A DNA stretch of 64,000 nucleotides from a bacterium (GCA_016873475.1 VGXI01000001.1:2079-66078); one strand, 5' to 3'; shown: positions 1-64,000, counted from the first letter of the stretch. The notes: generated from the letters alone by a model not told the origin. Translations and numbers: made by a program.

Positions 1-464
1 GGGCTCCAGCCGTCGACGACGATGTAGTACAGAGAACCGGCGGTCACCGCGACGGGCGAACCGCTGGCGTAGGTCAGCTCGGAGACGTAGCCCGGGCAGA
101 AGTCGTCGTTGCAGGCGATCACATTGAGGCCAGAATCCAGGACGTAGAGCTTCGTGTCATACGCAGAAGCGGCGCAGAGCGTGATCTCCAGCACGCCGTT
201 CAGGCAGGGCACGAGGGAGTAGACGACATCAGGCGCCCCGGGCAGGTTGTAGGGGCAGACCGCATCGTAGTCGTTGCCGTAGCCGATCGTGCTGCCCGAC
301 CCCGAGAAGGGCAGGACGGTGATCGGCGTGGCAGAGGCGACCGTGTCGCCGCCCTGGCGGTCGAGCGGATGGTCGACGATGGGATAGTTGTAGGGGGTCT
401 TCTCCGCGACGGCCGTCGCGGCGATCAGCAGCAGGCCGACCGTTAGCAAAGTAGCGAGTCTCAT
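1..464 (-). CDS. Secreted cysteine-rich hypothetical protein (5' part only; 3' end lies beyond the window start). N-terminus MRLATLLTVGLLLIAATAVAEKTPYNYPIVDHPL...
   Basis: ATG at about 462-464 on the minus strand, preceded by a GGAGG RBS (caatcaggaggactccATG). Clear signal peptide followed by a Cys-rich mature region; the frame stays open to the window edge. Not listed in the ORF track because it is incomplete. Confidence 0.5.
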   Translation of the reverse strand, partial: MRLATLLTVGLLLIAATAVAEKTPYNYPIVDHPLDRQGGDTVASATPITVLPFSGSGSTIGYGNDYDAVCPYNLPGAPDVVYSLVPCLNGVLEITLCAASAYDTKLYVLDSGLNVIACNDDFCPGYVSELTYASGSPVAVTAGSLYYIVVDGWS

Positions 465-767
465 GGAGTCCTCCTGATTGTCTCAGTTGTTGTTCGCCTC
501 CTGGACGGACAGATCGCTGGTCCCGATCGCCCAGCTTCGGCTCTGACTGGCTTGCGTTCCTGCCAGTGCCGACCCAATGACCGGCGTCCAAGCATGTAAG
601 AGCATAGCATCTGGATTGCTTGCTTTGGAAGCAGGAAAGCGCAGACTCGGCGCTGCCTCCCGGAGCACCCGAGCTCCCCCGAGCCCGCCTGGGGACTGGC
701 ACCTTCCCCCGTTTCTGGAGTATTGTCGCGCTCGACTCCCGAGGCCCGCCGCCGAGGTCCAATCGCG

Positions 768-1574
768 ATGCGCTGCCCCACTCGCCTGCCCGCGCTTCTC
801 CTGCTGCTCCTCCTACCGGCCGCCTCCTGCTCGGAGGAGACCGTGGGCGGCGGCGAGCCGGCGGCCGTCTGGACCGTTCGCGTGCTGGCGAGCTATCCCC
901 ACGATCCAGCGGCATTCACGCAGGGTCTCGTCATCGCCCAAGGGCAGCTCTACGAGAGCACGGGCCTGCACGGGCAGTCGACCCTGCGCCGAGTCGAGGT
1001 CGCGACGGGGGCCGTCCTCGACGGGGTCAGCCTCGACGACGCGGACTTCGGCGAGGGCCTCGCCTACCTGCCTGACGGCGACCGCCTCGCGCAGCTCACC
1101 TGGACCTCGAACCGCGGCCTCGTCTACGCGCGCGACACGCTCGAGCAGGTGGCCGAGTTCAGCTACGCGGGCGAGGGCTGGGGTCTCGCCTTTGACCCGA
1201 CTCGCCAGCGGCTGATCATGAGCGATGGCACGGCGACCCTGCGCTTCCTCGATCCGGCGAGCTTCGCCGAGCTGGGTCGCGTCGAGGTGCGCGAGGGCGG
1301 CCGGCGCGTCGGCATGCTGAACGAGCTGGAAGTCGTGGCCGGCACGCTCTACGCGAACGTGCTGCCGACGAGTCGCATCGCGCGCATCGATCCCGAGACC
1401 GGCCGCCTCGAGGCCTGGATCGACTGCAGCGCCCTGCGCCCCGCCGGCCTGCCGCCCGCCGCTGCGCTCAACGGGATCGCCTACGACCCGGCCGGGGAGC
1501 GCTTCCTGCTGACCGGAAAACTCTGGCCGACGCTCTACGCCGTCGAGTTCCTGCCGCCCAGCTCCGCGCGCTAA
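768..1574 (+). CDS. Glutaminyl-peptide cyclotransferase (glutamine cyclotransferase, beta-propeller type) lipoprotein
   Basis: Motifs FTQGL...ESTGL.G.S.L typical of bacterial/plant-type glutaminyl cyclase. Start refined to the internal ATG (M16 of track ORF 723..1574), which gives a signal peptide MRCPTRLPALLLLLLLPAASC with a lipobox. Confidence 0.7.
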   Translation: MRCPTRLPALLLLLLLPAASCSEETVGGGEPAAVWTVRVLASYPHDPAAFTQGLVIAQGQLYESTGLHGQSTLRRVEVATGAVLDGVSLDDADFGEGLAYLPDGDRLAQLTWTSNRGLVYARDTLEQVAEFSYAGEGWGLAFDPTRQRLIMSDGTATLRFLDPASFAELGRVEVREGGRRVGMLNELEVVAGTLYANVLPTSRIARIDPETGRLEAWIDCSALRPAGLPPAAALNGIAYDPAGERFLLTGKLWPTLYAVEFLPPSSAR

Positions 1575-1628
1575 GCCACGCCACGGCAAGCGCTTCCCTG
1601 CCAGTCCGGGGCGCCGGAAAAAACCGGC

Positions 1629-1660
1629 TTGACATCATATCGAAGTGATATCACACTGTT
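1629..1660 (+). promoter_or_regulatory. Promoter-like element: TTGACA -35 hexamer followed by a perfect 10-bp palindrome GTGATATCAC upstream of the SPFH operon (approximate coordinates)
   Basis: cTTGACAtcatatcgaagTGATATCACactgttatcg is an AT-rich island in GC-rich DNA, about 50-80 nt upstream of the SPFH gene start. The palindrome could be an operator. Confidence 0.35.
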
Positions 1661-1711
1661 ATCGTCCCGACCGCCGAAGGGCGGTCGCCTTACCCCAGCG
1701 AGGAGGCTTCC

Positions 1712-2590
1712 ATGTCCGCCGAACGAATCCGCGGCGCCCTTTCCGGCTACCCGATGCTGCTCGTCATGTTCGCCCTGCTGGCCGGGGCGGTCTGGAGCTT
1801 GGTCAACGCGATTCGCCTGGAGAGCTCGCCCCTGCTCCTGCTCTTCTTCCCGCTCCTCATCCTGGCCTTCCTGAGCATGGCCGGCTTCTTCGTCGTCAAT
1901 CCGAACGACGCGCGCGTGCTGGTGCTCTTCGGCACCTACAAGGGAACGGTGAAGCGGAACGGCTTCTACTGGGCGAATCCCTTCTTCACCAAGCGCAAGA
2001 TCACGCTGCGGGCGCGCAACCTGAACGGCGAGCGCATCAAGGTGAACGACGCGGCGGGCAACCCGATCGAGATCGCCGTCGTGCTCGTCTGGCAGGTTGC
2101 CGAGACCTACAAGGCCTGCTTCGAGGTCGACGACTACGAGCACTACGTCGTCGTCCAGAGCGAGGCGGCCGTGCGGCACATGGCCGGCGCCTACCCCTAC
2201 GACACCTTCAGCGACGAGGACGACCAGGGCCTGACCCTGCGCGGCGGCAAGGACGCGGTGGCCGACGTGCTCGAGCGCGAACTCGGCGAGCGCTTCGCGC
2301 GGGCCGGCATCCAGGTGATCGAGGCCCGCATCAGCCACCTGGCCTACGCGCCGGAGATCGCCGAGGCGATGCTGCGCCGGCAGCAGGCGACGGCCGTCGT
2401 CGCCGCCCGCAGCCAGATCGTCGAGGGCGCGGTGAGCATGGTGGAGATGGCCCTGGAGCGCCTGAGCGCGCGCCACATCGTCGAGCTGGACGAGGAGCGC
2501 AAGGCCGCGATGGTGAGCAACCTGATGGTGGTTCTGTGCAGCGAGAACGCCGCGGCGCCGGTCGTCAACGCCGGCTCGCTCTACCACTAG
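1712..2590 (+). CDS. SPFH/band-7 (stomatin/prohibitin-like) family membrane protein
   Basis: N-terminal TM segment followed by an SPFH domain ([18 protein letters not shown]...[10 protein letters not shown]...). GAGGAGG RBS 7 nt upstream. Confidence 0.8.
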
Positions 2591-2597
2591 GAGCGCC

Positions 2598-2789
2598 GTG
2601 CCCCCCCGCAAGAACTTTCTCTTGCGCATTCCCGAGCCGCTGTGGGAGGACCTCCAGCGCTGGGCCGCCGACGAGCTGCGCAGCGTGAACGCCCAGATCG
2701 AGTTCCTCCTGCAGCGGGCGGTGGCGGAGCGCCGGGGCGGCGCGGCGCCGCCGGCCGAGAGCGACCCGCGAGGCCCGCAGGCCCGATGA
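2598..2789 (+). CDS. Arc/MetJ-type ribbon-helix-helix DNA-binding protein
   Basis: LLRIPEPLWEDLQRWAADELRSVNAQIEFLLQRAV matches the Arc-type RHH pattern. 63 aa; its stop overlaps the next start (ATGA). Confidence 0.6.
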   Translation: MPPRKNFLLRIPEPLWEDLQRWAADELRSVNAQIEFLLQRAVAERRGGAAPPAESDPRGPQAR

Positions 2790-3493
2790 CGCCCAGCCTG
2801 CTCGCGACCCGCGATCTCGCGCGCCACTACCGGCGCGGCCCGCAGACGGTGCGCGCACTGGACGGCGTCAGTTTCGAGCTGGCGCGCGGCGAGTTCCTCG
2901 CCGTGCTCGGCGCCTCGGGCTCGGGCAAGTCGACGCTGCTCAATCTGCTCGCCGGACTCGACACGCCCAGCGCCGGCGAGATTGCGCTCGAGGGCCGCCG
3001 TTTGGACGGGCTCTCGCGCCGCGAGCTGGCTGCCTACCGGTCCGAGCGCGTGGGGATGATCTTCCAGGCCTTCAACCTGCTGCCCCAGTACACGGCGCTC
3101 GAGAACGTCGCGCTCGCCCTCCTCTTCGGCCGCCGCGCCGCCCGCGAGCGGCGCGCCGCCGCGGGGGCGATGCTCGAGCGCCTGGGCCTCGGCGATCGCC
3201 TCGAGCACCGCCCCGGCGATCTCTCGGGCGGCGAGCAGCAGCGCGTGGCCGTGGCGCGCGCGCTCGTCAAGCGGCCGGAGATCCTCTTCGCCGACGAGCC
3301 GACCGGCAATCTCGACCGCGAGAACAGCGAACAGCTCGGCCGGCTGCTGGGCGAACTGGTGGCCGGGGGGCAGACCCTCGTCCTCGTCACGCACGACCGC
3401 GCGCTGGCCGAGCGCCTCGCCCAGCGATTGCTGCGGCTGGACTACGGCCGCATCGCCGAGGTCTGGCAGCCCGTCCGCGAGGCGAGGCCATGA
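2786..3493 (+). CDS. ABC transporter ATP-binding protein (MacB/LolD/FtsE-like)
   Basis: Walker A GASGSGKST, Q-loop, signature LSGGEQQR, Walker B ILFADEPTGNLD. Start refined to the ATG overlapping the upstream stop (M49 of the track ORF); the track's N-terminal extension is Gly/Arg/Pro low-complexity. Confidence 0.85.
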   Translation: MTPSLLATRDLARHYRRGPQTVRALDGVSFELARGEFLAVLGASGSGKSTLLNLLAGLDTPSAGEIALEGRRLDGLSRRELAAYRSERVGMIFQAFNLLPQYTALENVALALLFGRRAARERRAAAGAMLERLGLGDRLEHRPGDLSGGEQQRVAVARALVKRPEILFADEPTGNLDRENSEQLGRLLGELVAGGQTLVLVTHDRALAERLAQRLLRLDYGRIAEVWQPVREARP

Positions 3494-4941
3494 CCCTCGG
3501 CGATGCGCTCGGCATGGCTGCCGGCAACCTGCGCCGCCTGAAGTTGCGTGCGGGGCTGACGATGGCCGGTGTCGTCATCGCCGTGGGGGCGATGGTGGCG
3601 ATGCTCTCCTTCGGGGCGGGCAACCACCGCTTGGGGGCGAGTCAGGCCGAGCGCCTCGGCCTTCTGAACACGGTGCAGGTCACGCCGAGCAGCCCGCGGG
3701 ACAGCCTGCAATCGCCGCCCCTGGACGCGGCCGCCCTCGCCCGCCTCGCGGCCCTCCCCGGCGTGCGGCTTGCCTATCCGCTGGACGCCTTCACGCTCAC
3801 GCTCGCGCGGGGCGAGGGCGCCCTGCCGATCGAAGCGCAGGCGCTGCCGGAGGCCGCGCTCGCGACGCGCCTCTTCTCCCAGCTGCGCGCCGGCGAGGCC
3901 CTGCGGGGCGTGCCGGGCGAGGTCCTCGTCACGGACGCCTTCCTGAGCGCCCTCGACCTGCCCTTCGGCGAGGCCACCGCCGTGGTCGGGGACAGCCTCT
4001 TCGTGAGCCTCACCGTGGCGAGCGTGGACAGCGGCCTCGCGCAGGCGCTGGCGAGCGGGGAGGGCGGCCTCTTCGGCCTCGCCGCCCGGCTGCCTGCAGA
4101 CAGCCTCCGCGATTCCGCCGCGCGGCGCCGCCTGCTGAGCCGCGAGTTGGGCGCCGCGGCCGGCCGCTTCGTTGGCGGCTACCTGGCGGGGACTGTCCTG
4201 CGCGACACCCTCGTCGTGCGCGGCGTCCTGGAGGGCACGCAGTCCAACCGGCTGCGCGTGAAGCCGATCCTCCTGCAGCCAGCCGACGCCCTCCGCTTCA
4301 ACGCCGCCGGCCCGCCCGCCAATCCGCTCGCGCTCGTCACCGCGCTGCAGTCGGGCCAGCTCTTCGCCGCCAGGCCGGACACGGGACGCGGCTATCCCGC
4401 CGTCACCCTGGACCTCGATCCCTACGCGCCCTACGCGGTCGTGCGCGACAGCCTGCGCGCCATGGGCTACCAAGTCTTCAGCTACGCAGACCAGCTCGCC
4501 GACATCCGGCGCGCCTTCGTGATCTTCGACCTTGGGCTGCTCGCCATCGCGCTCGTCGCCCTCGTCACGGCGGCGCTCGGCGTCGTCAACACGCTGCTGA
4601 TGGCGATCAGCGAGCGGCGCCGCGAGATCGGCGTGCTCAAGGCCCTCGGCGCGGACGAGCGCGAGATTCGCTGGCTCTTCCTCGTCGAGTCCGGGCTGAT
4701 GGGCCTGATCGGCTCGATCGGCGGCATCCTGCTGGGCTGGCTGGTGGCGCGCGGCGCCTCGGCCGCGGCCAAGCTCATCATGCAGCGCCAGGGCCTGCCA
4801 CCGCTGGAGCTCTTCGCCACCCCGCTCTGGCTGGTCGCGGGCGCGCTCGCCTTTGGCCTCGCGATCAGCCTCGTTGCCGGCCTGATGCCCGCCGCCCGCG
4901 CCGCCCGCGTGGATGCGGTCGAGGCCCTGCGCGGCGAGTGA
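3490..4941 (+). CDS. ABC transporter permease, FtsX/MacB family
   Basis: N-terminal TM, large periplasmic domain, C-terminal FtsX-like 3-TM bundle (ISERRREIGVLKALGA...). 4-nt overlap with the ATPase gene. Confidence 0.8.
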   Translation: MTLGDALGMAAGNLRRLKLRAGLTMAGVVIAVGAMVAMLSFGAGNHRLGASQAERLGLLNTVQVTPSSPRDSLQSPPLDAAALARLAALPGVRLAYPLDAFTLTLARGEGALPIEAQALPEAALATRLFSQLRAGEALRGVPGEVLVTDAFLSALDLPFGEATAVVGDSLFVSLTVASVDSGLAQALASGEGGLFGLAARLPADSLRDSAARRRLLSRELGAAAGRFVGGYLAGTVLRDTLVVRGVLEGTQSNRLRVKPILLQPADALRFNAAGPPANPLALVTALQSGQLFAARPDTGRGYPAVTLDLDPYAPYAVVRDSLRAMGYQVFSYADQLADIRRAFVIFDLGLLAIALVALVTAALGVVNTLLMAISERRREIGVLKALGADEREIRWLFLVESGLMGLIGSIGGILLGWLVARGASAAAKLIMQRQGLPPLELFATPLWLVAGALAFGLAISLVAGLMPAARAARVDAVEALRGE

Positions 4942-4980
4942 CGGCGCCTGCCGGCCTGGATCCGGGCGAGCCGGCCTGCC

Positions 4981-6366
4981 CTAGCGCTGGCGCGGCGCCA
5001 CCAGCGCGTGCGTCAGTTCGCGCCGCGGCGAGGCGAGGCGCAGGCTCCGGTAGAAGTCCGCGCGCTCGAGCAGCTCGCCCGCGGCGATCAGTGCCAGCAT
5101 GAGCGGCGCCGCCGGCGGGCGGCCTGCGGCGAGCAGCGCTGCGGGCGCGAGGATCCCCAGCCCCACGCGGGCGAGCGCGAGGGGCGCCCAAGGCCGCGGC
5201 TCGCCGGCCCGGCGGGCGATCCAGAAGACGAGCTTGATCGCGAGCAGTGCGGCCAGCGGCCAGGCCCAGCCGCGCAGCGCCGCGGTGTAGACGAGCGCCG
5301 TCGGCAAGGCCTCGGCGCCATGCAGGCCGCCGAGGCCGCGCCGCGGCAGCGCGACGTCGTAGAGCCGGTCCATCGCGTACAGCGCGGCCAGTCCCGCGAG
5401 GGCCCCCGCGAGGCCGATCGCGTAGGGCGCCTCGGGCAGGAAGGCGAGCGGCAGCGCGCCGGCGAGGGCGACGAAGAGCGCGAAGGCGAGGATCTCGCGG
5501 CTGAGCCAGGAGTGCCCGCTGCCGGCCAGCGCGCGCCAGGCGCGCAGGGGGCGGCCGAGGTGCGCGGCGCTGAGCGCCATGGCCAGCAGGCCCCCGATCA
5601 GGATCGGCCACGGCCGATCGAGCCGGCAGGGCGGCAGCGTGTCCAGCTTGAGCGCCACCAGGAAGGGCGCCGCCCAGGTGAAGAGGACCAGCGGCCACTC
5701 CTCGCGCAGGGAGAGGCTGCGGCCGCCGTCCTCGGGTGGCCCGGGCGGCGCGGCGAAGGCGCCGCCGGGAGGCGGCGGCAGATCCGGGAGCGGGCCATGG
5801 GCGCCGGGGCGCAAGGGAATCAGACGCAGCCGCGGACCCGCCGCTGAGGGGGGGAAGCCGGTGAGAGCCGCCACGGCGCCGCCCCCTGCGATCTCGGCCA
5901 GCGGACCCGCCGCGAGGGCGCCCGTGGGGCAGCTCGTCACGCAGGCCGGAGCGCGACCCTCGCCGAGGCGTGGCGCGCAGAGCGTGCACTTGCCCATCGT
6001 GCGCGTTCTGGTGTCGAAGCGCGGCGCGTCGAAGGGGCAGGCCCAGCTGCAGTAGCGGCAGCCGATGCAGCGCTCCGCTTGGATGAGCAGGGCGCCCGTC
6101 GCCGCGTCGCGGCGGTAGGCGTTCGCCGGGCAGGCCGTCGCACAGGGCGACTCGTCGCAGTGATTGCAGGCCAACGAGAGATGGAAGGCCGGCAGGCCGG
6201 CGAGGCCTTCGGGGTTGAAGTCTTCCACGCGCCGCCAGGCGCCCTGCGCCGGCAGCTCGTTCTCGAGAATGCAGGCCAGGGCGCAGGCCTGGCAGCCCGT
6301 GCAGCGATTGAGGTCGAGGCGGAAGCCGGTCTGAGGGGCGCCAGGCGGGTGCGCGCGCGTGTTCAT
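4981..6366 (-). CDS. Fused 4x[4Fe-4S] ferredoxin (DmsB/PsrB/NrfC-like) and DmsC-like membrane anchor subunit
   Basis: Four Cys clusters (CTGCQACALAC; CNHCDESPCATACP; CIGCRYCSWACP; CTLCAPRLGEGRAPACVTSCP) followed by about 250 aa of multi-TM hydrophobic region. The true start MNTRAHPP overlaps the upstream stop (ATGA). The track's 720-aa version has a junk low-complexity N-terminus. Confidence 0.75.
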   Translation of the reverse strand: MNTRAHPPGAPQTGFRLDLNRCTGCQACALACILENELPAQGAWRRVEDFNPEGLAGLPAFHLSLACNHCDESPCATACPANAYRRDAATGALLIQAERCIGCRYCSWACPFDAPRFDTRTRTMGKCTLCAPRLGEGRAPACVTSCPTGALAAGPLAEIAGGGAVAALTGFPPSAAGPRLRLIPLRPGAHGPLPDLPPPPGGAFAAPPGPPEDGGRSLSLREEWPLVLFTWAAPFLVALKLDTLPPCRLDRPWPILIGGLLAMALSAAHLGRPLRAWRALAGSGHSWLSREILAFALFVALAGALPLAFLPEAPYAIGLAGALAGLAALYAMDRLYDVALPRRGLGGLHGAEALPTALVYTAALRGWAWPLAALLAIKLVFWIARRAGEPRPWAPLALARVGLGILAPAALLAAGRPPAAPLMLALIAAGELLERADFYRSLRLASPRRELTHALVAPRQR

Positions 6367-8429
6367 CGCCGAGCCCGCTCCACCTGCACGCGGTTCTCGT
6401 GGAAGGCGGCGCCGTGGCCGAGGTCCGTCTCGCGGCCGGCCGAGAGCAGGTTGACGCCGCCGCCCTCGGCGCGCTGCCAGCCGTTGTGGGCGAGCACGCT
6501 GCCGGCGAGCAGGCGCGCGTCCAGGTGCGCGGCGAGCGTCAGCGTGCCGCGGGCGTTGAAGACGCGCACCGCGTCGCCCTCCTCGATGCCGCGCGCGGCG
6601 GCGTCGGCGGGAGCGAGGTGCAGGCGCGGCGCCGGATCCAGGGCGCGGATCAGCGCGAGCTGCCCGAACTGCGAGTGGATGCGGTTCTTCGTGTTGGGCG
6701 TCATGAGGAGCAGCGGGTAGTCGCGTGCGGTTGCGGCGTCCGCGCCCGCCTCGGGACCGGCGAGATGCTGCGGCAGCGGATCGACGCCCCAGCGCCGCGC
6801 CGCCTCTTCCGAGTAGAGCTCGACGCGGCCGGAGGGCGTGGGGAAGCGGCGGTCCGCGAAGGCCACCTCGGCGAACTCGGGCGAGAGCACGGGTCCCGCC
6901 TTGAGATCCGCCAGCTCGAGACCGGGGAAGGGAGCGAGGCGGCGCGCGAGCCAGGCGTCCACGTCCGCTTCGTCCGGGATCTCGGCGTCGACCGCGGCCT
7001 GCGGCAGATCCAGGCGCGCGGCGAGTTGGCGGTAGATCCAGGTCTCGGGCCGCGCCTCGCCGGGCGGCGCGAGCAGCTTGGGCCGGTACTGGAGGTAGGG
7101 GTGCCAGTAGGCGCCGATCACGTCCGCCTGTTCGAGGAAGCACTTCGCGGGCAACACGAGGTCGGCCTCGCGCGCGGTGTCCGTGAGCGTCTCCTCGACG
7201 ACGACGCGGAAGTCGAGGGCGCGAAAGGCGGCCAGCACGCGGTTCGTGTCGGGGTTCTGGCTGAGCGGATTGCCGCGCTCCACCCAGGCGAAGCGCAGCG
7301 GCGGCTCGCGCTGCGCGAGCATGTCCTCGCCCAGGCGCGCGGTGGAGACGCTCACGCGCAGCGGCCCGTCTTCACCGCTCGGGGGCGGGTAGGCGGCCTC
7401 GGGATCCTTCGTCCCGAAGATGTTCGCCTGGAGATTGGCGAACTGCCAGCCGCCGCCGGCGAGGCCGAGGTTGCCGGTGATCGCCGGCAGGGCGATCAGC
7501 GCGCGCATCGCCTGGCCGCTGTGGGCATAGCGCTGCATGCCGAAGCCCGCGATCAGGGTCGCGGGCCGCCGCGCCATGAAGCGCTCGGCGAGGGCCGCGA
7601 TCTCGGCCTCGCCGAGGCCGCAGGTCCGCGCCGCGCGGGCGAGTGGCCACTCGGCGGCGCGCGCGGCGAAGGGCGCGAAGCCGAGCACGTGCCGGTCGAT
7701 GAACTCGCGATCGACGGCGCCGCGCTCGATGAGCCGATTCGCCACGGCGAGGGCGAGCGCGCCGTCCGTGCCAGGCCGCGGCCTGAGGCAGAGGTCGGCG
7801 CGGTCGGCGGTCTCCGTGCGCCGTGGGTCGATGACCACCAATTCGGCGCCCCGCTCGCGCGCCGCGGCGACGAAGCCCATCTGGTGTACGTTCGTCTCGG
7901 CGGCGTTCTTGCCCCACAGAACGATCAGCCGCGCGTTGACCAGGTCCCAGGGCGCGCTGTGCGTGTTGGCGCCGAGGGTCAAGCGGCTGGCCTCCAGGCC
8001 CGACATCCAGCAGAGGTCGCCGTAGGTCACCGTGGCGCCGCCGAAGAGGCGCCAGAAGGCAAGGCCGGCGCCGTTCAGCAAGCCCTTCGTGCCGCTGGCC
8101 GTGTAGTAGAGAAGGCTCCGCGGACCGGGCGAGCGGCGCAGCGCAGCGAGGCGCTCGGCCAGCTCGTCGAGGGCCGCCTCCCAGGCGATGGGGACGAAGC
8201 TGCCGTCGCGCTGGCGGCGCAGCGGCCGGCGCAGGCGATCGGGGGAGTGCACGCGCTCGACGTAGGCGAGGCCCTTGAGGCAGGGTCCCTCGGCCGTGGC
8301 GCGATTGGCGGCCAGCGGCTCGACGGCGCGCAAGCGGCCGTCCTCGATGCGCAGCGAGAGGCCGCAGGTGCTGTAGCAATTGCGCGGACAGGCGCTGATC
8401 GCGGCGGGCGCTGCGGGCGGCTCGGCCAC
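6363..8429 (-). CDS. Molybdopterin (Mo-bisPGD) oxidoreductase catalytic subunit, DMSO-reductase family, with no recognisable Tat signal
   Basis: N-terminal CX2CX3C...C FeS motif (CPRNCYSTCG...C) followed by molybdopterin oxidoreductase and MopB C-terminal domains. The likely start is a GTG at 8429 preceded by GAGGAGGA. The region upstream of it in the track ORF (to 8699) is Arg/Gly-rich junk, and no RRxFLK motif is present. Confidence 0.7.
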   Translation of the reverse strand: MAEPPAAPAAISACPRNCYSTCGLSLRIEDGRLRAVEPLAANRATAEGPCLKGLAYVERVHSPDRLRRPLRRQRDGSFVPIAWEAALDELAERLAALRRSPGPRSLLYYTASGTKGLLNGAGLAFWRLFGGATVTYGDLCWMSGLEASRLTLGANTHSAPWDLVNARLIVLWGKNAAETNVHQMGFVAAARERGAELVVIDPRRTETADRADLCLRPRPGTDGALALAVANRLIERGAVDREFIDRHVLGFAPFAARAAEWPLARAARTCGLGEAEIAALAERFMARRPATLIAGFGMQRYAHSGQAMRALIALPAITGNLGLAGGGWQFANLQANIFGTKDPEAAYPPPSGEDGPLRVSVSTARLGEDMLAQREPPLRFAWVERGNPLSQNPDTNRVLAAFRALDFRVVVEETLTDTAREADLVLPAKCFLEQADVIGAYWHPYLQYRPKLLAPPGEARPETWIYRQLAARLDLPQAAVDAEIPDEADVDAWLARRLAPFPGLELADLKAGPVLSPEFAEVAFADRRFPTPSGRVELYSEEAARRWGVDPLPQHLAGPEAGADAATARDYPLLLMTPNTKNRIHSQFGQLALIRALDPAPRLHLAPADAAARGIEEGDAVRVFNARGTLTLAAHLDARLLAGSVLAHNGWQRAEGGGVNLLSAGRETDLGHGAAFHENRVQVERARR

Positions 8430-8587
8430 GGGGTCCTCCTCGAGGTCGGGCGGGGGTGCCGGGCAGTATGCCCAGCCGCCGCGCCCCCCGCAATGCCGGC
8501 TTCGCCGTTGCCTGTGGCGGCCGCGGGCCCTACACTGGAGCGGCCCTGCGGAATCGGTCTCGGATTCCCGATCCCCATGGAGTGAGA

Positions 8588-10633
8588 ATGCGGGCGCTGT
8601 CGCTGTTCGTCCCGCGCTTGCTGTTGCTCTGCCTGCTTCCGCTCCTCGCGAGCGTCGCGGTGCCCGCGCTGGCCGACGCGGCCAAGACCCCCACGCCACC
8701 CGACAGCCTGCCCGGTGTCTATGCGCTGCCGTCCGTGGTGGTGACCGCCGATCCGCTCGCCCCGGCGCCGGCGCTCGGCGAGACGCGCCTGGGGGGGCCG
8801 TCCCTGCGCGAGAGGAGCGAGCCCGATGTCGCGGGCCTCGCGCCCCTGCTGCCCGCGCTGCGCCTCGGCCTCAACTCGCGCGGTGAATCGCAATTCATGC
8901 TGCGCGGCGCTTCGGAGCGCCACCTGCTGGTCAGCCAGGACGGCATTCCCCTGAACCTGGCCTGGGACGAGCGCAGCGACCTCTCCCTGCAGCCGGCCGA
9001 GGCCGTGGGAGCGGTGCGCGTCCGTCGCGGCGTGCGCAGCCTCTTGCAGGGCGCCGGCGCCCTGGCCGGCAGCCTCGAGCTGCACTCGCGGGCGGCGCCG
9101 GCGGCGGGCGGCGAGAGCGCGCTCGACCTCGGCGTCGGCGAAGCCGGCCACCTTCGCGCGGCCCTGCTGCACGGGCGCCGCCTCGGCGCCTGGGGCCTGC
9201 TCGCGAGCCTCGCCCGCACTCGCCGCGACGGCTGGCTCCGACCCGCCGGCTACCACAGCGCCTACAACGAGGCGCAGGGCCGCCTGCGCCAGAACAGCGA
9301 CCTCGCGCGCGCGAGCGCATTCGTCACGCTCGATAGGCCGCTGCCCCGCGAGGGCCGCCTCGCGCTGCACCTGGGGGGCAGCCGCGTCGAGAAGGGAGTG
9401 CCACCGGAAACGCACAGCGAGGACGCGCGCTTCTGGCGTTACCCGGACAGCCAGCGCTGGCTCGGCGGCTTCGGCCTCGATCAGCCGCTGGACGCGGGGG
9501 GCGCCTGGCGGCTCGGCCTCGTCGCCGCCCTCGACGCTGCCGACACGGACATCCTCGACTACGAAGACGCCAGCTACAGCGGGCCCGCGGCGGCGATCGG
9601 CCGCGAGCTCGACGAAGACCGCACGCTGCACCTGCGCCTGCTCCTCGAGCGCCGTTTCGCGGGCGGTCGCCTCAGTCTGGCCAGTGAGCTGCGCAACGCG
9701 CGCCACAAGGAGCTGCTCCCCGGGGAAACGGACTGGCAGCGCTATGCGCAGCGCCGCATCGCGGAGACACTGGAACTGGAGTTCTCGCCGCGTCCGGCCT
9801 GGACTCTGCGCGCCGGCACGGCTTGGCTGCGCGCGTCGACGCCCGCGAGCGGCGACAAGCCGGCCCGCGATGCCGATCAGATGAGCGACTGGCTCCTGTC
9901 CCTGGGCCGCCGGCTCGATGGTGCACAGTCGCTCGAGCTGTCGCTCTCGCGCCGCGGGCGCTTCCCCGGCCTGCGCGAGCTCTACTCGGGCGCGCTGGGG
10001 AAGTTCGTCCCCAATCCGGATCTCGCGCCCGAGGCACAGACCCTCACCGAGCTGGCCTACCGCCGCGAGGGCGAGCGGCTGCGCCTGGACTGCTCGCTCT
10101 TCGCGGCGCGGCTCGCCGGCGCCATCGAGCGCATCGTCGTGAACAGCGAGACGGGCGCCTTTCAGCGCGTGAACCTCGACGCGCTGCGCAGCCTGGGGGC
10201 CGAGGCCGAGCTGGCCCTGCGCGCAGGCGCCGGAGTCGACGTGAGCATCCACTGGCTGCAGCTCGCGGCGCGCCGCCGCGTGGATGGCGACTACGAGGGC
10301 CAGGTCGAGGACCGCCCGAACTGCATCGGCGGTCTGCGCCTGGGCTGGTCTGCTCCTCGCGGCTGGCGCCTGGGCGCGGAAGCCGGCCTGCTCGGCCCGC
10401 GCTGGAGCGCCGACGCCACCGATGCGGCGGACGGCCTGCGCCGCCTGCCGGCGCAGGGCCGCCTCGCGCTGCTCGCCGCCTGGCGGCGCTACCTCGGCCG
10501 GGCCGGCCTCGAGGACCTCGAGCTGCGCCTGCGCCTGGACAATGCGCTCGACAGCATCGTCGAGTCGCAGACCGGCCTGGTCGAGCCGGGGCGCAGCCTT
10601 CAGGTCGGCCTGCGCCTGGGCCTGGGCGTCTGA
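8588..10633 (+). CDS. TonB-dependent receptor family outer-membrane protein (plug + beta-barrel); putative cobalamin/BtuB-like receptor by context
   Basis: Signal peptide MRALSLFVPRLLLLCLLPLLASVAVPALA. Plug-domain motifs (VVVTADPL...ETRLGG...NSRGESQFMLRGASERHLLVSQDGIPLN). Start refined to M45 of the track ORF with GGAG RBS. The C-terminus lacks the usual terminal aromatic residue, so the family assignment is moderate. Confidence 0.6.
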   Translation: MRALSLFVPRLLLLCLLPLLASVAVPALADAAKTPTPPDSLPGVYALPSVVVTADPLAPAPALGETRLGGPSLRERSEPDVAGLAPLLPALRLGLNSRGESQFMLRGASERHLLVSQDGIPLNLAWDERSDLSLQPAEAVGAVRVRRGVRSLLQGAGALAGSLELHSRAAPAAGGESALDLGVGEAGHLRAALLHGRRLGAWGLLASLARTRRDGWLRPAGYHSAYNEAQGRLRQNSDLARASAFVTLDRPLPREGRLALHLGGSRVEKGVPPETHSEDARFWRYPDSQRWLGGFGLDQPLDAGGAWRLGLVAALDAADTDILDYEDASYSGPAAAIGRELDEDRTLHLRLLLERRFAGGRLSLASELRNARHKELLPGETDWQRYAQRRIAETLELEFSPRPAWTLRAGTAWLRASTPASGDKPARDADQMSDWLLSLGRRLDGAQSLELSLSRRGRFPGLRELYSGALGKFVPNPDLAPEAQTLTELAYRREGERLRLDCSLFAARLAGAIERIVVNSETGAFQRVNLDALRSLGAEAELALRAGAGVDVSIHWLQLAARRRVDGDYEGQVEDRPNCIGGLRLGWSAPRGWRLGAEAGLLGPRWSADATDAADGLRRLPAQGRLALLAAWRRYLGRAGLEDLELRLRLDNALDSIVESQTGLVEPGRSLQVGLRLGLGV

Positions 10634-10652
10634 GCTTCCAAGAAGGCAGACC

Positions 10653-10681
10653 TTGACCGGCGGGTATCTGTACTGTACGCT
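10653..10681 (+). promoter_or_regulatory. Promoter/operator candidate upstream of the CarH-like gene: TTGACC followed by tandem TGTAC half-sites (tatcTGTACTGTACgct); approximate coordinates
   Basis: AT-richer island about 70 nt upstream of the regulator start. GTAC-containing repeats of the same kind recur downstream of the gene (CTGTACAG). Confidence 0.3.
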
Positions 10682-10746
10682 ACCTGAACAATTCCTCTCC
10701 CGAATCCCCGGGACCTGGCAGGGCGAGGCAGGCCGGACGCTGAGCG

Positions 10747-11706
10747 ATGGACGAAGCCGAAGCCCGACATCCAATCGCCGTGGTCATGCGGCGCACGCGC
10801 CTGAGCGCGGAGCTGCTGCGGGCCTGGGAGCGGCGCTACGGCGCCGTCCGGCCGGGCCGCGGCGCGACCGGCCGGCGCCTCTACTCCGACCTCGACATCG
10901 AGCGCCTGCGCCTGCTCAAGCAGCTCACCGAAGGGGGGCGGCGCATCGGCGAGGTGGCGGCGCTGCCGCTCGCCGCGCTGCAGGGCCTCGAACGCGAGGA
11001 CATCGCCGCCCGGCTGGAGAGCGCCGCGCTCGCGCCGGCCCGGCCGGCCGGCCCGGGGCGGCCGGCGCCGGGCGAGGAGTGTGCGGCGCTGCTCGCCCGC
11101 GCCCTGGCGGCCGTGGAAGACCTCGATCCCCGCGCCCTGCAGGCCGTGCTCGGCGAGGCGAGCGTCGCGCTCAGTCCCGCGCGCCTGCGCGAGGAGTTCC
11201 TCGTGCCCTTGATGGTGCTCATCGGGCAGCGCTGGCACGAGGGCAGCCTGCGCGTGGCGCACGAGCACCTCGCCACGGCCGTCGTGCAGGGCTTCGTGAC
11301 CGAACTCCAGCGGCGGCCACCCCTCTCCGAGACGGCGCCGCGCCTGGTGGCGGCCACGCTCACCGGCAGTCGCCACGAGCTCGGCGTTCTCCTGGCCTGC
11401 GCGGCCGCGGCCGAGGAGGGCTGGGACGTGGCCTACCTGGGCCCCGGGCTGCCGGCCGAGGAGATCGCGGCCGCCGCCCGCCAGCGCCGGGCCCAGGCCG
11501 TGGCGCTGGGTCTCACCCTCATCGACGACCGGGCCTTCGTTCAGAGGGAGCTGGGCCGCCTGCGCGAGCTGATCGGCCCCGGCGTCCAGCTCTACATCGG
11601 CGGCGCGGCCGCCTCCCGCCTCGGCGATGCCCTGGGGCCCAGCGGGGCGGTGGCGGTCCCGACCCTCGCGGAATTCAGCCGCCTCCTCCGTCTCAAGTCA
11701 AACTAG
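10747..11706 (+). CDS. CarH/LitR-like MerR-family regulator with C-terminal cobalamin-binding domain (putative light/B12-responsive)
   Basis: N-terminal MerR HTH (AVVMRRTRLSAELLRAWERRYG). Wx9EH motif (WHEGSLRVAHEH). B12-binding xHxxG (SRHELG) plus GWDVAYLG. Confidence 0.75.
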   Translation: MDEAEARHPIAVVMRRTRLSAELLRAWERRYGAVRPGRGATGRRLYSDLDIERLRLLKQLTEGGRRIGEVAALPLAALQGLEREDIAARLESAALAPARPAGPGRPAPGEECAALLARALAAVEDLDPRALQAVLGEASVALSPARLREEFLVPLMVLIGQRWHEGSLRVAHEHLATAVVQGFVTELQRRPPLSETAPRLVAATLTGSRHELGVLLACAAAAEEGWDVAYLGPGLPAEEIAAAARQRRAQAVALGLTLIDDRAFVQRELGRLRELIGPGVQLYIGGAAASRLGDALGPSGAVAVPTLAEFSRLLRLKSN

Positions 11707-11736
11707 AAGAATAGTTTACGGCCCTGGTCAGGGCGC

Positions 11737-11772
11737 CGGCCTGCCCGGCGTTGCCACTGCTTATCAAACGTA
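11737..11772 (+). terminator. GC hairpin (cgccggc-ctgc-ccggcg) followed by a T-richer stretch downstream of the CarH-like gene; approximate coordinates
   Basis: Perfect 6-7 bp GC stem with a 4-5 nt loop, about 30 nt after the stop, followed by ttgccactgcttatc. Confidence 0.35.
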
Positions 11773-11817
11773 CAGATTTTTCCCTGACGACCTTAGGCTC
11801 TTCGTCTAGATTTTGTC

Positions 11818-11825
11818 CTGTACAG
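11818..11825 (+). promoter_or_regulatory. Perfect palindrome CTGTACAG in an AT-rich intergenic region (a second GTACAGA copy about 45 nt upstream); candidate CarH-type operator/promoter for the downstream gene
   Basis: Region 11707-11893 is unusually AT-rich for this genome. The palindrome and the related aacGTACAGAttt repeat resemble the TGTAC repeats upstream of the CarH-like gene. Confidence 0.3.
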
Positions 11826-11893
11826 AGCGGCAGCAAGCAGCACCGGCGGACGCCGGAGAGCTTCTCGACCGGACCAAACGACGGAGGCCAACG

Positions 11894-12122
11894 ATGACGA
11901 AGCACTTCCTCTTCGGGCTGACTGGCCCTTCCCTCGCGCTGATCGCCACCCCGCAGGCCCAGCCGACTGCAGGGCTCGCCGAGACCCTGAGCGGGCGCGG
12001 CCCCTTCACGCTCTTCGCGCCCACGGACGAGGCCTTCGCCAAGCGGCCCGCCGGCACGGTCGAGGCCCTGCTCAAGGATCCCGAGGCCCTGCGCGCCATC
12101 CTGCTGCACCCCGTCGTCGCTG
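11894..12122 (+). pseudogene. Fasciclin (FAS1) domain gene fragment, truncated (only about 75 aa of an about 135-aa FAS1 domain, then the frame is lost)
   Basis: [42 protein letters not shown] matches FAS1 up to the H-box. GGAGG RBS. After about 12120 the frame continues as Arg/Gly junk, and the coding signal moves to another frame. Confidence 0.5.
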
Positions 12123-12500
12123 GCACCGCTCGCGGAGGCCTTCTCGGGCAGCAGCGCCGTCCTGCTGCGCGCCCTGCACGGCTCGCCCGATGCCCCGGCC
12201 GTGGACATCGGCACGGTGAGCGGCGGCACCTTCACCGCGGTGCCCGGTCTCACCGATCTGGCCTTCGGGGACGCCTCTGCCAGCTCGGGCCTGGCCTTGC
12301 CGGCCGGTCCGATCGTGCTCGGCATCGCCGCGGCCAACGCCCCCGATCCCGTGGCCACCTTCAGCGTGGCGCCGGCTTCCGGACAGCGCCTGTTCGCGCT
12401 GGCCCTCGGCTCGCTCGCGGGCCAAGGCGAGGACTTCCGCCTGGTGCAGGTCGACACCGCGCCTGCGACCTGGTCGGCAACCTCCGTCATGCCGGGCTGA
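12117..12500 (+). pseudogene. DUF4397-like domain fragment (one repeat) in a different frame from the preceding fasciclin fragment; likely frameshifted or decayed gene
   Basis: [24 protein letters not shown]... matches the DUF4397 [11 protein letters not shown] signature. There is no start codon or RBS of its own. Confidence 0.45.
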
Positions 12501-12656
12501 AGGCCGACGCGATCGCCAGTACTGGGCGCTTCAATCGGCAAGGGCAGGGGGCGGGCGCCGCGAGCTGCCCGCCCCTCATTTCGCCGGCGTTTCCCGCCTG
12601 GGCACTGCCACTGCTCTGTGCTAGGCTGCCCGCTTTCCACCGCGGAGGCGAGCCGC

Positions 12657-14063
12657 ATGAACGGCGAGATCGACATCAGCTTCTGGGGCGCGGCGCGGGA
12701 CGTCACCGGCAGCCGCCACCTGCTCGGCCTGGGGGCCGAGAGCATCCTCTTCGACTGCGGCCTCGTGCAGGGCAAGCGCGCCGAGGCCGACCGGGCCAAC
12801 CGCGAGCTGCCCTTCAAGGCGAGCGCGGTGAAGGCCGTCCTGCTCAGCCACGCTCACATGGACCACGGCGGCAACCTGCCCAGCCTCGTCGCCCGCGGCT
12901 TCAGGGGCAAGATCCACTGCACGCGGGCCACGGCCGACCTGCTGGCCGTGATGCTCAGGGACAGCGCCCACATCCAGGCGCGCGACGCCGAGTGGCTGAA
13001 CCGCCGGCGCCGGCGCGGCGAGGCGCCCGTCGAGCCGCTCTACGACCTGGCCGACGTCGAGCGCACGCTGGGTCTGATCGAGCCGCATCCCTACCGGAAG
13101 TCCTTCAGCGTGCGGCCGGGGGTGACCGCGACCTTCCGCGACGCGGGGCACATCCTGGGCAGCGCCTTCGTCGAGACGGTGATCGAACGCGGGGGCGGCC
13201 AGCGCCTGCGCCTCACCTTCTCGGGCGACCTGGGCCGGCGCTTCCTGCCCATCCTCAAGGATCCCGAGCAGCCCGAGGCCGCCGACGTGCTGATCCTGGA
13301 GAGCACCTACGGCGACCGCTTCCACGCCGACATCCGCGGCGCCGAGGAGCAGCTCGGCGCGATCGTCGGTCGCACCGCCGCGCGGGGCGGCAAGGTGATC
13401 ATCCCCGCCTTCAGCGTGGGCCGCAGCCAGGAGCTCATCTACGAGCTGCACCGCCTGATCACGGCGGGGGAGATCCCCGACCTGCCGGTCTACATCGACA
13501 GCCCGCTCACGGCGAAGGCGAGCCAGGTTTTCGCCGCCCACGAGGAGTGCTTCGACGCCGAGACCTGGGCGATCCTGTCGGCGGGCGGCGATCCCTTCGG
13601 CTTCGAGCGCATGCGCTACGTGGAGAGCGTCGAGGAGTCCAAGCGCCTGAACAGCCACCGCGGGCCCTGCGTGATCATCTCCGCCTCGGGCATGTGCGAA
13701 GCCGGCCGCGTGCTGCACCACCTCGCCAACAGCGTCGAGGACCCGCGCAACACGGTGCTCATCGTCGGCTTCCAGGCGGGAAACACGCTGGGGCGGCGGC
13801 TCGAGGAGGGCGCCAAGCGCGTGCGCATCCTCGGCGAGGAGTACAAGGTGGCCGCCGAGGTCGTCGCCCTGCATGCCTACAGCGCCCACGCGGACCGGCT
13901 CGACCTGCTGCGCTTCTACGAGAACATGCGGGAGCGGCCGGGGCGCATCTTCCTGGTCCACGGCGAGGAGCGCCAGTCGGAGGCCCTGGCCGCGGCCCTG
14001 CGCGAGAAGGGCGCGGCCGCGGTGGAGGTGCCCGCCCTCGGCGATCGCTTCCGGCTCGAGTAA
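12657..14063 (+). CDS. MBL-fold metallo-hydrolase of the beta-CASP family (RNase J / RNA-metabolising type)
   Basis: HAHMDHGG motif. Beta-CASP motifs and a C-terminal RNA-specificity region. Start refined to [12 protein letters not shown] with GGAGG RBS. Confidence 0.8.
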
Positions 14064-14143
14064 GGCACTTCCACTGCGCGCGCCGCCCGAAGTACCCGGC
14101 TCGAGGAGAGCGCCCGAATCCCGGCGGACCAACAAGCAGGCTC

Positions 14144-14254
14144 TGGGACGGCTGCACGGATGCGGGCGGGGCTGCCGCGGCAGGTGTCTACTTCGCCCGG
14201 GTGCGCTATACTGATGGGACGGTAGCCTCGCGGAAGTTCACCCTCCTGCGATAA
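14144..14254 (+). pseudogene. Orphan 3' remnant of a T9SS/FlgD-Ig-type C-terminal sorting domain (…[37 protein letters not shown])
   Basis: Only the last roughly 35 aa of the conserved C-terminal sorting domain remain, with no upstream body in frame. It lies between the RNase J-like gene and the next gene. Confidence 0.45.
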
Positions 14255-14261
14255 GGAGGCG

Positions 14262-15737
14262 GTGATGCGTTGGAGAGAACCCTTGAGGGTAACGCTGTGC
14301 GCTCTCCTGTCGGCCGCAGTTCTGACCGGGCGAAGCCAGGCCGAGGGAAGCTGGTCGACGGAGTTCGTCGGCAATGGGCTGTGGTACAACGGCAGTTACG
14401 GATGGGGCCGGGCTGTGGCTTGGTACGACGATCGCCTTTTCGTGGGTGGCGGCTTCGACCGCGCCGGAGGACAGGTGGCGAACGGCATCGCCGCCTGGAA
14501 CGGCACGGCGTGGTCACCGCTCGGATCGGGAGTCTGGGATGCGTTCAATAACGATCCTGGGACTGTCCAGGCTTTCTTGGCGCACGACGGCCAGCTCTTC
14601 GTCGGGGGCTCCTTCACCCACGCGGGCGGGGTCCAGGCCCAGAATCTCGCCAAGTGGTATCCCCCCGATCACTGGCTGGCCGCCGGCAATATCAACGGCA
14701 CCGTGACCTGCATGACCGAGTACAACGGCGATCTCATCGTGGGCGGTGGCTTCGACCATGTCGATTGGGACGGCGAGTGGCTGTACACGGGGAACGTCGC
14801 CGGCCTGGGCCCCTCCGGCTGGTACCCCATCGCGGGGTACGGCGGCTCCAGCGGCGTCATCGACCTGGCCGTCTGGAACGGCCAGCTCGTTGCGGGGGGC
14901 GACTTCCACGGCATGCAGGGCAACTACGACCTCGATTACCTCGCCCGCTGGGACGGCAGCACCTGGAGTTCCTTCTCGGCCTCGGGCAATGACGAGATCG
15001 ACGGGTTCGTGAAGGCCATTGTAGTCTTTCAGGGGGAGCTCTACATCGGCGGCAGCTTCTGGACCATCGGCGGCAAGCCCGTCGAGAAGATGGCGCGCTG
15101 GGACGGTGTCGAGTGGCAGCCCGTCGGCGAGGAGGTCTGGTCGGCGCTCATTCTCGGGAGTGGCGTGAGCAGCTTCGCCATCTACAATGGCGCGCTCTTT
15201 GTCGGCGGCAGTTTCCGCCTCGGCGCCCCCTGGTGGACCGACGGCATCATGCGCTGGGACGGCGCAAGCTGGTCTACTTGCGGCGCGGGCTTGAGCAACT
15301 CCGCTCTAGTCATCGACCTCGAGAGAGTCGACGATGGTGTCTCGGAGAAGCTGTATGCGGCCGGTGTCTTCTCCCTGGCGGATGGGTACATCGACAGCAG
15401 GGGGATTGCAGCCTGGATCGAGACGCCCGTGACCGCCGTCGCGGAAGCCGGTGTCCCTCGCGGGGTCACCCTGCACCCGAGCAGCCCGAATCCTTTCAAT
15501 GCGCAGACCCGTGTCGCATTCACCCTCGAGGAGGAGACCTGGCTCAAGGTAGACCTGCTGGATGTTCTCGGCCGGTTGGTTGCGACCCTGACGGAGGGCC
15601 TGCATGGCCCTGGAGAGCAGACCTTCGATTGGCAGGGTCGGGACAACCGGGGCAATGAGCTGCCCTCGGGCATCTATCTGCTGCGGCTGAGCAGCCCCGC
15701 GGGGGCGCAGCTCCAGAAGCTCGTCCTCGCCAAGTGA
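14262..15737 (+). CDS. Secreted beta-propeller repeat protein with T9SS-type C-terminal sorting domain
   Basis: Signal peptide. About 7 repeats of W(D/N)G..W...G....VxAx....LxVGGxF. C-terminal PNPFNAQTRVAFTL...GIYLLRL...QKLVLAK. AAGGAGG RBS. Confidence 0.7.
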   Translation: MMRWREPLRVTLCALLSAAVLTGRSQAEGSWSTEFVGNGLWYNGSYGWGRAVAWYDDRLFVGGGFDRAGGQVANGIAAWNGTAWSPLGSGVWDAFNNDPGTVQAFLAHDGQLFVGGSFTHAGGVQAQNLAKWYPPDHWLAAGNINGTVTCMTEYNGDLIVGGGFDHVDWDGEWLYTGNVAGLGPSGWYPIAGYGGSSGVIDLAVWNGQLVAGGDFHGMQGNYDLDYLARWDGSTWSSFSASGNDEIDGFVKAIVVFQGELYIGGSFWTIGGKPVEKMARWDGVEWQPVGEEVWSALILGSGVSSFAIYNGALFVGGSFRLGAPWWTDGIMRWDGASWSTCGAGLSNSALVIDLERVDDGVSEKLYAAGVFSLADGYIDSRGIAAWIETPVTAVAEAGVPRGVTLHPSSPNPFNAQTRVAFTLEEETWLKVDLLDVLGRLVATLTEGLHGPGEQTFDWQGRDNRGNELPSGIYLLRLSSPAGAQLQKLVLAK

Positions 15738-15826
15738 GGAGGCCTGGCTCAGCGAGCCACCGGCTCAGATCGACCGCCCTCGCAGGGGCGGCACGACCCG
15801 ACGACTCGTGCGGCGGCGGCTCCGAT

Positions 15827-18325
15827 TCAGCGCAATAGCGTCAGGCGCCGGCTCTCCACTTTGCCCTCGCTGATCAAGCGGGCGAAGTAGACCCCGCTCG
15901 GCAGCTCGCGACCGCTGTCGCTGCGGCCGTCCCAGACGAGGCGCTGCGGACCGGCCGGCAGGCGTCCCGCCTGGAGATGCCGCAGCGCGCGCCCCGCCGC
16001 ATCGACGATGACGAGCCGCGCCTCGCCCGCCGCGGGCAGCGTGAAGCTGAGCGTCGTCTGCGGGTTGAAGGGGTTCGGGTAGTTCGCCAGCCCGAAGCCG
16101 GCTGCGGGAGCCTCGGCCACCGCCGTCAGGCCGTCCGTCGCGAAGTCCCAGATGCCCCGCCCGTAGGTGCCGAAGCGCATGACGCCGATGGCCGGCACGG
16201 CCTCCACGCTCCAGAAGAGCGTCAGCGGCGCGCCGGCGCCGATGTACTGCCAGCTCGCGCCGCCGGCCGGCAGCAGGTAGGGGCCGGCCTCCGTGGCCGC
16301 GTAGAGCGTCTCGCTGGCCGGGCTCTCGGCGGCGAGCATGTAGACCAGCGTGGCCGGCAGGCCCTCGCCCGCGGGCGTCCAGTTCAGGCCGCCGTCGTCG
16401 CTGCGGTAGACGGCGGGGCCGCTGTAGCCGCTGCCGCCCAGCCAGGCGCGCTGGGTCGAGAGCGGCGAGAAGGCGATCCCCGTGCCGTGGAAGTAGTGCG
16501 AGGATGGCCCCTGATCGTCGGAGTGCTGCCAGCTGGCGCCGCGGTCGTGGCTGTACCAGATCTCGCCGGTGTCCGTGACGGCGAGCCGGCGGTCCAGATC
16601 CAGCGGCGAGATCGCGAAGGCGCTGAGATAGCTGCCGCCGTACGCCGTGAAGTTCTGCGCGTGATTGGTATAGCTGACGTTGTTGCCTCCGAGCCAGCGG
16701 CCGCGGTAGAGGTACTGCCCGCAGAAGTAGTAGGCCTGCAGGTCCTCGGGATCGGCGACGATGGGCGGCAGCCACAGGTGGCTCGAGCCGGCGGGGAAGT
16801 CGAGGTAGTGGAGCCCGGGCGCGGTCTCGCCCTGCTGCACCAGCGTGAAGCCCGGGTAGACCGAGAAGACGATGCTGTGCGTCCCGTTGCCGGAGGTGAG
16901 GTGGCCGTAGTCGCCGCTGATGAGCTGGGCGAAGTCGGCGATGGGGTCGCGCAGGCCGTCCGCCCACTGGTAGCCCTGATCCTGGCTGCCGGCCGCGATG
17001 CGGTAGGGATCGTTCACGCTGGTGAGGACGTCGTAGTACTGACTGACGCCGAGCCCGTGGAGCGAGAGGTTGGTCACCGAGGCCATGCGGTCGTCGCTGC
17101 GGTAGATGCCGCCGTCCGTGCAGGGGAACCAGCGCTCGCCGAGGCCGGGGATGTTGAACACCTCCAGGCCCGGGTTGTCGGCATGGAGCTTGTGCAAGGG
17201 GTTGCCGTAGTACTCGCCCCAGCCGTTGACCTTCGTGAAGCTGCCGCCGCCGTTCGTGCTCCGCCAGGCCTCGACACCGGCGTAGACGACGATGTCGGGG
17301 TTAGTGATCGAGCAGTTGAGCGTCTCCCACCAGTCGTCCAGCTCGGCGCGGTAGGCCCAGTTGAGACCGCCGTCGGTGCTGCGCCAGAGCTCCCAGTTGT
17401 TGGCAATCCGCGCCGCCGCGTAGAAGGTCGGCGCGCCGGCCTCCGAACCCGCGAGGATCACCTTGCCCGGGTAGCTGGGCAAGTTGCCCAGGGGCGTCCA
17501 GGTGGCGCCCTGGTTCGTGCTCCGGTAGAGCGTGCGGCTGACCATCAGGTAGAGGTCGCTGCCGTCGAGGCGGTCGAGCCAGAAGTCGGCGACGCTGTTG
17601 TTCGTGTGGTTGATCAGCGTGTAGCTGCGGCCGGCATTCTCCGAGCGGTAGAGCTCTGTGCCCTGGCCCTGCGAAGCGAGCAGCAGGTAGACGCGATTCG
17701 CGTTGCCCGGATCGCGCATCACGCGCGTGGCGAGCTGGGGCACGGCCGGCAGACCGGCGGGGAGCTGCCAGGTCGCGCCCTGATCCACGCTGTAGCGGAC
17801 GACCGCGCTCGTGGAGAGCACGGTGATCACCTCGGGGTTCGTCCCGGCAACGGCGACGCCGCCGCGCACGCCGCCGTAGAGATTGTCCGAGAGGGGGCGC
17901 CAGCCGTTGCCCCAGAGGTCGCCCTTCCAGAGGCCGCCCAGGTCCGAGCCGGCGTAGAGGCTGTCGCCGGCCACCGAGATGGCCGCGCAGTGCATGCGGC
18001 CCGCCTGGTTGCGGCTGCCGATTTCTGTCCAGGTCGCCACCCGTCGGCCGGCGGCCGCGTGCCGGGCCTCGCGAGCGCGGCCGTTGGAGGCTTCGATCGT
18101 CCGCCAGTCCGTGCCGGGCGCGGCGCGGTGCATCTGCTCCATCCAGGCGCGGCGGCCCTTGCGGTTCAGGCGCTCGGCGTCCTCGTCGAGGCGGTGCTCG
18201 GTGGGCATCGGCAGCGCGCGCGAGCCGCTCGGCCACAGGCGCAGCTGCCAGGCGAAGGCGAGCGCAAGGGCGGCGCTCAGGGCGAGGGCGAAGCGCGGCA
18301 ACGCGGTCGGGAGGCGGCGCGGCAC
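15827..18325 (-). CDS. Secreted BNR/Asp-box (sortilin/sialidase-like) repeat glycosidase-like protein with T9SS-type C-terminal sorting domain
   Basis: Multiple S.D.G.TW Asp-box repeats. C-terminal NYPNPFNPQTTLSFTL...GVYFARL...RRLTLLR. Start refined to a GTG at 18325 (RBS GAAGGAG), which gives a signal peptide VPRRLPTALPRFALALSAALALAFA. Confidence 0.65.
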   Translation of the reverse strand: MPRRLPTALPRFALALSAALALAFAWQLRLWPSGSRALPMPTEHRLDEDAERLNRKGRRAWMEQMHRAAPGTDWRTIEASNGRAREARHAAAGRRVATWTEIGSRNQAGRMHCAAISVAGDSLYAGSDLGGLWKGDLWGNGWRPLSDNLYGGVRGGVAVAGTNPEVITVLSTSAVVRYSVDQGATWQLPAGLPAVPQLATRVMRDPGNANRVYLLLASQGQGTELYRSENAGRSYTLINHTNNSVADFWLDRLDGSDLYLMVSRTLYRSTNQGATWTPLGNLPSYPGKVILAGSEAGAPTFYAAARIANNWELWRSTDGGLNWAYRAELDDWWETLNCSITNPDIVVYAGVEAWRSTNGGGSFTKVNGWGEYYGNPLHKLHADNPGLEVFNIPGLGERWFPCTDGGIYRSDDRMASVTNLSLHGLGVSQYYDVLTSVNDPYRIAAGSQDQGYQWADGLRDPIADFAQLISGDYGHLTSGNGTHSIVFSVYPGFTLVQQGETAPGLHYLDFPAGSSHLWLPPIVADPEDLQAYYFCGQYLYRGRWLGGNNVSYTNHAQNFTAYGGSYLSAFAISPLDLDRRLAVTDTGEIWYSHDRGASWQHSDDQGPSSHYFHGTGIAFSPLSTQRAWLGGSGYSGPAVYRSDDGGLNWTPAGEGLPATLVYMLAAESPASETLYAATEAGPYLLPAGGASWQYIGAGAPLTLFWSVEAVPAIGVMRFGTYGRGIWDFATDGLTAVAEAPAAGFGLANYPNPFNPQTTLSFTLPAAGEARLVIVDAAGRALRHLQAGRLPAGPQRLVWDGRSDSGRELPSGVYFARLISEGKVESRRLTLLR

Positions 18326-18479
18326 GGCGGGCTCCTTCGTCGGTGGTCGGCAGACCCGACCAGTATAGCAGAAGGCGACCTGGGCTTGCGGGGCGAGCCT
18401 AGGCCCGGCGCATTGTCTTGCCAAGCCGAATCCATTGGGCTAAGCCTAGGCGCGTTGCCAACCTGCCCGAGGTGGCCCG

Positions 18480-20306
18480 GTGCTTTCCTTGCGCGCCCCG
18501 CTGCTCCTGGCGCTGGTCGCCCTCGCCGCTGCCGCGGCGGCGCCGGCCTGGGGCCTGCCGAGCCTGCTCCCCGCGGCGGGGAGCTACGGCGAGCCCGGCT
18601 GGGGCTGGACCCTGCTCTTCGGCCTCGCCGGCGGCCTCGGCCTCTTCCTGTTCGGCATGGACATGCTCAGCGGCTCGCTGCAGCGCTCGGCGGGCCGCCG
18701 CCTGCGCGCCGTGCTGGGCACCCTCACGCGCAACCGCGTCCTCGGCCTGGCCGCGGGCGCCTTCGTCACCGTGCTCGTCCAGAGTTCGAGCGCGACGACG
18801 GTGTTGCTCGTCAGCTTCGTCCAGGCCGGCCTGATCAGCTTCGCGCAGTCGCTGGGGGTGATCCTCGGCGCCGACATCGGCACCACGGTCACGGCGCAGC
18901 TCATCGCCTTCCGGCTCACGCACTACGCGCTGTTGCTCATCGCCCTCGGCTTCGGCCTGCGCGCGCTGGCCAAGCGCCCCGGCCTGCGCCACGCCGGCGA
19001 GGTGATGCTCGGCGCGGGCCTGCTCTTCTACGGCATGCACGTGATGGCCCAGGCGATGGCGCCGCTGCGCGAACACCCCGCCTTTCCCATCGTGCTGCGC
19101 GGGCTCGAGCACCCGGTGGCGGGCATCCTCGTCGGCACCCTGCTGACGGCCCTCATCCACAGCAGCGCCGCCTTCCTCGGCCTGCTCATCGTGCTCGCGC
19201 AGCAGGGGCTGATCAGCCTGGAGGCGGGCATCCCGCTCATCTTCGGCGCCAACATCGGCACCTGCGTGACGGCCGTCACCGCGAGCCTGCGCGCGGGGCG
19301 GGCGGCCAAGCGGGTCGCCCTGGCGCACACCCTCTTCAAGGTGCTGGGCGTGCTGCTCGTCATCGCCTGGATCCCGGCCTTCGCCGATCTCGTGCGCGGC
19401 ATCTCGCCGAGTGCCGCCCCCGGCGCGACGGGCGCCGAGCTGGCGGGCGTCCTGCCGCGGCAGATCGCCAACGCGCACAGCGTGTTCAACGTCGGGCTCG
19501 CGCTCGTCTTCCTGCCCTTCACGGGCCTCTGTGCCCGCGCGCTCCTGCGCCTCCTGCCCGACAAGCCGGAGCTGCTGCCCGAGCGCCTGCGCGCCCGCCA
19601 CCTCGAGCCGAGCGTGCTCGGCACGCCCGTGCTGGCGCTCAGCCTGGCCAAGGTGGAGATCCTCGGCCTGGGCCAGCTCGTCAAGCGGATGACGGAGGAG
19701 ATCATCGATCCCCTGTGCGGCGAGCGCCCGGAGGTGCTCGACACGCTCGACGAGGAGGAGCACCGCGTCGACGCCCTCGACGAGCAGATCACGGCCTACC
19801 TGCTCGAGATCGGCCGCCGCAATCTGAGCCCCGAGCAGACCGAGGAAGTCTACCTGATGCTCCATGTCAGCAAGCTCTTCGAGCTCAGCTCGGACGTCAT
19901 CTACCGCGAGCTGCGGCCGCTCGCGCGGCACAAGCTCGAAGCCGGCCTCGCCTTCTCGCCCGCCGGCGCCGAGCAGGTGCGCGACTACCACCTGCGCGTG
20001 GTCAAGCAGATCTCCCGCGCCATCGAGGCCTTCCGCGAGGGCAGCCTGAGCCAGGCCGAGCGCATGACGCGCAAGCAGGCGAAGTACGTCGCCCTCGAGG
20101 AGAGCTACCGCCGGGCGCACTTCGAGCGCGTGCGGGGCGAGGTCGTGGATGCGGTCGCGAGCAGCGAGATCCACATCGCCGTCATGGACGCCCTGCGCAA
20201 GCTGAACAGCCACTCGACGGACATCGCCCGCGCCATGCTCGCCCGCTACCGCGCCGGCGAGGGTCCCGCGGCGAGCGCCCCGCTGCCGCCCCCGGAGCGC
20301 GCCTGA
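18480..20306 (+). CDS. Na/Pi cotransporter II-related protein (NptA) with C-terminal PhoU-like domain
   Basis: Duplicated Na/Pi-cotransporter membrane repeats followed by a PhoU-like helical domain. 608 aa. Confidence 0.8.
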   Translation: MLSLRAPLLLALVALAAAAAAPAWGLPSLLPAAGSYGEPGWGWTLLFGLAGGLGLFLFGMDMLSGSLQRSAGRRLRAVLGTLTRNRVLGLAAGAFVTVLVQSSSATTVLLVSFVQAGLISFAQSLGVILGADIGTTVTAQLIAFRLTHYALLLIALGFGLRALAKRPGLRHAGEVMLGAGLLFYGMHVMAQAMAPLREHPAFPIVLRGLEHPVAGILVGTLLTALIHSSAAFLGLLIVLAQQGLISLEAGIPLIFGANIGTCVTAVTASLRAGRAAKRVALAHTLFKVLGVLLVIAWIPAFADLVRGISPSAAPGATGAELAGVLPRQIANAHSVFNVGLALVFLPFTGLCARALLRLLPDKPELLPERLRARHLEPSVLGTPVLALSLAKVEILGLGQLVKRMTEEIIDPLCGERPEVLDTLDEEEHRVDALDEQITAYLLEIGRRNLSPEQTEEVYLMLHVSKLFELSSDVIYRELRPLARHKLEAGLAFSPAGAEQVRDYHLRVVKQISRAIEAFREGSLSQAERMTRKQAKYVALEESYRRAHFERVRGEVVDAVASSEIHIAVMDALRKLNSHSTDIARAMLARYRAGEGPAASAPLPPPERA

Positions 20307-21217
20307 TGCCGCGCGCGGCGATCGACGTCGGCAGCAACTCGGTCAAGCTCGTCCTCGCCGACGACCTGGCGACGCCGCTGCTCGATCGCGTGGCGGTCAC
20401 GGGTCTCGGCGAGGGGCTGGGTCGCACGGGCCGCCTCGCCGAGCCGGCGATGGCCCGCACCCTGGACGCCCTCGCCGCGCTCGTCGCTGAGGCGCGCGCC
20501 CGCGGGGCCGGCGACTTCGCGGCCGTCGGCACGGCCGCCCTGCGCGCGGCGGCCAACGCCGACGAGTTCTGCGCGCGTGCCCGCGCGCGCTGCGGCATCG
20601 CGATCGCCGTCATCCCGGGCGAGGAGGAGGCGCGCCTGGCCTTCCTCGCCGCGCGCTCGGGGGCCGGGGCGCCGGCGGGGCCCTGCCTCGTCGTCGACAT
20701 TGGGGGCGGCAGCACGGAGTTCATCTTCGGCAAGGGCAAGGGCGAGGGCGATGCGATGGGCGAGCGCTTCAGCCTGCCGCTGGGCTGCCTGCGCGCCACC
20801 GAGGAGTTCCAGCGCAGCGATCCGGCGCCGCCCGCGGTCCTGGCCGCGATGGCGACGGCTTTCGCCGCCGCCCTCGCGCCACTGGCCCCGGGGGCGGGCG
20901 CCCTCATCGGCATCGGCGGCACCTTCAGCAGCCTCGGCACCGTGGCGCTCGGCGCGCCGGACTGGGACCCGCGCCGCGTCGAGGGCCTGGAGCTCTCGCG
21001 CGCCGAGGTGGAGCGGCAACTCGCGCTCTACCAGCGGCTGCGCATTGCCGAGCGGGCGGCTCTGCCCGGCTTGATGCCCGAGCGGGCGCCGGTGATCCTG
21101 GCGGGGGCGGCCATCGCGCTGGCCGTCATGCGCCGGCGCGGGGCCGAGCGCCTGCGCCTGAGCAGCCGCGCCCTGCGCCACGGGCTCTGGCTGGCCCGCT
21201 GGGGGCGGAGCGCCTAG
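20306..21217 (+). CDS. Ppx/GppA family phosphatase (exopolyphosphatase / pppGpp phosphohydrolase)
   Basis: N-terminal AIDVGSNSVKLVLA...VDIGGGSTEF actin-like ATPase fold motifs of Ppx/GppA. Its ATG overlaps the NptA stop. The track embeds it in a 1746-aa artefact ORF. Confidence 0.75.
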   Translation: MPRAAIDVGSNSVKLVLADDLATPLLDRVAVTGLGEGLGRTGRLAEPAMARTLDALAALVAEARARGAGDFAAVGTAALRAAANADEFCARARARCGIAIAVIPGEEEARLAFLAARSGAGAPAGPCLVVDIGGGSTEFIFGKGKGEGDAMGERFSLPLGCLRATEEFQRSDPAPPAVLAAMATAFAAALAPLAPGAGALIGIGGTFSSLGTVALGAPDWDPRRVEGLELSRAEVERQLALYQRLRIAERAALPGLMPERAPVILAGAAIALAVMRRRGAERLRLSSRALRHGLWLARWGRSA

Positions 21218-21302
21218 CCTCGCCGTCTTCTCCGCGGCGCGGCAATGGTCTATAATTGACCGATTCCAACCCGGCTCGACGCCGGCCGCCCGCGGAGCGA
21301 CG

Positions 21303-22055
21303 ATGTCCCCTCGCCCCTGGCAGCGCTTTGTCCGCGCCCTCGCGCCGGCGCTCTGCGCGCTCGGGCTCAGTGCGCCGCACGCGGCGGCCGGCACGGCCCT
21401 GGCGATCAGTCCGCCGGGCGCGGTCGATACCCGCGGGCCCCGCTTCACGCTGCTCGCACCCGAGCCGGGGGCCATCCTCATCGGCGGCGAGAGCGTCACG
21501 CTGCGCTGGTCGCTCGAGGACCCCTATCTGCCGGCGGGGCAGGCCGGGCAGGCGCCGCTCGGCCTGAGCTTCCACGTGGACGGAGCGCTGGTGCACGCGG
21601 ACTCGCTGAGCCTCGCGGCGGGCATCGGTCAGCCGCCCAGCTTCGCCTACTTCTGGCTCGTCCCGTCGCTGCCCACGGAGAACTGCCGCTGGACGCTGAC
21701 TCTCGCCGACGCCTTCGGCAACCTGGGCACGATCGAGAGCGAGCCGCACCGCATCGCCACCGACGAGAGCCCCGCCGACGCGCTCGCGCCCGCGGCGCTG
21801 AGCCTCGCGCCCAATTGGCCGAACCCATTCAATCCCGCCACGCGGCTGCGTTTCGGCCTGCCCCGCGCCGGCAGCCCGCGCCTGACCATCCACGACGTGC
21901 AGGGCCGCGAGCTCGCGCGGCTCTGGGACGGCCCGCATCCAGCCGGCTGGCTCGAACTGGAATGGCGGCCGCAGGCCCTGGCCAGCGGCGTCTACTTCGC
22001 GCGTCTCGTCCTGGACGGCGAGCAGCTCACCCGCAAGCTGGTGCTCCTCAAATGA
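21303..22055 (+). CDS. Secreted hypothetical protein with T9SS-type C-terminal sorting domain
   Basis: Signal peptide. C-terminal NWPNPFNPATRLRFGLP...GVYFARLVLDGEQLTRKLVLLK. TATAAT-like element about 45 nt upstream. Confidence 0.6.
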   Translation: MSPRPWQRFVRALAPALCALGLSAPHAAAGTALAISPPGAVDTRGPRFTLLAPEPGAILIGGESVTLRWSLEDPYLPAGQAGQAPLGLSFHVDGALVHADSLSLAAGIGQPPSFAYFWLVPSLPTENCRWTLTLADAFGNLGTIESEPHRIATDESPADALAPAALSLAPNWPNPFNPATRLRFGLPRAGSPRLTIHDVQGRELARLWDGPHPAGWLELEWRPQALASGVYFARLVLDGEQLTRKLVLLK

Positions 22056-25000
22056 GCACCCATCGGCGCTCGCTGCGCATCCGGCTGGCGCTCCTCGCGC
22101 TCGGACTCGCGCCTGCGCTCGCGCGCGGCGCCGAGCCGCAGGTCGCGAACCTGAGCTTCGCCCAGCGGACGGACGGCAGCGGGCTCGTCGACATCGCCTT
22201 CGATCTCGCCGACGCCGATGGCGGCACCCTCTTCGTCAGTGTCCAGGCCAGCGAGGACGGCGGGCTCACCTGGCTGGCGCCCTGCTACAGCCTGAGCGGC
22301 GACGTGGGCGCCGGCGTGCCGGCGACGCCCGGCCGCCACGCCGTCTGGAACGCGGGCGCCGACCTGCCGGGGCGCGAGCTCGGCGACCTGCGCCTGCGCC
22401 TGCTCGCCAGCGACGAGGCCTACCCGCGCGACATGCTGCGCCTGCCCGCCGGCAGCTTCATGATGGGCGAGACGGGCGCGCGCCAGGTCACGCTCACGCG
22501 GGACTTCCTGCTCGACCGCCAAGAACTGAGCAACGCCGAGTTCCTCGGCCTCCTGCAGTGGGCGAAGAGCGTCGGCCTGCTGACGATGCACGGGAACCTG
22601 GTCGTGGCCCAGCCCAGCGGCTTGAACCTGCTCGACCTCGGCGCCTCCACCTCGGAGATCAGCTACAGCGGGCCCAGCGGGCAGTTCAGCCTGCGCCAGG
22701 CGCCAGCGGCGGCCGCCGCCTATCCCGGCGGCTACGACTCCGGACCGCACCCGCTCAAGAATCTGAGCTGGAAGGGCGCGGCGATCGTCTGCAACTGGCT
22801 GAGCCAGCGCGCGGGACTGACGCCCGCCTACTCGACGAGCAGCTGGCTCTGCGGCGGCGGCGATCCCTACGCGGCCGTCGGCTACCGCCTGCCCACAGAG
22901 GCCGAGTGGGAGTACGCGGCGCGGCTCGCGGACGGCCGCCTCTACCCCTGGGGTGGCCCGGAGGTCGACTGCGAGCGCTGCAACGGCGCGCTGGGCGCGC
23001 CCTGCCTGGGTTGGAGCGCCGCCTGCGGCGCCCACGCCGCCGGGCGCAGCCTTCTCGGCGGCGAGGACCTGGCCGGCAACCTCGGCGAGTATTGCAACGA
23101 CTGGTGGGGGTCCCTGGCCGCGGGCCAGTTCACGAACCCGAAGGGCCCGACGACCGGTATCACGCGCATCGTGCGGGGCGGAGATTTCCTCAGCGGCGCG
23201 GCGGCGCTCAAGACCACCGCCCGCGCCTCGCTGGCGCCGAACCAGGCCTCCTTCGCGACGGGCCTGCGCGTCGCGCGCAGCTGCGCGAACTCCTTCCCGG
23301 CTCCGCCCGCCGCGCCGACCCCGGCCGACGGCGCCGTGCTCATCGCGACGCAGGTGACGCTCGGCTGGACGGCGAGCGACCCCGACGGCGGGCCGCTGAG
23401 CTACGACCTCTACGTGAACGGTGCGCTGACCGCGGCCGGCCTCGCGGCCCCGAGCTACACGCTCGGCGGCCTCGCGCCCGACAGCGTGATTGCCTGGCAG
23501 GTGCTCGCGCGCGATCCGGGCGGACTCGCGCAGTGGGGCCCGCTCTGGCGCTTCGAGGCCTGGGCGCAGCCCACGGGCGAGGGCCTGCGTTTCGACTTCG
23601 ACCAGGCCTACTTCGCGAGCGAGGCGGGCGAGCTGATCGCCGATCACGCGCTGGTCTTCGCGGACGGGCGCTACCACTGCTTCCACATCTACCATCGCGC
23701 GGGCGGCGGGCCGACCCAGCTCGGGCACATCACGAGCAGCGACCTGCGTCACTGGACGCGCGAGGCCGACATCCTGCCCGTCGGCGAGGGCGAGCCCTGG
23801 GAGGCCTGGGGCATCTGGGCGCCGCAGGTGATCGCCAATCCGCTGCCGGGTCCCGCCTGGCTGATGCTCTACGCCGGCGTCAAGGGCGATGGCCGGCCCC
23901 AGCAGATCGGCCTCGCCTTCAGCGAGGACCTCTTCACCTGGTGGCGCGCAGACGCGGCGCACGAGCAGCTCAATCCCTTCTACCACCCGACGGCGGCCTG
24001 GGCGGCCTGGACGGACGACGAGGCCGCGCCCGACTGGGCCGCGCCCTGCCGCGATCCCTTCGTCTTCCACCACGAGGGCCGCTGGCGCCTGCTGGCGACC
24101 GGGAAGGCACCGGACCGGAGCGGGCTGATCCTGCTCGCCGAGGCGGCGCCGGAGAGCTTCGCCTTCCAGGGGCGCGACGCGGCGGCGCCGCTGCTGCTGC
24201 GCGCGGACATCCAGCAGCCCGAGTCGCCGCAGCTCGTGGCCGTCGACCACGCCGACGGCCAGCGGCGCTGGCACCTCTTCTACTCCGATGCGAGCGGCAC
24301 GCGGCACCAGATGGCGAGTGACCCCTTCGGCGGCCCGGGCGGCTGGTCGGGTGCCGAGGGCGCTGGCGACAACCTCGGCCTGCTCGGCTACAGCGCCGCC
24401 GAGCTCAACTGGCTCGAGGGGCGCTGGGTCTTCAGCCAGCATCACAAGGATGCGCCCGAGAACCGCTACCTGCTGCGCTTTGCGAGCCTGGACTTCGAGG
24501 CGAGCGGCGACGGCCGGCCCACCCTCGTCGAACCGGGCGGCGTGTCCGGGATCCTCGGCACCGACGGCGGCCGGCTCGAGGGCGCGCTCACCTGGGAGCT
24601 GATCGGCGCGCTGCAGGGGCACGCCTTCGAGCACCAGCCCACCTGGGGGGACAATCCGCTGTTCGATCCCGCGCGCGGCGTCGCGAGCGGGATGACGGGC
24701 AACAGCTACCTGGCCACCTACGAGCGGCATCCGCGGCCCGACACCGGCGAGCCCGGCACGCACTACGAGGACTTCAGCCGCGTCGGCTGGATCCGCAGCG
24801 CGCCCTTCCGGCTGCGCCACAACCGGCTGCGCCTGGCCGTCGGCGGCGGCCAGCAGCCGGAAGCCGAATTCGTGGCCCTCGTGCGCGAGGCGGACGGCGC
24901 CGTGCTCTTCCGCGCGACGGGCGCGGACAGCCACGTCCTCGCGCCACGGGTCTGGGATTGCGAGAGCCTGCGCGGGGAGTGGGTGCGCCTCGTCGTCGCC

Positions 25001-25180
25001 GACCTCGGCGCCGCGGATTGGGGAGCGATCGCGCTCGACGCGGTGCTTGCCTTCGAGGACCCGGACGGCAGCGCGCCGGGCGAGGCGTCCGATCCGAGTC
25101 CTGTGAGTCTCGACAGCCTGCTCGCCGCGGCGGGTTTCCCGCCGGCGCCGCGCCCGGCGCCGCCGGCGGAGCATCGCTGA
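22052..25180 (+). CDS. Large secreted multidomain protein: formylglycine-generating-enzyme (SUMF1/FGE-sulfatase)-like domain + fibronectin-III domain + GH32/43-like five-bladed beta-propeller + conserved 'WGDNPY' C-terminal module (paralog 1 of 3)
   Basis: Start MSTHRRSLRIRLALLALGLAPALA overlaps the upstream stop (ATGA). The FGE region (RLPTEAEWEYAAR...GNLGEYCNDWW...RIVRGG) and the C-terminal 550 aa are co-linear with the proteins at 27164..29017 and 33979..35838. No C-terminal sorting domain. Confidence 0.65.
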   Translation: MSTHRRSLRIRLALLALGLAPALARGAEPQVANLSFAQRTDGSGLVDIAFDLADADGGTLFVSVQASEDGGLTWLAPCYSLSGDVGAGVPATPGRHAVWNAGADLPGRELGDLRLRLLASDEAYPRDMLRLPAGSFMMGETGARQVTLTRDFLLDRQELSNAEFLGLLQWAKSVGLLTMHGNLVVAQPSGLNLLDLGASTSEISYSGPSGQFSLRQAPAAAAAYPGGYDSGPHPLKNLSWKGAAIVCNWLSQRAGLTPAYSTSSWLCGGGDPYAAVGYRLPTEAEWEYAARLADGRLYPWGGPEVDCERCNGALGAPCLGWSAACGAHAAGRSLLGGEDLAGNLGEYCNDWWGSLAAGQFTNPKGPTTGITRIVRGGDFLSGAAALKTTARASLAPNQASFATGLRVARSCANSFPAPPAAPTPADGAVLIATQVTLGWTASDPDGGPLSYDLYVNGALTAAGLAAPSYTLGGLAPDSVIAWQVLARDPGGLAQWGPLWRFEAWAQPTGEGLRFDFDQAYFASEAGELIADHALVFADGRYHCFHIYHRAGGGPTQLGHITSSDLRHWTREADILPVGEGEPWEAWGIWAPQVIANPLPGPAWLMLYAGVKGDGRPQQIGLAFSEDLFTWWRADAAHEQLNPFYHPTAAWAAWTDDEAAPDWAAPCRDPFVFHHEGRWRLLATGKAPDRSGLILLAEAAPESFAFQGRDAAAPLLLRADIQQPESPQLVAVDHADGQRRWHLFYSDASGTRHQMASDPFGGPGGWSGAEGAGDNLGLLGYSAAELNWLEGRWVFSQHHKDAPENRYLLRFASLDFEASGDGRPTLVEPGGVSGILGTDGGRLEGALTWELIGALQGHAFEHQPTWGDNPLFDPARGVASGMTGNSYLATYERHPRPDTGEPGTHYEDFSRVGWIRSAPFRLRHNRLRLAVGGGQQPEAEFVALVREADGAVLFRATGADSHVLAPRVWDCESLRGEWVRLVVADLGAADWGAIALDAVLAFEDPDGSAPGEASDPSPVSLDSLLAAAGFPPAPRPAPPAEHR

Positions 25181-25238
25181 GGTGAGCGCGCTGGCCCTCC
25201 ACCCCGCGCGCAAGCCGGTTCTCCTGAGGTGGCGCGTG

Positions 25239-25285
25239 CTCCCCTCCTCGCCGCGCCCGTTGTTTCGGGCGCGGGAGGAGGGGAG
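25239..25285. terminator. Strong GC hairpin (19-20 bp stem ctcccctcctcgccgcgccc / gggcgcgggaggaggggag, 8-nt loop) between convergent genes; putative bidirectional terminator (approximate coordinates)
   Basis: Near-perfect inverted repeat seen directly, located between the stop of the FGE-domain gene (25180) and the stop of the minus-strand DUF1670-like gene (25322). No T-tract, which is common in high-GC genomes. Confidence 0.45.
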
Positions 25286-25321
25286 AACGCGCGGTCACTT
25301 ACTCTTAGGCCATCTGACCTG

Positions 25322-26254
25322 TTAGAGATTTCTTTCCACGTCGCCGGCCCTTGCCGGCGTTCTTGTCTCCAGCCCCTGGCGCATCCGCTCCCCATCCTCT
25401 GGAGACAAAGCCACGTTGCCCTTTTTCAGAAGCGTCGCCAGCCAGGACCGGTGCCCGGCCGTCAGCAGCTCCGGATGATAGCAGTCCGCGATCACCAGGT
25501 ACTGGGCCACGGTCCGCTGCGCCTTGCCCGTCGCCTGGCAGAGCGTCGCCGCATCCAGGCCGCGGCGCAGCAGGACCTTGATCTGATCGTAGGCCTTCAG
25601 GTAGTTGTCCACCGCGGCCAGGCTGTGTCCCGTGGCACGTGCGATGTCCGGTGGACTCATCCCCTCTTCAAACCTCCTACAGATGATCCCCTTGTGCGTC
25701 GGCGAGCTGCCCATGTCCAGGACGTAGCCCTTCAGCGGCAGCGCCTCGCCCGTCTCCTGCTCGTAGGTGCGCACATACTCGTGGATCCTGCCCAGGGACC
25801 GGTTCATCAGCACCGACAGCTCCGCGCCCGTGAGCAAACCACCCTGCGCCGCTGCGCTCCGCACGAGCCGAACCAGCGTCTCGATATCGCGGCGGGCCTC
25901 CCGCCGGCGGTTGATGCGACCGTCACCCTGGCGCCCCGTCCGCATCCGCGCCTCGATCTCCGCCTTCGTCACCAGCGGCAGATGCACGATCTGCGTACCG
26001 TAAGCCTCGGCCCGCTTGCCATAGCCCACCTTCGCGCCCTCGCCCCGCTTCGTCGTCGCCCAGACGATCGTGCCCGGCTCGGCACGATCCTGCTCCGGAT
26101 AAAACTCCCGCTGCAGATCCACGATCGCTTCCGCGATCAGACGAATCACCCGATGGCTGCCCACCAGCTTGAAGTCGGTCTCCAGCAGGTGCGCGATCGC
26201 CGAGCCGAAATCACGGCGGCCCACCGTCGCGTAGCGATCCCGGGAATCACCCAT
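25322..26254 (-). CDS. DUF1670-like protein with C-terminal HTH-like region (downstream member of a tandem paralogous pair)
   Basis: Region GGLLTGAELSVLMNRSLGRIHEYVRTYEQETGEALPLKGYVLDMGSSPTHKGIICRRFEEGMSPPDIARATGHSLAAVDNYLKAYD is co-linear with the upstream paralog. Its start overlaps the upstream stop (ATGA). Local GC is about 66%, against about 74% in the flanks. Confidence 0.55.
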   Translation of the reverse strand: MGDSRDRYATVGRRDFGSAIAHLLETDFKLVGSHRVIRLIAEAIVDLQREFYPEQDRAEPGTIVWATTKRGEGAKVGYGKRAEAYGTQIVHLPLVTKAEIEARMRTGRQGDGRINRRREARRDIETLVRLVRSAAAQGGLLTGAELSVLMNRSLGRIHEYVRTYEQETGEALPLKGYVLDMGSSPTHKGIICRRFEEGMSPPDIARATGHSLAAVDNYLKAYDQIKVLLRRGLDAATLCQATGKAQRTVAQYLVIADCYHPELLTAGHRSWLATLLKKGNVALSPEDGERMRQGLETRTPARAGDVERNL

Positions 26255-27078
26255 CAGGAGCCCCCCTTTTCTTCCCCGTTCGCCGGCAGCGAGGTGCGCA
26301 CCTGCCGGGCAATCTCCGCCAAACGATCGCGGAAGGGCGACTCGGCATACTGCTCCCGTAGCCGCAGATACTCGCCCGCCAGCCGCTCGCTGATGCCCAC
26401 CACGTAGGCGATCTCACCCGCTTCACGTAGGCCCTTCTCCCACAGCACCACCACACGGCCAAAGGTCTCCACGTAGCGTTTGATCGCCCCCGCGCTGTGG
26501 CGCGTCTGGCGCATGATCGCAGAGTACGTCATCCGGCGCAGGTAGAACTCGACGATCTTGGCCTTGTGCGACTGCCCCCGTCCCATCTCCTGCACCGTGC
26601 CCCGGGTCGGCACCCAGTAGTCCGCTGCCCGCAGCGCCGCAATGTCCCGGCGGATCGTCCGCACACCGGTCTGGAGCAACCGCGAAAGGTCCTCCTGGGT
26701 CAGGACCCCGCCCTGGTCCACCGCTTCTTCACACAGACGCAGCAGCCGGACGCGGCGAACGCCCTGCAGGCCACAGCGAACCTGGATCTCCAGATCCTCC
26801 AGCCCCCCGTCCACCGTCACGACCACAGCGACCTTCTTCATCGCCGCCAACGGCTTGCCCGCCGGCTCGCGCCGGCTCACCGCCGTGATCCGCATCTGCC
26901 CTTCCCGCACGTCGGTTGCGCTGCAAGACGGCAAAAGCACCTGCTGCGCCGTGGCCAACAGGGCCCGCGATAGCGCAGGTGCCAATTCGAAATCCTGCTC
27001 GAGGGCGTAGAGAAACTGATGCTCGATCGTCTTGGCCGCCAGCCGGGGCCCCGCGCTTCCACCCATGTCCCTCCTCAC
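26254..27078 (-). CDS. DUF1670-like protein (upstream member of the tandem pair), predicted HTH
   Basis: GGVLTQEDLSRLLQTGVRTIRRDIAALRAADYWVPTRGTVQEMGRGQSHKAKIVEFYLRRMTYSAIMRQTRHSAGAIKRYVETF is paralogous to the downstream gene. Start region has GTG/ATG candidates with a GAGGAGGG RBS. Confidence 0.55.
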   Translation of the reverse strand: MRRDMGGSAGPRLAAKTIEHQFLYALEQDFELAPALSRALLATAQQVLLPSCSATDVREGQMRITAVSRREPAGKPLAAMKKVAVVVTVDGGLEDLEIQVRCGLQGVRRVRLLRLCEEAVDQGGVLTQEDLSRLLQTGVRTIRRDIAALRAADYWVPTRGTVQEMGRGQSHKAKIVEFYLRRMTYSAIMRQTRHSAGAIKRYVETFGRVVVLWEKGLREAGEIAYVVGISERLAGEYLRLREQYAESPFRDRLAEIARQVRTSLPANGEEKGGS

Positions 27079-27163
27079 TTCCGCCTGCTCAAGGCGGGGG
27101 AATGACCGGATGATTTCCGGTCACTCCCCGCCTTGGCAACGGAAAGTCAGAGGTCAGGTGGCC

Positions 27164-29017
27164 TTATTTCAGGAGCAGCAGCTTCTGCCGGCCCAGCTCG
27201 CGGCCGTCCAGGCGCAGGCGGGCGAAGTAGACACCGCTCGCCGCGCGCTGGCCCTGGGCGTCCCGGCCGTCCCAGAGGACGAAGCCCGGCCCGGCCGGCA
27301 GCTCCTCCGCGAGCAAGGTCTGCAGGACGCGGCCCTGGGCATCGAGGATGGTCAGCTCGGCGCGGCCCGCCGCCGCCAGCTCGTAGCGCAGGCGCGTGCT
27401 TGGATTGAAGGGATTGGGGTGCGGCGCGAAGAGGCGGCCGGCGCCGGCCGCCGGCGCGACGGGCGCGTCCGACCAGCCGAAGCCGGCTTCCAGCAGCACC
27501 TGCCCGAGGGTCGGCCCGTCGGTCATCGGCGCCGTGGGCGGCATCGGATCCTGGCCGACACGAACGTACTCCTCGATGCTGTCGACGGCGATGTGTCCCC
27601 AGGCCACGGTGCTCAGATCGGCGATGACGAGAAAGACCGTCTGCCCCGCGAGGCTGGCCAGGTCCCAGAGCCGCGGCGTGATCTGGTGGCTGTCGTTGCC
27701 CGTCGCCCAGAGCAGGATGCGCTGATCGCTCGCGCGCACCAGGGCGACGAAGGTGAGCCCCGGCTGGTTGCCGCCGCCGACGCGGAGGCTCAGGCGATCG
27801 CCCGTCACCGTGAAGTCGTCGCTGCGGATCAGGCCCGTCGGCACGTTGCCCTGGATGCGGCCCGGCGGGTAGATCTCCGGGTTCGGGAAGAACTCGTAGG
27901 TGGCGATGTAGCTGTTGCCCGCCATCCCGGTGGGCACGCCGCTGCGCTCGTAGGGGTTGTCGCCCCAGGTCGGCTGGTAGTTGAACGCGGTGCCGAAGAC
28001 GTTCGTCCAGTTCTCGGGCAACCCGTCGTTGAAGCTCACCGAGGGGTCGCCGCCTGGTCCGTCGAAAGCGATCTCGCCGAAGTGGTAGTAATAGCGCGTG
28101 CCGTCGCGCAGGCCGAGGCCGCGGTGCAGGCTCCACAGCTCGGGCTCGCCGGGGATGGTCGTGATCTCGCAGGCGTGCCCCTCGTCGATGTAGGTGCGGT
28201 TCTCCTTCGACCAGCCGCCGAGGAAGGTGGGGCTCGCGATGTGGCTGATCTGTTGCTGGCCCCCCTCGGTGAAGAACAGGTGGTAGTTGCCGCCCCGCTT
28301 CACGAGCTGCACGCTCTCGAGCACGTTCTGGCTGTCGTTGACGAAGAAGGCGCCGCGGTCCATCCAGGGGCCGAGGTTGAAGCTGAGGGCGTAGCTGATG
28401 GCGCCCAGGGTGTCCGGCGCCGCCGAGGCCGTATTCAGCAGGTACCAGCTGCTGCTGCCGTCCTCGTGGAAGATCTCGGGGTCGCGGCAGTTCGACCACT
28501 GCCCCGACGACCAGATCGCCCAGCTCCCCGGACGATAGATCGGGTTGTTCGGGTAGCGATACCAGTTGTAGAGGTTGTAGCTCGAGGCGAGGCCGGTCTG
28601 CTGGGTGACGGTGTAGTTGGCACCCGTGTAGTACATCAGCCAGTCGTTGCTGTTGGGATCATCGATGATCTTCGGCGCCCAGATGAACTCCGACTCCCAG
28701 GCCGGCGGATTCGGAATGTCGATCGAGAGGATGCTGTCCTGCCGCGCCCAGTGGCGCAGGTCGGGGCTGGTGATGTGGCCGAACCACTGCTCCTTGCGCA
28801 GGTAGTGGCCGCTAGGCGGCAGGCTCTGGATGTAGAAGACGTGGTAGAGCCCGTTGTGCTTGACCACCGCGTGGTCCTTGCACTGCAGGCCCATCGTCTC
28901 GAGGAAGTAGGGCTGCTCGAAGTCGGTGACGTGCAGCGCCCCTGCCGGCGCGGCCCTGAGCGTCAGAGCCGCAAGTCCCAGCAGAAGGGCCTGCGCGACC
29001 ATGGGGAGTCGTGGCAT
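27164..29017 (-). CDS. Secreted GH32/43-like five-bladed beta-propeller + 'WGDNPY' module protein with T9SS-type C-terminal sorting domain (paralog 2 of 3)
   Basis: Signal peptide MPRLPMVAQALLLGLAALTLRAAPAGA. Motifs YHVFYI, IWAPKII, NCRDPEIF, YHLFFTE, QPTWGDNPY, GNSYIATYE. C-terminal PNPFNPSTRLRYEL...GVYFARLRLDG...QKLLLLK. Confidence 0.7.
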   Translation of the reverse strand: MPRLPMVAQALLLGLAALTLRAAPAGALHVTDFEQPYFLETMGLQCKDHAVVKHNGLYHVFYIQSLPPSGHYLRKEQWFGHITSPDLRHWARQDSILSIDIPNPPAWESEFIWAPKIIDDPNSNDWLMYYTGANYTVTQQTGLASSYNLYNWYRYPNNPIYRPGSWAIWSSGQWSNCRDPEIFHEDGSSSWYLLNTASAAPDTLGAISYALSFNLGPWMDRGAFFVNDSQNVLESVQLVKRGGNYHLFFTEGGQQQISHIASPTFLGGWSKENRTYIDEGHACEITTIPGEPELWSLHRGLGLRDGTRYYYHFGEIAFDGPGGDPSVSFNDGLPENWTNVFGTAFNYQPTWGDNPYERSGVPTGMAGNSYIATYEFFPNPEIYPPGRIQGNVPTGLIRSDDFTVTGDRLSLRVGGGNQPGLTFVALVRASDQRILLWATGNDSHQITPRLWDLASLAGQTVFLVIADLSTVAWGHIAVDSIEEYVRVGQDPMPPTAPMTDGPTLGQVLLEAGFGWSDAPVAPAAGAGRLFAPHPNPFNPSTRLRYELAAAGRAELTILDAQGRVLQTLLAEELPAGPGFVLWDGRDAQGQRAASGVYFARLRLDGRELGRQKLLLLK

Positions 29018-29136
29018 TGCTCACCTCGCGAGAGGCCACAATTCTAGCAGATCCGCGCCGGACGCGGGGCCTTGAAATGGGCGGAGTTCGCGCTCCGGAA
29101 CGGTGGGCAATCCCGGGGTCGTCCGCGGAAGGGAGC

Positions 29137-30198
29137 TCAGCGCTGCGCTGCCTCGCCCTCCGCTCGCTCGCGCTCGCGGGCCTGCTGGGCGAGCACGGAG
29201 AACTCGTCGGCGCGCCGGCTGTCGCGGCGCTCCGCGAAGATCCGGCTGAGCAGCTCGTAGACGTGCGCGGTCTCGGCCTGCGCCGCCGGCAGGCGCTGCA
29301 GCTGCTGCTCCGCGGCCGTCAGCTCGCCCATGCCGACCAGCAACTCGGCCCGGCCGAGCGCCGCCTTCGCATAGAGCGGGTTGATCGCGAGCGCCTTGCC
29401 GAGCTGGAGGAGCGAGGCCTCGCGGTGCTCGGCCTCCTGGAGCAGTCGCGCCAGGTCGTAGCGCAGGTCCGGCCAATCCGGCTGCAGCGCGACCGCGCGC
29501 TCGAGCAGTGCCACCGACGCGGCGAGGTCGCCGCGCCGGTCCCGCTCCGCAGCCGCTTCGCGCAGCAGCTCGATGGAGGCCGGCCAGCGCGCCAGGCCCT
29601 GCTCGAGCAGACCGAGCGCCGCGCTGGCATCGCCCAGCTTGCGCTCCCAACGCGCCCGGAAGAGCCAGTAGCGATCCGGCTGCCGGCCGGCGAGCACCGC
29701 CCAGGCGTAGAGCCGGCGCCCAAGCTCACCCTCGCCGCGGAACGTGAAGAACTCGCCCATGGCGGCAAAGAGGCGGCGGAAGGCCGGGCAGAGCAGGGCG
29801 CGCCGGAGGACCGCCGGTTCTGTGGCGAGGGGCGCTACGGCGGCGAGGAGGGCTTCGAGCTCCGGGCCGGCATCCGCGAAGTCCGTGCGCAGCCGCTGCA
29901 CCAGCGCCTCGGCGCTTGGCGCCGCCTGGCTCGGGCGCAGGCCGCCCTGGGCCGTGAGCCAGCTCTCCCAGAGCTGCCGGTCCTCGAGCCCCGGCACGCG
30001 CACCGCGAGCGCCGCTCGCGCCTCGGCCGCGGCCGCGAGGGCCGCCGCAGCCGCCGCCGGGTCGCGCTCGGCGACGAGCTGCCCGCGCAGGAGCGCGTGC
30101 AGTCCCCATTCCAGCGTGAGGTCGGGGTAGGGCGGATGCTGCTCGCGACGCCAGCGGTAGTATGGCTCGCAGCGCTCGAGAAGGAGGATCCAGTCCAC
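29137..30198 (-). CDS. TPR-repeat protein (cytoplasmic)
   Basis: Repeated TPR-like helical hairpins (AALGLLEQGLARWP...LLERAVALQPDW...LGKALAINPLYAKAALGRAELLVGMG). Immediately downstream of glpX on the same strand. Confidence 0.6.
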   Translation of the reverse strand: MDWILLLERCEPYYRWRREQHPPYPDLTLEWGLHALLRGQLVAERDPAAAAAALAAAAEARAALAVRVPGLEDRQLWESWLTAQGGLRPSQAAPSAEALVQRLRTDFADAGPELEALLAAVAPLATEPAVLRRALLCPAFRRLFAAMGEFFTFRGEGELGRRLYAWAVLAGRQPDRYWLFRARWERKLGDASAALGLLEQGLARWPASIELLREAAAERDRRGDLAASVALLERAVALQPDWPDLRYDLARLLQEAEHREASLLQLGKALAINPLYAKAALGRAELLVGMGELTAAEQQLQRLPAAQAETAHVYELLSRIFAERRDSRRADEFSVLAQQARERERAEGEAAQR

Positions 30199-30205
30199 GG
30201 CAGCC

Positions 30206-31153
30206 TCAGCTTTCGAAGACGTGCTGCGCCTCGATGTAGCGGATGGTGCGCGACATGCTGCGCATCACGATGCTGTGCGTGTGGCAGCCGCCCCTGTGGA
30301 AGCGCACGCCGCGCAGCAGATCGCCGTCGGTGATGCCCGTGGCGGCGAACATGATGTTGTCGCCGACGGCGAGGTCGTTCAGCTGGAAGATGCGACCGGG
30401 ATCGGCGAGGCCCATGCCCACGGCGCGCTCGCGCTCGGCCTCGCTGCGGAAGGCGAGCCGGGCCTGCATGTCCCCGCCCAGGCAGCGCAGGGCCGCGGCC
30501 GCGAGCACGCCTTCGGGCGCGCCGCCGGTGCCGAGCAGGATGTCCACCGTCGCCTCGCTGACCGCCGTGGCGATGGCCGCCGAGACGTCGCCATCCGGAA
30601 TCAGGTGGATGCGGCAGCCGACCCTGCGCACGCGGGCGATGAGCTGCTCGTGCCGCTCGCGATCGAGGATCGCCACCGTGAGATCCTGCACCGGCTGCCC
30701 CTTGGCCTCGGCGACCGCGTGCAGATTCTCCTCCGGGCTGCGCCGGATGTCGATGGCGCCGGCCGCCGTCGGACCGACGGCGATCTTCTCCATGTAGGTG
30801 TCCGGGGCGTGCAGGAACTGCCCGCGCGGCGCGAGCGCCACCACGGAGAGCGCGTTGGGTCGGCCGTAGGCGACGCTGTTCGTGCACTCGAGCGGGTCGA
30901 GGGCGATGTCGACCGCCGGCTCCGCGCCCGTGCCGACGCGCTCGCCGATGAACAGCATCGGCGCCTCGTCGCGCTCTCCTTCGCCGATCACGACGACGCC
31001 GTCCATGGCGATGCGGTTGAAGCCCTCGCGCATGGCCGTGGTCGCCGCCTCGTCGGCGGCGTTGGGATCGCCGCGGCCGAGCAGGCGGGATGAGGCGATG
31101 GCCGCCGCCTCCGTGACGCGCACGAACTCCAGCGCGAGATTGCGATCCATCAC
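30206..31153 (-). CDS. glpX: Fructose-1,6-bisphosphatase class II (GlpX)
   Basis: Strong family signature (FVRVTEAAAIASSRLLGRGD...VVIGEGERDEAPMLFIGERVG...LDPLECTN...GGAPEGV). 315 aa. Confidence 0.9.
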   Translation of the reverse strand: MMDRNLALEFVRVTEAAAIASSRLLGRGDPNAADEAATTAMREGFNRIAMDGVVVIGEGERDEAPMLFIGERVGTGAEPAVDIALDPLECTNSVAYGRPNALSVVALAPRGQFLHAPDTYMEKIAVGPTAAGAIDIRRSPEENLHAVAEAKGQPVQDLTVAILDRERHEQLIARVRRVGCRIHLIPDGDVSAAIATAVSEATVDILLGTGGAPEGVLAAAALRCLGGDMQARLAFRSEAERERAVGMGLADPGRIFQLNDLAVGDNIMFAATGITDGDLLRGVRFHRGGCHTHSIVMRSMSRTIRYIEAQHVFES

Positions 31154-31167
31154 GGGCTCCTCCCCGT

Positions 31168-31641
31168 CTAGACGGTGTCTCCTCCCGGGAGAGGCGGCTG
31201 GCGCTGGCCGGCGCGCAGCTCATCGTTGAGGATCAACGCCACGTCGTAGGCATGGAGCACGAATCCGGCGAGGAGCAGGGGCAGCGCCTCGCCGCGGCTC
31301 ACGAGGAGGAGGACGAAGCCCCCGAGCAGGCTCCACCAGAACCAGTTGGCCTGTTCGAGGTAGAGGTAGCTGAAGGGCCCGAAGAAGAAGGCAAGCGTGG
31401 CGGCGACGAAGGGCCGCTTCGTCTCCCGGGTGCCGTGCAGGCGCAGCACGCGCGGCCAGGCGCTGGGCGCGCCACCCTCGAAGGCGGTCGCCTCGCCGGC
31501 GGGCGACGCCGGAGTCTCCGCGGACGTGCCGAGCGCGGTCGGCGACTCGCGTTCGGGCGGTAGCAGGCTCAGGTCGAGACCACAGGCGGGACAGAAACTG
31601 GCCCCTGTCGGTGTCGGCTGGGTGCAGCGAGGGCAGTTCAT
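31168..31641 (-). CDS. Zinc-ribbon domain membrane protein (MNCPRCTQPTPTGASFCPACG... with C-terminal TM helices)
   Basis: CxxC...CxxC zinc ribbon at the N-terminus and hydrophobic C-terminal half. Start refined to M30 of the track ORF with AAGGAGA RBS. Confidence 0.55.
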   Translation of the reverse strand: MNCPRCTQPTPTGASFCPACGLDLSLLPPERESPTALGTSAETPASPAGEATAFEGGAPSAWPRVLRLHGTRETKRPFVAATLAFFFGPFSYLYLEQANWFWWSLLGGFVLLLVSRGEALPLLLAGFVLHAYDVALILNDELRAGQRQPPLPGGDTV

Positions 31642-31784
31642 CAGGTCTCCTTTCCGCGATCCGGGGACCCGGGCGCCGGGCGTATTCTGCGGCGTCGGCA
31701 GTCTAGGAGCCCCCTGTCGCGCGCGCAAGCATCATTCGGGCCTGTCGCTTGTGGCGAAGCCCGGTCCCGACCTATTCTCACCGC

Positions 31785-32747
31785 ATGTGGCGACGCCCGC
31801 ATTTCCCCGGCCTCCTGCTCGCGGCCTGCCTCGGCTGCTCGGAGTCGAATCGCCAGCAGCCGGAAGCGCCGCGCGCGCAGGCCATCCGGGCCGCAGCGGC
31901 AGCGGTGGACGTCCATCGTCTCTACGCCCACGTCGCGGCCCTGAATGGCATCCACTCGCGCTGGATGCACTACGACCCCGGCACCGCCGCCACCATCAAC
32001 TGGCTGCTCGAGACGCTGGCGGCCCAGGGCACGCCGGCCAGCACCGACAGCTTCACATTCCGCCGCATCCGCGACATCCACACGGCCAACGTCGTGCTCC
32101 GCATCCCGGGCCAGGTCAGGCCCGGGGAGCACGTTCTCGTCGGCGCCCACTGGGACACGACGAGCTATCCCGAGAGCTGGCAGGACTCGACCGCCCGCGC
32201 GCCCGGCGCCGTGGACAACGCGAGCGGCGTCGCCGCCCTCCTCGAGCTCGCCCGCGTCCTCGCCGAGCGACCCCTCGAGCGCACGGTCGAAATCGTGTTC
32301 GTCGCCGCCGAGGAGGTCGGCATGTTCGGCAGCCGCCGTGTGCGGGATTACTGGCGACACGAGACCGGCCCCGACAGCCTCGTCTGCTACATCAACGTGG
32401 ATATGCTCGGCTACGACGCCGACCTGCCCGATGCGAACATCCTCTGCGATACGCTGAGTGCCGCCCTCGCGGCGGACTTGCTGCCCTGGGCCCAACTGAC
32501 CGGCGAGGGGTTGGCTCTCGATACCCTCTTGCGTTCGACCGGGAATCCGGGGGGCAGCAGCGACCATCTTCAGTTCTGGTACTACGGGCTGCCCGCGATC
32601 TGGGTACACGAAGGGCCGGGCGACGTTTCGCCCAACGCCAATACCACGGCGGACAGCCTGCCCGATCTGTGCCCCAGATTCCTCGCGGCCGGCACGCGGG
32701 CCCTCGTCGGGGCGGTCATGCATCTCGCGGAGCCGGTGCTACGCTGA
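31785..32747 (+). CDS. M28 family metallopeptidase (aminopeptidase) lipoprotein
   Basis: Lipoprotein signal MWRRPHFPGLLLAACLGC. M28 motifs (VLVGAHWDT...GAVDNASGVAALLELAR...FVAAEEVGMFGS...NVDMLG). Confidence 0.75.
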   Translation: MWRRPHFPGLLLAACLGCSESNRQQPEAPRAQAIRAAAAAVDVHRLYAHVAALNGIHSRWMHYDPGTAATINWLLETLAAQGTPASTDSFTFRRIRDIHTANVVLRIPGQVRPGEHVLVGAHWDTTSYPESWQDSTARAPGAVDNASGVAALLELARVLAERPLERTVEIVFVAAEEVGMFGSRRVRDYWRHETGPDSLVCYINVDMLGYDADLPDANILCDTLSAALAADLLPWAQLTGEGLALDTLLRSTGNPGGSSDHLQFWYYGLPAIWVHEGPGDVSPNANTTADSLPDLCPRFLAAGTRALVGAVMHLAEPVLR

Positions 32748-33833
32748 GACCGTCGGCCGCCGCTGTCCCGCGCCCAGCGCCGCCAGCTGGCTCTCGAGGG
32801 TCTCCCGGCGCAGGACGCCGAGGATGCGGCCGCCCGCCTGCACCGGCCAGGCCTCGCGTCCGCCGGCCCGCAGGCGGTGCAGCGCCTCGCCCACCGGCAG
32901 CGCGGCGGGCAGCGGCAGGAGTCCCTCCTCGACGAGCTGGCCGAGCGGCAGGGGCGCCGGCATCACGAGGAAGGCCGACAGCAAGGCGCGGCGCGAAAGG
33001 AGGCCGAAGCGGCCGCCCTCCAAGTCCACCACCGCCCAGGCGATTCCCTCGCGCGCGGCCAGCGCGGCCTGCAGATCGACCAGCCGCGTCTCGCGGTTCG
33101 CGAGCAGCCAGGACGCGGGATCGAGGCACTCGCCGACCGGGCGGTGGCTTAGGAACTCGTCCAGGCGCACGCCGCGCAGCTCGCGACCGCCGGCCACGAA
33201 GAGGAAGACGCCGATGAGGCCCAGGAGCAGGTACTGCAGTCCCAGCAGCGGCAGCAGGATCAGGAGGGCGGCGAGAATTCGACCCGCGCGCACGGCCCAC
33301 TCCGTGGCCCGCAGGTAGGGCAGCCGCAGCGCGAGCAGCGCGCGCAAGACGCGACCGCCGTCGAGCGGGAAGGCCGGGAGCAGATTGAAGAGCGCGAGAG
33401 CCAGATTCGCGTGGAGAAAACGGGCCAGCAGCCCTGCGCCGAGGAGCCGCTCGCTGAGAAGCGGTCCCTCGGCCAGGCCCAGCCCGAGGAGCGCCGGCGC
33501 GGCGAGCGCCAGGTTCACGGCTGGCCCGGCGATGGCGATGAGGATCTCCTGTCGCGGGCGGCGCGGCAGGCGGTCCATCAGCGCCATGCCGCCCAGGGGC
33601 ATCAGGGTGATCGAGCGGATCGCCACGCCGAAGCGCTGCGCGACCAGACTGTGTCCGAGTTCGTGCAGTAGAACCAAACTGAAGACGAGCAGGAGGCTGA
33701 GCAGGGTCAGCGCCGCCTCGCGCCAGCCGCCGCCGAGTCCATAGAGCAATCCAAGGAAAATCAAGAAGGGCGGAAAGCTCCCGTGGAGAACCACTTCGAT
33801 CCCGGCGATCCGCCCGATGCGCAACCGCGCCAT
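32739..33833 (-). CDS. Site-2 protease (M50 family) with C-terminal CBS-domain pair
   Basis: HELGH zinc motif inside a TM helix and a second LPAFPLDGGRV motif. Start refined to MARLRIGRIAG. 9-nt convergent overlap with the peptidase gene. Confidence 0.75.
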   Translation of the reverse strand: MARLRIGRIAGIEVVLHGSFPPFLIFLGLLYGLGGGWREAALTLLSLLLVFSLVLLHELGHSLVAQRFGVAIRSITLMPLGGMALMDRLPRRPRQEILIAIAGPAVNLALAAPALLGLGLAEGPLLSERLLGAGLLARFLHANLALALFNLLPAFPLDGGRVLRALLALRLPYLRATEWAVRAGRILAALLILLPLLGLQYLLLGLIGVFLFVAGGRELRGVRLDEFLSHRPVGECLDPASWLLANRETRLVDLQAALAAREGIAWAVVDLEGGRFGLLSRRALLSAFLVMPAPLPLGQLVEEGLLPLPAALPVGEALHRLRAGGREAWPVQAGGRILGVLRRETLESQLAALGAGQRRPTVSA

Positions 33834-33903
33834 GCCTGGCTCCTCTCGAGTCCGCTGGTCCCCGGAGGCGACGCCGCAGCGCAGCACCGGCACTCGCCCG
33901 GAT

Positions 33904-33933
33904 TTGACCTCGCGCGAATCCGTCTGTTATAAT
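33904..33933 (+). promoter_or_regulatory. Near-consensus sigma70 promoter: TTGACC - 18 nt - TATAAT (with TGT just upstream of the -10)
   Basis: gatTTGACCtcgcgcgaatccgtctgtTATAATctcggcc, about 45 nt upstream of the ATG at 33979. AT-rich island. Confidence 0.55.
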
Positions 33934-33978
33934 CTCGGCCAATTGACACGCGCTCACAACCCCACGCAGGACTGCGGC

Positions 33979-35838
33979 ATGACCTCTGGTTCGATCCGGC
34001 CGGCGCGACGCGCCGCCGCCATCGCAATCCTCTGTGTGCTGGCCGCGCTCCCCGCCCGGTTCGCCCGCGCCGAGCTCCGCTTCGACTTCGAGCAGCCCTA
34101 CTTCGTCGAGGAGCAGTCCGTCGCCTGCAAGGACCACGCCCTGCTCAAGGTCGACGGCGTTTACCACGTCTTCTACATCCACAGCTTCCCGCCGGTCCCG
34201 CCCGACTACCTGCGCAGCGAGCGCTGGCTCGGCCATCTGACGAGCACCGACCTGCGCCATTGGGCACGGCAGGACAGCATCCTGCCGGTGAGCGAGGTGC
34301 CCCCCTACGGCTGGGAGGGCAAGTTCATCTGGGCGCCGAAGGTGATCCAGGATGTCTCCGGCGCCTGGTTCCTCTTCTACACGGGAGTGAGCCAGACGGT
34401 CACCCAGCAGACGGGCCTCGCCTACAGCTGGGACCTCTACGATTGGGCGCGCTGGCCGCTGAATCCGATCTACCGTCCGGGCAGCTGGTCCAATTGGACG
34501 GCGGGCGCCTGGGCCAATTGCCGCGACCCCGAGATCTTCCGCGAGGCCGGCAGCCCGGACTACTACCTGCTCAACACCGCTAGCACGGCATCCGGACTGG
34601 GCGCGATCAGCTTCGCCCGCAGCCCGAACACGATCAACTGGGTGGACCTGCCGCCTCTCTTCGTGAATAGCAGCACGGCCGTGCTGGAAAGCCCGCAGCT
34701 CGTCAAGGACGGCGACCTGTACCACCTCTTCTTCACGGAGGAGTGGGTGCAGGGCACGAGCCACATGACCGCGCCCACGCTCACGGGCGCCTGGACCAAG
34801 GACAACCTGGAGATCATCGACCCCGGGAACGCCCCCGAGATCTCGAACCTCGGCGACGAGGTCGTCTTCAGCCGGCACAACGCCATCCTCTCGCCGGACG
34901 GCCCGATCTACTTCTACCGCTTCGACCACATCGCGCTGGACGGCCCCGGCGGCGCCGCGCAGATCACGCCGCTGCCTTCGGCGCTGGCGGACTGGACGAT
35001 CGTCTTCGGCTCCGCCTTCGACAACCAGCCGACCTGGGGCGACAATCCGTACCAGCGCGGCGACGGGCAGAGCCATCTGCAGGGCAACAGTTACATCGCG
35101 ACCTACGAGGACTTCCCCGAGCCCATCGAGGGGCAGGAGGGTGACGCGCAGGGCGTGCTGCCGGTCGGCCTCCTGCGCAGCGCACCGTTCACGATCAGCG
35201 AGAACCGGCTGCGCCTGCTCGTCGGCGGCGGCAACGACCCGAGCCGCCTCTTCGTCGGCCTCGTTCTCGTGGCCGGCGACATGCTCGTCCTGCGCGCCAC
35301 CGGCCAAGGAAGCCACGCACTTGCGCTGCAGCTCTGGGACACCAGCGTCCTCATCGGCCAGGAGGCCTATCTGGTCATCGCCGATCTTTCCTTCACCGCC
35401 GGTGGCTTCTTCAGCGTGGACGACATCGAGGACTACCACGAGACGGGCATCGATCCCTTCCCGCCGACGCAGCCGACGATCCCCGGGCCCACGCTCGAAG
35501 AGGTCCTCGACGCCGTCGGCTACGGGCAGACCGCGGTCGCGCCGGCGCCGGCCGGTCCTGCCGGGCGCTTGCTCGCGCCCTATCCGAATCCCTTCAATCC
35601 GAGCACGCGCCTGCGCTACGAGCTGGCGCGCGGGGCGCGGGTGGAGATCAGCATCCTCGATGCCGCCGGCCGCCAGTTGCGCCGCCTGCTCAGCGCCCCG
35701 CTCCCGGCCGGACCCGGCTTCGTCAGCTGGGATGGTCGCGACGAGGCAGGGCAGGGGCTGCCCAGCGGCGTCTACCTGGCGTGCCTGAGCATCGACGGCC
35801 GCGCCGCCGACACTCGCAAGCTCCACCTGATTCGCTAG
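33979..35838 (+). CDS. Secreted GH32/43-like five-bladed beta-propeller + 'WGDNPY' module protein with T9SS-type C-terminal sorting domain (paralog 3 of 3)
   Basis: Signal peptide MTSGSIRPARRAAAIAILCVLAALPARFARA. Same motif set as the gene at 27164..29017. C-terminal PYPNPFNPSTRLRYEL...GVYLACLSIDG...RKLHLIR. Start is M55 of the track ORF. Confidence 0.7.
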   Translation: MTSGSIRPARRAAAIAILCVLAALPARFARAELRFDFEQPYFVEEQSVACKDHALLKVDGVYHVFYIHSFPPVPPDYLRSERWLGHLTSTDLRHWARQDSILPVSEVPPYGWEGKFIWAPKVIQDVSGAWFLFYTGVSQTVTQQTGLAYSWDLYDWARWPLNPIYRPGSWSNWTAGAWANCRDPEIFREAGSPDYYLLNTASTASGLGAISFARSPNTINWVDLPPLFVNSSTAVLESPQLVKDGDLYHLFFTEEWVQGTSHMTAPTLTGAWTKDNLEIIDPGNAPEISNLGDEVVFSRHNAILSPDGPIYFYRFDHIALDGPGGAAQITPLPSALADWTIVFGSAFDNQPTWGDNPYQRGDGQSHLQGNSYIATYEDFPEPIEGQEGDAQGVLPVGLLRSAPFTISENRLRLLVGGGNDPSRLFVGLVLVAGDMLVLRATGQGSHALALQLWDTSVLIGQEAYLVIADLSFTAGGFFSVDDIEDYHETGIDPFPPTQPTIPGPTLEEVLDAVGYGQTAVAPAPAGPAGRLLAPYPNPFNPSTRLRYELARGARVEISILDAAGRQLRRLLSAPLPAGPGFVSWDGRDEAGQGLPSGVYLACLSIDGRAADTRKLHLIR

Positions 35839-35856
35839 GCTTCCCGCCCGCGGCCG

Positions 35857-37716
35857 CTAGTTCGCGACCAGCAGGCCGAGGTCTTGGCGCGCGGGCATGT
35901 GGTAGAGGATCCGCAGCAGCTTGATCTCGTCGGCGGATGGACGATCGACGGTGTTCGTCGTCGCCAGCACGTGCAGCGTCTCGAGGCTGTGCCGCTGGGG
36001 CCCCAGGGCGTGGCCCAGTTCGTGGAGGATGACCCGCTGCAGGTTCGCTTCGCTGCCCGGCTGGCCGTTGGCGACCCAGCGGATCTCGCTGCGCAGCGGC
36101 ACGCCGGTCCCGGCCTCCCAGGCCGTGTAGCGGTGGCTGCTGTACCCTTCGCTGGTGTAGACGATGTCGATGGCGCTCTCGGCCGGGCTGGCCACCTCGG
36201 TGAAGAGGTCGAGCCCCGTGTCCTCCTCCCAGATCGCAAGCGCATTGCGCGCGAGTGCATCGTAGGCGATGCCGTTCAGGGCGTAGGGGGCGAGGTGGAT
36301 CGGGATCGGGTAGCGCGGATGGACGACGACGCCCTCGCCGAGATCGTTCAAGCCGCCGCTGATCCCCATCGTGAGCAGGTAGTCGAGGAACTGCGGGTAG
36401 GCGCCGCTCTGCGTGCTTCCCGCGCGGAAGGTGCCGTGAAGGTAGTGCAGCGAGTCGTCGATGGCGCGCGTGTCGAGAATGTCGTACCAGACACCGACGC
36501 CGCTGGTCATCTCGTCGCGGAGGCGGCCGGTGGGATTGCTCTCGCTGCCCGCCGGCTTCAGGGGAACGTTCGAGCAGTGGAAGCGCCCCTCGGCATCGGT
36601 GAAGACCCACACCTCGTCCTGCAGGCGGCCGATTCCATAGCGCACCTCGACGGCGGGGATGCCCTGACCCGTCTCCCAGTCGAGCAACCGCCCGCCGACC
36701 GCGAAGCCGGCCACCTTGCCGGAGGCGGCGGCACTCCAGGCCGAACGGTTGCCGCAGCCGTCCTGAGCCCGCACACGCACGTAGAAGAGCCGACCCGGGG
36801 CGAGCTGAGGGATCACGAAGAGCTCCTCGCTCGCGCCTGGCGTGGCCGGCAGGAGGCCGATCAGGTTCGTCGTGTTCCACTGCTGCGGTGGCAGGAGGCT
36901 GTCCCAGAAGCGGACCTCGTAGCGCTCGGGCTCTCCTTCCGGCAGGTCCACCGCCGCGTCGAAGCGGACGACGAGATCGCCGGGATTCGGCCCCGGGCCG
37001 ATGCGCAGGTCGCTCACGGTACCCGGCGGCTCCTGGTCGCCGCAGGGGGCGATCGTCAGGTGCCAGTAGTGGAAGAGGCTGATGGTGGTCCCCGGCACCC
37101 AGGCATGGCCTTTGACGAGCAGCGCGCCCTCGGCCTGCGGCACGAAACGCAGCGCCTGGCCGGCCCCCACGTAGACGTTGTCCACGCTCCAGCGGTACTC
37201 GACCGGCCCCGGCGCATTGAGGACGGTCATCGTGAACTCGAGCGTATCGTTCACCGCGGCTGCGACCTCGGGATCCGGCGGCGTGACGAGGAACTCGATG
37301 CCGGGCGTCACGTTCACCCGCAGGGGCCAGCTGCGGCCCAGAGTCAGGCCGGCGTCCAACACCTGCAGCGTGACCGTGACGAGGCTGTCCTGGCGGATGT
37401 TCGGCCAGACGAGGCCGAAATCGGCGGGTCGGAAGAGGAACTCGCCCCCGGCGAGGGGCAGCAGGCTGTCCCCCACCAGGGCCTCGTAGCGAGCCTCGGT
37501 CCCCGCCTGGGCGGCGAGGAGGAAGCGCTCGGTGCCGTCCTCGTCGAGAACCAGGGTGTCCGTCCCGCTGGGCGAGAAGTAGAGCAGCCGCGGCGGAATG
37601 GCGGCCGGCGGCACGGCGCGCCCGCAAGAGCCCAGGCCGAACGCGCCCGCCAGCCAAAAGAGGAGGATCATCGGGACGCCACCGCGCCCCGCGGCCGTCT
37701 TACCCATTGTTGCCAT
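35857..37716 (-). CDS. Lipoprotein with C-terminal metzincin-like zinc-protease motif (HELGHALGPQRH)
   Basis: Lipoprotein signal ...MILLFWLAGAFGLGSC. C-terminal VILHELGHALGPQRHSLETLHV fits HExxHxxGxxxH. The N-terminal 450 aa have no recognisable family. Start could be M1 (37716) or M16 (37671). Confidence 0.55.
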   Translation of the reverse strand: MATMGKTAAGRGGVPMILLFWLAGAFGLGSCGRAVPPAAIPPRLLYFSPSGTDTLVLDEDGTERFLLAAQAGTEARYEALVGDSLLPLAGGEFLFRPADFGLVWPNIRQDSLVTVTLQVLDAGLTLGRSWPLRVNVTPGIEFLVTPPDPEVAAAVNDTLEFTMTVLNAPGPVEYRWSVDNVYVGAGQALRFVPQAEGALLVKGHAWVPGTTISLFHYWHLTIAPCGDQEPPGTVSDLRIGPGPNPGDLVVRFDAAVDLPEGEPERYEVRFWDSLLPPQQWNTTNLIGLLPATPGASEELFVIPQLAPGRLFYVRVRAQDGCGNRSAWSAAASGKVAGFAVGGRLLDWETGQGIPAVEVRYGIGRLQDEVWVFTDAEGRFHCSNVPLKPAGSESNPTGRLRDEMTSGVGVWYDILDTRAIDDSLHYLHGTFRAGSTQSGAYPQFLDYLLTMGISGGLNDLGEGVVVHPRYPIPIHLAPYALNGIAYDALARNALAIWEEDTGLDLFTEVASPAESAIDIVYTSEGYSSHRYTAWEAGTGVPLRSEIRWVANGQPGSEANLQRVILHELGHALGPQRHSLETLHVLATTNTVDRPSADEIKLLRILYHMPARQDLGLLVAN

Positions 37717-37806
37717 CGCCCTGAACCGATGCCGGCGCCGCGCCGACCCAAGCGGAATCTAAGGTCCCGGGAACCGCAGGGCAACGCGGCCGTGCAAGCG
37801 CCGGGG

Positions 37807-37835
37807 TTGAAGCGGTTTCCGGGCTCCTGTATATT
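37807..37835 (+). promoter_or_regulatory. Sigma70-like promoter: TTGAAG - 17 nt - TATATT upstream of the TPR gene (approximate coordinates)
   Basis: ggTTGAAGcggtttccgggctcctgTATATTgcc, about 40 nt upstream of the ATG at 37874. Confidence 0.45.
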
Positions 37836-37873
37836 GCCCCTGCCTCAAGAGAACTTCCCCCATTCCGACGAGG

Positions 37874-39022
37874 GTGACCATGAACTTCCCGCTTCGCTTC
37901 CTTGCCGTCGTCTGCCTCCTGACCCTGGCCGCCGTGGCTGGCCAGGCTCAACCCAGCGAGGTGGAGCAGCTCGTCGCCAGCGGCGGCGAGTACTACCGAA
38001 ACGGCATGTACCGGCAGGCGGTGGCGAGCTTCCGGGAGGCCTTCACCAAGGACAGCAAGCACCTCGACGCAGCCAAGGGCCTGGGCAACGCCGCCATGCA
38101 GCTCCAGGACTGGCGGAACGCCAAGTCGGGCTTCGAGGCCGCCCACGCGCTGGCGCCCGAGGACTGCGCGGTCACCAACAGCCTGGCCTACGTCTACCTC
38201 GCCCTGAAGATCGAGGAGCGGGCCAAGGCGACCTACGAGGAGATCGTCGGCAAGCCGGGGACGCCGGGCTGCGAACCGGGCAACAACTTCGCCAAGGTCA
38301 ACCTGGCCACGCTGTACATGCGCTCGCGCAACGATGAGGAGAAGAGCCGTGCGCTGCAGGTCCTCAACCAGGTCGTGAACAGCGACGTCCAGGACACTTC
38401 GCTGCTGGCGCGCGCCCACTTCTCGCTCGGCACGCTCTACCGGCAGAACAAGAGCTACGACCTGGCGATCTCCAACCTCGAGAAGGCCTACGAGTACGAT
38501 CCGAGCAAGCTGGACGGCCGCTACAACCTCGGCCTCCTCTACTTCAACAAGCAGCAGTACGACAAGGCGCTCAAGCACCTCGAGCTGGCCTACGCCGAGC
38601 AGGAGAACGACTACAACATCAACCTCATGCTCGGACTCGTCTACAACGAGATGCCCAACGGCAAGGAAGACGCGCGCAAGTACCTGCAGCGCGCGGTCGA
38701 CGTGATCGAGTCGCTCGAGGCGACCGCGCGGCCGGACAAGAACCTGCCCCACCGCTACCTGGGCAACATCTACAACGACATCGGCGAGCCGGCGAGCGCC
38801 CTCGAGGTCGTGGACGCCGGGTTGCGTCTGGTCAAGGATCCCTCCGAACGTGCGGGCCTGCTCTGCACGCGGGCCAAGGCCTACGAGAAGCAGGGTCGCT
38901 ACAAGGACGCCCTCGACATCTTCGAGTCCATCCTCGATGACCCCCAGTGGGGCGGCTACGCTCTGACGGAGATCAAGCGGCAGGAGAGCCTGATCGCGCG
39001 GGCTGGCGCTTCGGGAGACTAG
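37874..39022 (+). CDS. Secreted TPR-repeat protein
   Basis: Signal peptide MTMNFPLRFLAVVCLLTLAAVAGQA followed by about 8 TPR repeats (YYRNGMYRQAVASFREA..., HFSLGTLYRQNKSYDLAISNLEKAYEYDP, RYNLGLLYFNKQQYDKALKHLELAY...). Confidence 0.75.
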   Translation: MTMNFPLRFLAVVCLLTLAAVAGQAQPSEVEQLVASGGEYYRNGMYRQAVASFREAFTKDSKHLDAAKGLGNAAMQLQDWRNAKSGFEAAHALAPEDCAVTNSLAYVYLALKIEERAKATYEEIVGKPGTPGCEPGNNFAKVNLATLYMRSRNDEEKSRALQVLNQVVNSDVQDTSLLARAHFSLGTLYRQNKSYDLAISNLEKAYEYDPSKLDGRYNLGLLYFNKQQYDKALKHLELAYAEQENDYNINLMLGLVYNEMPNGKEDARKYLQRAVDVIESLEATARPDKNLPHRYLGNIYNDIGEPASALEVVDAGLRLVKDPSERAGLLCTRAKAYEKQGRYKDALDIFESILDDPQWGGYALTEIKRQESLIARAGASGD

Positions 39023-39037
39023 GCGCCGGCGGAGGAG

Positions 39038-40315
39038 ATGCGCCTCACCTGGTTTCTCGCCCTGCGGCAGCTCGGCGATCCCCGGCGGGGTCGCGCGGTC
39101 ACGCTGACGGCACTGGTCGCGATGGCCGGCATCGCCGTCGGCGTGCTCGCGCTGACCGTGATCCTCTCGGTGATGAACGGCCTCGAGTCCGAGCTGCGCC
39201 GGCTCATCAACGACGGTGAGGCCCACATCGAACTGCGTCCCGGCGGCGGCCGAGCGATCGCCGACCCGGCGCCCCTCCTCCAGATCCTGGCCGATCGCGC
39301 CGAGCTGGCCGCGGCTGCGCCCTTCGTGCGCTCGGAGGTGCTCGCCGTCGCCCTGGACGCCACCGGCTACGAGCGCCTCGAGACGGCGACTCTGACCGGC
39401 ATCGATCCCGGGCGGGAGGCGGCGGTGACCGGCGTGCTCGCCATGAGCTACCCCGATTTCACCGGCTTTGCGCCGCACCCGGGCTGGATCCTGCCGGACG
39501 GCGACGGCAAGGAGCCGGGAATCCTGCTCGGCGAGGAGCTGGCCCGCAATCTCCAGCTCGGTCTGGGCGAGCGCCTCCGCCTGCTCGTCCCAGACGCCAG
39601 CACGGGCAGCGCCAGCGATCTCGACTCGCTGCGCGGCCGCGAGGCCTGGTTTCGCCTGGTCGGGCTGGTGGACGCCGGCCTGTACGAGTTCAACGCGACG
39701 CGCGCCTTCGCCGACCTCCGCGTCTGCGGCGAGTTCCTCCAGGTGACGGGCCGCGCGCAGGGCCTCGGCCTGCGCTGCGTCCGACCGGAGCTGGCAAGTG
39801 CCGTGGCCGAGAGCCTGCTCGCGCTGCCGGCCCTCGCCGGTTATCGGGCCGAGACCTGGCAAGAGCGCAATCGCGTGCTCTTCGAGGCCATGCACCGCGA
39901 GAAGGTCATGATGTACCTCTTTCTCCTCCTCACGGTCGCGGTCGCCAGCCTCGGCATCGTCAGTGCGCTGACGCTCATGGTGAGCGCGAAACGGGCCGAG
40001 CTGGGGATCCTGCGCACCCTGGGCTTGAGCCGGGGCGGCGTTCTCGGGCTCGTCGTGCTGGAGGGCTGGCTGGTGGGTCTGGTCGGCGTGCTGGTCGGGC
40101 TGCTTGGCGGCTGGCTGCTCGGGCTCTACTTGCAGGTCCATCCCCTGCGGATACCCTGGGATCTCTTCGTCCTCGAGACGGTCCCGATCTTGCTCAATCC
40201 CATTGACTTCCTGCGGGTGGGGACCATTACCCTGGCCGTCTGCCTGCTGGCCGCCTTGTACCCTGGCTGGGAGGCGGCGCGTCTGGATCCGATCGCGGCG
40301 ATCCGGTCGCTCTGA
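39038..40315 (+). CDS. Lipoprotein-releasing system-type ABC permease (LolC/LolE, FtsX family)
   Basis: N-terminal TM, periplasmic domain, C-terminal FtsX-like bundle (VSAKRAELGILRTLGLSRGGVLGLVVLEG...AALYPGWEAARLDPIAAIRSL). 16 nt after the TPR gene. Confidence 0.7.
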   Translation: MRLTWFLALRQLGDPRRGRAVTLTALVAMAGIAVGVLALTVILSVMNGLESELRRLINDGEAHIELRPGGGRAIADPAPLLQILADRAELAAAAPFVRSEVLAVALDATGYERLETATLTGIDPGREAAVTGVLAMSYPDFTGFAPHPGWILPDGDGKEPGILLGEELARNLQLGLGERLRLLVPDASTGSASDLDSLRGREAWFRLVGLVDAGLYEFNATRAFADLRVCGEFLQVTGRAQGLGLRCVRPELASAVAESLLALPALAGYRAETWQERNRVLFEAMHREKVMMYLFLLLTVAVASLGIVSALTLMVSAKRAELGILRTLGLSRGGVLGLVVLEGWLVGLVGVLVGLLGGWLLGLYLQVHPLRIPWDLFVLETVPILLNPIDFLRVGTITLAVCLLAALYPGWEAARLDPIAAIRSL

Positions 40316-40338
40316 AGCCGCGGGCGAAAGGGACGCGC

Positions 40339-41139
40339 TTGGGCATCGACTACGTCATCCCCTTCCCCTGCCAGAACAGAGAGGAATTGGGCGAGCCGGG
40401 CCTTCGGCGCTGGACCTTCCTCTTCATGGTCCACAAGTACCTGGCCGAGCGCCCGGAGTTGAATCGGCACGGGCTGGCGGACAAGCAATGGCAGATGCCC
40501 TCCTACCGCGGGGAGCAGGTCGAGCCCGAGGCCTTCACGATCGAGGACGTGCGCAAGGTGGGCGCGGACATCGGCAAGCGCCTGCGGATCTGCCGCGATT
40601 GCCCCGCGAACCTCGACCCGAAGGCCGAGGAGTTCGGCTGCGTGGGCAGGATCAACTACCCCCTGCTGGCCAGCTTCGAGGAGTTCCTCGGCGAGCGCTT
40701 GCAGCCCCTGATCGACCGCCGCGGCGTCGAGGAATGGCCCACCCTGCTCAACCTGATCCTGCGCACGGACTCGCCCTTCACCGGCGCCCCCGTGGCGCGG
40801 CTCCGGGCCACGGAGCTGCGCGGCGGCAGCCGCCTGCTGGAGCGGCACGAGCCCGTGGCCTTCCGGCGCGCCGGCGACGGGATCAGCACCGACCACATCC
40901 TGCACGCGCTGCTCGGTCTTGCCTCGCCAAACAGCGCCGACACCGGCTACGCCCGCGAGATCCCGCGCGAGCTGCTGAGCATCTACCTGGACTTCCTGGC
41001 CGGGGTCCTCTACGAGCGGATGAGCGAGGAGCGCGTCATCGACTTCTCCCGCAGCTGCTCGACCTATCTCCAGTTCCGCTGGCTGCACCGCGCGCTGCGG
41101 CTGGCCTTCAAGCTGGACCTGCCGCTGCTGATCCACTGA
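40339..41139 (+). CDS. Hypothetical protein with Cys cluster (CRDCPANLDPKAEEFGC), no recognised family
   Basis: 266-aa ORF with consistent GC3 bias, starting at a TTG (alternative ATG at M30). CX2CX12C arrangement. Unknown function. Confidence 0.4.
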   Translation: MGIDYVIPFPCQNREELGEPGLRRWTFLFMVHKYLAERPELNRHGLADKQWQMPSYRGEQVEPEAFTIEDVRKVGADIGKRLRICRDCPANLDPKAEEFGCVGRINYPLLASFEEFLGERLQPLIDRRGVEEWPTLLNLILRTDSPFTGAPVARLRATELRGGSRLLERHEPVAFRRAGDGISTDHILHALLGLASPNSADTGYAREIPRELLSIYLDFLAGVLYERMSEERVIDFSRSCSTYLQFRWLHRALRLAFKLDLPLLIH

Positions 41140-41146
41140 GCAGGGA

Positions 41147-42625
41147 CTAGATCTCGTGCGGCAGGAGTTCCTCGGGGCTGAGGAAGTACTTGTCGGCGGG
41201 GTAGTACGCGAGGTTGCTCACGCGAGACGTGTAGAGGCAGGCGAAGTCGCACATCTGGTCGCCGAAACGGCTCAGCTCGTTGTCCACCTTGCAGAGCGGT
41301 CCCCAGTAGCGGTTGAAGCGGCGCCGGATGCCGACTTCCACCTCCTTGATCGCGAGCAGGTTGGCCGTGAGGCGGCGGTCCAGCTCGCGCCCTTCCGCGC
41401 CCAGCGCTTCGAGGCGCTCGTCGAGGGCGCGGAGTTCGTCGGGGGGCAGGGAGCGATAGCGGCTGAGCTTGGTCTGGCGGGCCGCGTCCAGGCTCTCACG
41501 CGCCTCCAGAAGCCGCTCGAGAATCGCCTCGTTCTCCACCTGGAGACCGTCGATGCGCTCCGTGTCCGGTGCGCTCGCCTCCATCGCCCGGAGCTCGTGC
41601 TCGAGCTCCTCGACGACCATCATCGTGCGCCAGCCGCAGGTCTTCTTGGACCGGAGAATGTCTCCGTAGATGTGATCGCCGACGTAGAGGATCGCGTCGC
41701 CGCCGGCCCCCAACTGCTGCTGGAGGAGCTGGACGTTGCCGCCGGCGAAGCACGGCACCCCGTGGCAGTCCCCCGCGACGGCTCGCCAGGGCGCCGGTCC
41801 GGCGAAGAAACCCGGCTTGCGCGAGTCCGTGACGATGAGGTCGAAGTAGCTCCACCAGGGGCGCTCGAGGCCGTCGACGAGCACGTGGCTGAGCACCGCG
41901 TCGGTGTAGGTCAGGTCCGAGTTCGTGAGCAGGAAGAGCTTCTTTCCCGCCCGGCGCAGCTTGTCCAGCGCGGCCGGAAGCCTGGGATCGCGGAGGAAGC
42001 ACTCGCCCAGCCGCTCGAGGATGATTGCCTTCAGGGTGCCGTCCCGGTGCACCAGGTCGACGCTGCTGCGGATGTCGTCGAATAGCCGGCGGTAGTCCAG
42101 GTCTCCCAGCGCCGCCGCCTCCATCGCCTCGACGACGCCTGCGTAGAGGGAGATCTCCGGCAGGCCGAAGAGGGTGTCGTTGCTCCAGAAGCGCTCGTCC
42201 GACATGCGGAGGCCGCCCCCCGTGTAGAGGGCTCTGCGCATCTCCTTGTCCAGCCGGCGCCGGCCGTGCAGAGCCTCGGCCACGTACTGGAACTTGTCCA
42301 TTTTCAATATGTTACCTGTGACTTTGTCCACGACGAGGCCGCGGATCCCGAACTCGGGGTCGTAGCGGACCTCCCGCAGCAGCTCGGGGTAGCCGCAGTC
42401 GCGGATGAGTCTCTCCTTGGCGTGGTCGAAGGCCAGGGCCTCGATGAAATTGCGGTTGTAGAGCGCCAGGGTGTGGTCCATGTCGAAGCCCACCCAGCGG
42501 ATGCTCCCCATGCGCAGGTTGCGATTCACGTAGATGCGATTGGGCTTCTCGATGAAGCGTTCGAAGCGGTGGGCGGCCACCGTCGGCAGGCGATGCGGGG
42601 AGATCTCTGAGGCTTTGCGCATCAT
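41147..42625 (-). CDS. HAD-superfamily cytosolic 5'-nucleotidase (cN-II/HAD-IG type) domain protein
   Basis: IYVNRNLRMGSIRWVGFDMDHTLALY (DxDxT), LFLLTNSD, YVGDHIYGDIL motifs typical of 5'-nucleotidase-domain proteins. 492 aa. Confidence 0.75.
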   Translation of the reverse strand: MMRKASEISPHRLPTVAAHRFERFIEKPNRIYVNRNLRMGSIRWVGFDMDHTLALYNRNFIEALAFDHAKERLIRDCGYPELLREVRYDPEFGIRGLVVDKVTGNILKMDKFQYVAEALHGRRRLDKEMRRALYTGGGLRMSDERFWSNDTLFGLPEISLYAGVVEAMEAAALGDLDYRRLFDDIRSSVDLVHRDGTLKAIILERLGECFLRDPRLPAALDKLRRAGKKLFLLTNSDLTYTDAVLSHVLVDGLERPWWSYFDLIVTDSRKPGFFAGPAPWRAVAGDCHGVPCFAGGNVQLLQQQLGAGGDAILYVGDHIYGDILRSKKTCGWRTMMVVEELEHELRAMEASAPDTERIDGLQVENEAILERLLEARESLDAARQTKLSRYRSLPPDELRALDERLEALGAEGRELDRRLTANLLAIKEVEVGIRRRFNRYWGPLCKVDNELSRFGDQMCDFACLYTSRVSNLAYYPADKYFLSPEELLPHEI

Positions 42626-42749
42626 GGCTCAGTGAATGTGCCGCGCGCGCGGCGCGGGGGCAAGCGAAGGGGCCTTGGTATCCGAGGACTTCCCTTAGTG
42701 CATAATCCTTGCCAGGAATTCCGAATTGCCGAAAAAAGTCCGCCAGGGG

Positions 42750-42779
42750 TTGACCCCTGCCGGAGCGTCTGCCTAGACT
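42750..42779 (+). promoter_or_regulatory. Sigma70-like promoter TTGACC - 18 nt - TAGACT, with upstream A6 tract and a short hairpin caggggTTGAcccctg overlapping the -35 (approximate coordinates)
   Basis: About 30 nt upstream of the GGAGGAGG RBS and ATG of the 3D-domain gene. Confidence 0.4.
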
Positions 42780-42807
42780 GCTGCCCTCAGGAGGAGGTGC
42801 CCCGACC

Positions 42808-43311
42808 ATGAAGTCCACCGTCGCCCCCCTGTTCGCGCTCGTGTTCGCCCTGGGCCTGCGCCCGGTCGGGCCCTGGCGCGCGCCTGCCCCCGGGGGCGGG
42901 GCGGCGGCCGGTGCGGACTCCCTCCTGCGCCCCTCGCCGACCCTGGCCCTCATCGACGAGTGGCTGGGGCTGGCCAGCCCGCCGATCTACGCCGTCACGG
43001 TCACGGCCTACTCCAGTCACGAGGGACAGTGCGACTCGACGCCGCACCTGACGGCCTCCGGCACCCGCGTCCGCCAGGGGGTCATCGCCCTCAGCCGGGA
43101 CCTCCTGCGCCATTTCAACCCGGCGGCGCCCTTCAGCTGGGGCGACCGGGTGCACGTCGAGGGGCTCGGCGAGTTCATCGTGGAGGACACGATGAACCGG
43201 CGCCACCAGCTCCGGGCCGACATCTGGCTGCCGGACGAGGCCAGCGCCATCGCCTGGGGCGTTCGGGAGCTGACACTGAGCCCCGTTCCCGACAACCCCC
43301 TGGGCCTCTGA
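42808..43311 (+). CDS. 3D-domain (MltA-like double-psi beta-barrel) secreted protein
   Basis: Signal peptide. YAVTVTAYSSHEGQCDSTPHLTASGTRVRQGVIALSRDLL...GDRVHVEGLGEFIVEDTM matches the 3D-domain pattern. Strong RBS. Confidence 0.65.
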   Translation: MKSTVAPLFALVFALGLRPVGPWRAPAPGGGAAAGADSLLRPSPTLALIDEWLGLASPPIYAVTVTAYSSHEGQCDSTPHLTASGTRVRQGVIALSRDLLRHFNPAAPFSWGDRVHVEGLGEFIVEDTMNRRHQLRADIWLPDEASAIAWGVRELTLSPVPDNPLGL

Positions 43312-43386
43312 TCCCTCCGCCCAACAAAGGCCGCAGGCGGGAGCCTGCGGCCCCCGCCTGCCAGTAAATGCTTCTGAGTCAATAAG

Positions 43387-44220
43387 CTACATCGCGCCCT
43401 CGCCGCGGACGACCACGCGGAATGTCCGTGCGATGATCTTGAGATCGTTCCCCAACGAGCACTTCTGGATGTAGTAGCGATCCAGGGTGATCTTGCGACG
43501 GATGTGCTCGAGGTCCGTGTCGTAGCCGTTGCGGATCTGCGCCAGGCCGGTGATGCCGGGCTTCACGCCCAGGCGGTCCGTGTAGCCGGGGATCTGCTCG
43601 GCCAGATAGGCGATGATCTCGGGCCGCTCCGGGCGGGGCCCGACGATGCTCATGTCGCCCTTCAGCACGTTCCAGAACTGGGGCAGCTCGTCGATCCGCG
43701 TGCGCCGCATGAGGCGGCCGAGGCGGGTGATGCGTGCGTCGTTCTTCTTGGCGAGCTGGATGCCGTTCTTCTCGGCGTCCGAGACCATGCTGCGGAACTT
43801 GTAGATCTCGAAGGGCCGACCGGGCACGGGAGCGAGGCGGCGGTCGCTGCGGCGCCGCTCCTCGAGCACGCGGATGTTCGTGTGGCGACGGCGGTCACCG
43901 GTGCGCAGGTTCAGGCCGGTCCGCTGCTGGCGGTAGATCACCGGGCCAGGGCTCTCGAGCTTGATCAGGACGGCTAGCGCGAAGAAGAGCGGGCTCAGCA
44001 GGACCAGCGCCAGGAGGGAGACCAGGACATCGAAAGCGCGGATGGCCCGTCGCGTCAGCGGGCTCAGGTAGCGCTCGTTCGGCACGTGACCGCGCTTCTC
44101 GTAGCGGCTGAGCCAAGTCAGCGAGGGATCGCCCTCGGGGTCACTCACCGTGCTGAGCTGGAGCTGTCCCTTGCTGCGGAAGGACTCCAGAAAGTCGTCT
44201 GCCAGGACTGTCTTCTTCAT
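43387..44220 (-). CDS. Bacterial sugar transferase (undecaprenyl-phosphate glycosyl-1-phosphate transferase, PglC/WbaP/EpsL type); initiating enzyme of the EPS locus
   Basis: C-terminal catalytic domain (FEIYKFRSM...LDELPQFWNVLKGDMSIVGPRPE...YIQKCSLGNDLKI) preceded by a TM helix. Start refined to MKKTVL (M78 of the track ORF). An upstream in-frame ATG at 44451 would add a 77-aa extension that runs through a T8 tract, which is unlikely. Confidence 0.75.
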   Translation of the reverse strand: MKKTVLADDFLESFRSKGQLQLSTVSDPEGDPSLTWLSRYEKRGHVPNERYLSPLTRRAIRAFDVLVSLLALVLLSPLFFALAVLIKLESPGPVIYRQQRTGLNLRTGDRRRHTNIRVLEERRRSDRRLAPVPGRPFEIYKFRSMVSDAEKNGIQLAKKNDARITRLGRLMRRTRIDELPQFWNVLKGDMSIVGPRPERPEIIAYLAEQIPGYTDRLGVKPGITGLAQIRNGYDTDLEHIRRKITLDRYYIQKCSLGNDLKIIARTFRVVVRGEGAM

Positions 44221-44693
44221 CGGGGACCACGCCTGTTGTTCGTCACATGGGGGTGCTAGCGCTGACGCAATCAGGGTACCAAGTCGCGCTGCGCCGACAT
44301 GTAAGGGTTCCCACATTCCGAACGAATCCGGGCGGCTAAAAAAAAGCAGGGCGAATCTGAAGCTTCCCCCTGTCTCCTTCACCGACCCGGAGAGCTCGAG
44401 CCATGGCGCATACTCCGCCGCTGCTCTCACCCACCGATCCATGTCTGACACCCGGAATCCGTCCCGGGCAGCGCTGCGCGCCGGGTCTCAGTATATCATC
44501 GCCCTCTGAGATGCCGCAAGGTGGACGGGTGCAATATCACGAAAACAAGAGGAGGCACCCGCGGAAATCCGGCGTTTCAGACAGGAATTGCTGTTTCTGC
44601 GCCCGCTCCGGCTCGCGTTGCGCATTGCGGGTCTGCTGCGGAATGGTGAATCCCGCTGACTGCGGCGCCCCGGCGAACTCTCCGGCGCTCGGC

Positions 44694-45803
44694 TCAGAAC
44701 GCCGTACTGACCCCCAGGCCCGGCTGCCCCGCCGGGGAGGCGAGCAGAGCGAGCTTCGGCACGCGCCCGCGCGGGCGCGAACCCTCTGGATGGCTGAGCA
44801 GCGCATCCATCGCGTTGACCACCCAGAGCCCGCCGGCCAGCGCGCCCAGGAGGTGGAGATCGTCCTTGGCCTGCTGCATGCGCTCCTGCAGGCGGCGCAG
44901 CCGCTCCGCCTCGCCGGCATCCAGACCGTCGGCGCTCAGGAAGCCACGCTCTTCGACGAGCACGCGCTCGTGCAACTCCCGCCGCCGATAGCTGTCCAGT
45001 GACTCCTGCGCGAGATAGGCCCCTGCGGCCAGATAGACACCCGAGCGCCACTGATGCCGGTAGGCCTGGCCCATCCCGGGCAAGATCAGCGACGCGAGCA
45101 CGGCCTTTCCGCGCGAGAGTCGCGGCACCTGCAGGCCCAGTTGCTGGCCGCGAATCTGGGCTTCGAGGGGACGGTTGAACCACCAGGACTCGAGCACGCC
45201 CAGGCCGAGGTAGACCCCCGTCGTCAACAGCTGCCGCTCCCGGTGGCGCTTCTGCTCCGACCAGAGGCCGAGGGCAATGCCGGCCTGACGCTCGTAGGCG
45301 GTCGGATCGTTCGCGTCCTCGGCGAGGGCGCGCCAGCGCTCGTAGTCCTCGAGGGCGGCGTCCCGATCATCGCTGGCCTGCACGATGCCTATCGCCAGGT
45401 AGGCTGCGGTGGCCAACTCCACGGTTCCGTGCAGGCGGCGATTCGAGAGCAGGCTGCCGCCACCGGGGAGCAGGGTGCCCAGGACAGCGCGGCGCGTCGC
45501 ATCGTTCGTCACCAGGGGGTGGCCCTGGGCGTCCCAGCCCAGGCGGGCCTGCCGCGACTCGAAGCCACGGCCGCCCGCGCGCAGGCGGGTGTAGGCCCCG
45601 GCCGCGTTCATGGTGAAAGGCGTCAGCGCGTTCAGAGGCCGGGCACCCTCCAGGCGCACGGGCAGACCGGCCTCGGTGGACAGAACGCCCAGTTCCTGCG
45701 CCGCGGCCGGTTTGCCCAGGAGGGCGGCAAGCGCGAGCAGGAGCGGCGGGAGCGCCAGGAAGAGTGCGCGCTGGGCGCGCCGGGGGGCGGTATCCGTCGT
45801 CAT
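44694..45803 (-). CDS. Secreted/membrane hypothetical protein (signal peptide; C-terminal LILPGMGQAYRHQWRSGVYLAAGAYLA segment)
   Basis: Signal peptide MTTDTAPRRAQRALFLALPPLLLALAALLGKPAAA. Consistent coding bias. Abuts the next gene (1-nt gap). Family not recognised. Confidence 0.45.
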   Translation of the reverse strand: MTTDTAPRRAQRALFLALPPLLLALAALLGKPAAAQELGVLSTEAGLPVRLEGARPLNALTPFTMNAAGAYTRLRAGGRGFESRQARLGWDAQGHPLVTNDATRRAVLGTLLPGGGSLLSNRRLHGTVELATAAYLAIGIVQASDDRDAALEDYERWRALAEDANDPTAYERQAGIALGLWSEQKRHRERQLLTTGVYLGLGVLESWWFNRPLEAQIRGQQLGLQVPRLSRGKAVLASLILPGMGQAYRHQWRSGVYLAAGAYLAQESLDSYRRRELHERVLVEERGFLSADGLDAGEAERLRRLQERMQQAKDDLHLLGALAGGLWVVNAMDALLSHPEGSRPRGRVPKLALLASPAGQPGLGVSTAF

Positions 45804-45804
45804 G

Positions 45805-46824
45805 TCAACTCCGGCCGGCTTCCAGCCCGGGTTCGCCGTCCCGGGCGGGGTTCAGGGTATCGAGACCGCTCCACAGCCGGGCGCCGAGGCGCCAGCGGCG
45901 ATCGAGCCAGACGAGCGCCAGCAGCCCCAGGGCCACGGCGAACCAGAGCGTGGTGGCGCGGATGAGCAGGGTTGCAGCCGCCGCCGGGCCAGCGGGCAGC
46001 CCGGCGCCGCGGCCCAGGAGGAGTGCGAGCGAGCCCTCGGTCACGCCCAGGCCCCCCGGCACGAAGGCCAGCGCGCCCAGGAGCGTGGCGAGCGAGTAGT
46101 AGCCAAGCGCTTGGCCCAGAGGCAAGGACTCGCCGAAGGCCCGGGCGGCGAAGACCAGCGCCCAGCCCTCCCAGAACCAGGCGAGCGCGCTGAGCAGGAG
46201 CAGCAGCGGCAGGTCTCGCGGACGCAGCAGGGCGCGAGTGCTCGCGAGAGCCCGCTCGAGGGACTCGCCGCGCGTGCGCAGCCCGGGGAGGCGCGCCAGC
46301 AGGCCGAGGAGCCAGCGCTCCAGCCCCGGCGCGAGCAGCAGCACGAGCAGGAGGAGTAGCAGGCCCAGGCCGAACAGCCAGGCGAGCCCGCCCTGGCGAC
46401 TGCTGTAGACGCCCAGCGTGGCCAGCAGCAGCAGGCCACCGAGATCCGTCAGCCGCTCGGCCAGAATCACCGGCGCCGTCCGCGCAAGGGCCGCACCCTG
46501 GAGATGCTTCAGGAGGACGGACTTGAAGACTTCGCCGAGCTTCCCCGGCGTCACCGAGAAGGTGAAGCCGCCGACGAAGACGCCCAGGCTGTCGCGGCGG
46601 GGCAGGCGCAGCCCGAGCCGGCGCAGGAAGAACTCCCAGCGCCCGAAGCGCGTGATGTAGTTGCCGAGCGAGAAGGCGAGCAAGAGCGGCAGCCAGAGCG
46701 GATTGAGCCGGCGCAGCGCGCCCAGGGTCGCGCCCAGATCCGCCGCCACGGCGAGGACGATCATCACCAGGAGCCCCGCGGCCAGCGACAGCCAGAGGGT
46801 GCGGCTCAGACCCCGGCTCGCCAT
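45805..46824 (-). CDS. Integral membrane protein of the UPF0104 / lysylphosphatidylglycerol-synthase-TM-domain (flippase-like) family
   Basis: 8 predicted TM helices. FTFSVTPGKLGEVFKSV motif typical of the family. 339 aa. Confidence 0.55.
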   Translation of the reverse strand: MASRGLSRTLWLSLAAGLLVMIVLAVAADLGATLGALRRLNPLWLPLLLAFSLGNYITRFGRWEFFLRRLGLRLPRRDSLGVFVGGFTFSVTPGKLGEVFKSVLLKHLQGAALARTAPVILAERLTDLGGLLLLATLGVYSSRQGGLAWLFGLGLLLLLLVLLLAPGLERWLLGLLARLPGLRTRGESLERALASTRALLRPRDLPLLLLLSALAWFWEGWALVFAARAFGESLPLGQALGYYSLATLLGALAFVPGGLGVTEGSLALLLGRGAGLPAGPAAAATLLIRATTLWFAVALGLLALVWLDRRWRLGARLWSGLDTLNPARDGEPGLEAGRS

Positions 46825-46827
46825 CGC

Positions 46828-47841
46828 TCAGCTGTTCCTCAGCAGGATGAAGCTTGTCAGCAGCGTGGCGATCGTCGTCAGGATGCCGAGGTTCGAGCGG
46901 ACCAGCGCCATGACCGCCGTTTGCCGCGGCACGAAGATCGTGTCGCCGGCCCGCACATCGGGGTTCTGGCTGTCGTCGGCATCGGCAAGGTACTCGCTGA
47001 CGTTGATCTCCAGGCGCAGCAGGCTGCCGTCGGGGCGCGGGCGGAGCAGCACCACCTTGCCCATGTTCGCGTCGCCGAGCGGCCCGCCGGCCTGCAGGAT
47101 GAAGCCGAGCACGTCGCTGGCGCCGGCCTCCAGGCGGTAGATGCCGGGGTGGAGCACCTGGCCGAAGACGTAGATGCCGTCCGATCCCACGTAGCCGGCC
47201 GGGTTCACGGGCCGGCGCGGCACCTCGACGGTCTCGCCGGGCGCCAGCGCTGGTAGATCGAGGACGCCCTCCTGCGCGGTGAGCGCCTCGAGGTTGTAGG
47301 TCTCGAGGACCTGCTGGCCGTCGCGGAGGCGATAGACGCGCACGTGGCTGAGGTCGCCGTCGGGAGCGACGCCCCCCGCCTCGCGAATCGCGCGCCAAAC
47401 ATCCGGCAGCGGCCAGACGGCGTAGCGGCCCGGCGTGGTGACGGCGCCGATCACATAGAAGGCCTTGCTGTTGTAGGCCGTCAGCTCGAGGGAGACGCGG
47501 TTCACGGTGCGGTGGAAGACCTGGATGCGCTCGACGATCTCCGCCTCGATCTCGGGCGCCGTGCGCCCGCCGGCCTGGACGTCGCCGATCAGCGGCACCG
47601 TCAGGCGACCGTTCTCATCGACGGTCAGGCTGCGATCCAGGTCGGGAACCTGCCAGACCCGCAGGGCGAGCTGGTCACCGGGGCCGAGTCGATAGACCGG
47701 CGGCTCGCCCTGGGCAAAGCCGTGGGTTGGCCCCGCCGTCGCAATCAGGAGCAGGAGGAGGCAGAACGAAGCGGGTCGGAGACAGCGCAGCGCGCAGGCG
47801 CGAACCAAAGCGCGCGCGCAAGTGGACTTGCGTTCAGGCAT
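46828..47841 (-). CDS. Polysaccharide biosynthesis/export protein (Wza-like: Poly_export + SLBB domains)
   Basis: YRLGPGDQLALRVWQVPDL Poly_export signature. SLBB-like repeats. C-terminal TM. Start refined to MPERKST (M51 of the track ORF). Confidence 0.75.
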   Translation of the reverse strand: MPERKSTCARALVRACALRCLRPASFCLLLLLIATAGPTHGFAQGEPPVYRLGPGDQLALRVWQVPDLDRSLTVDENGRLTVPLIGDVQAGGRTAPEIEAEIVERIQVFHRTVNRVSLELTAYNSKAFYVIGAVTTPGRYAVWPLPDVWRAIREAGGVAPDGDLSHVRVYRLRDGQQVLETYNLEALTAQEGVLDLPALAPGETVEVPRRPVNPAGYVGSDGIYVFGQVLHPGIYRLEAGASDVLGFILQAGGPLGDANMGKVVLLRPRPDGSLLRLEINVSEYLADADDSQNPDVRAGDTIFVPRQTAVMALVRSNLGILTTIATLLTSFILLRNS

Positions 47842-48045
47842 CTTCCCCCCCGAGTGGAATTCCAAGGCACAGTAAGCAGCGCTACAGACAGTGTCTAGTG
47901 CTTTGTCGGACACTCCTTCGCAACGCAGCGATAGCCCGGGGCGCACCAGGACACCGGCCGCTCCTTCGCGGCACCCCGAGACACTTCTCAAACAGGAGGG
48001 CCAACTCCTTATTCGCTTTTCTTACCGCCGGATCCGTCCCGCCGC

Positions 48046-48074
48046 TTGCATGGAGATCACAGGGCCCTTACAAT
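48046..48074 (+). promoter_or_regulatory. Sigma70-like promoter TTGCAT - 17 nt - TACAAT upstream of the PEP-CTERM gene (approximate coordinates)
   Basis: cgcTTGCATggagatcacagggcccTTACAATtatggg, about 60 nt upstream of the ATG at 48138. Confidence 0.4.
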
Positions 48075-48137
48075 TATGGGCTAAGCTGACCCGCCTCGCG
48101 GGTGCGCGATACCCCACTCTTCGTTGAGGATGGCACT

Positions 48138-48485
48138 ATGCTGAAACGCGTTCTGATCCTGTCCAGTCTGCTCATGCTTCTCGCTCTCAGCGCCAGCGCT
48201 GGCGTCGATCAGATCATCACCGGCAGCGGGGAGTTCGGCAACGAGCACTTCGGTACCGGCGAGATGCCGACCGACAACCAGTCCGATCTCTTCGTGAAGG
48301 GCAACAGCCAGCCCAACGACCAGGGCGATAGCGGCGGCCCGCTGGACTCGCCGAGCGGCCCGATCGATCCCCAGGGCGAGCCCCCGGTCGGCGACAGCGC
48401 GCCGGTCCCGGAGCCGGCCACGGGCATCATGCTCGGGATGGGCGTTCTGGGCCTGGCCCGTCTGATTCGCCGCAAGGCCGAGTAG
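48138..48485 (+). CDS. PEP-CTERM sorting-domain protein (putative exosortase substrate)
   Basis: Signal peptide MLKRVLILSSLLMLLALSASAG. Low-complexity Gly/Asp/Pro region. C-terminal VPEPATGIMLGMGVLGLARLIRRKAE (PEP motif + TM + basic tail). Confidence 0.75.
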   Translation: MLKRVLILSSLLMLLALSASAGVDQIITGSGEFGNEHFGTGEMPTDNQSDLFVKGNSQPNDQGDSGGPLDSPSGPIDPQGEPPVGDSAPVPEPATGIMLGMGVLGLARLIRRKAE

Positions 48486-48507
48486 AGCCTAGCCACGCAC
48501 GCGAGGA

Positions 48508-48547
48508 GAGGCCGCTTCCCGAAGGGGAGGCGGCCTTTCGGCATTCT
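48508..48547. terminator. Intrinsic terminator-like hairpin (11-bp GC stem, GAAG loop) followed by a T-rich stretch; between convergent genes (approximate coordinates)
   Basis: aggccgcttccc-gaag-gggaggcggcct then TTTCggcaTTcTc. Sits between the PEP-CTERM gene stop (48485) and the ligase gene stop (48560). Confidence 0.5.
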
Positions 48548-48559
48548 CGGCGGAGCGCC

Positions 48560-50092
48560 CTAGCGCTCGGCCTCGAGCTGGGCCTGGATCAGGTGCTTGC
48601 GGATCTTGCCGGAGCTGGTGCGGGGCAGCTCCTCGAAGAAGCGGGCGGCCTGGGGCTGCTTCCAGTGGGGCAGTCGCCGCTTCAGGTGGTTCAGCACGGT
48701 CGCCTCGTCCAGCGCGGCCGCCGGCCCCGGCACCAGGCAAACCACCATCTTCTCGCCGAGGAGGTCGTCGCTGACGCCGACCACCGCGCAGGCCAGCACC
48801 CCCTCCAGCTCCTGGACGATGTCCTCGATCTCCTTCGGGTTGATCCGGAAGGCCCCGCTCTTGATCATGTCCTTCTCCCGGCCGACTACCCAGAGGTAGC
48901 CCTCCTCGTCCGCCCGGGCGAGATCCCCGGTCCAGAGGCGACCCTCGCTGTCGATCACCTTCGCCGTCTCGGCCGGGTCCTGCCAATAGCCCGCCATGAT
49001 GTTCTCGCCCGCGGCGACGATCTCGCCCGTCTCGCCCGGGGGCACGGCCCGGCCGTCCTTGTCGAGCACGGCGAGCGTGACGCCCGGGATGCCGCGGCCG
49101 ATCGAACCCGGCTTGCGGTCCACGTCCGCGGGCGGCAGGTAGGAGAGCCGCGCGGTGCCCTCGGTCTGCCCGTACATGACGATCGGCTTCGCCTGGGGCA
49201 GCATCCCGCGCAGGCGGGCCAGGCCAGCGGGCGGCAGGGCGCCGCCGGCCGTCGCGAAGTAGCGCAGGCTCGGAATCCCCGTCTCGGGCAGACGGCTCCT
49301 CTGCATCAGGATGTTGAAGGTCGAGGCAACGCCGGGCAGGCCGGTCACCCGTTCGCGCAGGGCGGTGTCGAGGACGGTGTTCGGAAAGCCGAAGCGGTTG
49401 TCGACGACCAGGCAGCCCCCCACCGCCGCGTGCGTGAGCAGCAGCGAGTGGCCGTACGAGTAGTAGAAGGGCAGCAGCACGAGGCAGCGCTCGCTCTCGT
49501 CCAGGCGCAGGTACTCGTTGATCGAGTCGGTGTTGGCGATCAGGTTGCGCTGGGTCAGGCAGACGCCCTTCGGCGCCCCCGTGGTGCCAGAGGTGTAGAG
49601 GATCATCGCCAGGTCGCCCGCCGCCGGCCCCTGCAGGTCGAGCGGCTCGCCTTCCGCCGCATCGAGCAGACCCGTCTCGCCCGGCAGCGGCGTCTCGAGG
49701 GGCGCGTCCAGCAGGATCCGCGGCGGGAGCAGGGTCCGGTCCAGCCCGGCCGCGAAGCGGCGCAGGAACTTCTCCTGGGCGACCAGCAGCGCTGGCGCGC
49801 AGTCGGCCAGCACCTTGTTGACGTAGGCCTCGTCGTTCACCGGATTGAGCGCGACGAGCACCGCGCCCAGGCGCATCACGGCGAAGTAGATCTGCGCGTA
49901 GGCGGGCGAGTTCTCCCAGAGCAGGGCGACGCGATCGCCCGGCTGGATCCCGAGCGCCTGGAGCCGCGCCGTCAGCGCGCCGGCGCGGCGGGCGAGGGTC
50001 GCGTAGGTCCAGCGCTCGTCGCCCTGTACGATGGCCTCGCGCCCGGCGTGCCTGCACTGCGTTGCGGTGAGATACTCCCAGACCGCGTTCAT
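48560..50092 (-). CDS. AMP-dependent acyl-CoA/acyl-ACP ligase (exosortase/EPS-locus-associated type)
   Basis: AMP-binding motifs LYTSGTTGAPKGV, YGQTEG, GDLARADEEGYLWVVGREKDMIKSGAFRI, SSGKIRK. Start refined to MNAVWEY (M15 of the track ORF). Confidence 0.8.
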   Translation of the reverse strand: MNAVWEYLTATQCRHAGREAIVQGDERWTYATLARRAGALTARLQALGIQPGDRVALLWENSPAYAQIYFAVMRLGAVLVALNPVNDEAYVNKVLADCAPALLVAQEKFLRRFAAGLDRTLLPPRILLDAPLETPLPGETGLLDAAEGEPLDLQGPAAGDLAMILYTSGTTGAPKGVCLTQRNLIANTDSINEYLRLDESERCLVLLPFYYSYGHSLLLTHAAVGGCLVVDNRFGFPNTVLDTALRERVTGLPGVASTFNILMQRSRLPETGIPSLRYFATAGGALPPAGLARLRGMLPQAKPIVMYGQTEGTARLSYLPPADVDRKPGSIGRGIPGVTLAVLDKDGRAVPPGETGEIVAAGENIMAGYWQDPAETAKVIDSEGRLWTGDLARADEEGYLWVVGREKDMIKSGAFRINPKEIEDIVQELEGVLACAVVGVSDDLLGEKMVVCLVPGPAAALDEATVLNHLKRRLPHWKQPQAARFFEELPRTSSGKIRKHLIQAQLEAER

Positions 50093-50102
50093 GGCCGGTC
50101 GT

Positions 50103-50348
50103 CTAGCCGAGCTTGCCCTGGACGAAGCCGGCAACCTTGGCGATGGAGTCGAAGTTGTCGGGCGTCAGCTCGCTGTCCTGGACGCCGATCCCCCACTCCG
50201 ATTCGACGAACTCCAGCAGCTCCATGATGCCCGTGGAGTCGATGACCCGCGTCTCCATGAAGGAGTCGCTGTTCTTGAAGTTGGGGTCGTCCTTGCCCGC
50301 CAGGAAGTTCTCGACGATGAACTGGCGGATGGCGCTTTCCATGCTCAC
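50103..50348 (-). CDS. Acyl carrier protein (phosphopantetheine-binding)
   Basis: 81 aa with an IDSTGIMELL phosphopantetheine-attachment motif. Sits between the amidotransferase and the ligase. Confidence 0.8.
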   Translation of the reverse strand: MSMESAIRQFIVENFLAGKDDPNFKNSDSFMETRVIDSTGIMELLEFVESEWGIGVQDSELTPDNFDSIAKVAGFVQGKLG

Positions 50349-50356
50349 GGCCTACC

Positions 50357-52354
50357 TCAGAGGGCCGCGGGACTGCCCAGCGGCAGCGCCTCGCGGAAGC
50401 TGGCATCCGGCGCGCTCGCCGCCGCCGGATTGCCGTCGATGAAGCTGTGTACCAGCAGCTGCGTGGAGAGAATCCCCACGAGCAGCATGTTGTCGCGAAA
50501 CCCGATCTGCGTTCCCCGCCGGCGCTGCAGCTTGGCGGCGAGGGCCGCCACCGCCTGCGGGTCGAAGAGACCATAGCGGGCGAGGCGCTGGCCATCAAGC
50601 ATCTCCGCTACCCAGTCCGGTGCGCCCTCGGCGAAGAAGCAGGGCGCGTCCGGCGCCATGTAGGGCTGCTTGGGGCGCTCGAGCACGGCGTCCGGCAGCA
50701 CGCCGCGCGCCGCGCGCTTCAGCAGGTCCTTCTCATGGAGGACGGGCAGGCGCAGGCGCCAGGGCAGCGTCGCCGCGAAGGCCGCCACGTCGCGGTCGAG
50801 ATAGGGGAAGCGCCCCTCGACGCTGTGCGCCATCGCGGGCCGGTCGCCTTGGCTGCTCAGCAGGTAGCCCCCGAGCAGGGTCTCGCTCTCCAGGAGCTGC
50901 GCGCGGTCGAGCCAGTTCCAGCGCTCGAAGTCGGCCGGCAGGCCGTCCAGGTACTCCGCGTCCCAGTCGCTCACCCGCGCGAGCAGGGCGGCCGGCTCGG
51001 GCTGCAGGTAGTTGTCGAGCACGCCGAGGTTCGTTTCCCAGCGGGGGCGGTGGCTGAAGCCGCGGTCGGCCGGGTCGTGGATCCAGCGGCCGTAGTACTG
51101 GTGCAGGTAGTCGGCGCGGCCGGCGCGCGCGAGCACGGGGCTGGTCGGGTACAGGCGCGTGAGCAGCAGCGGGCGCAGGCGGCTCTCGGGCCGGCGCGCC
51201 CACCAGTGGCGGATCTTGGCGTCCTTGAAGAGGTCGTAGCCGGCCAGCACCTCGTCGGCGCCCTCGCCGGTGAGGACGACCTTCACGCCCACCTCGCGCA
51301 CCTTCTCGGCGAGCAGCATCAGCGGCGTCGGCGCCGTGCGCAGGACGGGCTTCTCGCTGTGCCGGACGAGGCGCGGGAAGGCGGCCGCGATGTCGGCGCC
51401 GCTCACCTCGACGAAGTGGTGGCGGCTCCCGAGTTGCTTCACCATCAGGTCCTGGTAGCGCCGCTCGTCGAAGACCTGGTCGGTGAAGCGGATCGAGAAG
51501 GTGTGCATGCCGGGGTTCTCGTCCCGGATCAGCGAGGCGAGCAGGGAGCTGTCGATGCCCCCGCTGACGTAGGCGCCCACCGGCACGTCGGCGCGCAGGC
51601 GCAGGCTGGTCGCGCGGCGCAGGACCTCGCGCAGGGCCTCGGCGGCCTCCTCGGGGCGGCGCGGCGCGGGCTCGCCGCTGCGGAAGGGGAAGCGCCACCA
51701 GCGCTCCTCGCGCCAGCGGCCGTCGGCGTCCAGGCGCGCCCAGTGGCCGGCCTTCAGCTCGCCGATGTCCGCGAAGGCCGTGCGACCGGGCAGCGGCGTC
51801 CAGTAGCGGAACAGCTGGAGCAGGGCCTCCCGATCCAGCGCGCGGGGTACCTCGGGATGCGCGAAGAGGGCCTTCACCTCCGAGGCGAAGGCGAAGACGC
51901 CCTCGCCCCGCCAGTAGTGCACGGGCCGGATGCCGAAGCGGTCGCGGGCCAGCAAGAGCGAGCCCTCGCGGGCGTCCCAGAGGGCGAGGGCGAACTGCCC
52001 GTTCAGGCGCGGCAGGGCCGCCGGCCCGCCGATCATCAGCATGCGCAGCAGCACTTCCGTGTCGCTGGTGGTGTGGAAGCGGTGGCCGGCGGCCTCGAGC
52101 TCGGCGCGCAGCTCGATGTAGTTGAAGATCTCCCCGTTGAAGACGAGCCAGTAGCGCCCGCTGGGGTCGGCCATCGGCTGGTCGCCACTCGTGAGGTCGA
52201 TGATCGCCAGGCGGCTGTGGCCGAGCGCGGCCGCGCCCTCGACGCGGACGCCGAAGCCGTCCGGGCCGCGGTGGCCCAGCGTGGCCGTCATGCGCCGGAG
52301 CACTCCGGGATCGGGCGCGCGCCGCCGATCGACGAATCCCGCGATGCCGCACAT
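50357..52354 (-). CDS. Asparagine synthase (glutamine-hydrolysing) family amidotransferase (AsnB homolog, exosortase-system-associated type)
   Basis: N-terminal MCGIAGFV class-II glutamine amidotransferase nucleophile followed by an asparagine-synthase domain (SGGIDSS PP-loop). The start overlaps the upstream stop. The track's N-terminal 80 aa are junk. Confidence 0.8.
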   Translation of the reverse strand: MCGIAGFVDRRRAPDPGVLRRMTATLGHRGPDGFGVRVEGAAALGHSRLAIIDLTSGDQPMADPSGRYWLVFNGEIFNYIELRAELEAAGHRFHTTSDTEVLLRMLMIGGPAALPRLNGQFALALWDAREGSLLLARDRFGIRPVHYWRGEGVFAFASEVKALFAHPEVPRALDREALLQLFRYWTPLPGRTAFADIGELKAGHWARLDADGRWREERWWRFPFRSGEPAPRRPEEAAEALREVLRRATSLRLRADVPVGAYVSGGIDSSLLASLIRDENPGMHTFSIRFTDQVFDERRYQDLMVKQLGSRHHFVEVSGADIAAAFPRLVRHSEKPVLRTAPTPLMLLAEKVREVGVKVVLTGEGADEVLAGYDLFKDAKIRHWWARRPESRLRPLLLTRLYPTSPVLARAGRADYLHQYYGRWIHDPADRGFSHRPRWETNLGVLDNYLQPEPAALLARVSDWDAEYLDGLPADFERWNWLDRAQLLESETLLGGYLLSSQGDRPAMAHSVEGRFPYLDRDVAAFAATLPWRLRLPVLHEKDLLKRAARGVLPDAVLERPKQPYMAPDAPCFFAEGAPDWVAEMLDGQRLARYGLFDPQAVAALAAKLQRRRGTQIGFRDNMLLVGILSTQLLVHSFIDGNPAAASAPDASFREALPLGSPAAL

Positions 52355-53310
52355 CAGGCGCCGCCTCCCGCGTTGGGGCTCTGCTCCTCGAGCCGTTCGA
52401 GGATGTCCCGGTACAGGAGCAGCTCCAGCTCGTCGCGCCGCTCGGCCATGCGCGCGAGCAGCGCTTCGAAGCCCGCGAGCTGGGGCAGGTCCCAGGGGTC
52501 GAGGTAGATGTTCACGTAGTTGCCGTAGGCCAGCGCCGCCTCGGCCGTCTCCCAGAGCAGCGCGCAGAACTCCTGCGCCGTGTCGTGGCTCCACTTGTAG
52601 AAGGGATGCCCCACGTGCAGGCTGTGCCAGGTGTCGAGCACGGTGAGCGGGTGCTTCGGGCAGGTCGTGAGCGGAAACTCCCAGATGCCCTGCGGTCCGC
52701 GGAAGGGCCGGCCGCCCGTCGGCGAGCCGGTCATCAGCGTGGAGGAGTCGAAGCGGTAGCCCAGCTCGGCGAGGATGCCATAGATCTCCGGCGTGAAGAG
52801 GTCCTTGAAGTGCGGGATGCGGCAGCCCGCGCAGTCCACGCCCATCACCTGGCGGATCACCTCGTGGGCCCGAGCCACTTCTTCCTTCTTCTCCTCGCGC
52901 GAGATGAGGCGGAACTTGCGGCCGGGGTTGATCTCCTCGTTGTCCGGGTGGCTGTAGGTGTGGTTGACGATCTCGTGCCCGTCCTCGAGCAGGGCCTTGT
53001 GCAGGTCCGGGTAGCGCTCGACCCAGAGACCGACCACCGCGAAGCTGGCTCGGATGCGGTAGCGCTTGAGCAGCGCGACGACGTAGGGGTAGGCCTCGAC
53101 GTCCTTGCTGTAGTCGCAGTCGAAGCTGAGCGTGAGCGCGCCGCGGCCGCGCAGCCAGCCGAGGGGCTTCTGCTCCGTCAGCCGCATGAAGGACCTGAAG
53201 AGGCGGCGCGGCGCCAGCACCGTGGTGGCCGCCATCAAGGGCCGCGACTCGTGGTGCGCGACCACGAAGCGCTGCAGGCGGCTGAGCGACGGCATCTCGG
53301 TGGGCTTCAT
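52354..53310 (-). CDS. Polysaccharide deacetylase (NodB/CE4 family)
   Basis: LTLSFDCDYSKD...FAVVGLWVERYPDLHKALLEDGHEIVNHTYSHP matches NodB-homology motifs. Start refined to MKPTEMPS with GAGGAAG RBS. Confidence 0.7.
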   Translation of the reverse strand: MKPTEMPSLSRLQRFVVAHHESRPLMAATTVLAPRRLFRSFMRLTEQKPLGWLRGRGALTLSFDCDYSKDVEAYPYVVALLKRYRIRASFAVVGLWVERYPDLHKALLEDGHEIVNHTYSHPDNEEINPGRKFRLISREEKKEEVARAHEVIRQVMGVDCAGCRIPHFKDLFTPEIYGILAELGYRFDSSTLMTGSPTGGRPFRGPQGIWEFPLTTCPKHPLTVLDTWHSLHVGHPFYKWSHDTAQEFCALLWETAEAALAYGNYVNIYLDPWDLPQLAGFEALLARMAERRDELELLLYRDILERLEEQSPNAGGGA

Positions 53311-53323
53311 CGGGCTTCCTCGT

Positions 53324-54850
53324 TCAATCTCCGCGCGCCTGGCCGCGGTGGATGGTGGCGCGCAGCGGAGCGCCGGCGGCGAGCGCGAGGCGCCAGCGCC
53401 CCGCACCGGCCGCAGTGCCGGCCCCGCGCAATTGCAGGTTCCCTGCCAGCTCCAGCTCGATCTCGCCCGCCGCGGCCAGTGCGAGCGCCCAGACGCCCTC
53501 GCGTTCGGGGGCAACGGTCAGCTCCCTCAGCGGGCCGCGCAGCGCGCTCAGGCCGCCGCGCAGCTCGAGCTGCGCCTCCGGCCCCGGATCGAGCAGCTCG
53601 AGCGCGAGCGCGGGCGGCGCGTCCGCGGCGCCCGGCAGGAAGCGCGTCGCCCGGTAGCGGCGGTTGCAGCGAATGGCGCGCGTGAGATAGGGAGGCAGCG
53701 TGTAGTCGCGATACTCGCCCGCGTTCCCGGCCAGGCCGTCCTCGGCCGCGCGCAGGATGTTGTAGCACTCCCGCGCGTTCACGAAGTGCAGGCGCCAGCG
53801 CTCGCCGTCGTTGTACTCGCCGCAGAGGGTCTCGAACATCCGCGCCGCGCCTTCTCCGAGCAGCGCGTCGCGGTGGCGCTCGGGTGCCCCGTGCGTGTGC
53901 ACCTTGACGACGATCCACTCCGGCCGCCCCGCCACGTGGATGCCCGTGTTCACCCAGCCGCGCACGCGCGCCGGCGTGCCCGGGCCTTCGCCGGTGACGT
54001 CCGCGTCCTCCACGCTGAAGAAGGGAAAGCGCCGCCGCGCGCGCAGGCCGATGGGCCCCGTGATCAGCGCGAACTCGTCCGGCGCCGGCCGGCGGCCGGC
54101 CTGCATCAGCGGTCCGTCGTCGTAGCTCTTGGGGGCGCGCGGGTCGTCGATGGCGCGGTAGAGCGCGTTCACGCGCCGCGGCTGCGCGGCGTAGAGGCTG
54201 GGGAAGGTGAAGTCCCCGTAGCAGCCCGTCTCGCGCAGGATCGTCAGCTCGTCGTCGACGCCGCAGTACTCGGCCCGGCTGTTGTCCAGGGCCCAGTTGC
54301 CGTGGATGAAGCCGTAGGCCCGCCGCACCGGATCGCCCTGCATCAGGAATACGCCGTAGTCGGCGTAGCGCTCGAGCGTCTCCTCGAGCAAGGCGCGCAG
54401 GCTCTCGCTCGTGTCGTGGTCGTGGTGCAGGTGCAGCTCCGTCTCGCCGACGCCCTGCCAGTCCATGGCGGCCAGGCCAAGGAGGTACTCCTCGCGGAAG
54501 TAGTGCGGCGGGAAGAAGAAGCCGTGCTGCGGGTGGCGGCCCTCGGCGTCGGCGAAGCGGCGCGCGAGAGGCGGATAGAGCTCGGTCCAGGCGGCGAAGC
54601 GCGCGCGGGCGCGCCCCAAGTCGGCGCCCTTGGTGCCCGGCTCGAAGTGGTCGACGAAGCAGAAGAGCAGATCGCGCGTGGTGCCCGGCGGCACGGCGGG
54701 CGGCCGGCCGCCGAGGGCGAGGCGCCGCTCGAGCCAGGGGGCGAGCCAAAGATCGAAGCGCAGCAGCGCCGCCCGGCGCGGCTGGACGAGGCCGAAGAGG
54801 CCGGCGCCGGCGCGGGCCGCGGCAAGGAGCGCCGCGCGCCGCGCGCTCAT
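53324..54850 (-). CDS. Conserved hypothetical protein of the EPS locus (His-rich HLHHDHDT/HGNWALDN motifs; possible metal-dependent hydrolase)
   Basis: 508-aa ORF with consistent coding bias between the deacetylase and a glycosyltransferase. Family not recognised from sequence alone. Confidence 0.4.
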   Translation of the reverse strand: MSARRAALLAAARAGAGLFGLVQPRRAALLRFDLWLAPWLERRLALGGRPPAVPPGTTRDLLFCFVDHFEPGTKGADLGRARARFAAWTELYPPLARRFADAEGRHPQHGFFFPPHYFREEYLLGLAAMDWQGVGETELHLHHDHDTSESLRALLEETLERYADYGVFLMQGDPVRRAYGFIHGNWALDNSRAEYCGVDDELTILRETGCYGDFTFPSLYAAQPRRVNALYRAIDDPRAPKSYDDGPLMQAGRRPAPDEFALITGPIGLRARRRFPFFSVEDADVTGEGPGTPARVRGWVNTGIHVAGRPEWIVVKVHTHGAPERHRDALLGEGAARMFETLCGEYNDGERWRLHFVNARECYNILRAAEDGLAGNAGEYRDYTLPPYLTRAIRCNRRYRATRFLPGAADAPPALALELLDPGPEAQLELRGGLSALRGPLRELTVAPEREGVWALALAAAGEIELELAGNLQLRGAGTAAGAGRWRLALAAGAPLRATIHRGQARGD

Positions 54851-56037
54851 CGCCGGGCCTCCGGGCCCGGCCCGTTCTGGGCCGCCAGCGCCTGTTCGAC
54901 GCGCCGCCAGTTCTCCTGCCAGGTGTGCCGCTCGCCGACGCGCCGGCGCGCCGCGGCGCCCAGGCGCGCCCGCAGTGCGGGATCCGCGAGCAGCGCGCGC
55001 AGGGCCGCCGTGAGCGGGGCGGGAGGGTCGGCGTCGCGCGCGGCGAAGAGGCGGCCCTCGAGGCCGTCGTCGAGGGCATCGCGCAGAGGCGGCAGGTCGG
55101 GCGCGAGCACCGGCCGGCCCAGGCTCATGTACTCGAAGACCTTCATCGGCGAGCCGTAGTCGTTGCTATCGGGCATGGCGCAGAGGTCCATCGCGGCGAT
55201 CCAGGCCGGCAGCTCGCGATGGGGCAGCGCGCCCGTGAGCAGCGCGTGCTGGGCGAGACCGGCAGCCGCGAGATCCGCCTCGATGCGCGGGCGCTCGGGG
55301 CCGTCGCCGACAAGCAGCAGCTTGCCCGGCAAACCCTCCGCGCGGCAGCGGCGCAGGGCCTCGACGAGACGATCCACGCCGTGCCAGGGGTAGAAGCCGC
55401 CCACGAAGCCCACCACCGGCTCGCCGGCGAGCCGCGCGGGCAGCGCGGCCGGCGCCTGCTTCGCCGCCGCTTCCCACCAGCCGCGGTGGACGGCATTGGG
55501 CATCAGCAGGATGCGCGCCTCGGCCACGCCCTGCGCGCGCACGCGCTGGACGAGGCGGCTCGAGACGGCGGCGACGAGCGCGGCCCGCCGAAAGAGCGCG
55601 GCCTCGCTGCGCCGCGCCTGGCCCATGAGCAGCCCGCTGCGCCGGCGCACGAGCGGGTCGGCCACCGTGTAGTTCACCTCGAGCACGTGCGGGATGCCGA
55701 GCCGCGCGGCCAGCCGCCCGCCCGCGCTGCCGAAGAAGGCATAGCGCTCGTAGAGCAGCTCGGGCTGGAAACGCGCAGCGGCCGCGGCGAGGCGCCCGGC
55801 GAGCCGGCGGTCGTAGGCCTGCTCGGCCAGCTCGAAGAGCAGCTCGGGGGCGCGACGCGCGAAGCGCGCCGCGAGGCCGGGCCGTCCGCCGGCGGCGGGC
55901 GGCGCATAGGGATCGGCGCCCGGCGGGCCGACGAGCGCCACCGCGTGGCCGGCCGCGCGCATCGCGTCCACCATGCCGCGCAGGTGGACGGCCTCGACGC
56001 CGTGTCCCTGGGTCCGGTGCAGGGCGAGGATGCGCAT
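54847..56037 (-). CDS. Glycosyltransferase family 4 (GT-B, group 1)
   Basis: C-terminal GT1 motifs (VGFVGGFYPWHGVDRLVEALR...LLLVGDGPER...SLGRPVLAPDLPPLRD). 4-nt overlap with the upstream gene. Confidence 0.75.
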   Translation of the reverse strand: MRILALHRTQGHGVEAVHLRGMVDAMRAAGHAVALVGPPGADPYAPPAAGGRPGLAARFARRAPELLFELAEQAYDRRLAGRLAAAAARFQPELLYERYAFFGSAGGRLAARLGIPHVLEVNYTVADPLVRRRSGLLMGQARRSEAALFRRAALVAAVSSRLVQRVRAQGVAEARILLMPNAVHRGWWEAAAKQAPAALPARLAGEPVVGFVGGFYPWHGVDRLVEALRRCRAEGLPGKLLLVGDGPERPRIEADLAAAGLAQHALLTGALPHRELPAWIAAMDLCAMPDSNDYGSPMKVFEYMSLGRPVLAPDLPPLRDALDDGLEGRLFAARDADPPAPLTAALRALLADPALRARLGAAARRRVGERHTWQENWRRVEQALAAQNGPGPEARR

Positions 56038-56038
56038 G

Positions 56039-57244
56039 TCAGGCGCGTCCGCGCTCGGCCCGCATGGACTGGATGAGCGCGTGCATCTCGTCGGCGACGT
56101 CCTCCCAGCGGCGGCGGGCGGCGCCCGCGCGGCGGTCGTCGAAGCGAAAGCCCGCCAGCATGCTCAGCATCGCGTCCGTGAGCGGCCAGACCTCGCCGGG
56201 CGGTACCAGCAGGCCGCTCTCGCCCTCGACGACGATCTCCGGAATCCCCCCCACGCGCGAGGCGATCACGGGCCGCCTGGCCGCCAGCGCCTCGACGAGC
56301 ACGTTCGGGTAGCCCTCCATGCGACTGGGCAGGACGAGGCAGTCGCAGGCGCCCAGCCAGCGGGGGATCTCGGCGTGCGGCACGGGCGGCCGTAGCTCGA
56401 CCTGATCGCCCATCCCGAAGCGCGCAATGCGATCGCGCAGCTCCGCTTCGAGATTGCCCGCGCCGATCATCACCAGGCGCGCGCGGCGGCGCTCCATCTC
56501 GGGGATTGCCCGAAAGGCCTGGAGCAGCGTCGTCAGGCCCTTGACCGGCCGCAAGATGCCGACGAACAGGAAGAGGAAGGGCTCCTCGGGCAGACCGAGC
56601 TCGCGCCGGCTCGCCGCGCGCTCGCGGGGCGTGAAGCGCTCGAGGTTGACGCCGTTGGGCATCACGGTGACGCGCTCGGGCGGCAGGCCGAGCTGGGCCA
56701 GGCGATCGCGCAGCGCGCCGCTCACCGCGACCACGCGGTCGGCGCCCCTGAGTGCGTCCAGCGTGAGTCGGCGGCGCGCGAAGCCGCGCGTGAAGAGGTT
56801 CACGTCCGAGCCCCGCACCTTGATCAGGAGCGGCAGCCCGTAACGCTTGGCCAGGCGCATGGCGGCATAGCCGTCGGGAAAGGCGTAGTGCGCAAGCACG
56901 AAGTCGGCCGGCGCCGCCGTGTGCAGGCGCGCGAAGTGCGGCGCGACGCCCCACAGCAGGAAGTCCCCGTAGCAGAAGCGCAGCACGCCGGGCGTCACGA
57001 TGTGGCGCGGGTACTCGACCGCGAAGCCCTCGATGCTGTCGGTGGCCGGCACCGCGCTGAAGGGATAGCGGCTCTTGCCGCGCAGGAAGGGCGGCACCCA
57101 GGGCAGCGGCGCCAGCACACGCAAGTCGTAGCCGTGGCGCTCGCGCAGCGCTTGCGTCTCCTGCAGCACGAACTGCCCGCGCATCCGCTCGATGGCGTTC
57201 GGGAAGAGGTTCGTGATGACGATGCCGCGCCCTGCGCTCTCCAT
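56039..57244 (-). CDS. Glycosyltransferase family 4 (GT-B, group 1)
   Basis: FLFVGILRPVKGLTTLLQAF...LVMIGAGNLEAEL...EGYPNVLVEALAARRPVIASRVGGIPEIV. Start refined to MESAGRGIVITNLF (M77 of the track ORF). Confidence 0.75.
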   Translation of the reverse strand: MESAGRGIVITNLFPNAIERMRGQFVLQETQALRERHGYDLRVLAPLPWVPPFLRGKSRYPFSAVPATDSIEGFAVEYPRHIVTPGVLRFCYGDFLLWGVAPHFARLHTAAPADFVLAHYAFPDGYAAMRLAKRYGLPLLIKVRGSDVNLFTRGFARRRLTLDALRGADRVVAVSGALRDRLAQLGLPPERVTVMPNGVNLERFTPRERAASRRELGLPEEPFLFLFVGILRPVKGLTTLLQAFRAIPEMERRRARLVMIGAGNLEAELRDRIARFGMGDQVELRPPVPHAEIPRWLGACDCLVLPSRMEGYPNVLVEALAARRPVIASRVGGIPEIVVEGESGLLVPPGEVWPLTDAMLSMLAGFRFDDRRAGAARRRWEDVADEMHALIQSMRAERGRA

Positions 57245-57279
57245 GGCTCCTGCTTCGTTCGCTGCTGTCCGGGCCCCGG

Positions 57280-59466
57280 CTAGTCCCGGACGAAGGCCCC
57301 CGGCTCGGTGCCGAGAGCGAGAACCTGCGCCGCAGCACCCTGCCGCTGGATCTCGAGGCGGACGGCGCCGCCCGGCTCCCGCCGCAGCCGGCTGGCCTGG
57401 AGGCCCCCGGCCGGATCGGCCAGCAGGCTCAGGCAGAAGCCGGTCGCCGGCGCGCTGCCGGCCAGGCGCCACTGGAGGGCGGGCCGCCGCTCGCCGTAGC
57501 TGGGGGAAACCCAGCCCGCGGGGCCTTCCTCATCCCCCATCCGGAGGGCGCTGTCAAGTCCCTCTGGCAAGAAGACTTGCAGCCAGAGCCGGGGTTCGGC
57601 CGCCTCGCCGAGGAGCAGGCCGGCCGCTCCGAAGCCCGGCAGGGCGCAGTCGGCGGCCGGCGCCGGGCCCGGCAGAATGCGCAATTCCGGCGCCGCTTGC
57701 CAGAGGAGTGCCACGGGCAGGGGCGTCTCGGCCCGCCAGGCGTCCAGGACCAGGAGCAGATCCGGCGCCAGCAGGGCCAGCCGGCGCCCCACCGCCACGG
57801 GTCGGCCAGCGGCGTCGCGGTCCCCCCGGCGGCGGGCACTCCAGTCGAGCAGGGCCCCGGGCCACGCGGGCGCGCTCTCGGCGAGGTCGGCCTCCGAGCG
57901 CCGCGCCCAGCCGAAGCGGTCCGGCGCCGGCAGGGGCTCCGCCGGATCGCGCTCGCCCACCCGGAGCAGGTTGTGCGCGGCCGCCCCGCGGAAGTGATCC
58001 CGCCAGCGCTGTGGCCCGTTGTAGAGGAAGGTGCCGGCCTCGACCAGCAGCGGCCGACCGCCGAAGGCGGGCGAGAGCGAGAGCGCGTCGGCGTGCCCGT
58101 GCCCGGCGCCGCCGCGGCCCATCGGCCCGGCCTTGACGAGGAGCTGCGCGCCGGGCAGGCCGGCCGCCCCCGCCGGCGCCCCCCAGCGCGCCGTGTGCCA
58201 GCCGGCGGCCGGGAAGCGCTCGACCTGCAAGCCCGGCGCCTCCGCGGGCTGGGCGGCGGGCGCAGCCCCGGCGCCCCCCAGCCAGAGCGCCTCGCCCGCC
58301 AGGGGCCAGGCCGCCGCCTCGGGGACCGTCGCGCCGTAGCGGCGCGCGGCAAGGGCGAGCAGGCCGCGGGCGTCACGGCGCGGGCCGTCCTCGAGGCGCA
58401 GCACGCGGCCGCTGTCGTCGTCGCCGAAGGGGACGAGCAAGCCGTCCGGCGCCGTGAGCGCGGCCAGGGGCCGGCACATCGCGGCCAGGGTGGGCAGCCA
58501 GTCCTCGGCGGCGGGATCCCCGGCCGCGCGTCCCCAGAGCAGGCACTGGAGCAGGAAGTCCAGCACGAAGCGGTGGTAGTCGACGGCCTGCTCGGCGAGC
58601 ACGCCGTCGGCGAGCAGCTGCAGCGGCAGGGGGCGCACGAGGATGGCCCGCCCGCGCGCCTGCCAGTCCGCCGACTCCGGAAAGACCGGCAGGGCCGCGC
58701 CCAGGCAGTAGAGCGCCGCCGCCTCGCCGAGCAGGTGGTTGTTGGCGACGGCCTTCTCCGAGAGGTGCCCCGCCGTGAAGCGGGCGTTCTCGTGCAGGCA
58801 GGCTGCGAGCAGGACGAGCGCCGGCTCGTCGCGCGCCGCGGCGGGCAGGAGCTGCCAGGTCCAGAGCAGCGAGAAGATGCGCAGCCCGCTCTCCAAAACC
58901 GCGATCCAGTGCGGCCCCCAGCCGAAGGGGTTCGCGGCGCGAAAATCGGCGATGAGGGCGAGCGCCGCCGCCGCCCGGGCGCGCGCGGCCGGCGAGTCGG
59001 ATGGCGCGAGGCGCGCGGCGGCCGCCAGCGGCGGGGCCGCCTGCAGGCGACCCAGTTCCCAGAGGCCGCGCACGTCGCCGTGCGCCGTGAAGTCACTGGA
59101 CGAGTAGGCCTCCGCCGGCAGCAGGGGCCAGCGGCCACCGCCCGGCACCTGCCGCCAGTCCAGCGGCGAGGCGGCGGCGAGACGCCCGTCGAAGAAGGGC
59201 CAGCGGCCGGCGAGGGCGTCCTCGGCCAGGGCGGAAAGCCCGCGATCGGCGCCTGGCTGGGCGGCGATCGCCGCCAGGGCCGCTTCATCATGCAGAGGCC
59301 GAAAGGCTGCCGCCAGGGCCGCAGCGTCAGGAACGCCGCCTGGAGAGAAGGTGGGCAGCAGGGCGTCGCCGGCGAGGGCGGCGGCCGGCGGCGGCACGGC
59401 AGGCCGGGGCGCCAGGCGCCCCCGCCAGCGGAGCGCGCTGCGGCGCAGGCGGCCGAGTCCGCGCAT
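57280..59466 (-). CDS. Heparinase II/III-like (alginate-lyase fold) family protein
   Basis: Alpha/alpha-toroid N-terminal region (WGPHWIAVLESGLRIFSLLWTW...NNHLLGEAAALYCLG) and a C-terminal beta-sandwich. Common in EPS/capsule loci. Confidence 0.55.
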   Translation of the reverse strand: MRGLGRLRRSALRWRGRLAPRPAVPPPAAALAGDALLPTFSPGGVPDAAALAAAFRPLHDEAALAAIAAQPGADRGLSALAEDALAGRWPFFDGRLAAASPLDWRQVPGGGRWPLLPAEAYSSSDFTAHGDVRGLWELGRLQAAPPLAAAARLAPSDSPAARARAAAALALIADFRAANPFGWGPHWIAVLESGLRIFSLLWTWQLLPAAARDEPALVLLAACLHENARFTAGHLSEKAVANNHLLGEAAALYCLGAALPVFPESADWQARGRAILVRPLPLQLLADGVLAEQAVDYHRFVLDFLLQCLLWGRAAGDPAAEDWLPTLAAMCRPLAALTAPDGLLVPFGDDDSGRVLRLEDGPRRDARGLLALAARRYGATVPEAAAWPLAGEALWLGGAGAAPAAQPAEAPGLQVERFPAAGWHTARWGAPAGAAGLPGAQLLVKAGPMGRGGAGHGHADALSLSPAFGGRPLLVEAGTFLYNGPQRWRDHFRGAAAHNLLRVGERDPAEPLPAPDRFGWARRSEADLAESAPAWPGALLDWSARRRGDRDAAGRPVAVGRRLALLAPDLLLVLDAWRAETPLPVALLWQAAPELRILPGPAPAADCALPGFGAAGLLLGEAAEPRLWLQVFLPEGLDSALRMGDEEGPAGWVSPSYGERRPALQWRLAGSAPATGFCLSLLADPAGGLQASRLRREPGGAVRLEIQRQGAAAQVLALGTEPGAFVRD

Positions 59467-60641
59467 CAGGCCTCCCTGACGAAGGGGGCAAAGGGCTCGG
59501 GCAGGTTCTCCCCGTGAAAGCGATGGGCCAGGCGCTGCACGATGCGGCGCGCGGCCTGGCCGTCGCCATAGGGATTCACGGCGGCCGCCATCGCGGCGTG
59601 GGCGGCCGGATCGTCGAGCAGGCGGCCCAGTTCGCGCACGATGCGCGCGGGGTCGGTGCCCACGAGGCGCACGGTGCCGGCCTCCACGGCCTCGGGCCGC
59701 TCGGTGACCTCGCGCATCACGAGCACGGGCACGCCGAGGCTCGGCGCCTCCTCCTGCACGCCGCCGCTGTCGGTAACGATCGCGTAGGAGCGCTTCATCA
59801 GGTGCACGAAGGGCGCGTAGTCCAGCGGCTCGCAGAGGACCACGTTCGCGAGCCCGCCGAGGATGCGCGCAGCCGGCTCCTTCACGTTCGGGTTCGGGTG
59901 CACCGGGTAGACGAGCAGGCAGTCCGGGTGCGAGGTCGCGATCGCCGCCAGCGCGGCGAAGGCGCGCTCCAGCGGCGCGCCGAAGGACTCGCGGCGGTGC
60001 GCGGTCATCAGGAGCAGGCGGCGGCCCGTGAGATCGGGCAGCGCGGGCAGTCCGGGCGGCGCCTCGCGGCGCGCGGCCACCGTGAGCAGGGCGTCGATCA
60101 CCGTGTTGCCCGTGACGAGGATGTCGTTGCCGTCCACGCCCTCGCTGCGCAGGTTCCAGGCCGCCTTGTGCGTGGGCGCGAAGTGGAGGTCGGTGAGCAC
60201 GCCGGCGAGATGGCGGTTCTTCTCCTCGGGGAAGGGGCTGTAGCGCTGGCCCGTGCGCAGGCCGGCCTCGACGTGCCCGACGGGGATCTTCAGGTAGTAG
60301 GCGGCCAGGGCGCCGATGAAGGTGGTCGTCGTGTCGCCGTGGACGAGCACCATGTCGGGCGCCAGCTCGCCGAAGGCGCGCTCGAGGCCGCGCAGGGCGC
60401 GCTCGGTGACGTCGAAGAGGCTCTGGCCGGCCTGCATGATGTCCAGGTCGCGGTCGGGCGCGATGTCGAAGAGGCGGAAGACCTGGTCGAGCAGCTCGCG
60501 GTGCTGCGCCGTGGCGACGACGAGGGGCCGCCAGCGGGCCGGCGCGGCCTTCAGCTCGCGGATGACGGGGGCCATCTTGATCGCCTCGGGGCGCGTCCCG
60601 ACGACGACGGCGATGCTGACGGGGGCCTTGCTCGTGCTCAT
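59466..60641 (-). CDS. wecB: UDP-N-acetylglucosamine 2-epimerase (non-hydrolysing), WecB/MnaA family
   Basis: VVVGTRPEAIKMAPVI...VHGDTTTTF...HVEAGLRT...DSGGVQEEAPSLGVPVLVMRE signature. Start refined to MSTSKAPVSIAVVV (M21 of the track ORF). TATAAG -10-like element upstream. Confidence 0.85.
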   Translation of the reverse strand: MSTSKAPVSIAVVVGTRPEAIKMAPVIRELKAAPARWRPLVVATAQHRELLDQVFRLFDIAPDRDLDIMQAGQSLFDVTERALRGLERAFGELAPDMVLVHGDTTTTFIGALAAYYLKIPVGHVEAGLRTGQRYSPFPEEKNRHLAGVLTDLHFAPTHKAAWNLRSEGVDGNDILVTGNTVIDALLTVAARREAPPGLPALPDLTGRRLLLMTAHRRESFGAPLERAFAALAAIATSHPDCLLVYPVHPNPNVKEPAARILGGLANVVLCEPLDYAPFVHLMKRSYAIVTDSGGVQEEAPSLGVPVLVMREVTERPEAVEAGTVRLVGTDPARIVRELGRLLDDPAAHAAMAAAVNPYGDGQAARRIVQRLAHRFHGENLPEPFAPFVREA

Positions 60642-60724
60642 GCGGGGCTCATCTCCGGGCGAATCTTGACACTTATAGCAGCCCGCGCGGGCCGCTGCCA
60701 TGAGAATGGCATGAAATCGCTTGG

Positions 60725-61669
60725 GTGGCGGGCGGCCCTCGTCTAGGCTGCCCGGCGAATCCGGACCGGGAGCGCGGCGTGCAGAATCCGATCCAGCGGG
60801 TGAGCCTGATCTACTGGGAGGCCCTGGCCAGCCTGCGCGCCTGGCGGAACTGGTTTCCGCTCTTGCTCTTCTGGGCGGTGCAGGGCCTGCTGCTCTGGCT
60901 CCTCACCGCGCTCGTCGCCCGGCCGAGCGGCGCCTGGCTGACGCAACTCCTCGTCGCACAGTTCGGCCCCGAGGCGGCCGAGTACCCGCGCCTCTTCCTC
61001 GAGCTGCCCGACCTGCACCGGCGCCTCTACCTGAGCCTCGCCGCCACCCTGGGGATGTATTGCCAGGGCGTGAGTCTGCTGCGGCTGCTGGACTGGCACA
61101 CGGGCGGCAAGCTCAGGCGCGAGTCGCCCTGGCGGCGGGCCTTCGCGCGCTGGCCGGGGCTCGTGCTCATCAACCTCGCGCTGCTCGCCTGCTTCCTGCT
61201 GCCCCTGGCGGCGGTCGAGCGCCTGCTCTTGCCGAGCCTCGGTCCCGGCGGCCCGGCGCGCGTCCTGCTGCTCGGCGCCTACGGGCTGGGCTTCGTCGGC
61301 GCGGTCTTCCTGCTCTACGCGCCCTTTCTCCACGTCGCCTTCAGCAGCGGCTGGCGGCGCGCGATCCGTGAGAGCGCCCGCTTCGCCCGGCGGCACCTGG
61401 GGGTCACCTTGGTGCTGGTCCTCGTGCCCTTCCTGTTCGCCCTGCCGGTGCACGCGTTGACGCTCCTGCGCCGGGTCATCGTGTTCGGCTTCCGGCCCGA
61501 ACTGATGCTGCACATCTTGCTCGCGAGCAGCTTCCTCACCCTGCTCGTGCTCTTCATCGAGCTGTCCACGCTCGTGCGCTACTACGCCGAGGAGGAGTTG
61601 CGCCGGCCCTACGAGGGCGAATGGGATGACAAGCCGGAGCTCGCGCGCCACTACACCGACAGCGGCTAG
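60725..61669 (+). CDS. Integral membrane hypothetical protein (about 8 TM helices)
   Basis: Hydrophobic throughout (LLLFWAVQGLLLWLLTALVA...). Probable start is a GTG at about 60776 after GGGAG. Divergent from wecB. Confidence 0.45.
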   Translation: MAGGPRLGCPANPDRERGVQNPIQRVSLIYWEALASLRAWRNWFPLLLFWAVQGLLLWLLTALVARPSGAWLTQLLVAQFGPEAAEYPRLFLELPDLHRRLYLSLAATLGMYCQGVSLLRLLDWHTGGKLRRESPWRRAFARWPGLVLINLALLACFLLPLAAVERLLLPSLGPGGPARVLLLGAYGLGFVGAVFLLYAPFLHVAFSSGWRRAIRESARFARRHLGVTLVLVLVPFLFALPVHALTLLRRVIVFGFRPELMLHILLASSFLTLLVLFIELSTLVRYYAEEELRRPYEGEWDDKPELARHYTDSG

Positions 61670-64000
61670 CGCAGCAGCACCAGCTTCTGGCTCTCGGCGA
61701 GGCCCGCCGCCTCCAGGCGCACGAAGTAGACCCCCGTGCCCGCCGCGCGGCCGGCTTCATCGCGACCGTCCCAGACGACCGCATGCTCGCCCGCCGGGCG
61801 CGGCTCGTTCAAGAGCTCCCGCACGAGCCGGCCCGGCACGTCGTAGACCGCCAGGCGCGCCCGCCCCGCCGCCGCCAGCGAGAAGGGCACCGTCACGTTC
61901 GGGTTGAAGGGATTCGGGTGCGCCGCCGCGAGCCGCGTCGCGAAGCGCCGGCCGCTCACGGCCAGCGACTCGCTGCGCAGGAGCTGCCAGCTCTCGCCCG
62001 GCAGACGGCCGAAGAGCCGGTAGTGCAGCTCACCCGCGGTCGCCAGCGCCGCGGCGTGGTCCTCGGCTTCGTACTGGCCGGGCGCCGTCTGCTGCCAGGC
62101 GACCTGCCAGGAGAGGCCGTCCCGCTCGCCTTCGAGGCGGAACTCCGCATCCCCGCCCCCCTCGTAGCGCCAGCGCGCGAGCGCCGCGCCGCCGAGGTCG
62201 GCGAGGCTGAAGTCGGAGAGAACCACCGGCATCGCGATGGTGCAAGAGCAGCCGCCGGGCAGGCTGCCCGTGCAGTTGAAGGTGAGATGCCCCGGCTCGC
62301 ACCAGTACTCGACGTAGTCCGTGCCGACGAGAACGAGATTGCCGCTGTCCAGACTCTCACACACCGTGATGCGGTGGTCCTCTCCGATCCAACTGTCCTG
62401 GATCTCGAAGAAGTCGATGGTGCCGAGCAGGGCCATCGGCCCCGGCACCGGCGGGTTGAAGGCCATGGCAATGCCGTGGCCGGCCTCGCCGATCACCAGC
62501 GATGTGTTCCAGTGGTAGCTGATGATGCCGCCGTTGCCTGCCGCGGGCAGGTTGCCGATCCTGAACTCGGCGGCCGTGATCGCCGTGAAATACTCGGGCA
62601 GGATCGCGAAGACGTAGACCGTGGCGGTCTGGAACTGCTCCTGGTTCAGCTGGCAAAGGATCGCATCCTCTTCGGCGTAGATGCCGAGCATCGGCGTACC
62701 GCCGCCCCCACCGGTGCCGGTGCCGTAGCAGCTGATCGAAGGGCAATCCTCCAGGCCCGTCGTGATCAGGGCGGAGTAGACCCCCATCGCACCGGGGTGG
62801 AAGCTGGCCCGCGCATTCAAGGTTTCCCCGGGATCGAGCAGGAAGGGGCCGGCACCGAGGGTCAGCGCGAAGTAGTCGCCCGAGATCTGCAGACTGCCGC
62901 CCAGGGGCGCGTAGCCGACGTTGGTGATGCTGAAGTCGCGATGAGCCGTGTTGCCGTAGAAGACCGTCCCGAAGTCCAGTGACGTGGCCGAGAGCTCGCA
63001 GGAGCCGCTCTCGAAATCCAGGCAATCGCAGAGCCCCGGATCGTTGCAGTTGAGGGTGAAGCGCCCGCCGCCCACGTCCCAGCCCAAGCCGGCGCCGTCG
63101 TTCACGCGCAGCTGGTCGCCGTCCAGGGAACGCTGCATGTGCAGGACGATGTCGTGGCCAAGGTCGGTGAAGGGAAGGATCGTCAGCCGCCCCAGTGCGA
63201 CCCAATCGCCCGGCACCGGCGCGCCGAAGTCGAAACGGATGCCCGAGGCCAAGTTGCCGTCCAGCGGCGGATAGAACCACTCCTCGGTGACTTCGGCTAC
63301 ACCGCTGAGCGCCTCGAGGCCGGCAACGCGGAACTCGGCGCCCGTGATGCCCGGATCCGCGAAGCTGGGCACCCGGGCGATGACGTAGAGGGTGTCGGGA
63401 ACGCCGACCGGGAAGTCGCCCGCGCAGAGCGTGCCCGCGGCATCGAGAAAGAGACCGAGATGATCGGCGCCGTGCGCGGGGTTGCGCGCAAAACCGCTGA
63501 GAGGCACGTCTGCGCAGGCCGCCGCGCCGAGCGCGACCGTGGCCGCATGCGGGCCGTAGCTCGCAGGGTCATAGCGCACCGTGACCTGCCGCCCATGCCC
63601 GGGCTGCAGCGTGAAGGCGCCACCCCCGGCCAGCAGGTGGAAGTGCTCACTGTCCAAGGTGACCTCGCCGACCAGCGGGCCGTCGCCCGTGTTGGCGATG
63701 TTGAAGCTCGCAGTGGCGTAGCTGCCCAGGAGTCGCTCGCCGAAGTCGAGGCTTTCCGGTTCGAGCACGCAGTTCGGCGCCGGCTCGTGAGCGCGTCCGA
63801 TCAGCGGCAACTCGGCGCAGTAGGGCAGGCCCGTGGTCAGCACGGCCGCGTGTTGCCCCGCCGCCAGAGGCGTGTAGCGCACGGTGAAGTTGTGGACCGC
63901 GGCCGGCGCTACCGTGAAGGCGCCGCCCCCCGCGACGAGACTGAAGTTGGGATCGGCGAGGGCGATCACGCCGCTGAGCGCTAGATCCCCCGTGTTCTCG
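61666..64000 (-). CDS. Large secreted protein with repeated Ig-like/beta-sandwich modules and T9SS-type C-terminal sorting domain (N-terminus beyond the window end)
   Basis: Repeated modules of the form FSL.AGGGAFT..PG....TVRY.P...G.H.A....G. C-terminal AHPNPFNPNVTVPFSL...GVYFVRLEAAG...QKLVLLR. The frame is open to the window edge. Confidence 0.6.
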   Translation of the reverse strand, partial: ENTGDLALSGVIALADPNFSLVAGGGAFTVAPAAVHNFTVRYTPLAAGQHAAVLTTGLPYCAELPLIGRAHEPAPNCVLEPESLDFGERLLGSYATASFNIANTGDGPLVGEVTLDSEHFHLLAGGGAFTLQPGHGRQVTVRYDPASYGPHAATVALGAAACADVPLSGFARNPAHGADHLGLFLDAAGTLCAGDFPVGVPDTLYVIARVPSFADPGITGAEFRVAGLEALSGVAEVTEEWFYPPLDGNLASGIRFDFGAPVPGDWVALGRLTILPFTDLGHDIVLHMQRSLDGDQLRVNDGAGLGWDVGGGRFTLNCNDPGLCDCLDFESGSCELSATSLDFGTVFYGNTAHRDFSITNVGYAPLGGSLQISGDYFALTLGAGPFLLDPGETLNARASFHPGAMGVYSALITTGLEDCPSISCYGTGTGGGGGTPMLGIYAEEDAILCQLNQEQFQTATVYVFAILPEYFTAITAAEFRIGNLPAAGNGGIISYHWNTSLVIGEAGHGIAMAFNPPVPGPMALLGTIDFFEIQDSWIGEDHRITVCESLDSGNLVLVGTDYVEYWCEPGHLTFNCTGSLPGGCSCTIAMPVVLSDFSLADLGGAALARWRYEGGGDAEFRLEGERDGLSWQVAWQQTAPGQYEAEDHAAALATAGELHYRLFGRLPGESWQLLRSESLAVSGRRFATRLAAAHPNPFNPNVTVPFSLAAAGRARLAVYDVPGRLVRELLNEPRPAGEHAVVWDGRDEAGRAAGTGVYFVRLEAAGLAESQKLVLLR

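Follow-up and report, generated by a model that had tools for sequence, protein, structure and literature searches.

The locus described here lies in a 64-kb stretch of DNA, henceforth the window, from an uncultured bacterium of the FCB group. Domain scans and synteny with relatives mark out within it a tightly conserved cluster of ~18 kb for the synthesis and export of a sugar polymer, in which two transcription units face a small gene for a PEP-CTERM protein (Table 1). For each gene one coding frame was selected by third-position GC, the gene starts agree with those called independently for an identical Logan contig, and exact NCBI matches, named either generically or as 'hypothetical protein', exist for ten of the locus proteins. 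Frame, domain and gene-call checks recovered every gene named in the initial annotation where that annotation had placed it; one locus gene, coding for a DUF5683 protein, had been overlooked. The many overlaps of 1–4 nt it had described reduce, with consensus starts, to three (WecB/heparinase-like, 1 nt; GT4/508-aa protein, 4 nt; deacetylase/AsnB, 1 nt), the other same-strand junctions being gaps of 1–35 nt, except for 473 nt before the priming transferase. No Rfam match to a riboswitch or other RNA element was found within the window, and a consensus promoter and terminator scan of its 70% GC DNA gave nothing useful.

Table 1. Features of the locus and the evidence by which they were recognized (positions within the 64-kb window).
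Feature	Position	Strand	Evidence and remarks
Clade-restricted polytopic membrane protein, 296 aa	60779-61669	+	divergent from WecB
WecB, 391 aa	59466-60641	-	TIGR00236, PF02350; first gene of long operon
Heparinase II/III-like protein (N+C), 728 aa	57280-59466	-	PF16889, PF07940
GT4 glycosyltransferase a, TuaC-like, 401 aa	56039-57244	-	PF00534, PF13439
GT4 glycosyltransferase b, 396 aa	54847-56037	-	PF13692, PF00534
508-aa protein without family match	53324-54850	-	deacetylase/glycoside-hydrolase fold model
CE4 polysaccharide deacetylase (Polysacc_deac_1), 318 aa	52354-53310	-	PF01522
AsnB-type glutamine-dependent amidotransferase, 665 aa	50357-52354	-	TIGR01536, PF00733, GATase_7
ACP-like protein, 79 aa	50103-50342	-	weak ACP matches, NCBI name
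AMP-forming acyl ligase, 510 aa	48560-50092	-	PF00501, PF13193; last gene of long operon
GC-rich hairpin followed by TTTC	48510-48535	n/a	sequence read directly
Small PEP-CTERM protein, 115 aa	48138-48485	+	PF07589, TIGR02595
Sigma-70-like promoter of export operon	47869-47897	-	upstream alignment of six relatives
Wza-like outer-membrane polysaccharide export protein, 337 aa	46828-47841	-	PF02563, SLBB
UPF0104 / LPG_synthase_TM flippase-like membrane protein, 339 aa	45805-46824	-	PF03706, TIGR00374
DUF5683 protein, 369 aa	44694-45803	-	PF18935, 35.0 vs 26.7
Short monotopic priming phosphoglycosyl transferase (Bac_transf), 277 aa as called	43387-44220	-	PF02397

The first protein of the long operon scores 478.9 bits against TIGR00236 (cut-off 210), in agreement with its NCBI name, and is a predicted non-hydrolysing UDP-GlcNAc 2-epimerase. 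The heparinase-like protein (PF16889, 44.9 bits; PF07940, 81.1 bits) shows neither a signal peptide nor a transmembrane segment by hydropathy and is therefore probably cytoplasmic; it may act on the polymer in an epimerase- or lyase-like manner. GT4 a scores 159.7 against TuaC, 123.6 against stp2 (cut-off 409) and 122.6 against stp3 (442), and GT4 b scores 128 against stp3 (442) and 31.1 against stp1 (316.65). The 318-aa deacetylase belongs to the CE4 family, exceeding the PF01522 gathering score of 23.1 with 72.1 bits (NodB, 45.3) and retaining both HTYSH, the HxxxH metal motif, and FDCD; it, too, is devoid of a signal peptide. Hydropathy likewise gives no membrane segment or signal peptide for WecB, the 508-aa protein, AsnB and the acyl carrier protein (ACP), and a single marginal hydrophobic segment each for the ligase and one GT4.

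The genes for AsnB, ACP and the ligase are contiguous. AsnB has an intact N-terminal cysteine (MCGIAG) and passes the generic model TIGR01536 (461.7, cut-off 267) with a higher score than it attains against TIGR03108 (364.0). The ACP, so named by NCBI, carries the phosphopantetheine-site motif IDSTG and gives weak matches to AmcB (43.1) and OlsHI-ACP (40.3). The ligase scores 377.2 against TIGR03098, barely above the 366.4 it obtains with the generic fatty-acyl-CoA ligase model NF004837, and stays below the cut-off of the amino-acid adenylation model TIGR01733 (230.2 vs 317.4); its motif reads PFYYSYG, where amino-acid adenylation domains carry FDxS. It thus looks like an acyl-activating rather than an amino-acid-activating enzyme, and a free α-amine nucleophile is therefore not predicted. 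The locus contains no uronic-acid dehydrogenase as a source of the carboxylate for AsnB, and no recognizable N-acyltransferase.

For the 508-aa protein, sequence matches in Pfam, NCBIfam and the PDB were all nil, and only a fold search was informative: its structure model (pLDDT 96.7) matches solved CE4, CE18 or GH57 structures. Accordingly modelled, it is a cytoplasmic (β/α)7 barrel of the deacetylase/glycoside-hydrolase superfamily with a core of about 380 aa. Its conserved motifs, DHFEP, HLHHDxD, HGNWALDN and KVHTHG, are histidine-rich and differ from the canonical CE4 set. The superfamily includes HP0310, insect chitin deacetylases, ArnD, Agd3, PgaB and PelA, to which it shows no detectable sequence similarity; unlike PgaB, PelA and Agd3 it is predicted to be cytoplasmic, and it carries a C-terminal β-sandwich, shared only by its longer close relatives (500-543 aa), as a further difference from the superfamily. 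Members of this family are present in 493 species. We sampled the neighbourhoods of 80 of its loci, counting Pfam-verified clusters only; greedy longest-ORF clustering of neighbours is noisy because of antisense shadow ORFs. Seven of the 80, in other phyla, have a verified exosortase within 10 kb, one of which passes the XrtA cut-off, and in 13 of the 80 the gene adjoins that of a classic CE4 enzyme. In Alteromonas the family occurs in a locus with PepA (169 vs 80) and PrsT (313.5 vs 312.2), both above their cut-offs; in Lysobacter a TIGR03098-like ligase, an ACP and an AsnB lie beside it, and in a Thiotrichales MAG a ligase and an ACP.

Upstream of the wza-like gene, an alignment of six relatives has most of its invariant columns within two hexamers, a -35 TAGACA and a -10 TACTGT separated by a 17-nt spacer; this spacing fits a sigma-70-like rather than a sigma-54 promoter. 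A sigma-54 promoter of the kind preceding Aquincola pepA was also considered for this gene and for the PEP-CTERM gene, and reading of the upstream sequences found no GG-N10-GC. The Wza-like protein scores 70.5 against PF02563 and contains SLBB, and remains below TIGR03027 (88.0 vs 180) and TIGR03028 (107.3 vs 262.65). The UPF0104 protein (PF03706, 151.8) passes TIGR00374 (86.4 vs 43.2), and the DUF5683 protein has a signal-peptide-like N-terminus. The priming transferase is recognized by PF02397 (218.9) and falls short of TIGR03025 (283.4 vs 295.55) and TIGR03013 (226.6 vs 393.35). At the WecB end, the 296-aa membrane protein accompanies the module in every relative and is restricted to the clade, with a predicted fold resembling CysZ or choline transporters. 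We rejected it as a cryptic exosortase: its only CxG-type cysteine is unconserved, it has no Pfam or NCBIfam match, and its model is CysZ-like.

The PEP-CTERM protein carries a genuine sorting signal (PF07589, 25.9 vs 20.7; TIGR02595, 18.9 vs 16). A signal peptide with a hydrophobic N-terminus is followed by a region of ~70 aa rich in Gly, Pro, Asp, Ser and Gln and by a VPEPATG-TM-RRK tail, VPEPATGIMLGMGVLGLARLIRRKAE, which is the one PEP-CTERM tail in the window. Secreted proteins encoded in the window mostly have FlgD_ig or T9SS-type C-terminal domains rather than PEP-CTERM. The hairpin listed in Table 1, which separates the PEP-CTERM gene from the convergent ligase gene, is probably a bidirectional terminator.

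The module has the same gene order and strands in uncultured relatives, at least seven in number, that carry the label Krumholzibacteriota (Candidatus Krumholzibacteriota), Latescibacteria or simply 'bacterium' (L005/L014, L007, L008/L012, L009/L013, L010/L090, L011 and L091), and keeps them down to about 57% identity. Across these relatives WecB and AsnB are each 71-93% identical and the ACP 62-92%; the heparinase-like protein (50-73%) is syntenic, as is the DUF5683 protein in all relatives (38-70%), and the priming transferase is syntenic in L010 at 74% identity. In six lineages the PEP-CTERM gene occupies an unchanged slot on an unchanged strand, out to relatives with 57% marker identity; L007 and L011 also have it at this position. 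In L005, L008 and L009 the VPEPATG...RRK tail is near-identical, whereas identity in the mature part drops to 42-53%. The closest relative, L010, has the complete module and a similar GC-rich hairpin in the same position and is a natural variant that lost the PEP-CTERM gene; the module can therefore do without this protein.

HMM searches and Pfam/NCBIfam scans agree with the initial annotation that exosortase, Wzc, Wzx and Wzy are missing from the 64 kb. An HMM from seven verified exosortases found nothing at E<=10 in the six-frame ORFs of the window and of close relatives, and HMMs for Wzy_C, GNVR/Wzc and Wzx (Polysacc_synt) built from related loci matched nothing in the window. The Wza-type protein is the only component of a Wzx/Wzy- or Wzc-dependent pathway in the locus. 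Neither EpsI nor a Wzc-type chain-length protein is encoded in the 64 kb; for PrsT (TIGR02917, cut-off 312.2), the two TPR proteins of the window score 62.3 and 29.3. In six relatives whose flanks were read, precomputed Pfam assignments reveal no exosortase in the 10 kb to the left and right of the anchor gene, nor is there one in the 10 kb past either module end in L090 and L091. We found no literature pairing Krumholzibacteriota with exosortases. It is the conserved PEP-CTERM tail that points to an exosortase gene in another part of the genome.

The initial annotation had equated the gene set with the exosortase/PEP-CTERM-associated module. What stands of this is a locus for exopolysaccharide (EPS) synthesis and export with a genuine PEP-CTERM protein; the part that fails is membership in the XrtA (type 1) system of Haft et al. 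2006 (PMC1569441), for which we used the models TIGR03098, TIGR03108, TIGR03006, TIGR03087/03088/04063, TIGR03013 and TIGR03027. Scores below trusted cut-offs for TIGR03087, TIGR03098, TIGR03108 and TIGR03006, in combination with a genome free of exosortase, had been named beforehand as refuting the assignment. For the score half of this condition, all four are below: the ligase reaches 377.2 of the 592.35 set for TIGR03098, AsnB 364.0 of 816.9 for TIGR03108, the 318-aa deacetylase 56.2 of 276.2 for TIGR03006, and the GT4 enzymes at best 31.1, 123.6 and 128.0 for TIGR03087, TIGR03088 and TIGR04063 (cut-offs 316.65, 409.05 and 442.05). The priming transferase (TIGR03013) and the exporter (TIGR03027) also fail, as given above, and the XrtA-specific scores amount to 10-64% of the cut-offs. 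Nevertheless, for seven proteins (the ligase, AsnB, the deacetylase, the two GT4s, the exporter and the priming transferase) the top or near-top NCBIfam match is a model of the XrtA/PEP-CTERM system, and the 508-aa family, here in mid-operon, has verified exosortases within 10 kb in other phyla. GT4s that neighbour XrtA in a true locus of that type (L020; 311.8 vs 208 for XrtA) do not reach stp2 and stp3 either. The GT4 cut-off test is therefore weak, and, the cut-offs being this narrow, failed membership leaves room for a working exosortase link. In our reading the module would function like exosortase-associated EPS loci, yet it lies outside the XrtA (type 1) gene set.

We favour, with a probability of roughly 0.6, the view that the locus is a lineage-specific module for synthesis and export of a surface glycan of the exopolysaccharide type, and that this glycan is partnered by the PEP-CTERM protein. 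In the proposed pathway WecB would supply UDP-ManNAc, the short monotopic phosphoglycosyl transferase would prime undecaprenyl phosphate, and the two GT4s would extend the glycan. The CE4 deacetylase and the 508-aa deacetylase-fold enzyme could then strip N-acetyl groups at the cytoplasmic face. The AMP-ligase would load a carboxylic acid, likelier an acyl group than an α-amino acid, onto the dedicated ACP, from which a putative transferase would pass it to the freed amine, and the glutamine-dependent AsnB homologue would convert a carboxylate to a carboxamide. The predicted product, a glycan that contains ManNAc and has been de-N-acetylated, re-acylated and amidated, might be exported with the UPF0104 protein as putative flippase and the Wza-like protein as channel. 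The PEP-CTERM protein, secreted and of low complexity, would, once cleaved by an exosortase encoded elsewhere in the genome, associate with the glycan or be attached to it. Precedent is published for such chemistry in the T9SS pathway, where deacetylation, acyl or aminoacyl transfer and AsnB give an acceptor sugar for sorted proteins (PMC7468200), and for PepA, which turns soluble into cell-bound EPS (PMC9850573). Counting against this view are the XrtA-system scores below cut-off, the lack of an exosortase in the 64 kb and in the relatives' flanks that were read, the loss of the PEP-CTERM gene in L010, the missing Wzx, Wzy and Wzc, the want of a uronic-acid dehydrogenase and of a recognizable N-acyltransferase in the locus, and the prevalence of FlgD_ig or T9SS-type domains among the secreted proteins of the window.

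An ordinary capsule or O-antigen-like locus without any tie to sorting, with the PEP-CTERM gene as a passenger between two operons, seems unlikely to us. Polysaccharide loci that have nothing to do with sorting can likewise contain ligases, ACPs and AsnB proteins, L010 manages without the PEP-CTERM gene, no exosortase lies in the relatives' flanks that were read, and FlgD_ig or T9SS-type domains prevail among the secreted proteins of the window. A mere passenger, however, would have to have kept its slot and strand in six lineages and a nearly invariant sorting tail, and the 508-aa family recurs in other phyla beside verified exosortases and genes for PEP-CTERM proteins, PepA and PrsT.

More doubtful is a short anchor or linking glycan in place of a bulk polymer; the module would then be the exosortase equivalent of the T9SS Wbp/Vim pathway, with the modified amino sugar as acceptor of sorted proteins. 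In the T9SS pathway, deacetylation, acyl or aminoacyl transfer and AsnB yield a modified sugar to which sorted proteins are joined, and Veith et al. 2020 explicitly proposed an equivalent logic for PEP-CTERM loci (PMC7468200). The parallel of deacetylase, acyl donor and AsnB to VimE, VimA and PGN_1234 (PMC7468200) fits: in both schemes the amine of the sugar is unmasked by a deacetylase and given an acyl or aminoacyl group, and amidation of a carboxylate falls to an AsnB homologue, with a WecB/WbpI-type 2-epimerase and GT4s accompanying these steps. The absence of Wzy, Wzc and Wzx from the window, the cytoplasmic location predicted by hydropathy for all the modifying enzymes, and a host lineage rich in T9SS-type cargo domains, the Wbp/Vim product likewise serving sorted proteins, are in keeping with it. 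Against it, the Wza-type channel, a difference from Wbp/Vim, suggests polymer export; the ligase looks acyl rather than amino-acid-activating (TIGR01733, PFYYSYG); Wbp genes number zero in the window (no WbpA/B/D/E); and L010 lacks the PEP-CTERM gene. The donor is also a ligase with ACP rather than a FemAB/VimA-type transferase, and the signal is PEP-CTERM instead of the T9SS C-terminal domain. A bona fide XrtA locus, with exosortase, EpsI, PrsK/R/T and Wzc elsewhere on the chromosome, is very improbable despite the seven best or near-best model matches and the PEP-CTERM protein, being largely refuted by the scores. Against it also stand a ligase hit that cannot be told from generic acyl-CoA ligases (377 vs 366), an AsnB better fitted by its generic model, TPR proteins at 62 and 29 against 312 for PrsT, the want of an XrtA-system name among the ten NCBI entries and of an exosortase in the window or the relatives' flanks read, and the UPF0104, DUF5683, heparinase-like and clade-specific membrane proteins, which match no XrtA-named model in the scans.

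The favoured reading, a lineage-specific glycan module with a PEP-CTERM partner, can be set beside two known arrangements. The XrtA system and the window locus both embed a PEP-CTERM protein in an EPS locus and have in common an AMP-ligase, ACP, AsnB, CE4 deacetylase, GT4s, Bac_transf and Wza-type exporter. The window locus differs by the lack of exosortase, EpsI, PrsT and Wzc in 64 kb, by its contiguous AsnB-ACP-ligase genes, and by additional UPF0104, DUF5683, cytoplasmic heparinase-like, second deacetylase-fold and CysZ-like membrane proteins; its host belongs to a candidate phylum of the FCB group, whereas the XrtA system is that of Proteobacteria. The floc EPS cluster of Zoogloea and Aquincola (PepA, PrsT; PMC9850573) likewise combines a small secreted PEP-CTERM protein with EPS genes, and Aquincola PepA turns soluble EPS into cell-bound EPS (PMC9850573). 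By analogy, it is plausible that the PEP-CTERM protein of the window may also shift EPS to a cell-bound form, even though at 115 aa it scores 20.4 against the 80 bits for PepA, PrsT is lacking, and the upstream regions show no -24/-12 motif, the export promoter being sigma-70-like.

Quite apart from its partners, the 508-aa protein stands for a large deacetylase-fold family that lacks annotation, turns up repeatedly in EPS and exosortase loci and merits a family model of its own. The attachment target that exosortases use for PEP-CTERM proteins has been an open question since 2006. On a quite speculative note, the module might be a clade-specific exosortase counterpart of Wbp/Vim, with the two deacetylase-fold enzymes acting first, the ligase/ACP pair and AsnB following, and the PEP-CTERM mini-protein becoming covalently joined to the sugar; if true, this would be the first concrete candidate for exosortase acceptor chemistry. 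Should neither idea hold, what is left is a further polysaccharide locus from a phylum without cultured members. As it combines compactness and conservation with one minimal PEP-CTERM protein, a defined set of enzymes and a natural variant without the PEP-CTERM gene, the locus is a tractable system for the question of the glycan acceptor.

Because the window is about 72% G+C, raw ORF lists consist mostly of spurious frames; coding frames were chosen by third-position GC, which gives a single clear frame per gene between 43.3 and 61.7 kb. The module gene starts match those called independently on an identical Logan contig; ten window proteins are exactly identical to NCBI entries (MBM4116162-MBM4116173 range; locus tags FJ251_). 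Pfam and NCBIfam scans found every gene listed in the initial annotation where it had been placed; a DUF5683 gene had been overlooked. Of the many 1-4 nt overlaps described there, three stand (1, 4 and 1 nt, with consensus starts), the remaining junctions being gaps of 1-35 nt. The genes fall into a long operon and a second unit, with the PEP-CTERM gene convergent to the ligase gene across a GC-rich hairpin. Upstream of wza, a non-coding block conserved across six relatives reads as a sigma-70-type promoter (TAGACA, 17 nt, TACTGT), the invariant alignment columns lying mostly within the two hexamers. Convergent with the priming transferase is a gene for a secreted 167-aa protein, syntenic in the closest relative, L010 (74% identity), which belongs to no Pfam or NCBIfam family and shows only a faint match to a cell-wall-binding protein.

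Coordinates of the module genes and other features (window positions unless marked)
Feature	Position	Strand	Remarks
FlgD_ig / T9SS-type-tailed protein	14226-15737	+	
FlgD_ig / T9SS-type-tailed protein	15827-18439	-	
FGE-sulfatase/GH32/GH43-like protein	21260-25180	+	~1300 aa
FlgD_ig / T9SS-type-tailed protein	27164-29020	-	
FlgD_ig / T9SS-type-tailed protein	33745-35838	+	
Secreted 167-aa protein	42808-43311	+	
Bac_transf priming enzyme, short	43387-44220	-	second unit, 473 nt beyond DUF5683 gene
DUF5683 protein	44694-45803	-	second unit
UPF0104 / LPG_synthase_TM protein	45805-46824	-	second unit
Wza-like exporter	46828-47841	-	second unit
Conserved block upstream of wza	47866-47914	-	
PEP-CTERM gene	48138-48485	+	115-aa product
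AMP-ligase	48560-50092	-	long operon
ACP	50103-50342	-	long operon; 79 aa
AsnB	50357-52354	-	long operon
Polysacc_deac_1 deacetylase	52354-53310	-	long operon
508-aa protein	53324-54850	-	long operon; without family match
GT4 enzyme	54847-56037	-	long operon
GT4 enzyme	56039-57244	-	long operon
Heparinase II/III-like protein	57280-59466	-	long operon
WecB	59466-60641	-	long operon; TIGR00236 479 vs 210
296-aa polytopic membrane protein	60779-61669	+	divergent from WecB
Choice-of-anchor-D protein (FlgD_ig / T9SS-type-tailed)	61666-64000	-	runs off window end
L010 indel region	L010 16290-16590		aligned to window 47842-48560
Ligase and ACP, Lysobacter sp. A03	L028 1774-6314		
Ligase and ACP, Thiotrichales MAG	L055 3765-5563		

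The initial annotation had matched this gene set to the exosortase/PEP-CTERM module. The four TIGRFAM models it named all score well below their trusted cut-offs, namely TIGR03098 on the ligase (377.2 bits, cut-off 592.35), TIGR03108 on AsnB (364.0, cut-off 816.9), TIGR03006 on the deacetylase (56.2, cut-off 276.2) and TIGR03087 on a GT4 enzyme (31.1, cut-off 316.65); TIGR03088, TIGR04063, TIGR03013 and TIGR03027 are likewise under cut-off in the module proteins. A generic fatty-acyl-CoA ligase model scores 366.4 on the ligase, barely under TIGR03098, and a generic asparagine synthase model suits AsnB better (461.7). Among the ten proteins whose NCBI names were looked up, eight bear generic names, two are "hypothetical protein" and none is named for an XrtA system. 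The sub-threshold scores and these names together place the module outside the XrtA type 1 gene set. The cut-offs of these equivalog models are narrow: in L020, a locus with a genuine XrtA, the exosortase clears the XrtA cut-off (311.8 vs 208), whereas the GT4s on its flanks fall short for stp2 and stp3. Failed membership weakens the claim of an XrtA locus, not the claim that the module works with an exosortase. The earlier observation is confirmed and its interpretation partly supported: a PEP-CTERM-associated polysaccharide locus stands, membership in the XrtA set does not.

The absences claimed for the window also held. Seven exosortases verified with NCBIfam were used to build an HMM, which found no match at E<=10 in its six-frame ORFs, and HMMs for Wzy_C, GNVR/Wzc and Wzx from related loci match nothing in it. 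Among the other genes of the window, Pfam and NCBIfam scans yielded no EpsI or chain-length determinant, and both window TPR proteins fail the PrsT model. Profile scans of the locus found neither a polymerase nor a chain-length system, and no gene in it was identified as a uronate dehydrogenase or an N-acyltransferase. The 296-aa membrane protein was considered for two of these vacancies. In a search space of 5.8 billion proteins its clade-restricted family has just 28 members, and its gene adjoins the module in every case with neighbouring DNA read. Its sole CxG-type cysteine is not conserved, and its predicted fold is transporter-like, similar to choline-transporter-like proteins and to the sulfate permease CysZ; it was rejected both as the exosortase and as the polymerase (Wzy).

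No part of the locus is more informative than the 508-aa protein, a conserved hypothetical matched by no Pfam model, NCBIfam model or PDB sequence. Its homologues number more than 700, and the family is present in 493 GTDB species of many phyla. A very confident AlphaFold2 model (119 sequences; pLDDT 96.7, pTM 0.95) gave, in Foldseek searches of the PDB, significant matches to insect chitin deacetylases only (E 8e-5 to 9e-4), which makes the protein the locus's second enzyme with a (β/α)7 deacetylase/glycoside-hydrolase superfamily fold. The protein has conserved His-rich motifs, and a C-terminal β-sandwich occurs in longer close relatives only. Among 80 loci sampled from other species, a classic CE4 gene (like the module's 318-aa deacetylase) adjoins the family gene in 13 and lies within 10 kb in 28, and an NCBIfam-verified exosortase lies within 10 kb in 7. 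PEP-CTERM tails occur nearby in three loci beyond the window's own clade; in Alteromonas the gene is flanked by a PgaC-like GT2 and a PgaB-like deacetylase, with PepA and PrsT genes, both above cut-off, downstream. This context is the strongest evidence here tying the operon to the exosortase-associated world, though its families are not XrtA ones. Ligase and ACP also recur near the family in Gammaproteobacteria (L028, Lysobacter sp. A03, where AsnB accompanies them, and L055, a Thiotrichales MAG). These ligases reach ~460 against TIGR03098, still under 592, which points to a "TIGR03098-like" ligase/ACP group in EPS loci wider than the curated model covers.

Module order and strands are identical in at least seven other assemblies, including one MAG each of Candidatus Krumholzibacteriota and Candidatus Latescibacteria and several assemblies labelled "bacterium" (one a 3.6-Mb contig), with marker identity from 83% down to 57%. 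No relative showed an exosortase in DNA read to 10 kb either side of the look-up anchor gene. Where flanks were read (L007-L010, L090 and L091), synteny reaches past the module to the 296-aa protein and then a large choice-of-anchor-D/HYDIN-like Ig-repeat protein. The latter shows this synteny in L007, L008, L010 and L091, and may thus be functionally linked to the module, for example as a glycan-associated surface protein.

The PEP-CTERM gene occupies the same slot in the window and five of the relative lineages; its tail (VPEPATG-hydrophobic-RRK) is almost invariant, whereas the mature part is just 42-53% identical. In L010 (83% marker identity, 3.6-Mb contig) a clean ~450-nt indel removes the gene and keeps the probable terminator hairpin and the wza promoter. 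As L010 retains the module, the protein is a conserved partner that the module can dispense with. The AsnB of L010 lies in two ORFs, for which a frameshift and a long-read assembly error are both possible. Since the Aquincola PEP-CTERM protein PepA turns soluble EPS into cell-bound EPS (PMC9850573), a comparable role in EPS retention is plausible by analogy for the 115-aa protein. At least five secreted-looking window proteins (including GH32/GH43-like, BNR/sortilin-like and choice-of-anchor-D types) carry a FlgD_ig/T9SS-type C-terminal domain, against a single ORF with a PEP-CTERM tail, suggesting that the organism relies mainly on a T9SS-like sorting signal. Another window protein has an unusual architecture, joining an FGE-sulfatase (formylglycine-generating-enzyme-like) domain to GH32/GH43-like domains.

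By hydropathy, the biosynthetic enzymes, including both deacetylase-fold proteins and the heparinase-like protein, lack signal peptides and TM segments, although the ligase and one of the GT4s each contain a single marginal hydrophobic stretch. This suggests that sugar modification is cytoplasmic, on nucleotide- or lipid-linked intermediates. Sequence reading shows that AsnB retains its N-terminal Cys, the ACP its DS(T) motif and the ligase its YTSGTTGAPKG and SGKIRK motifs; model scores favour an acyl ligase over an enzyme of amino-acid adenylation (TIGR01733, 230 vs 317) for the ligase. In the proposed pathway, WecB would supply ManNAc, and priming would be followed by two GT4 additions. De-N-acetylation, re-acylation from acyl-ACP via a putative transferase and amidation of a carboxylate by AsnB would follow, the product being flipped by the UPF0104 protein and exported by Wza. 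Such cytoplasmic modification would resemble that of ArnD, VimE and NodB, unlike that of the periplasmic PgaB and PelA. The linking sugar of the T9SS, 2-N-seryl-3-N-acetylglucuronamide, offers a published precedent for combining a deacetylase, acyl transfer and AsnB, and in that study the authors explicitly speculated that an analogous modified sugar from PEP-CTERM loci serves as exosortase acceptor (PMC7468200).

Among PEP-CTERM-associated polysaccharide loci, this one is a new variant, specific to its clade. Its interest rests on an unannotated deacetylase-fold family and on a compact layout in which a defined sugar-modification set is paired with a single PEP-CTERM mini-protein, a pairing through which the exosortase-acceptor question could become testable.
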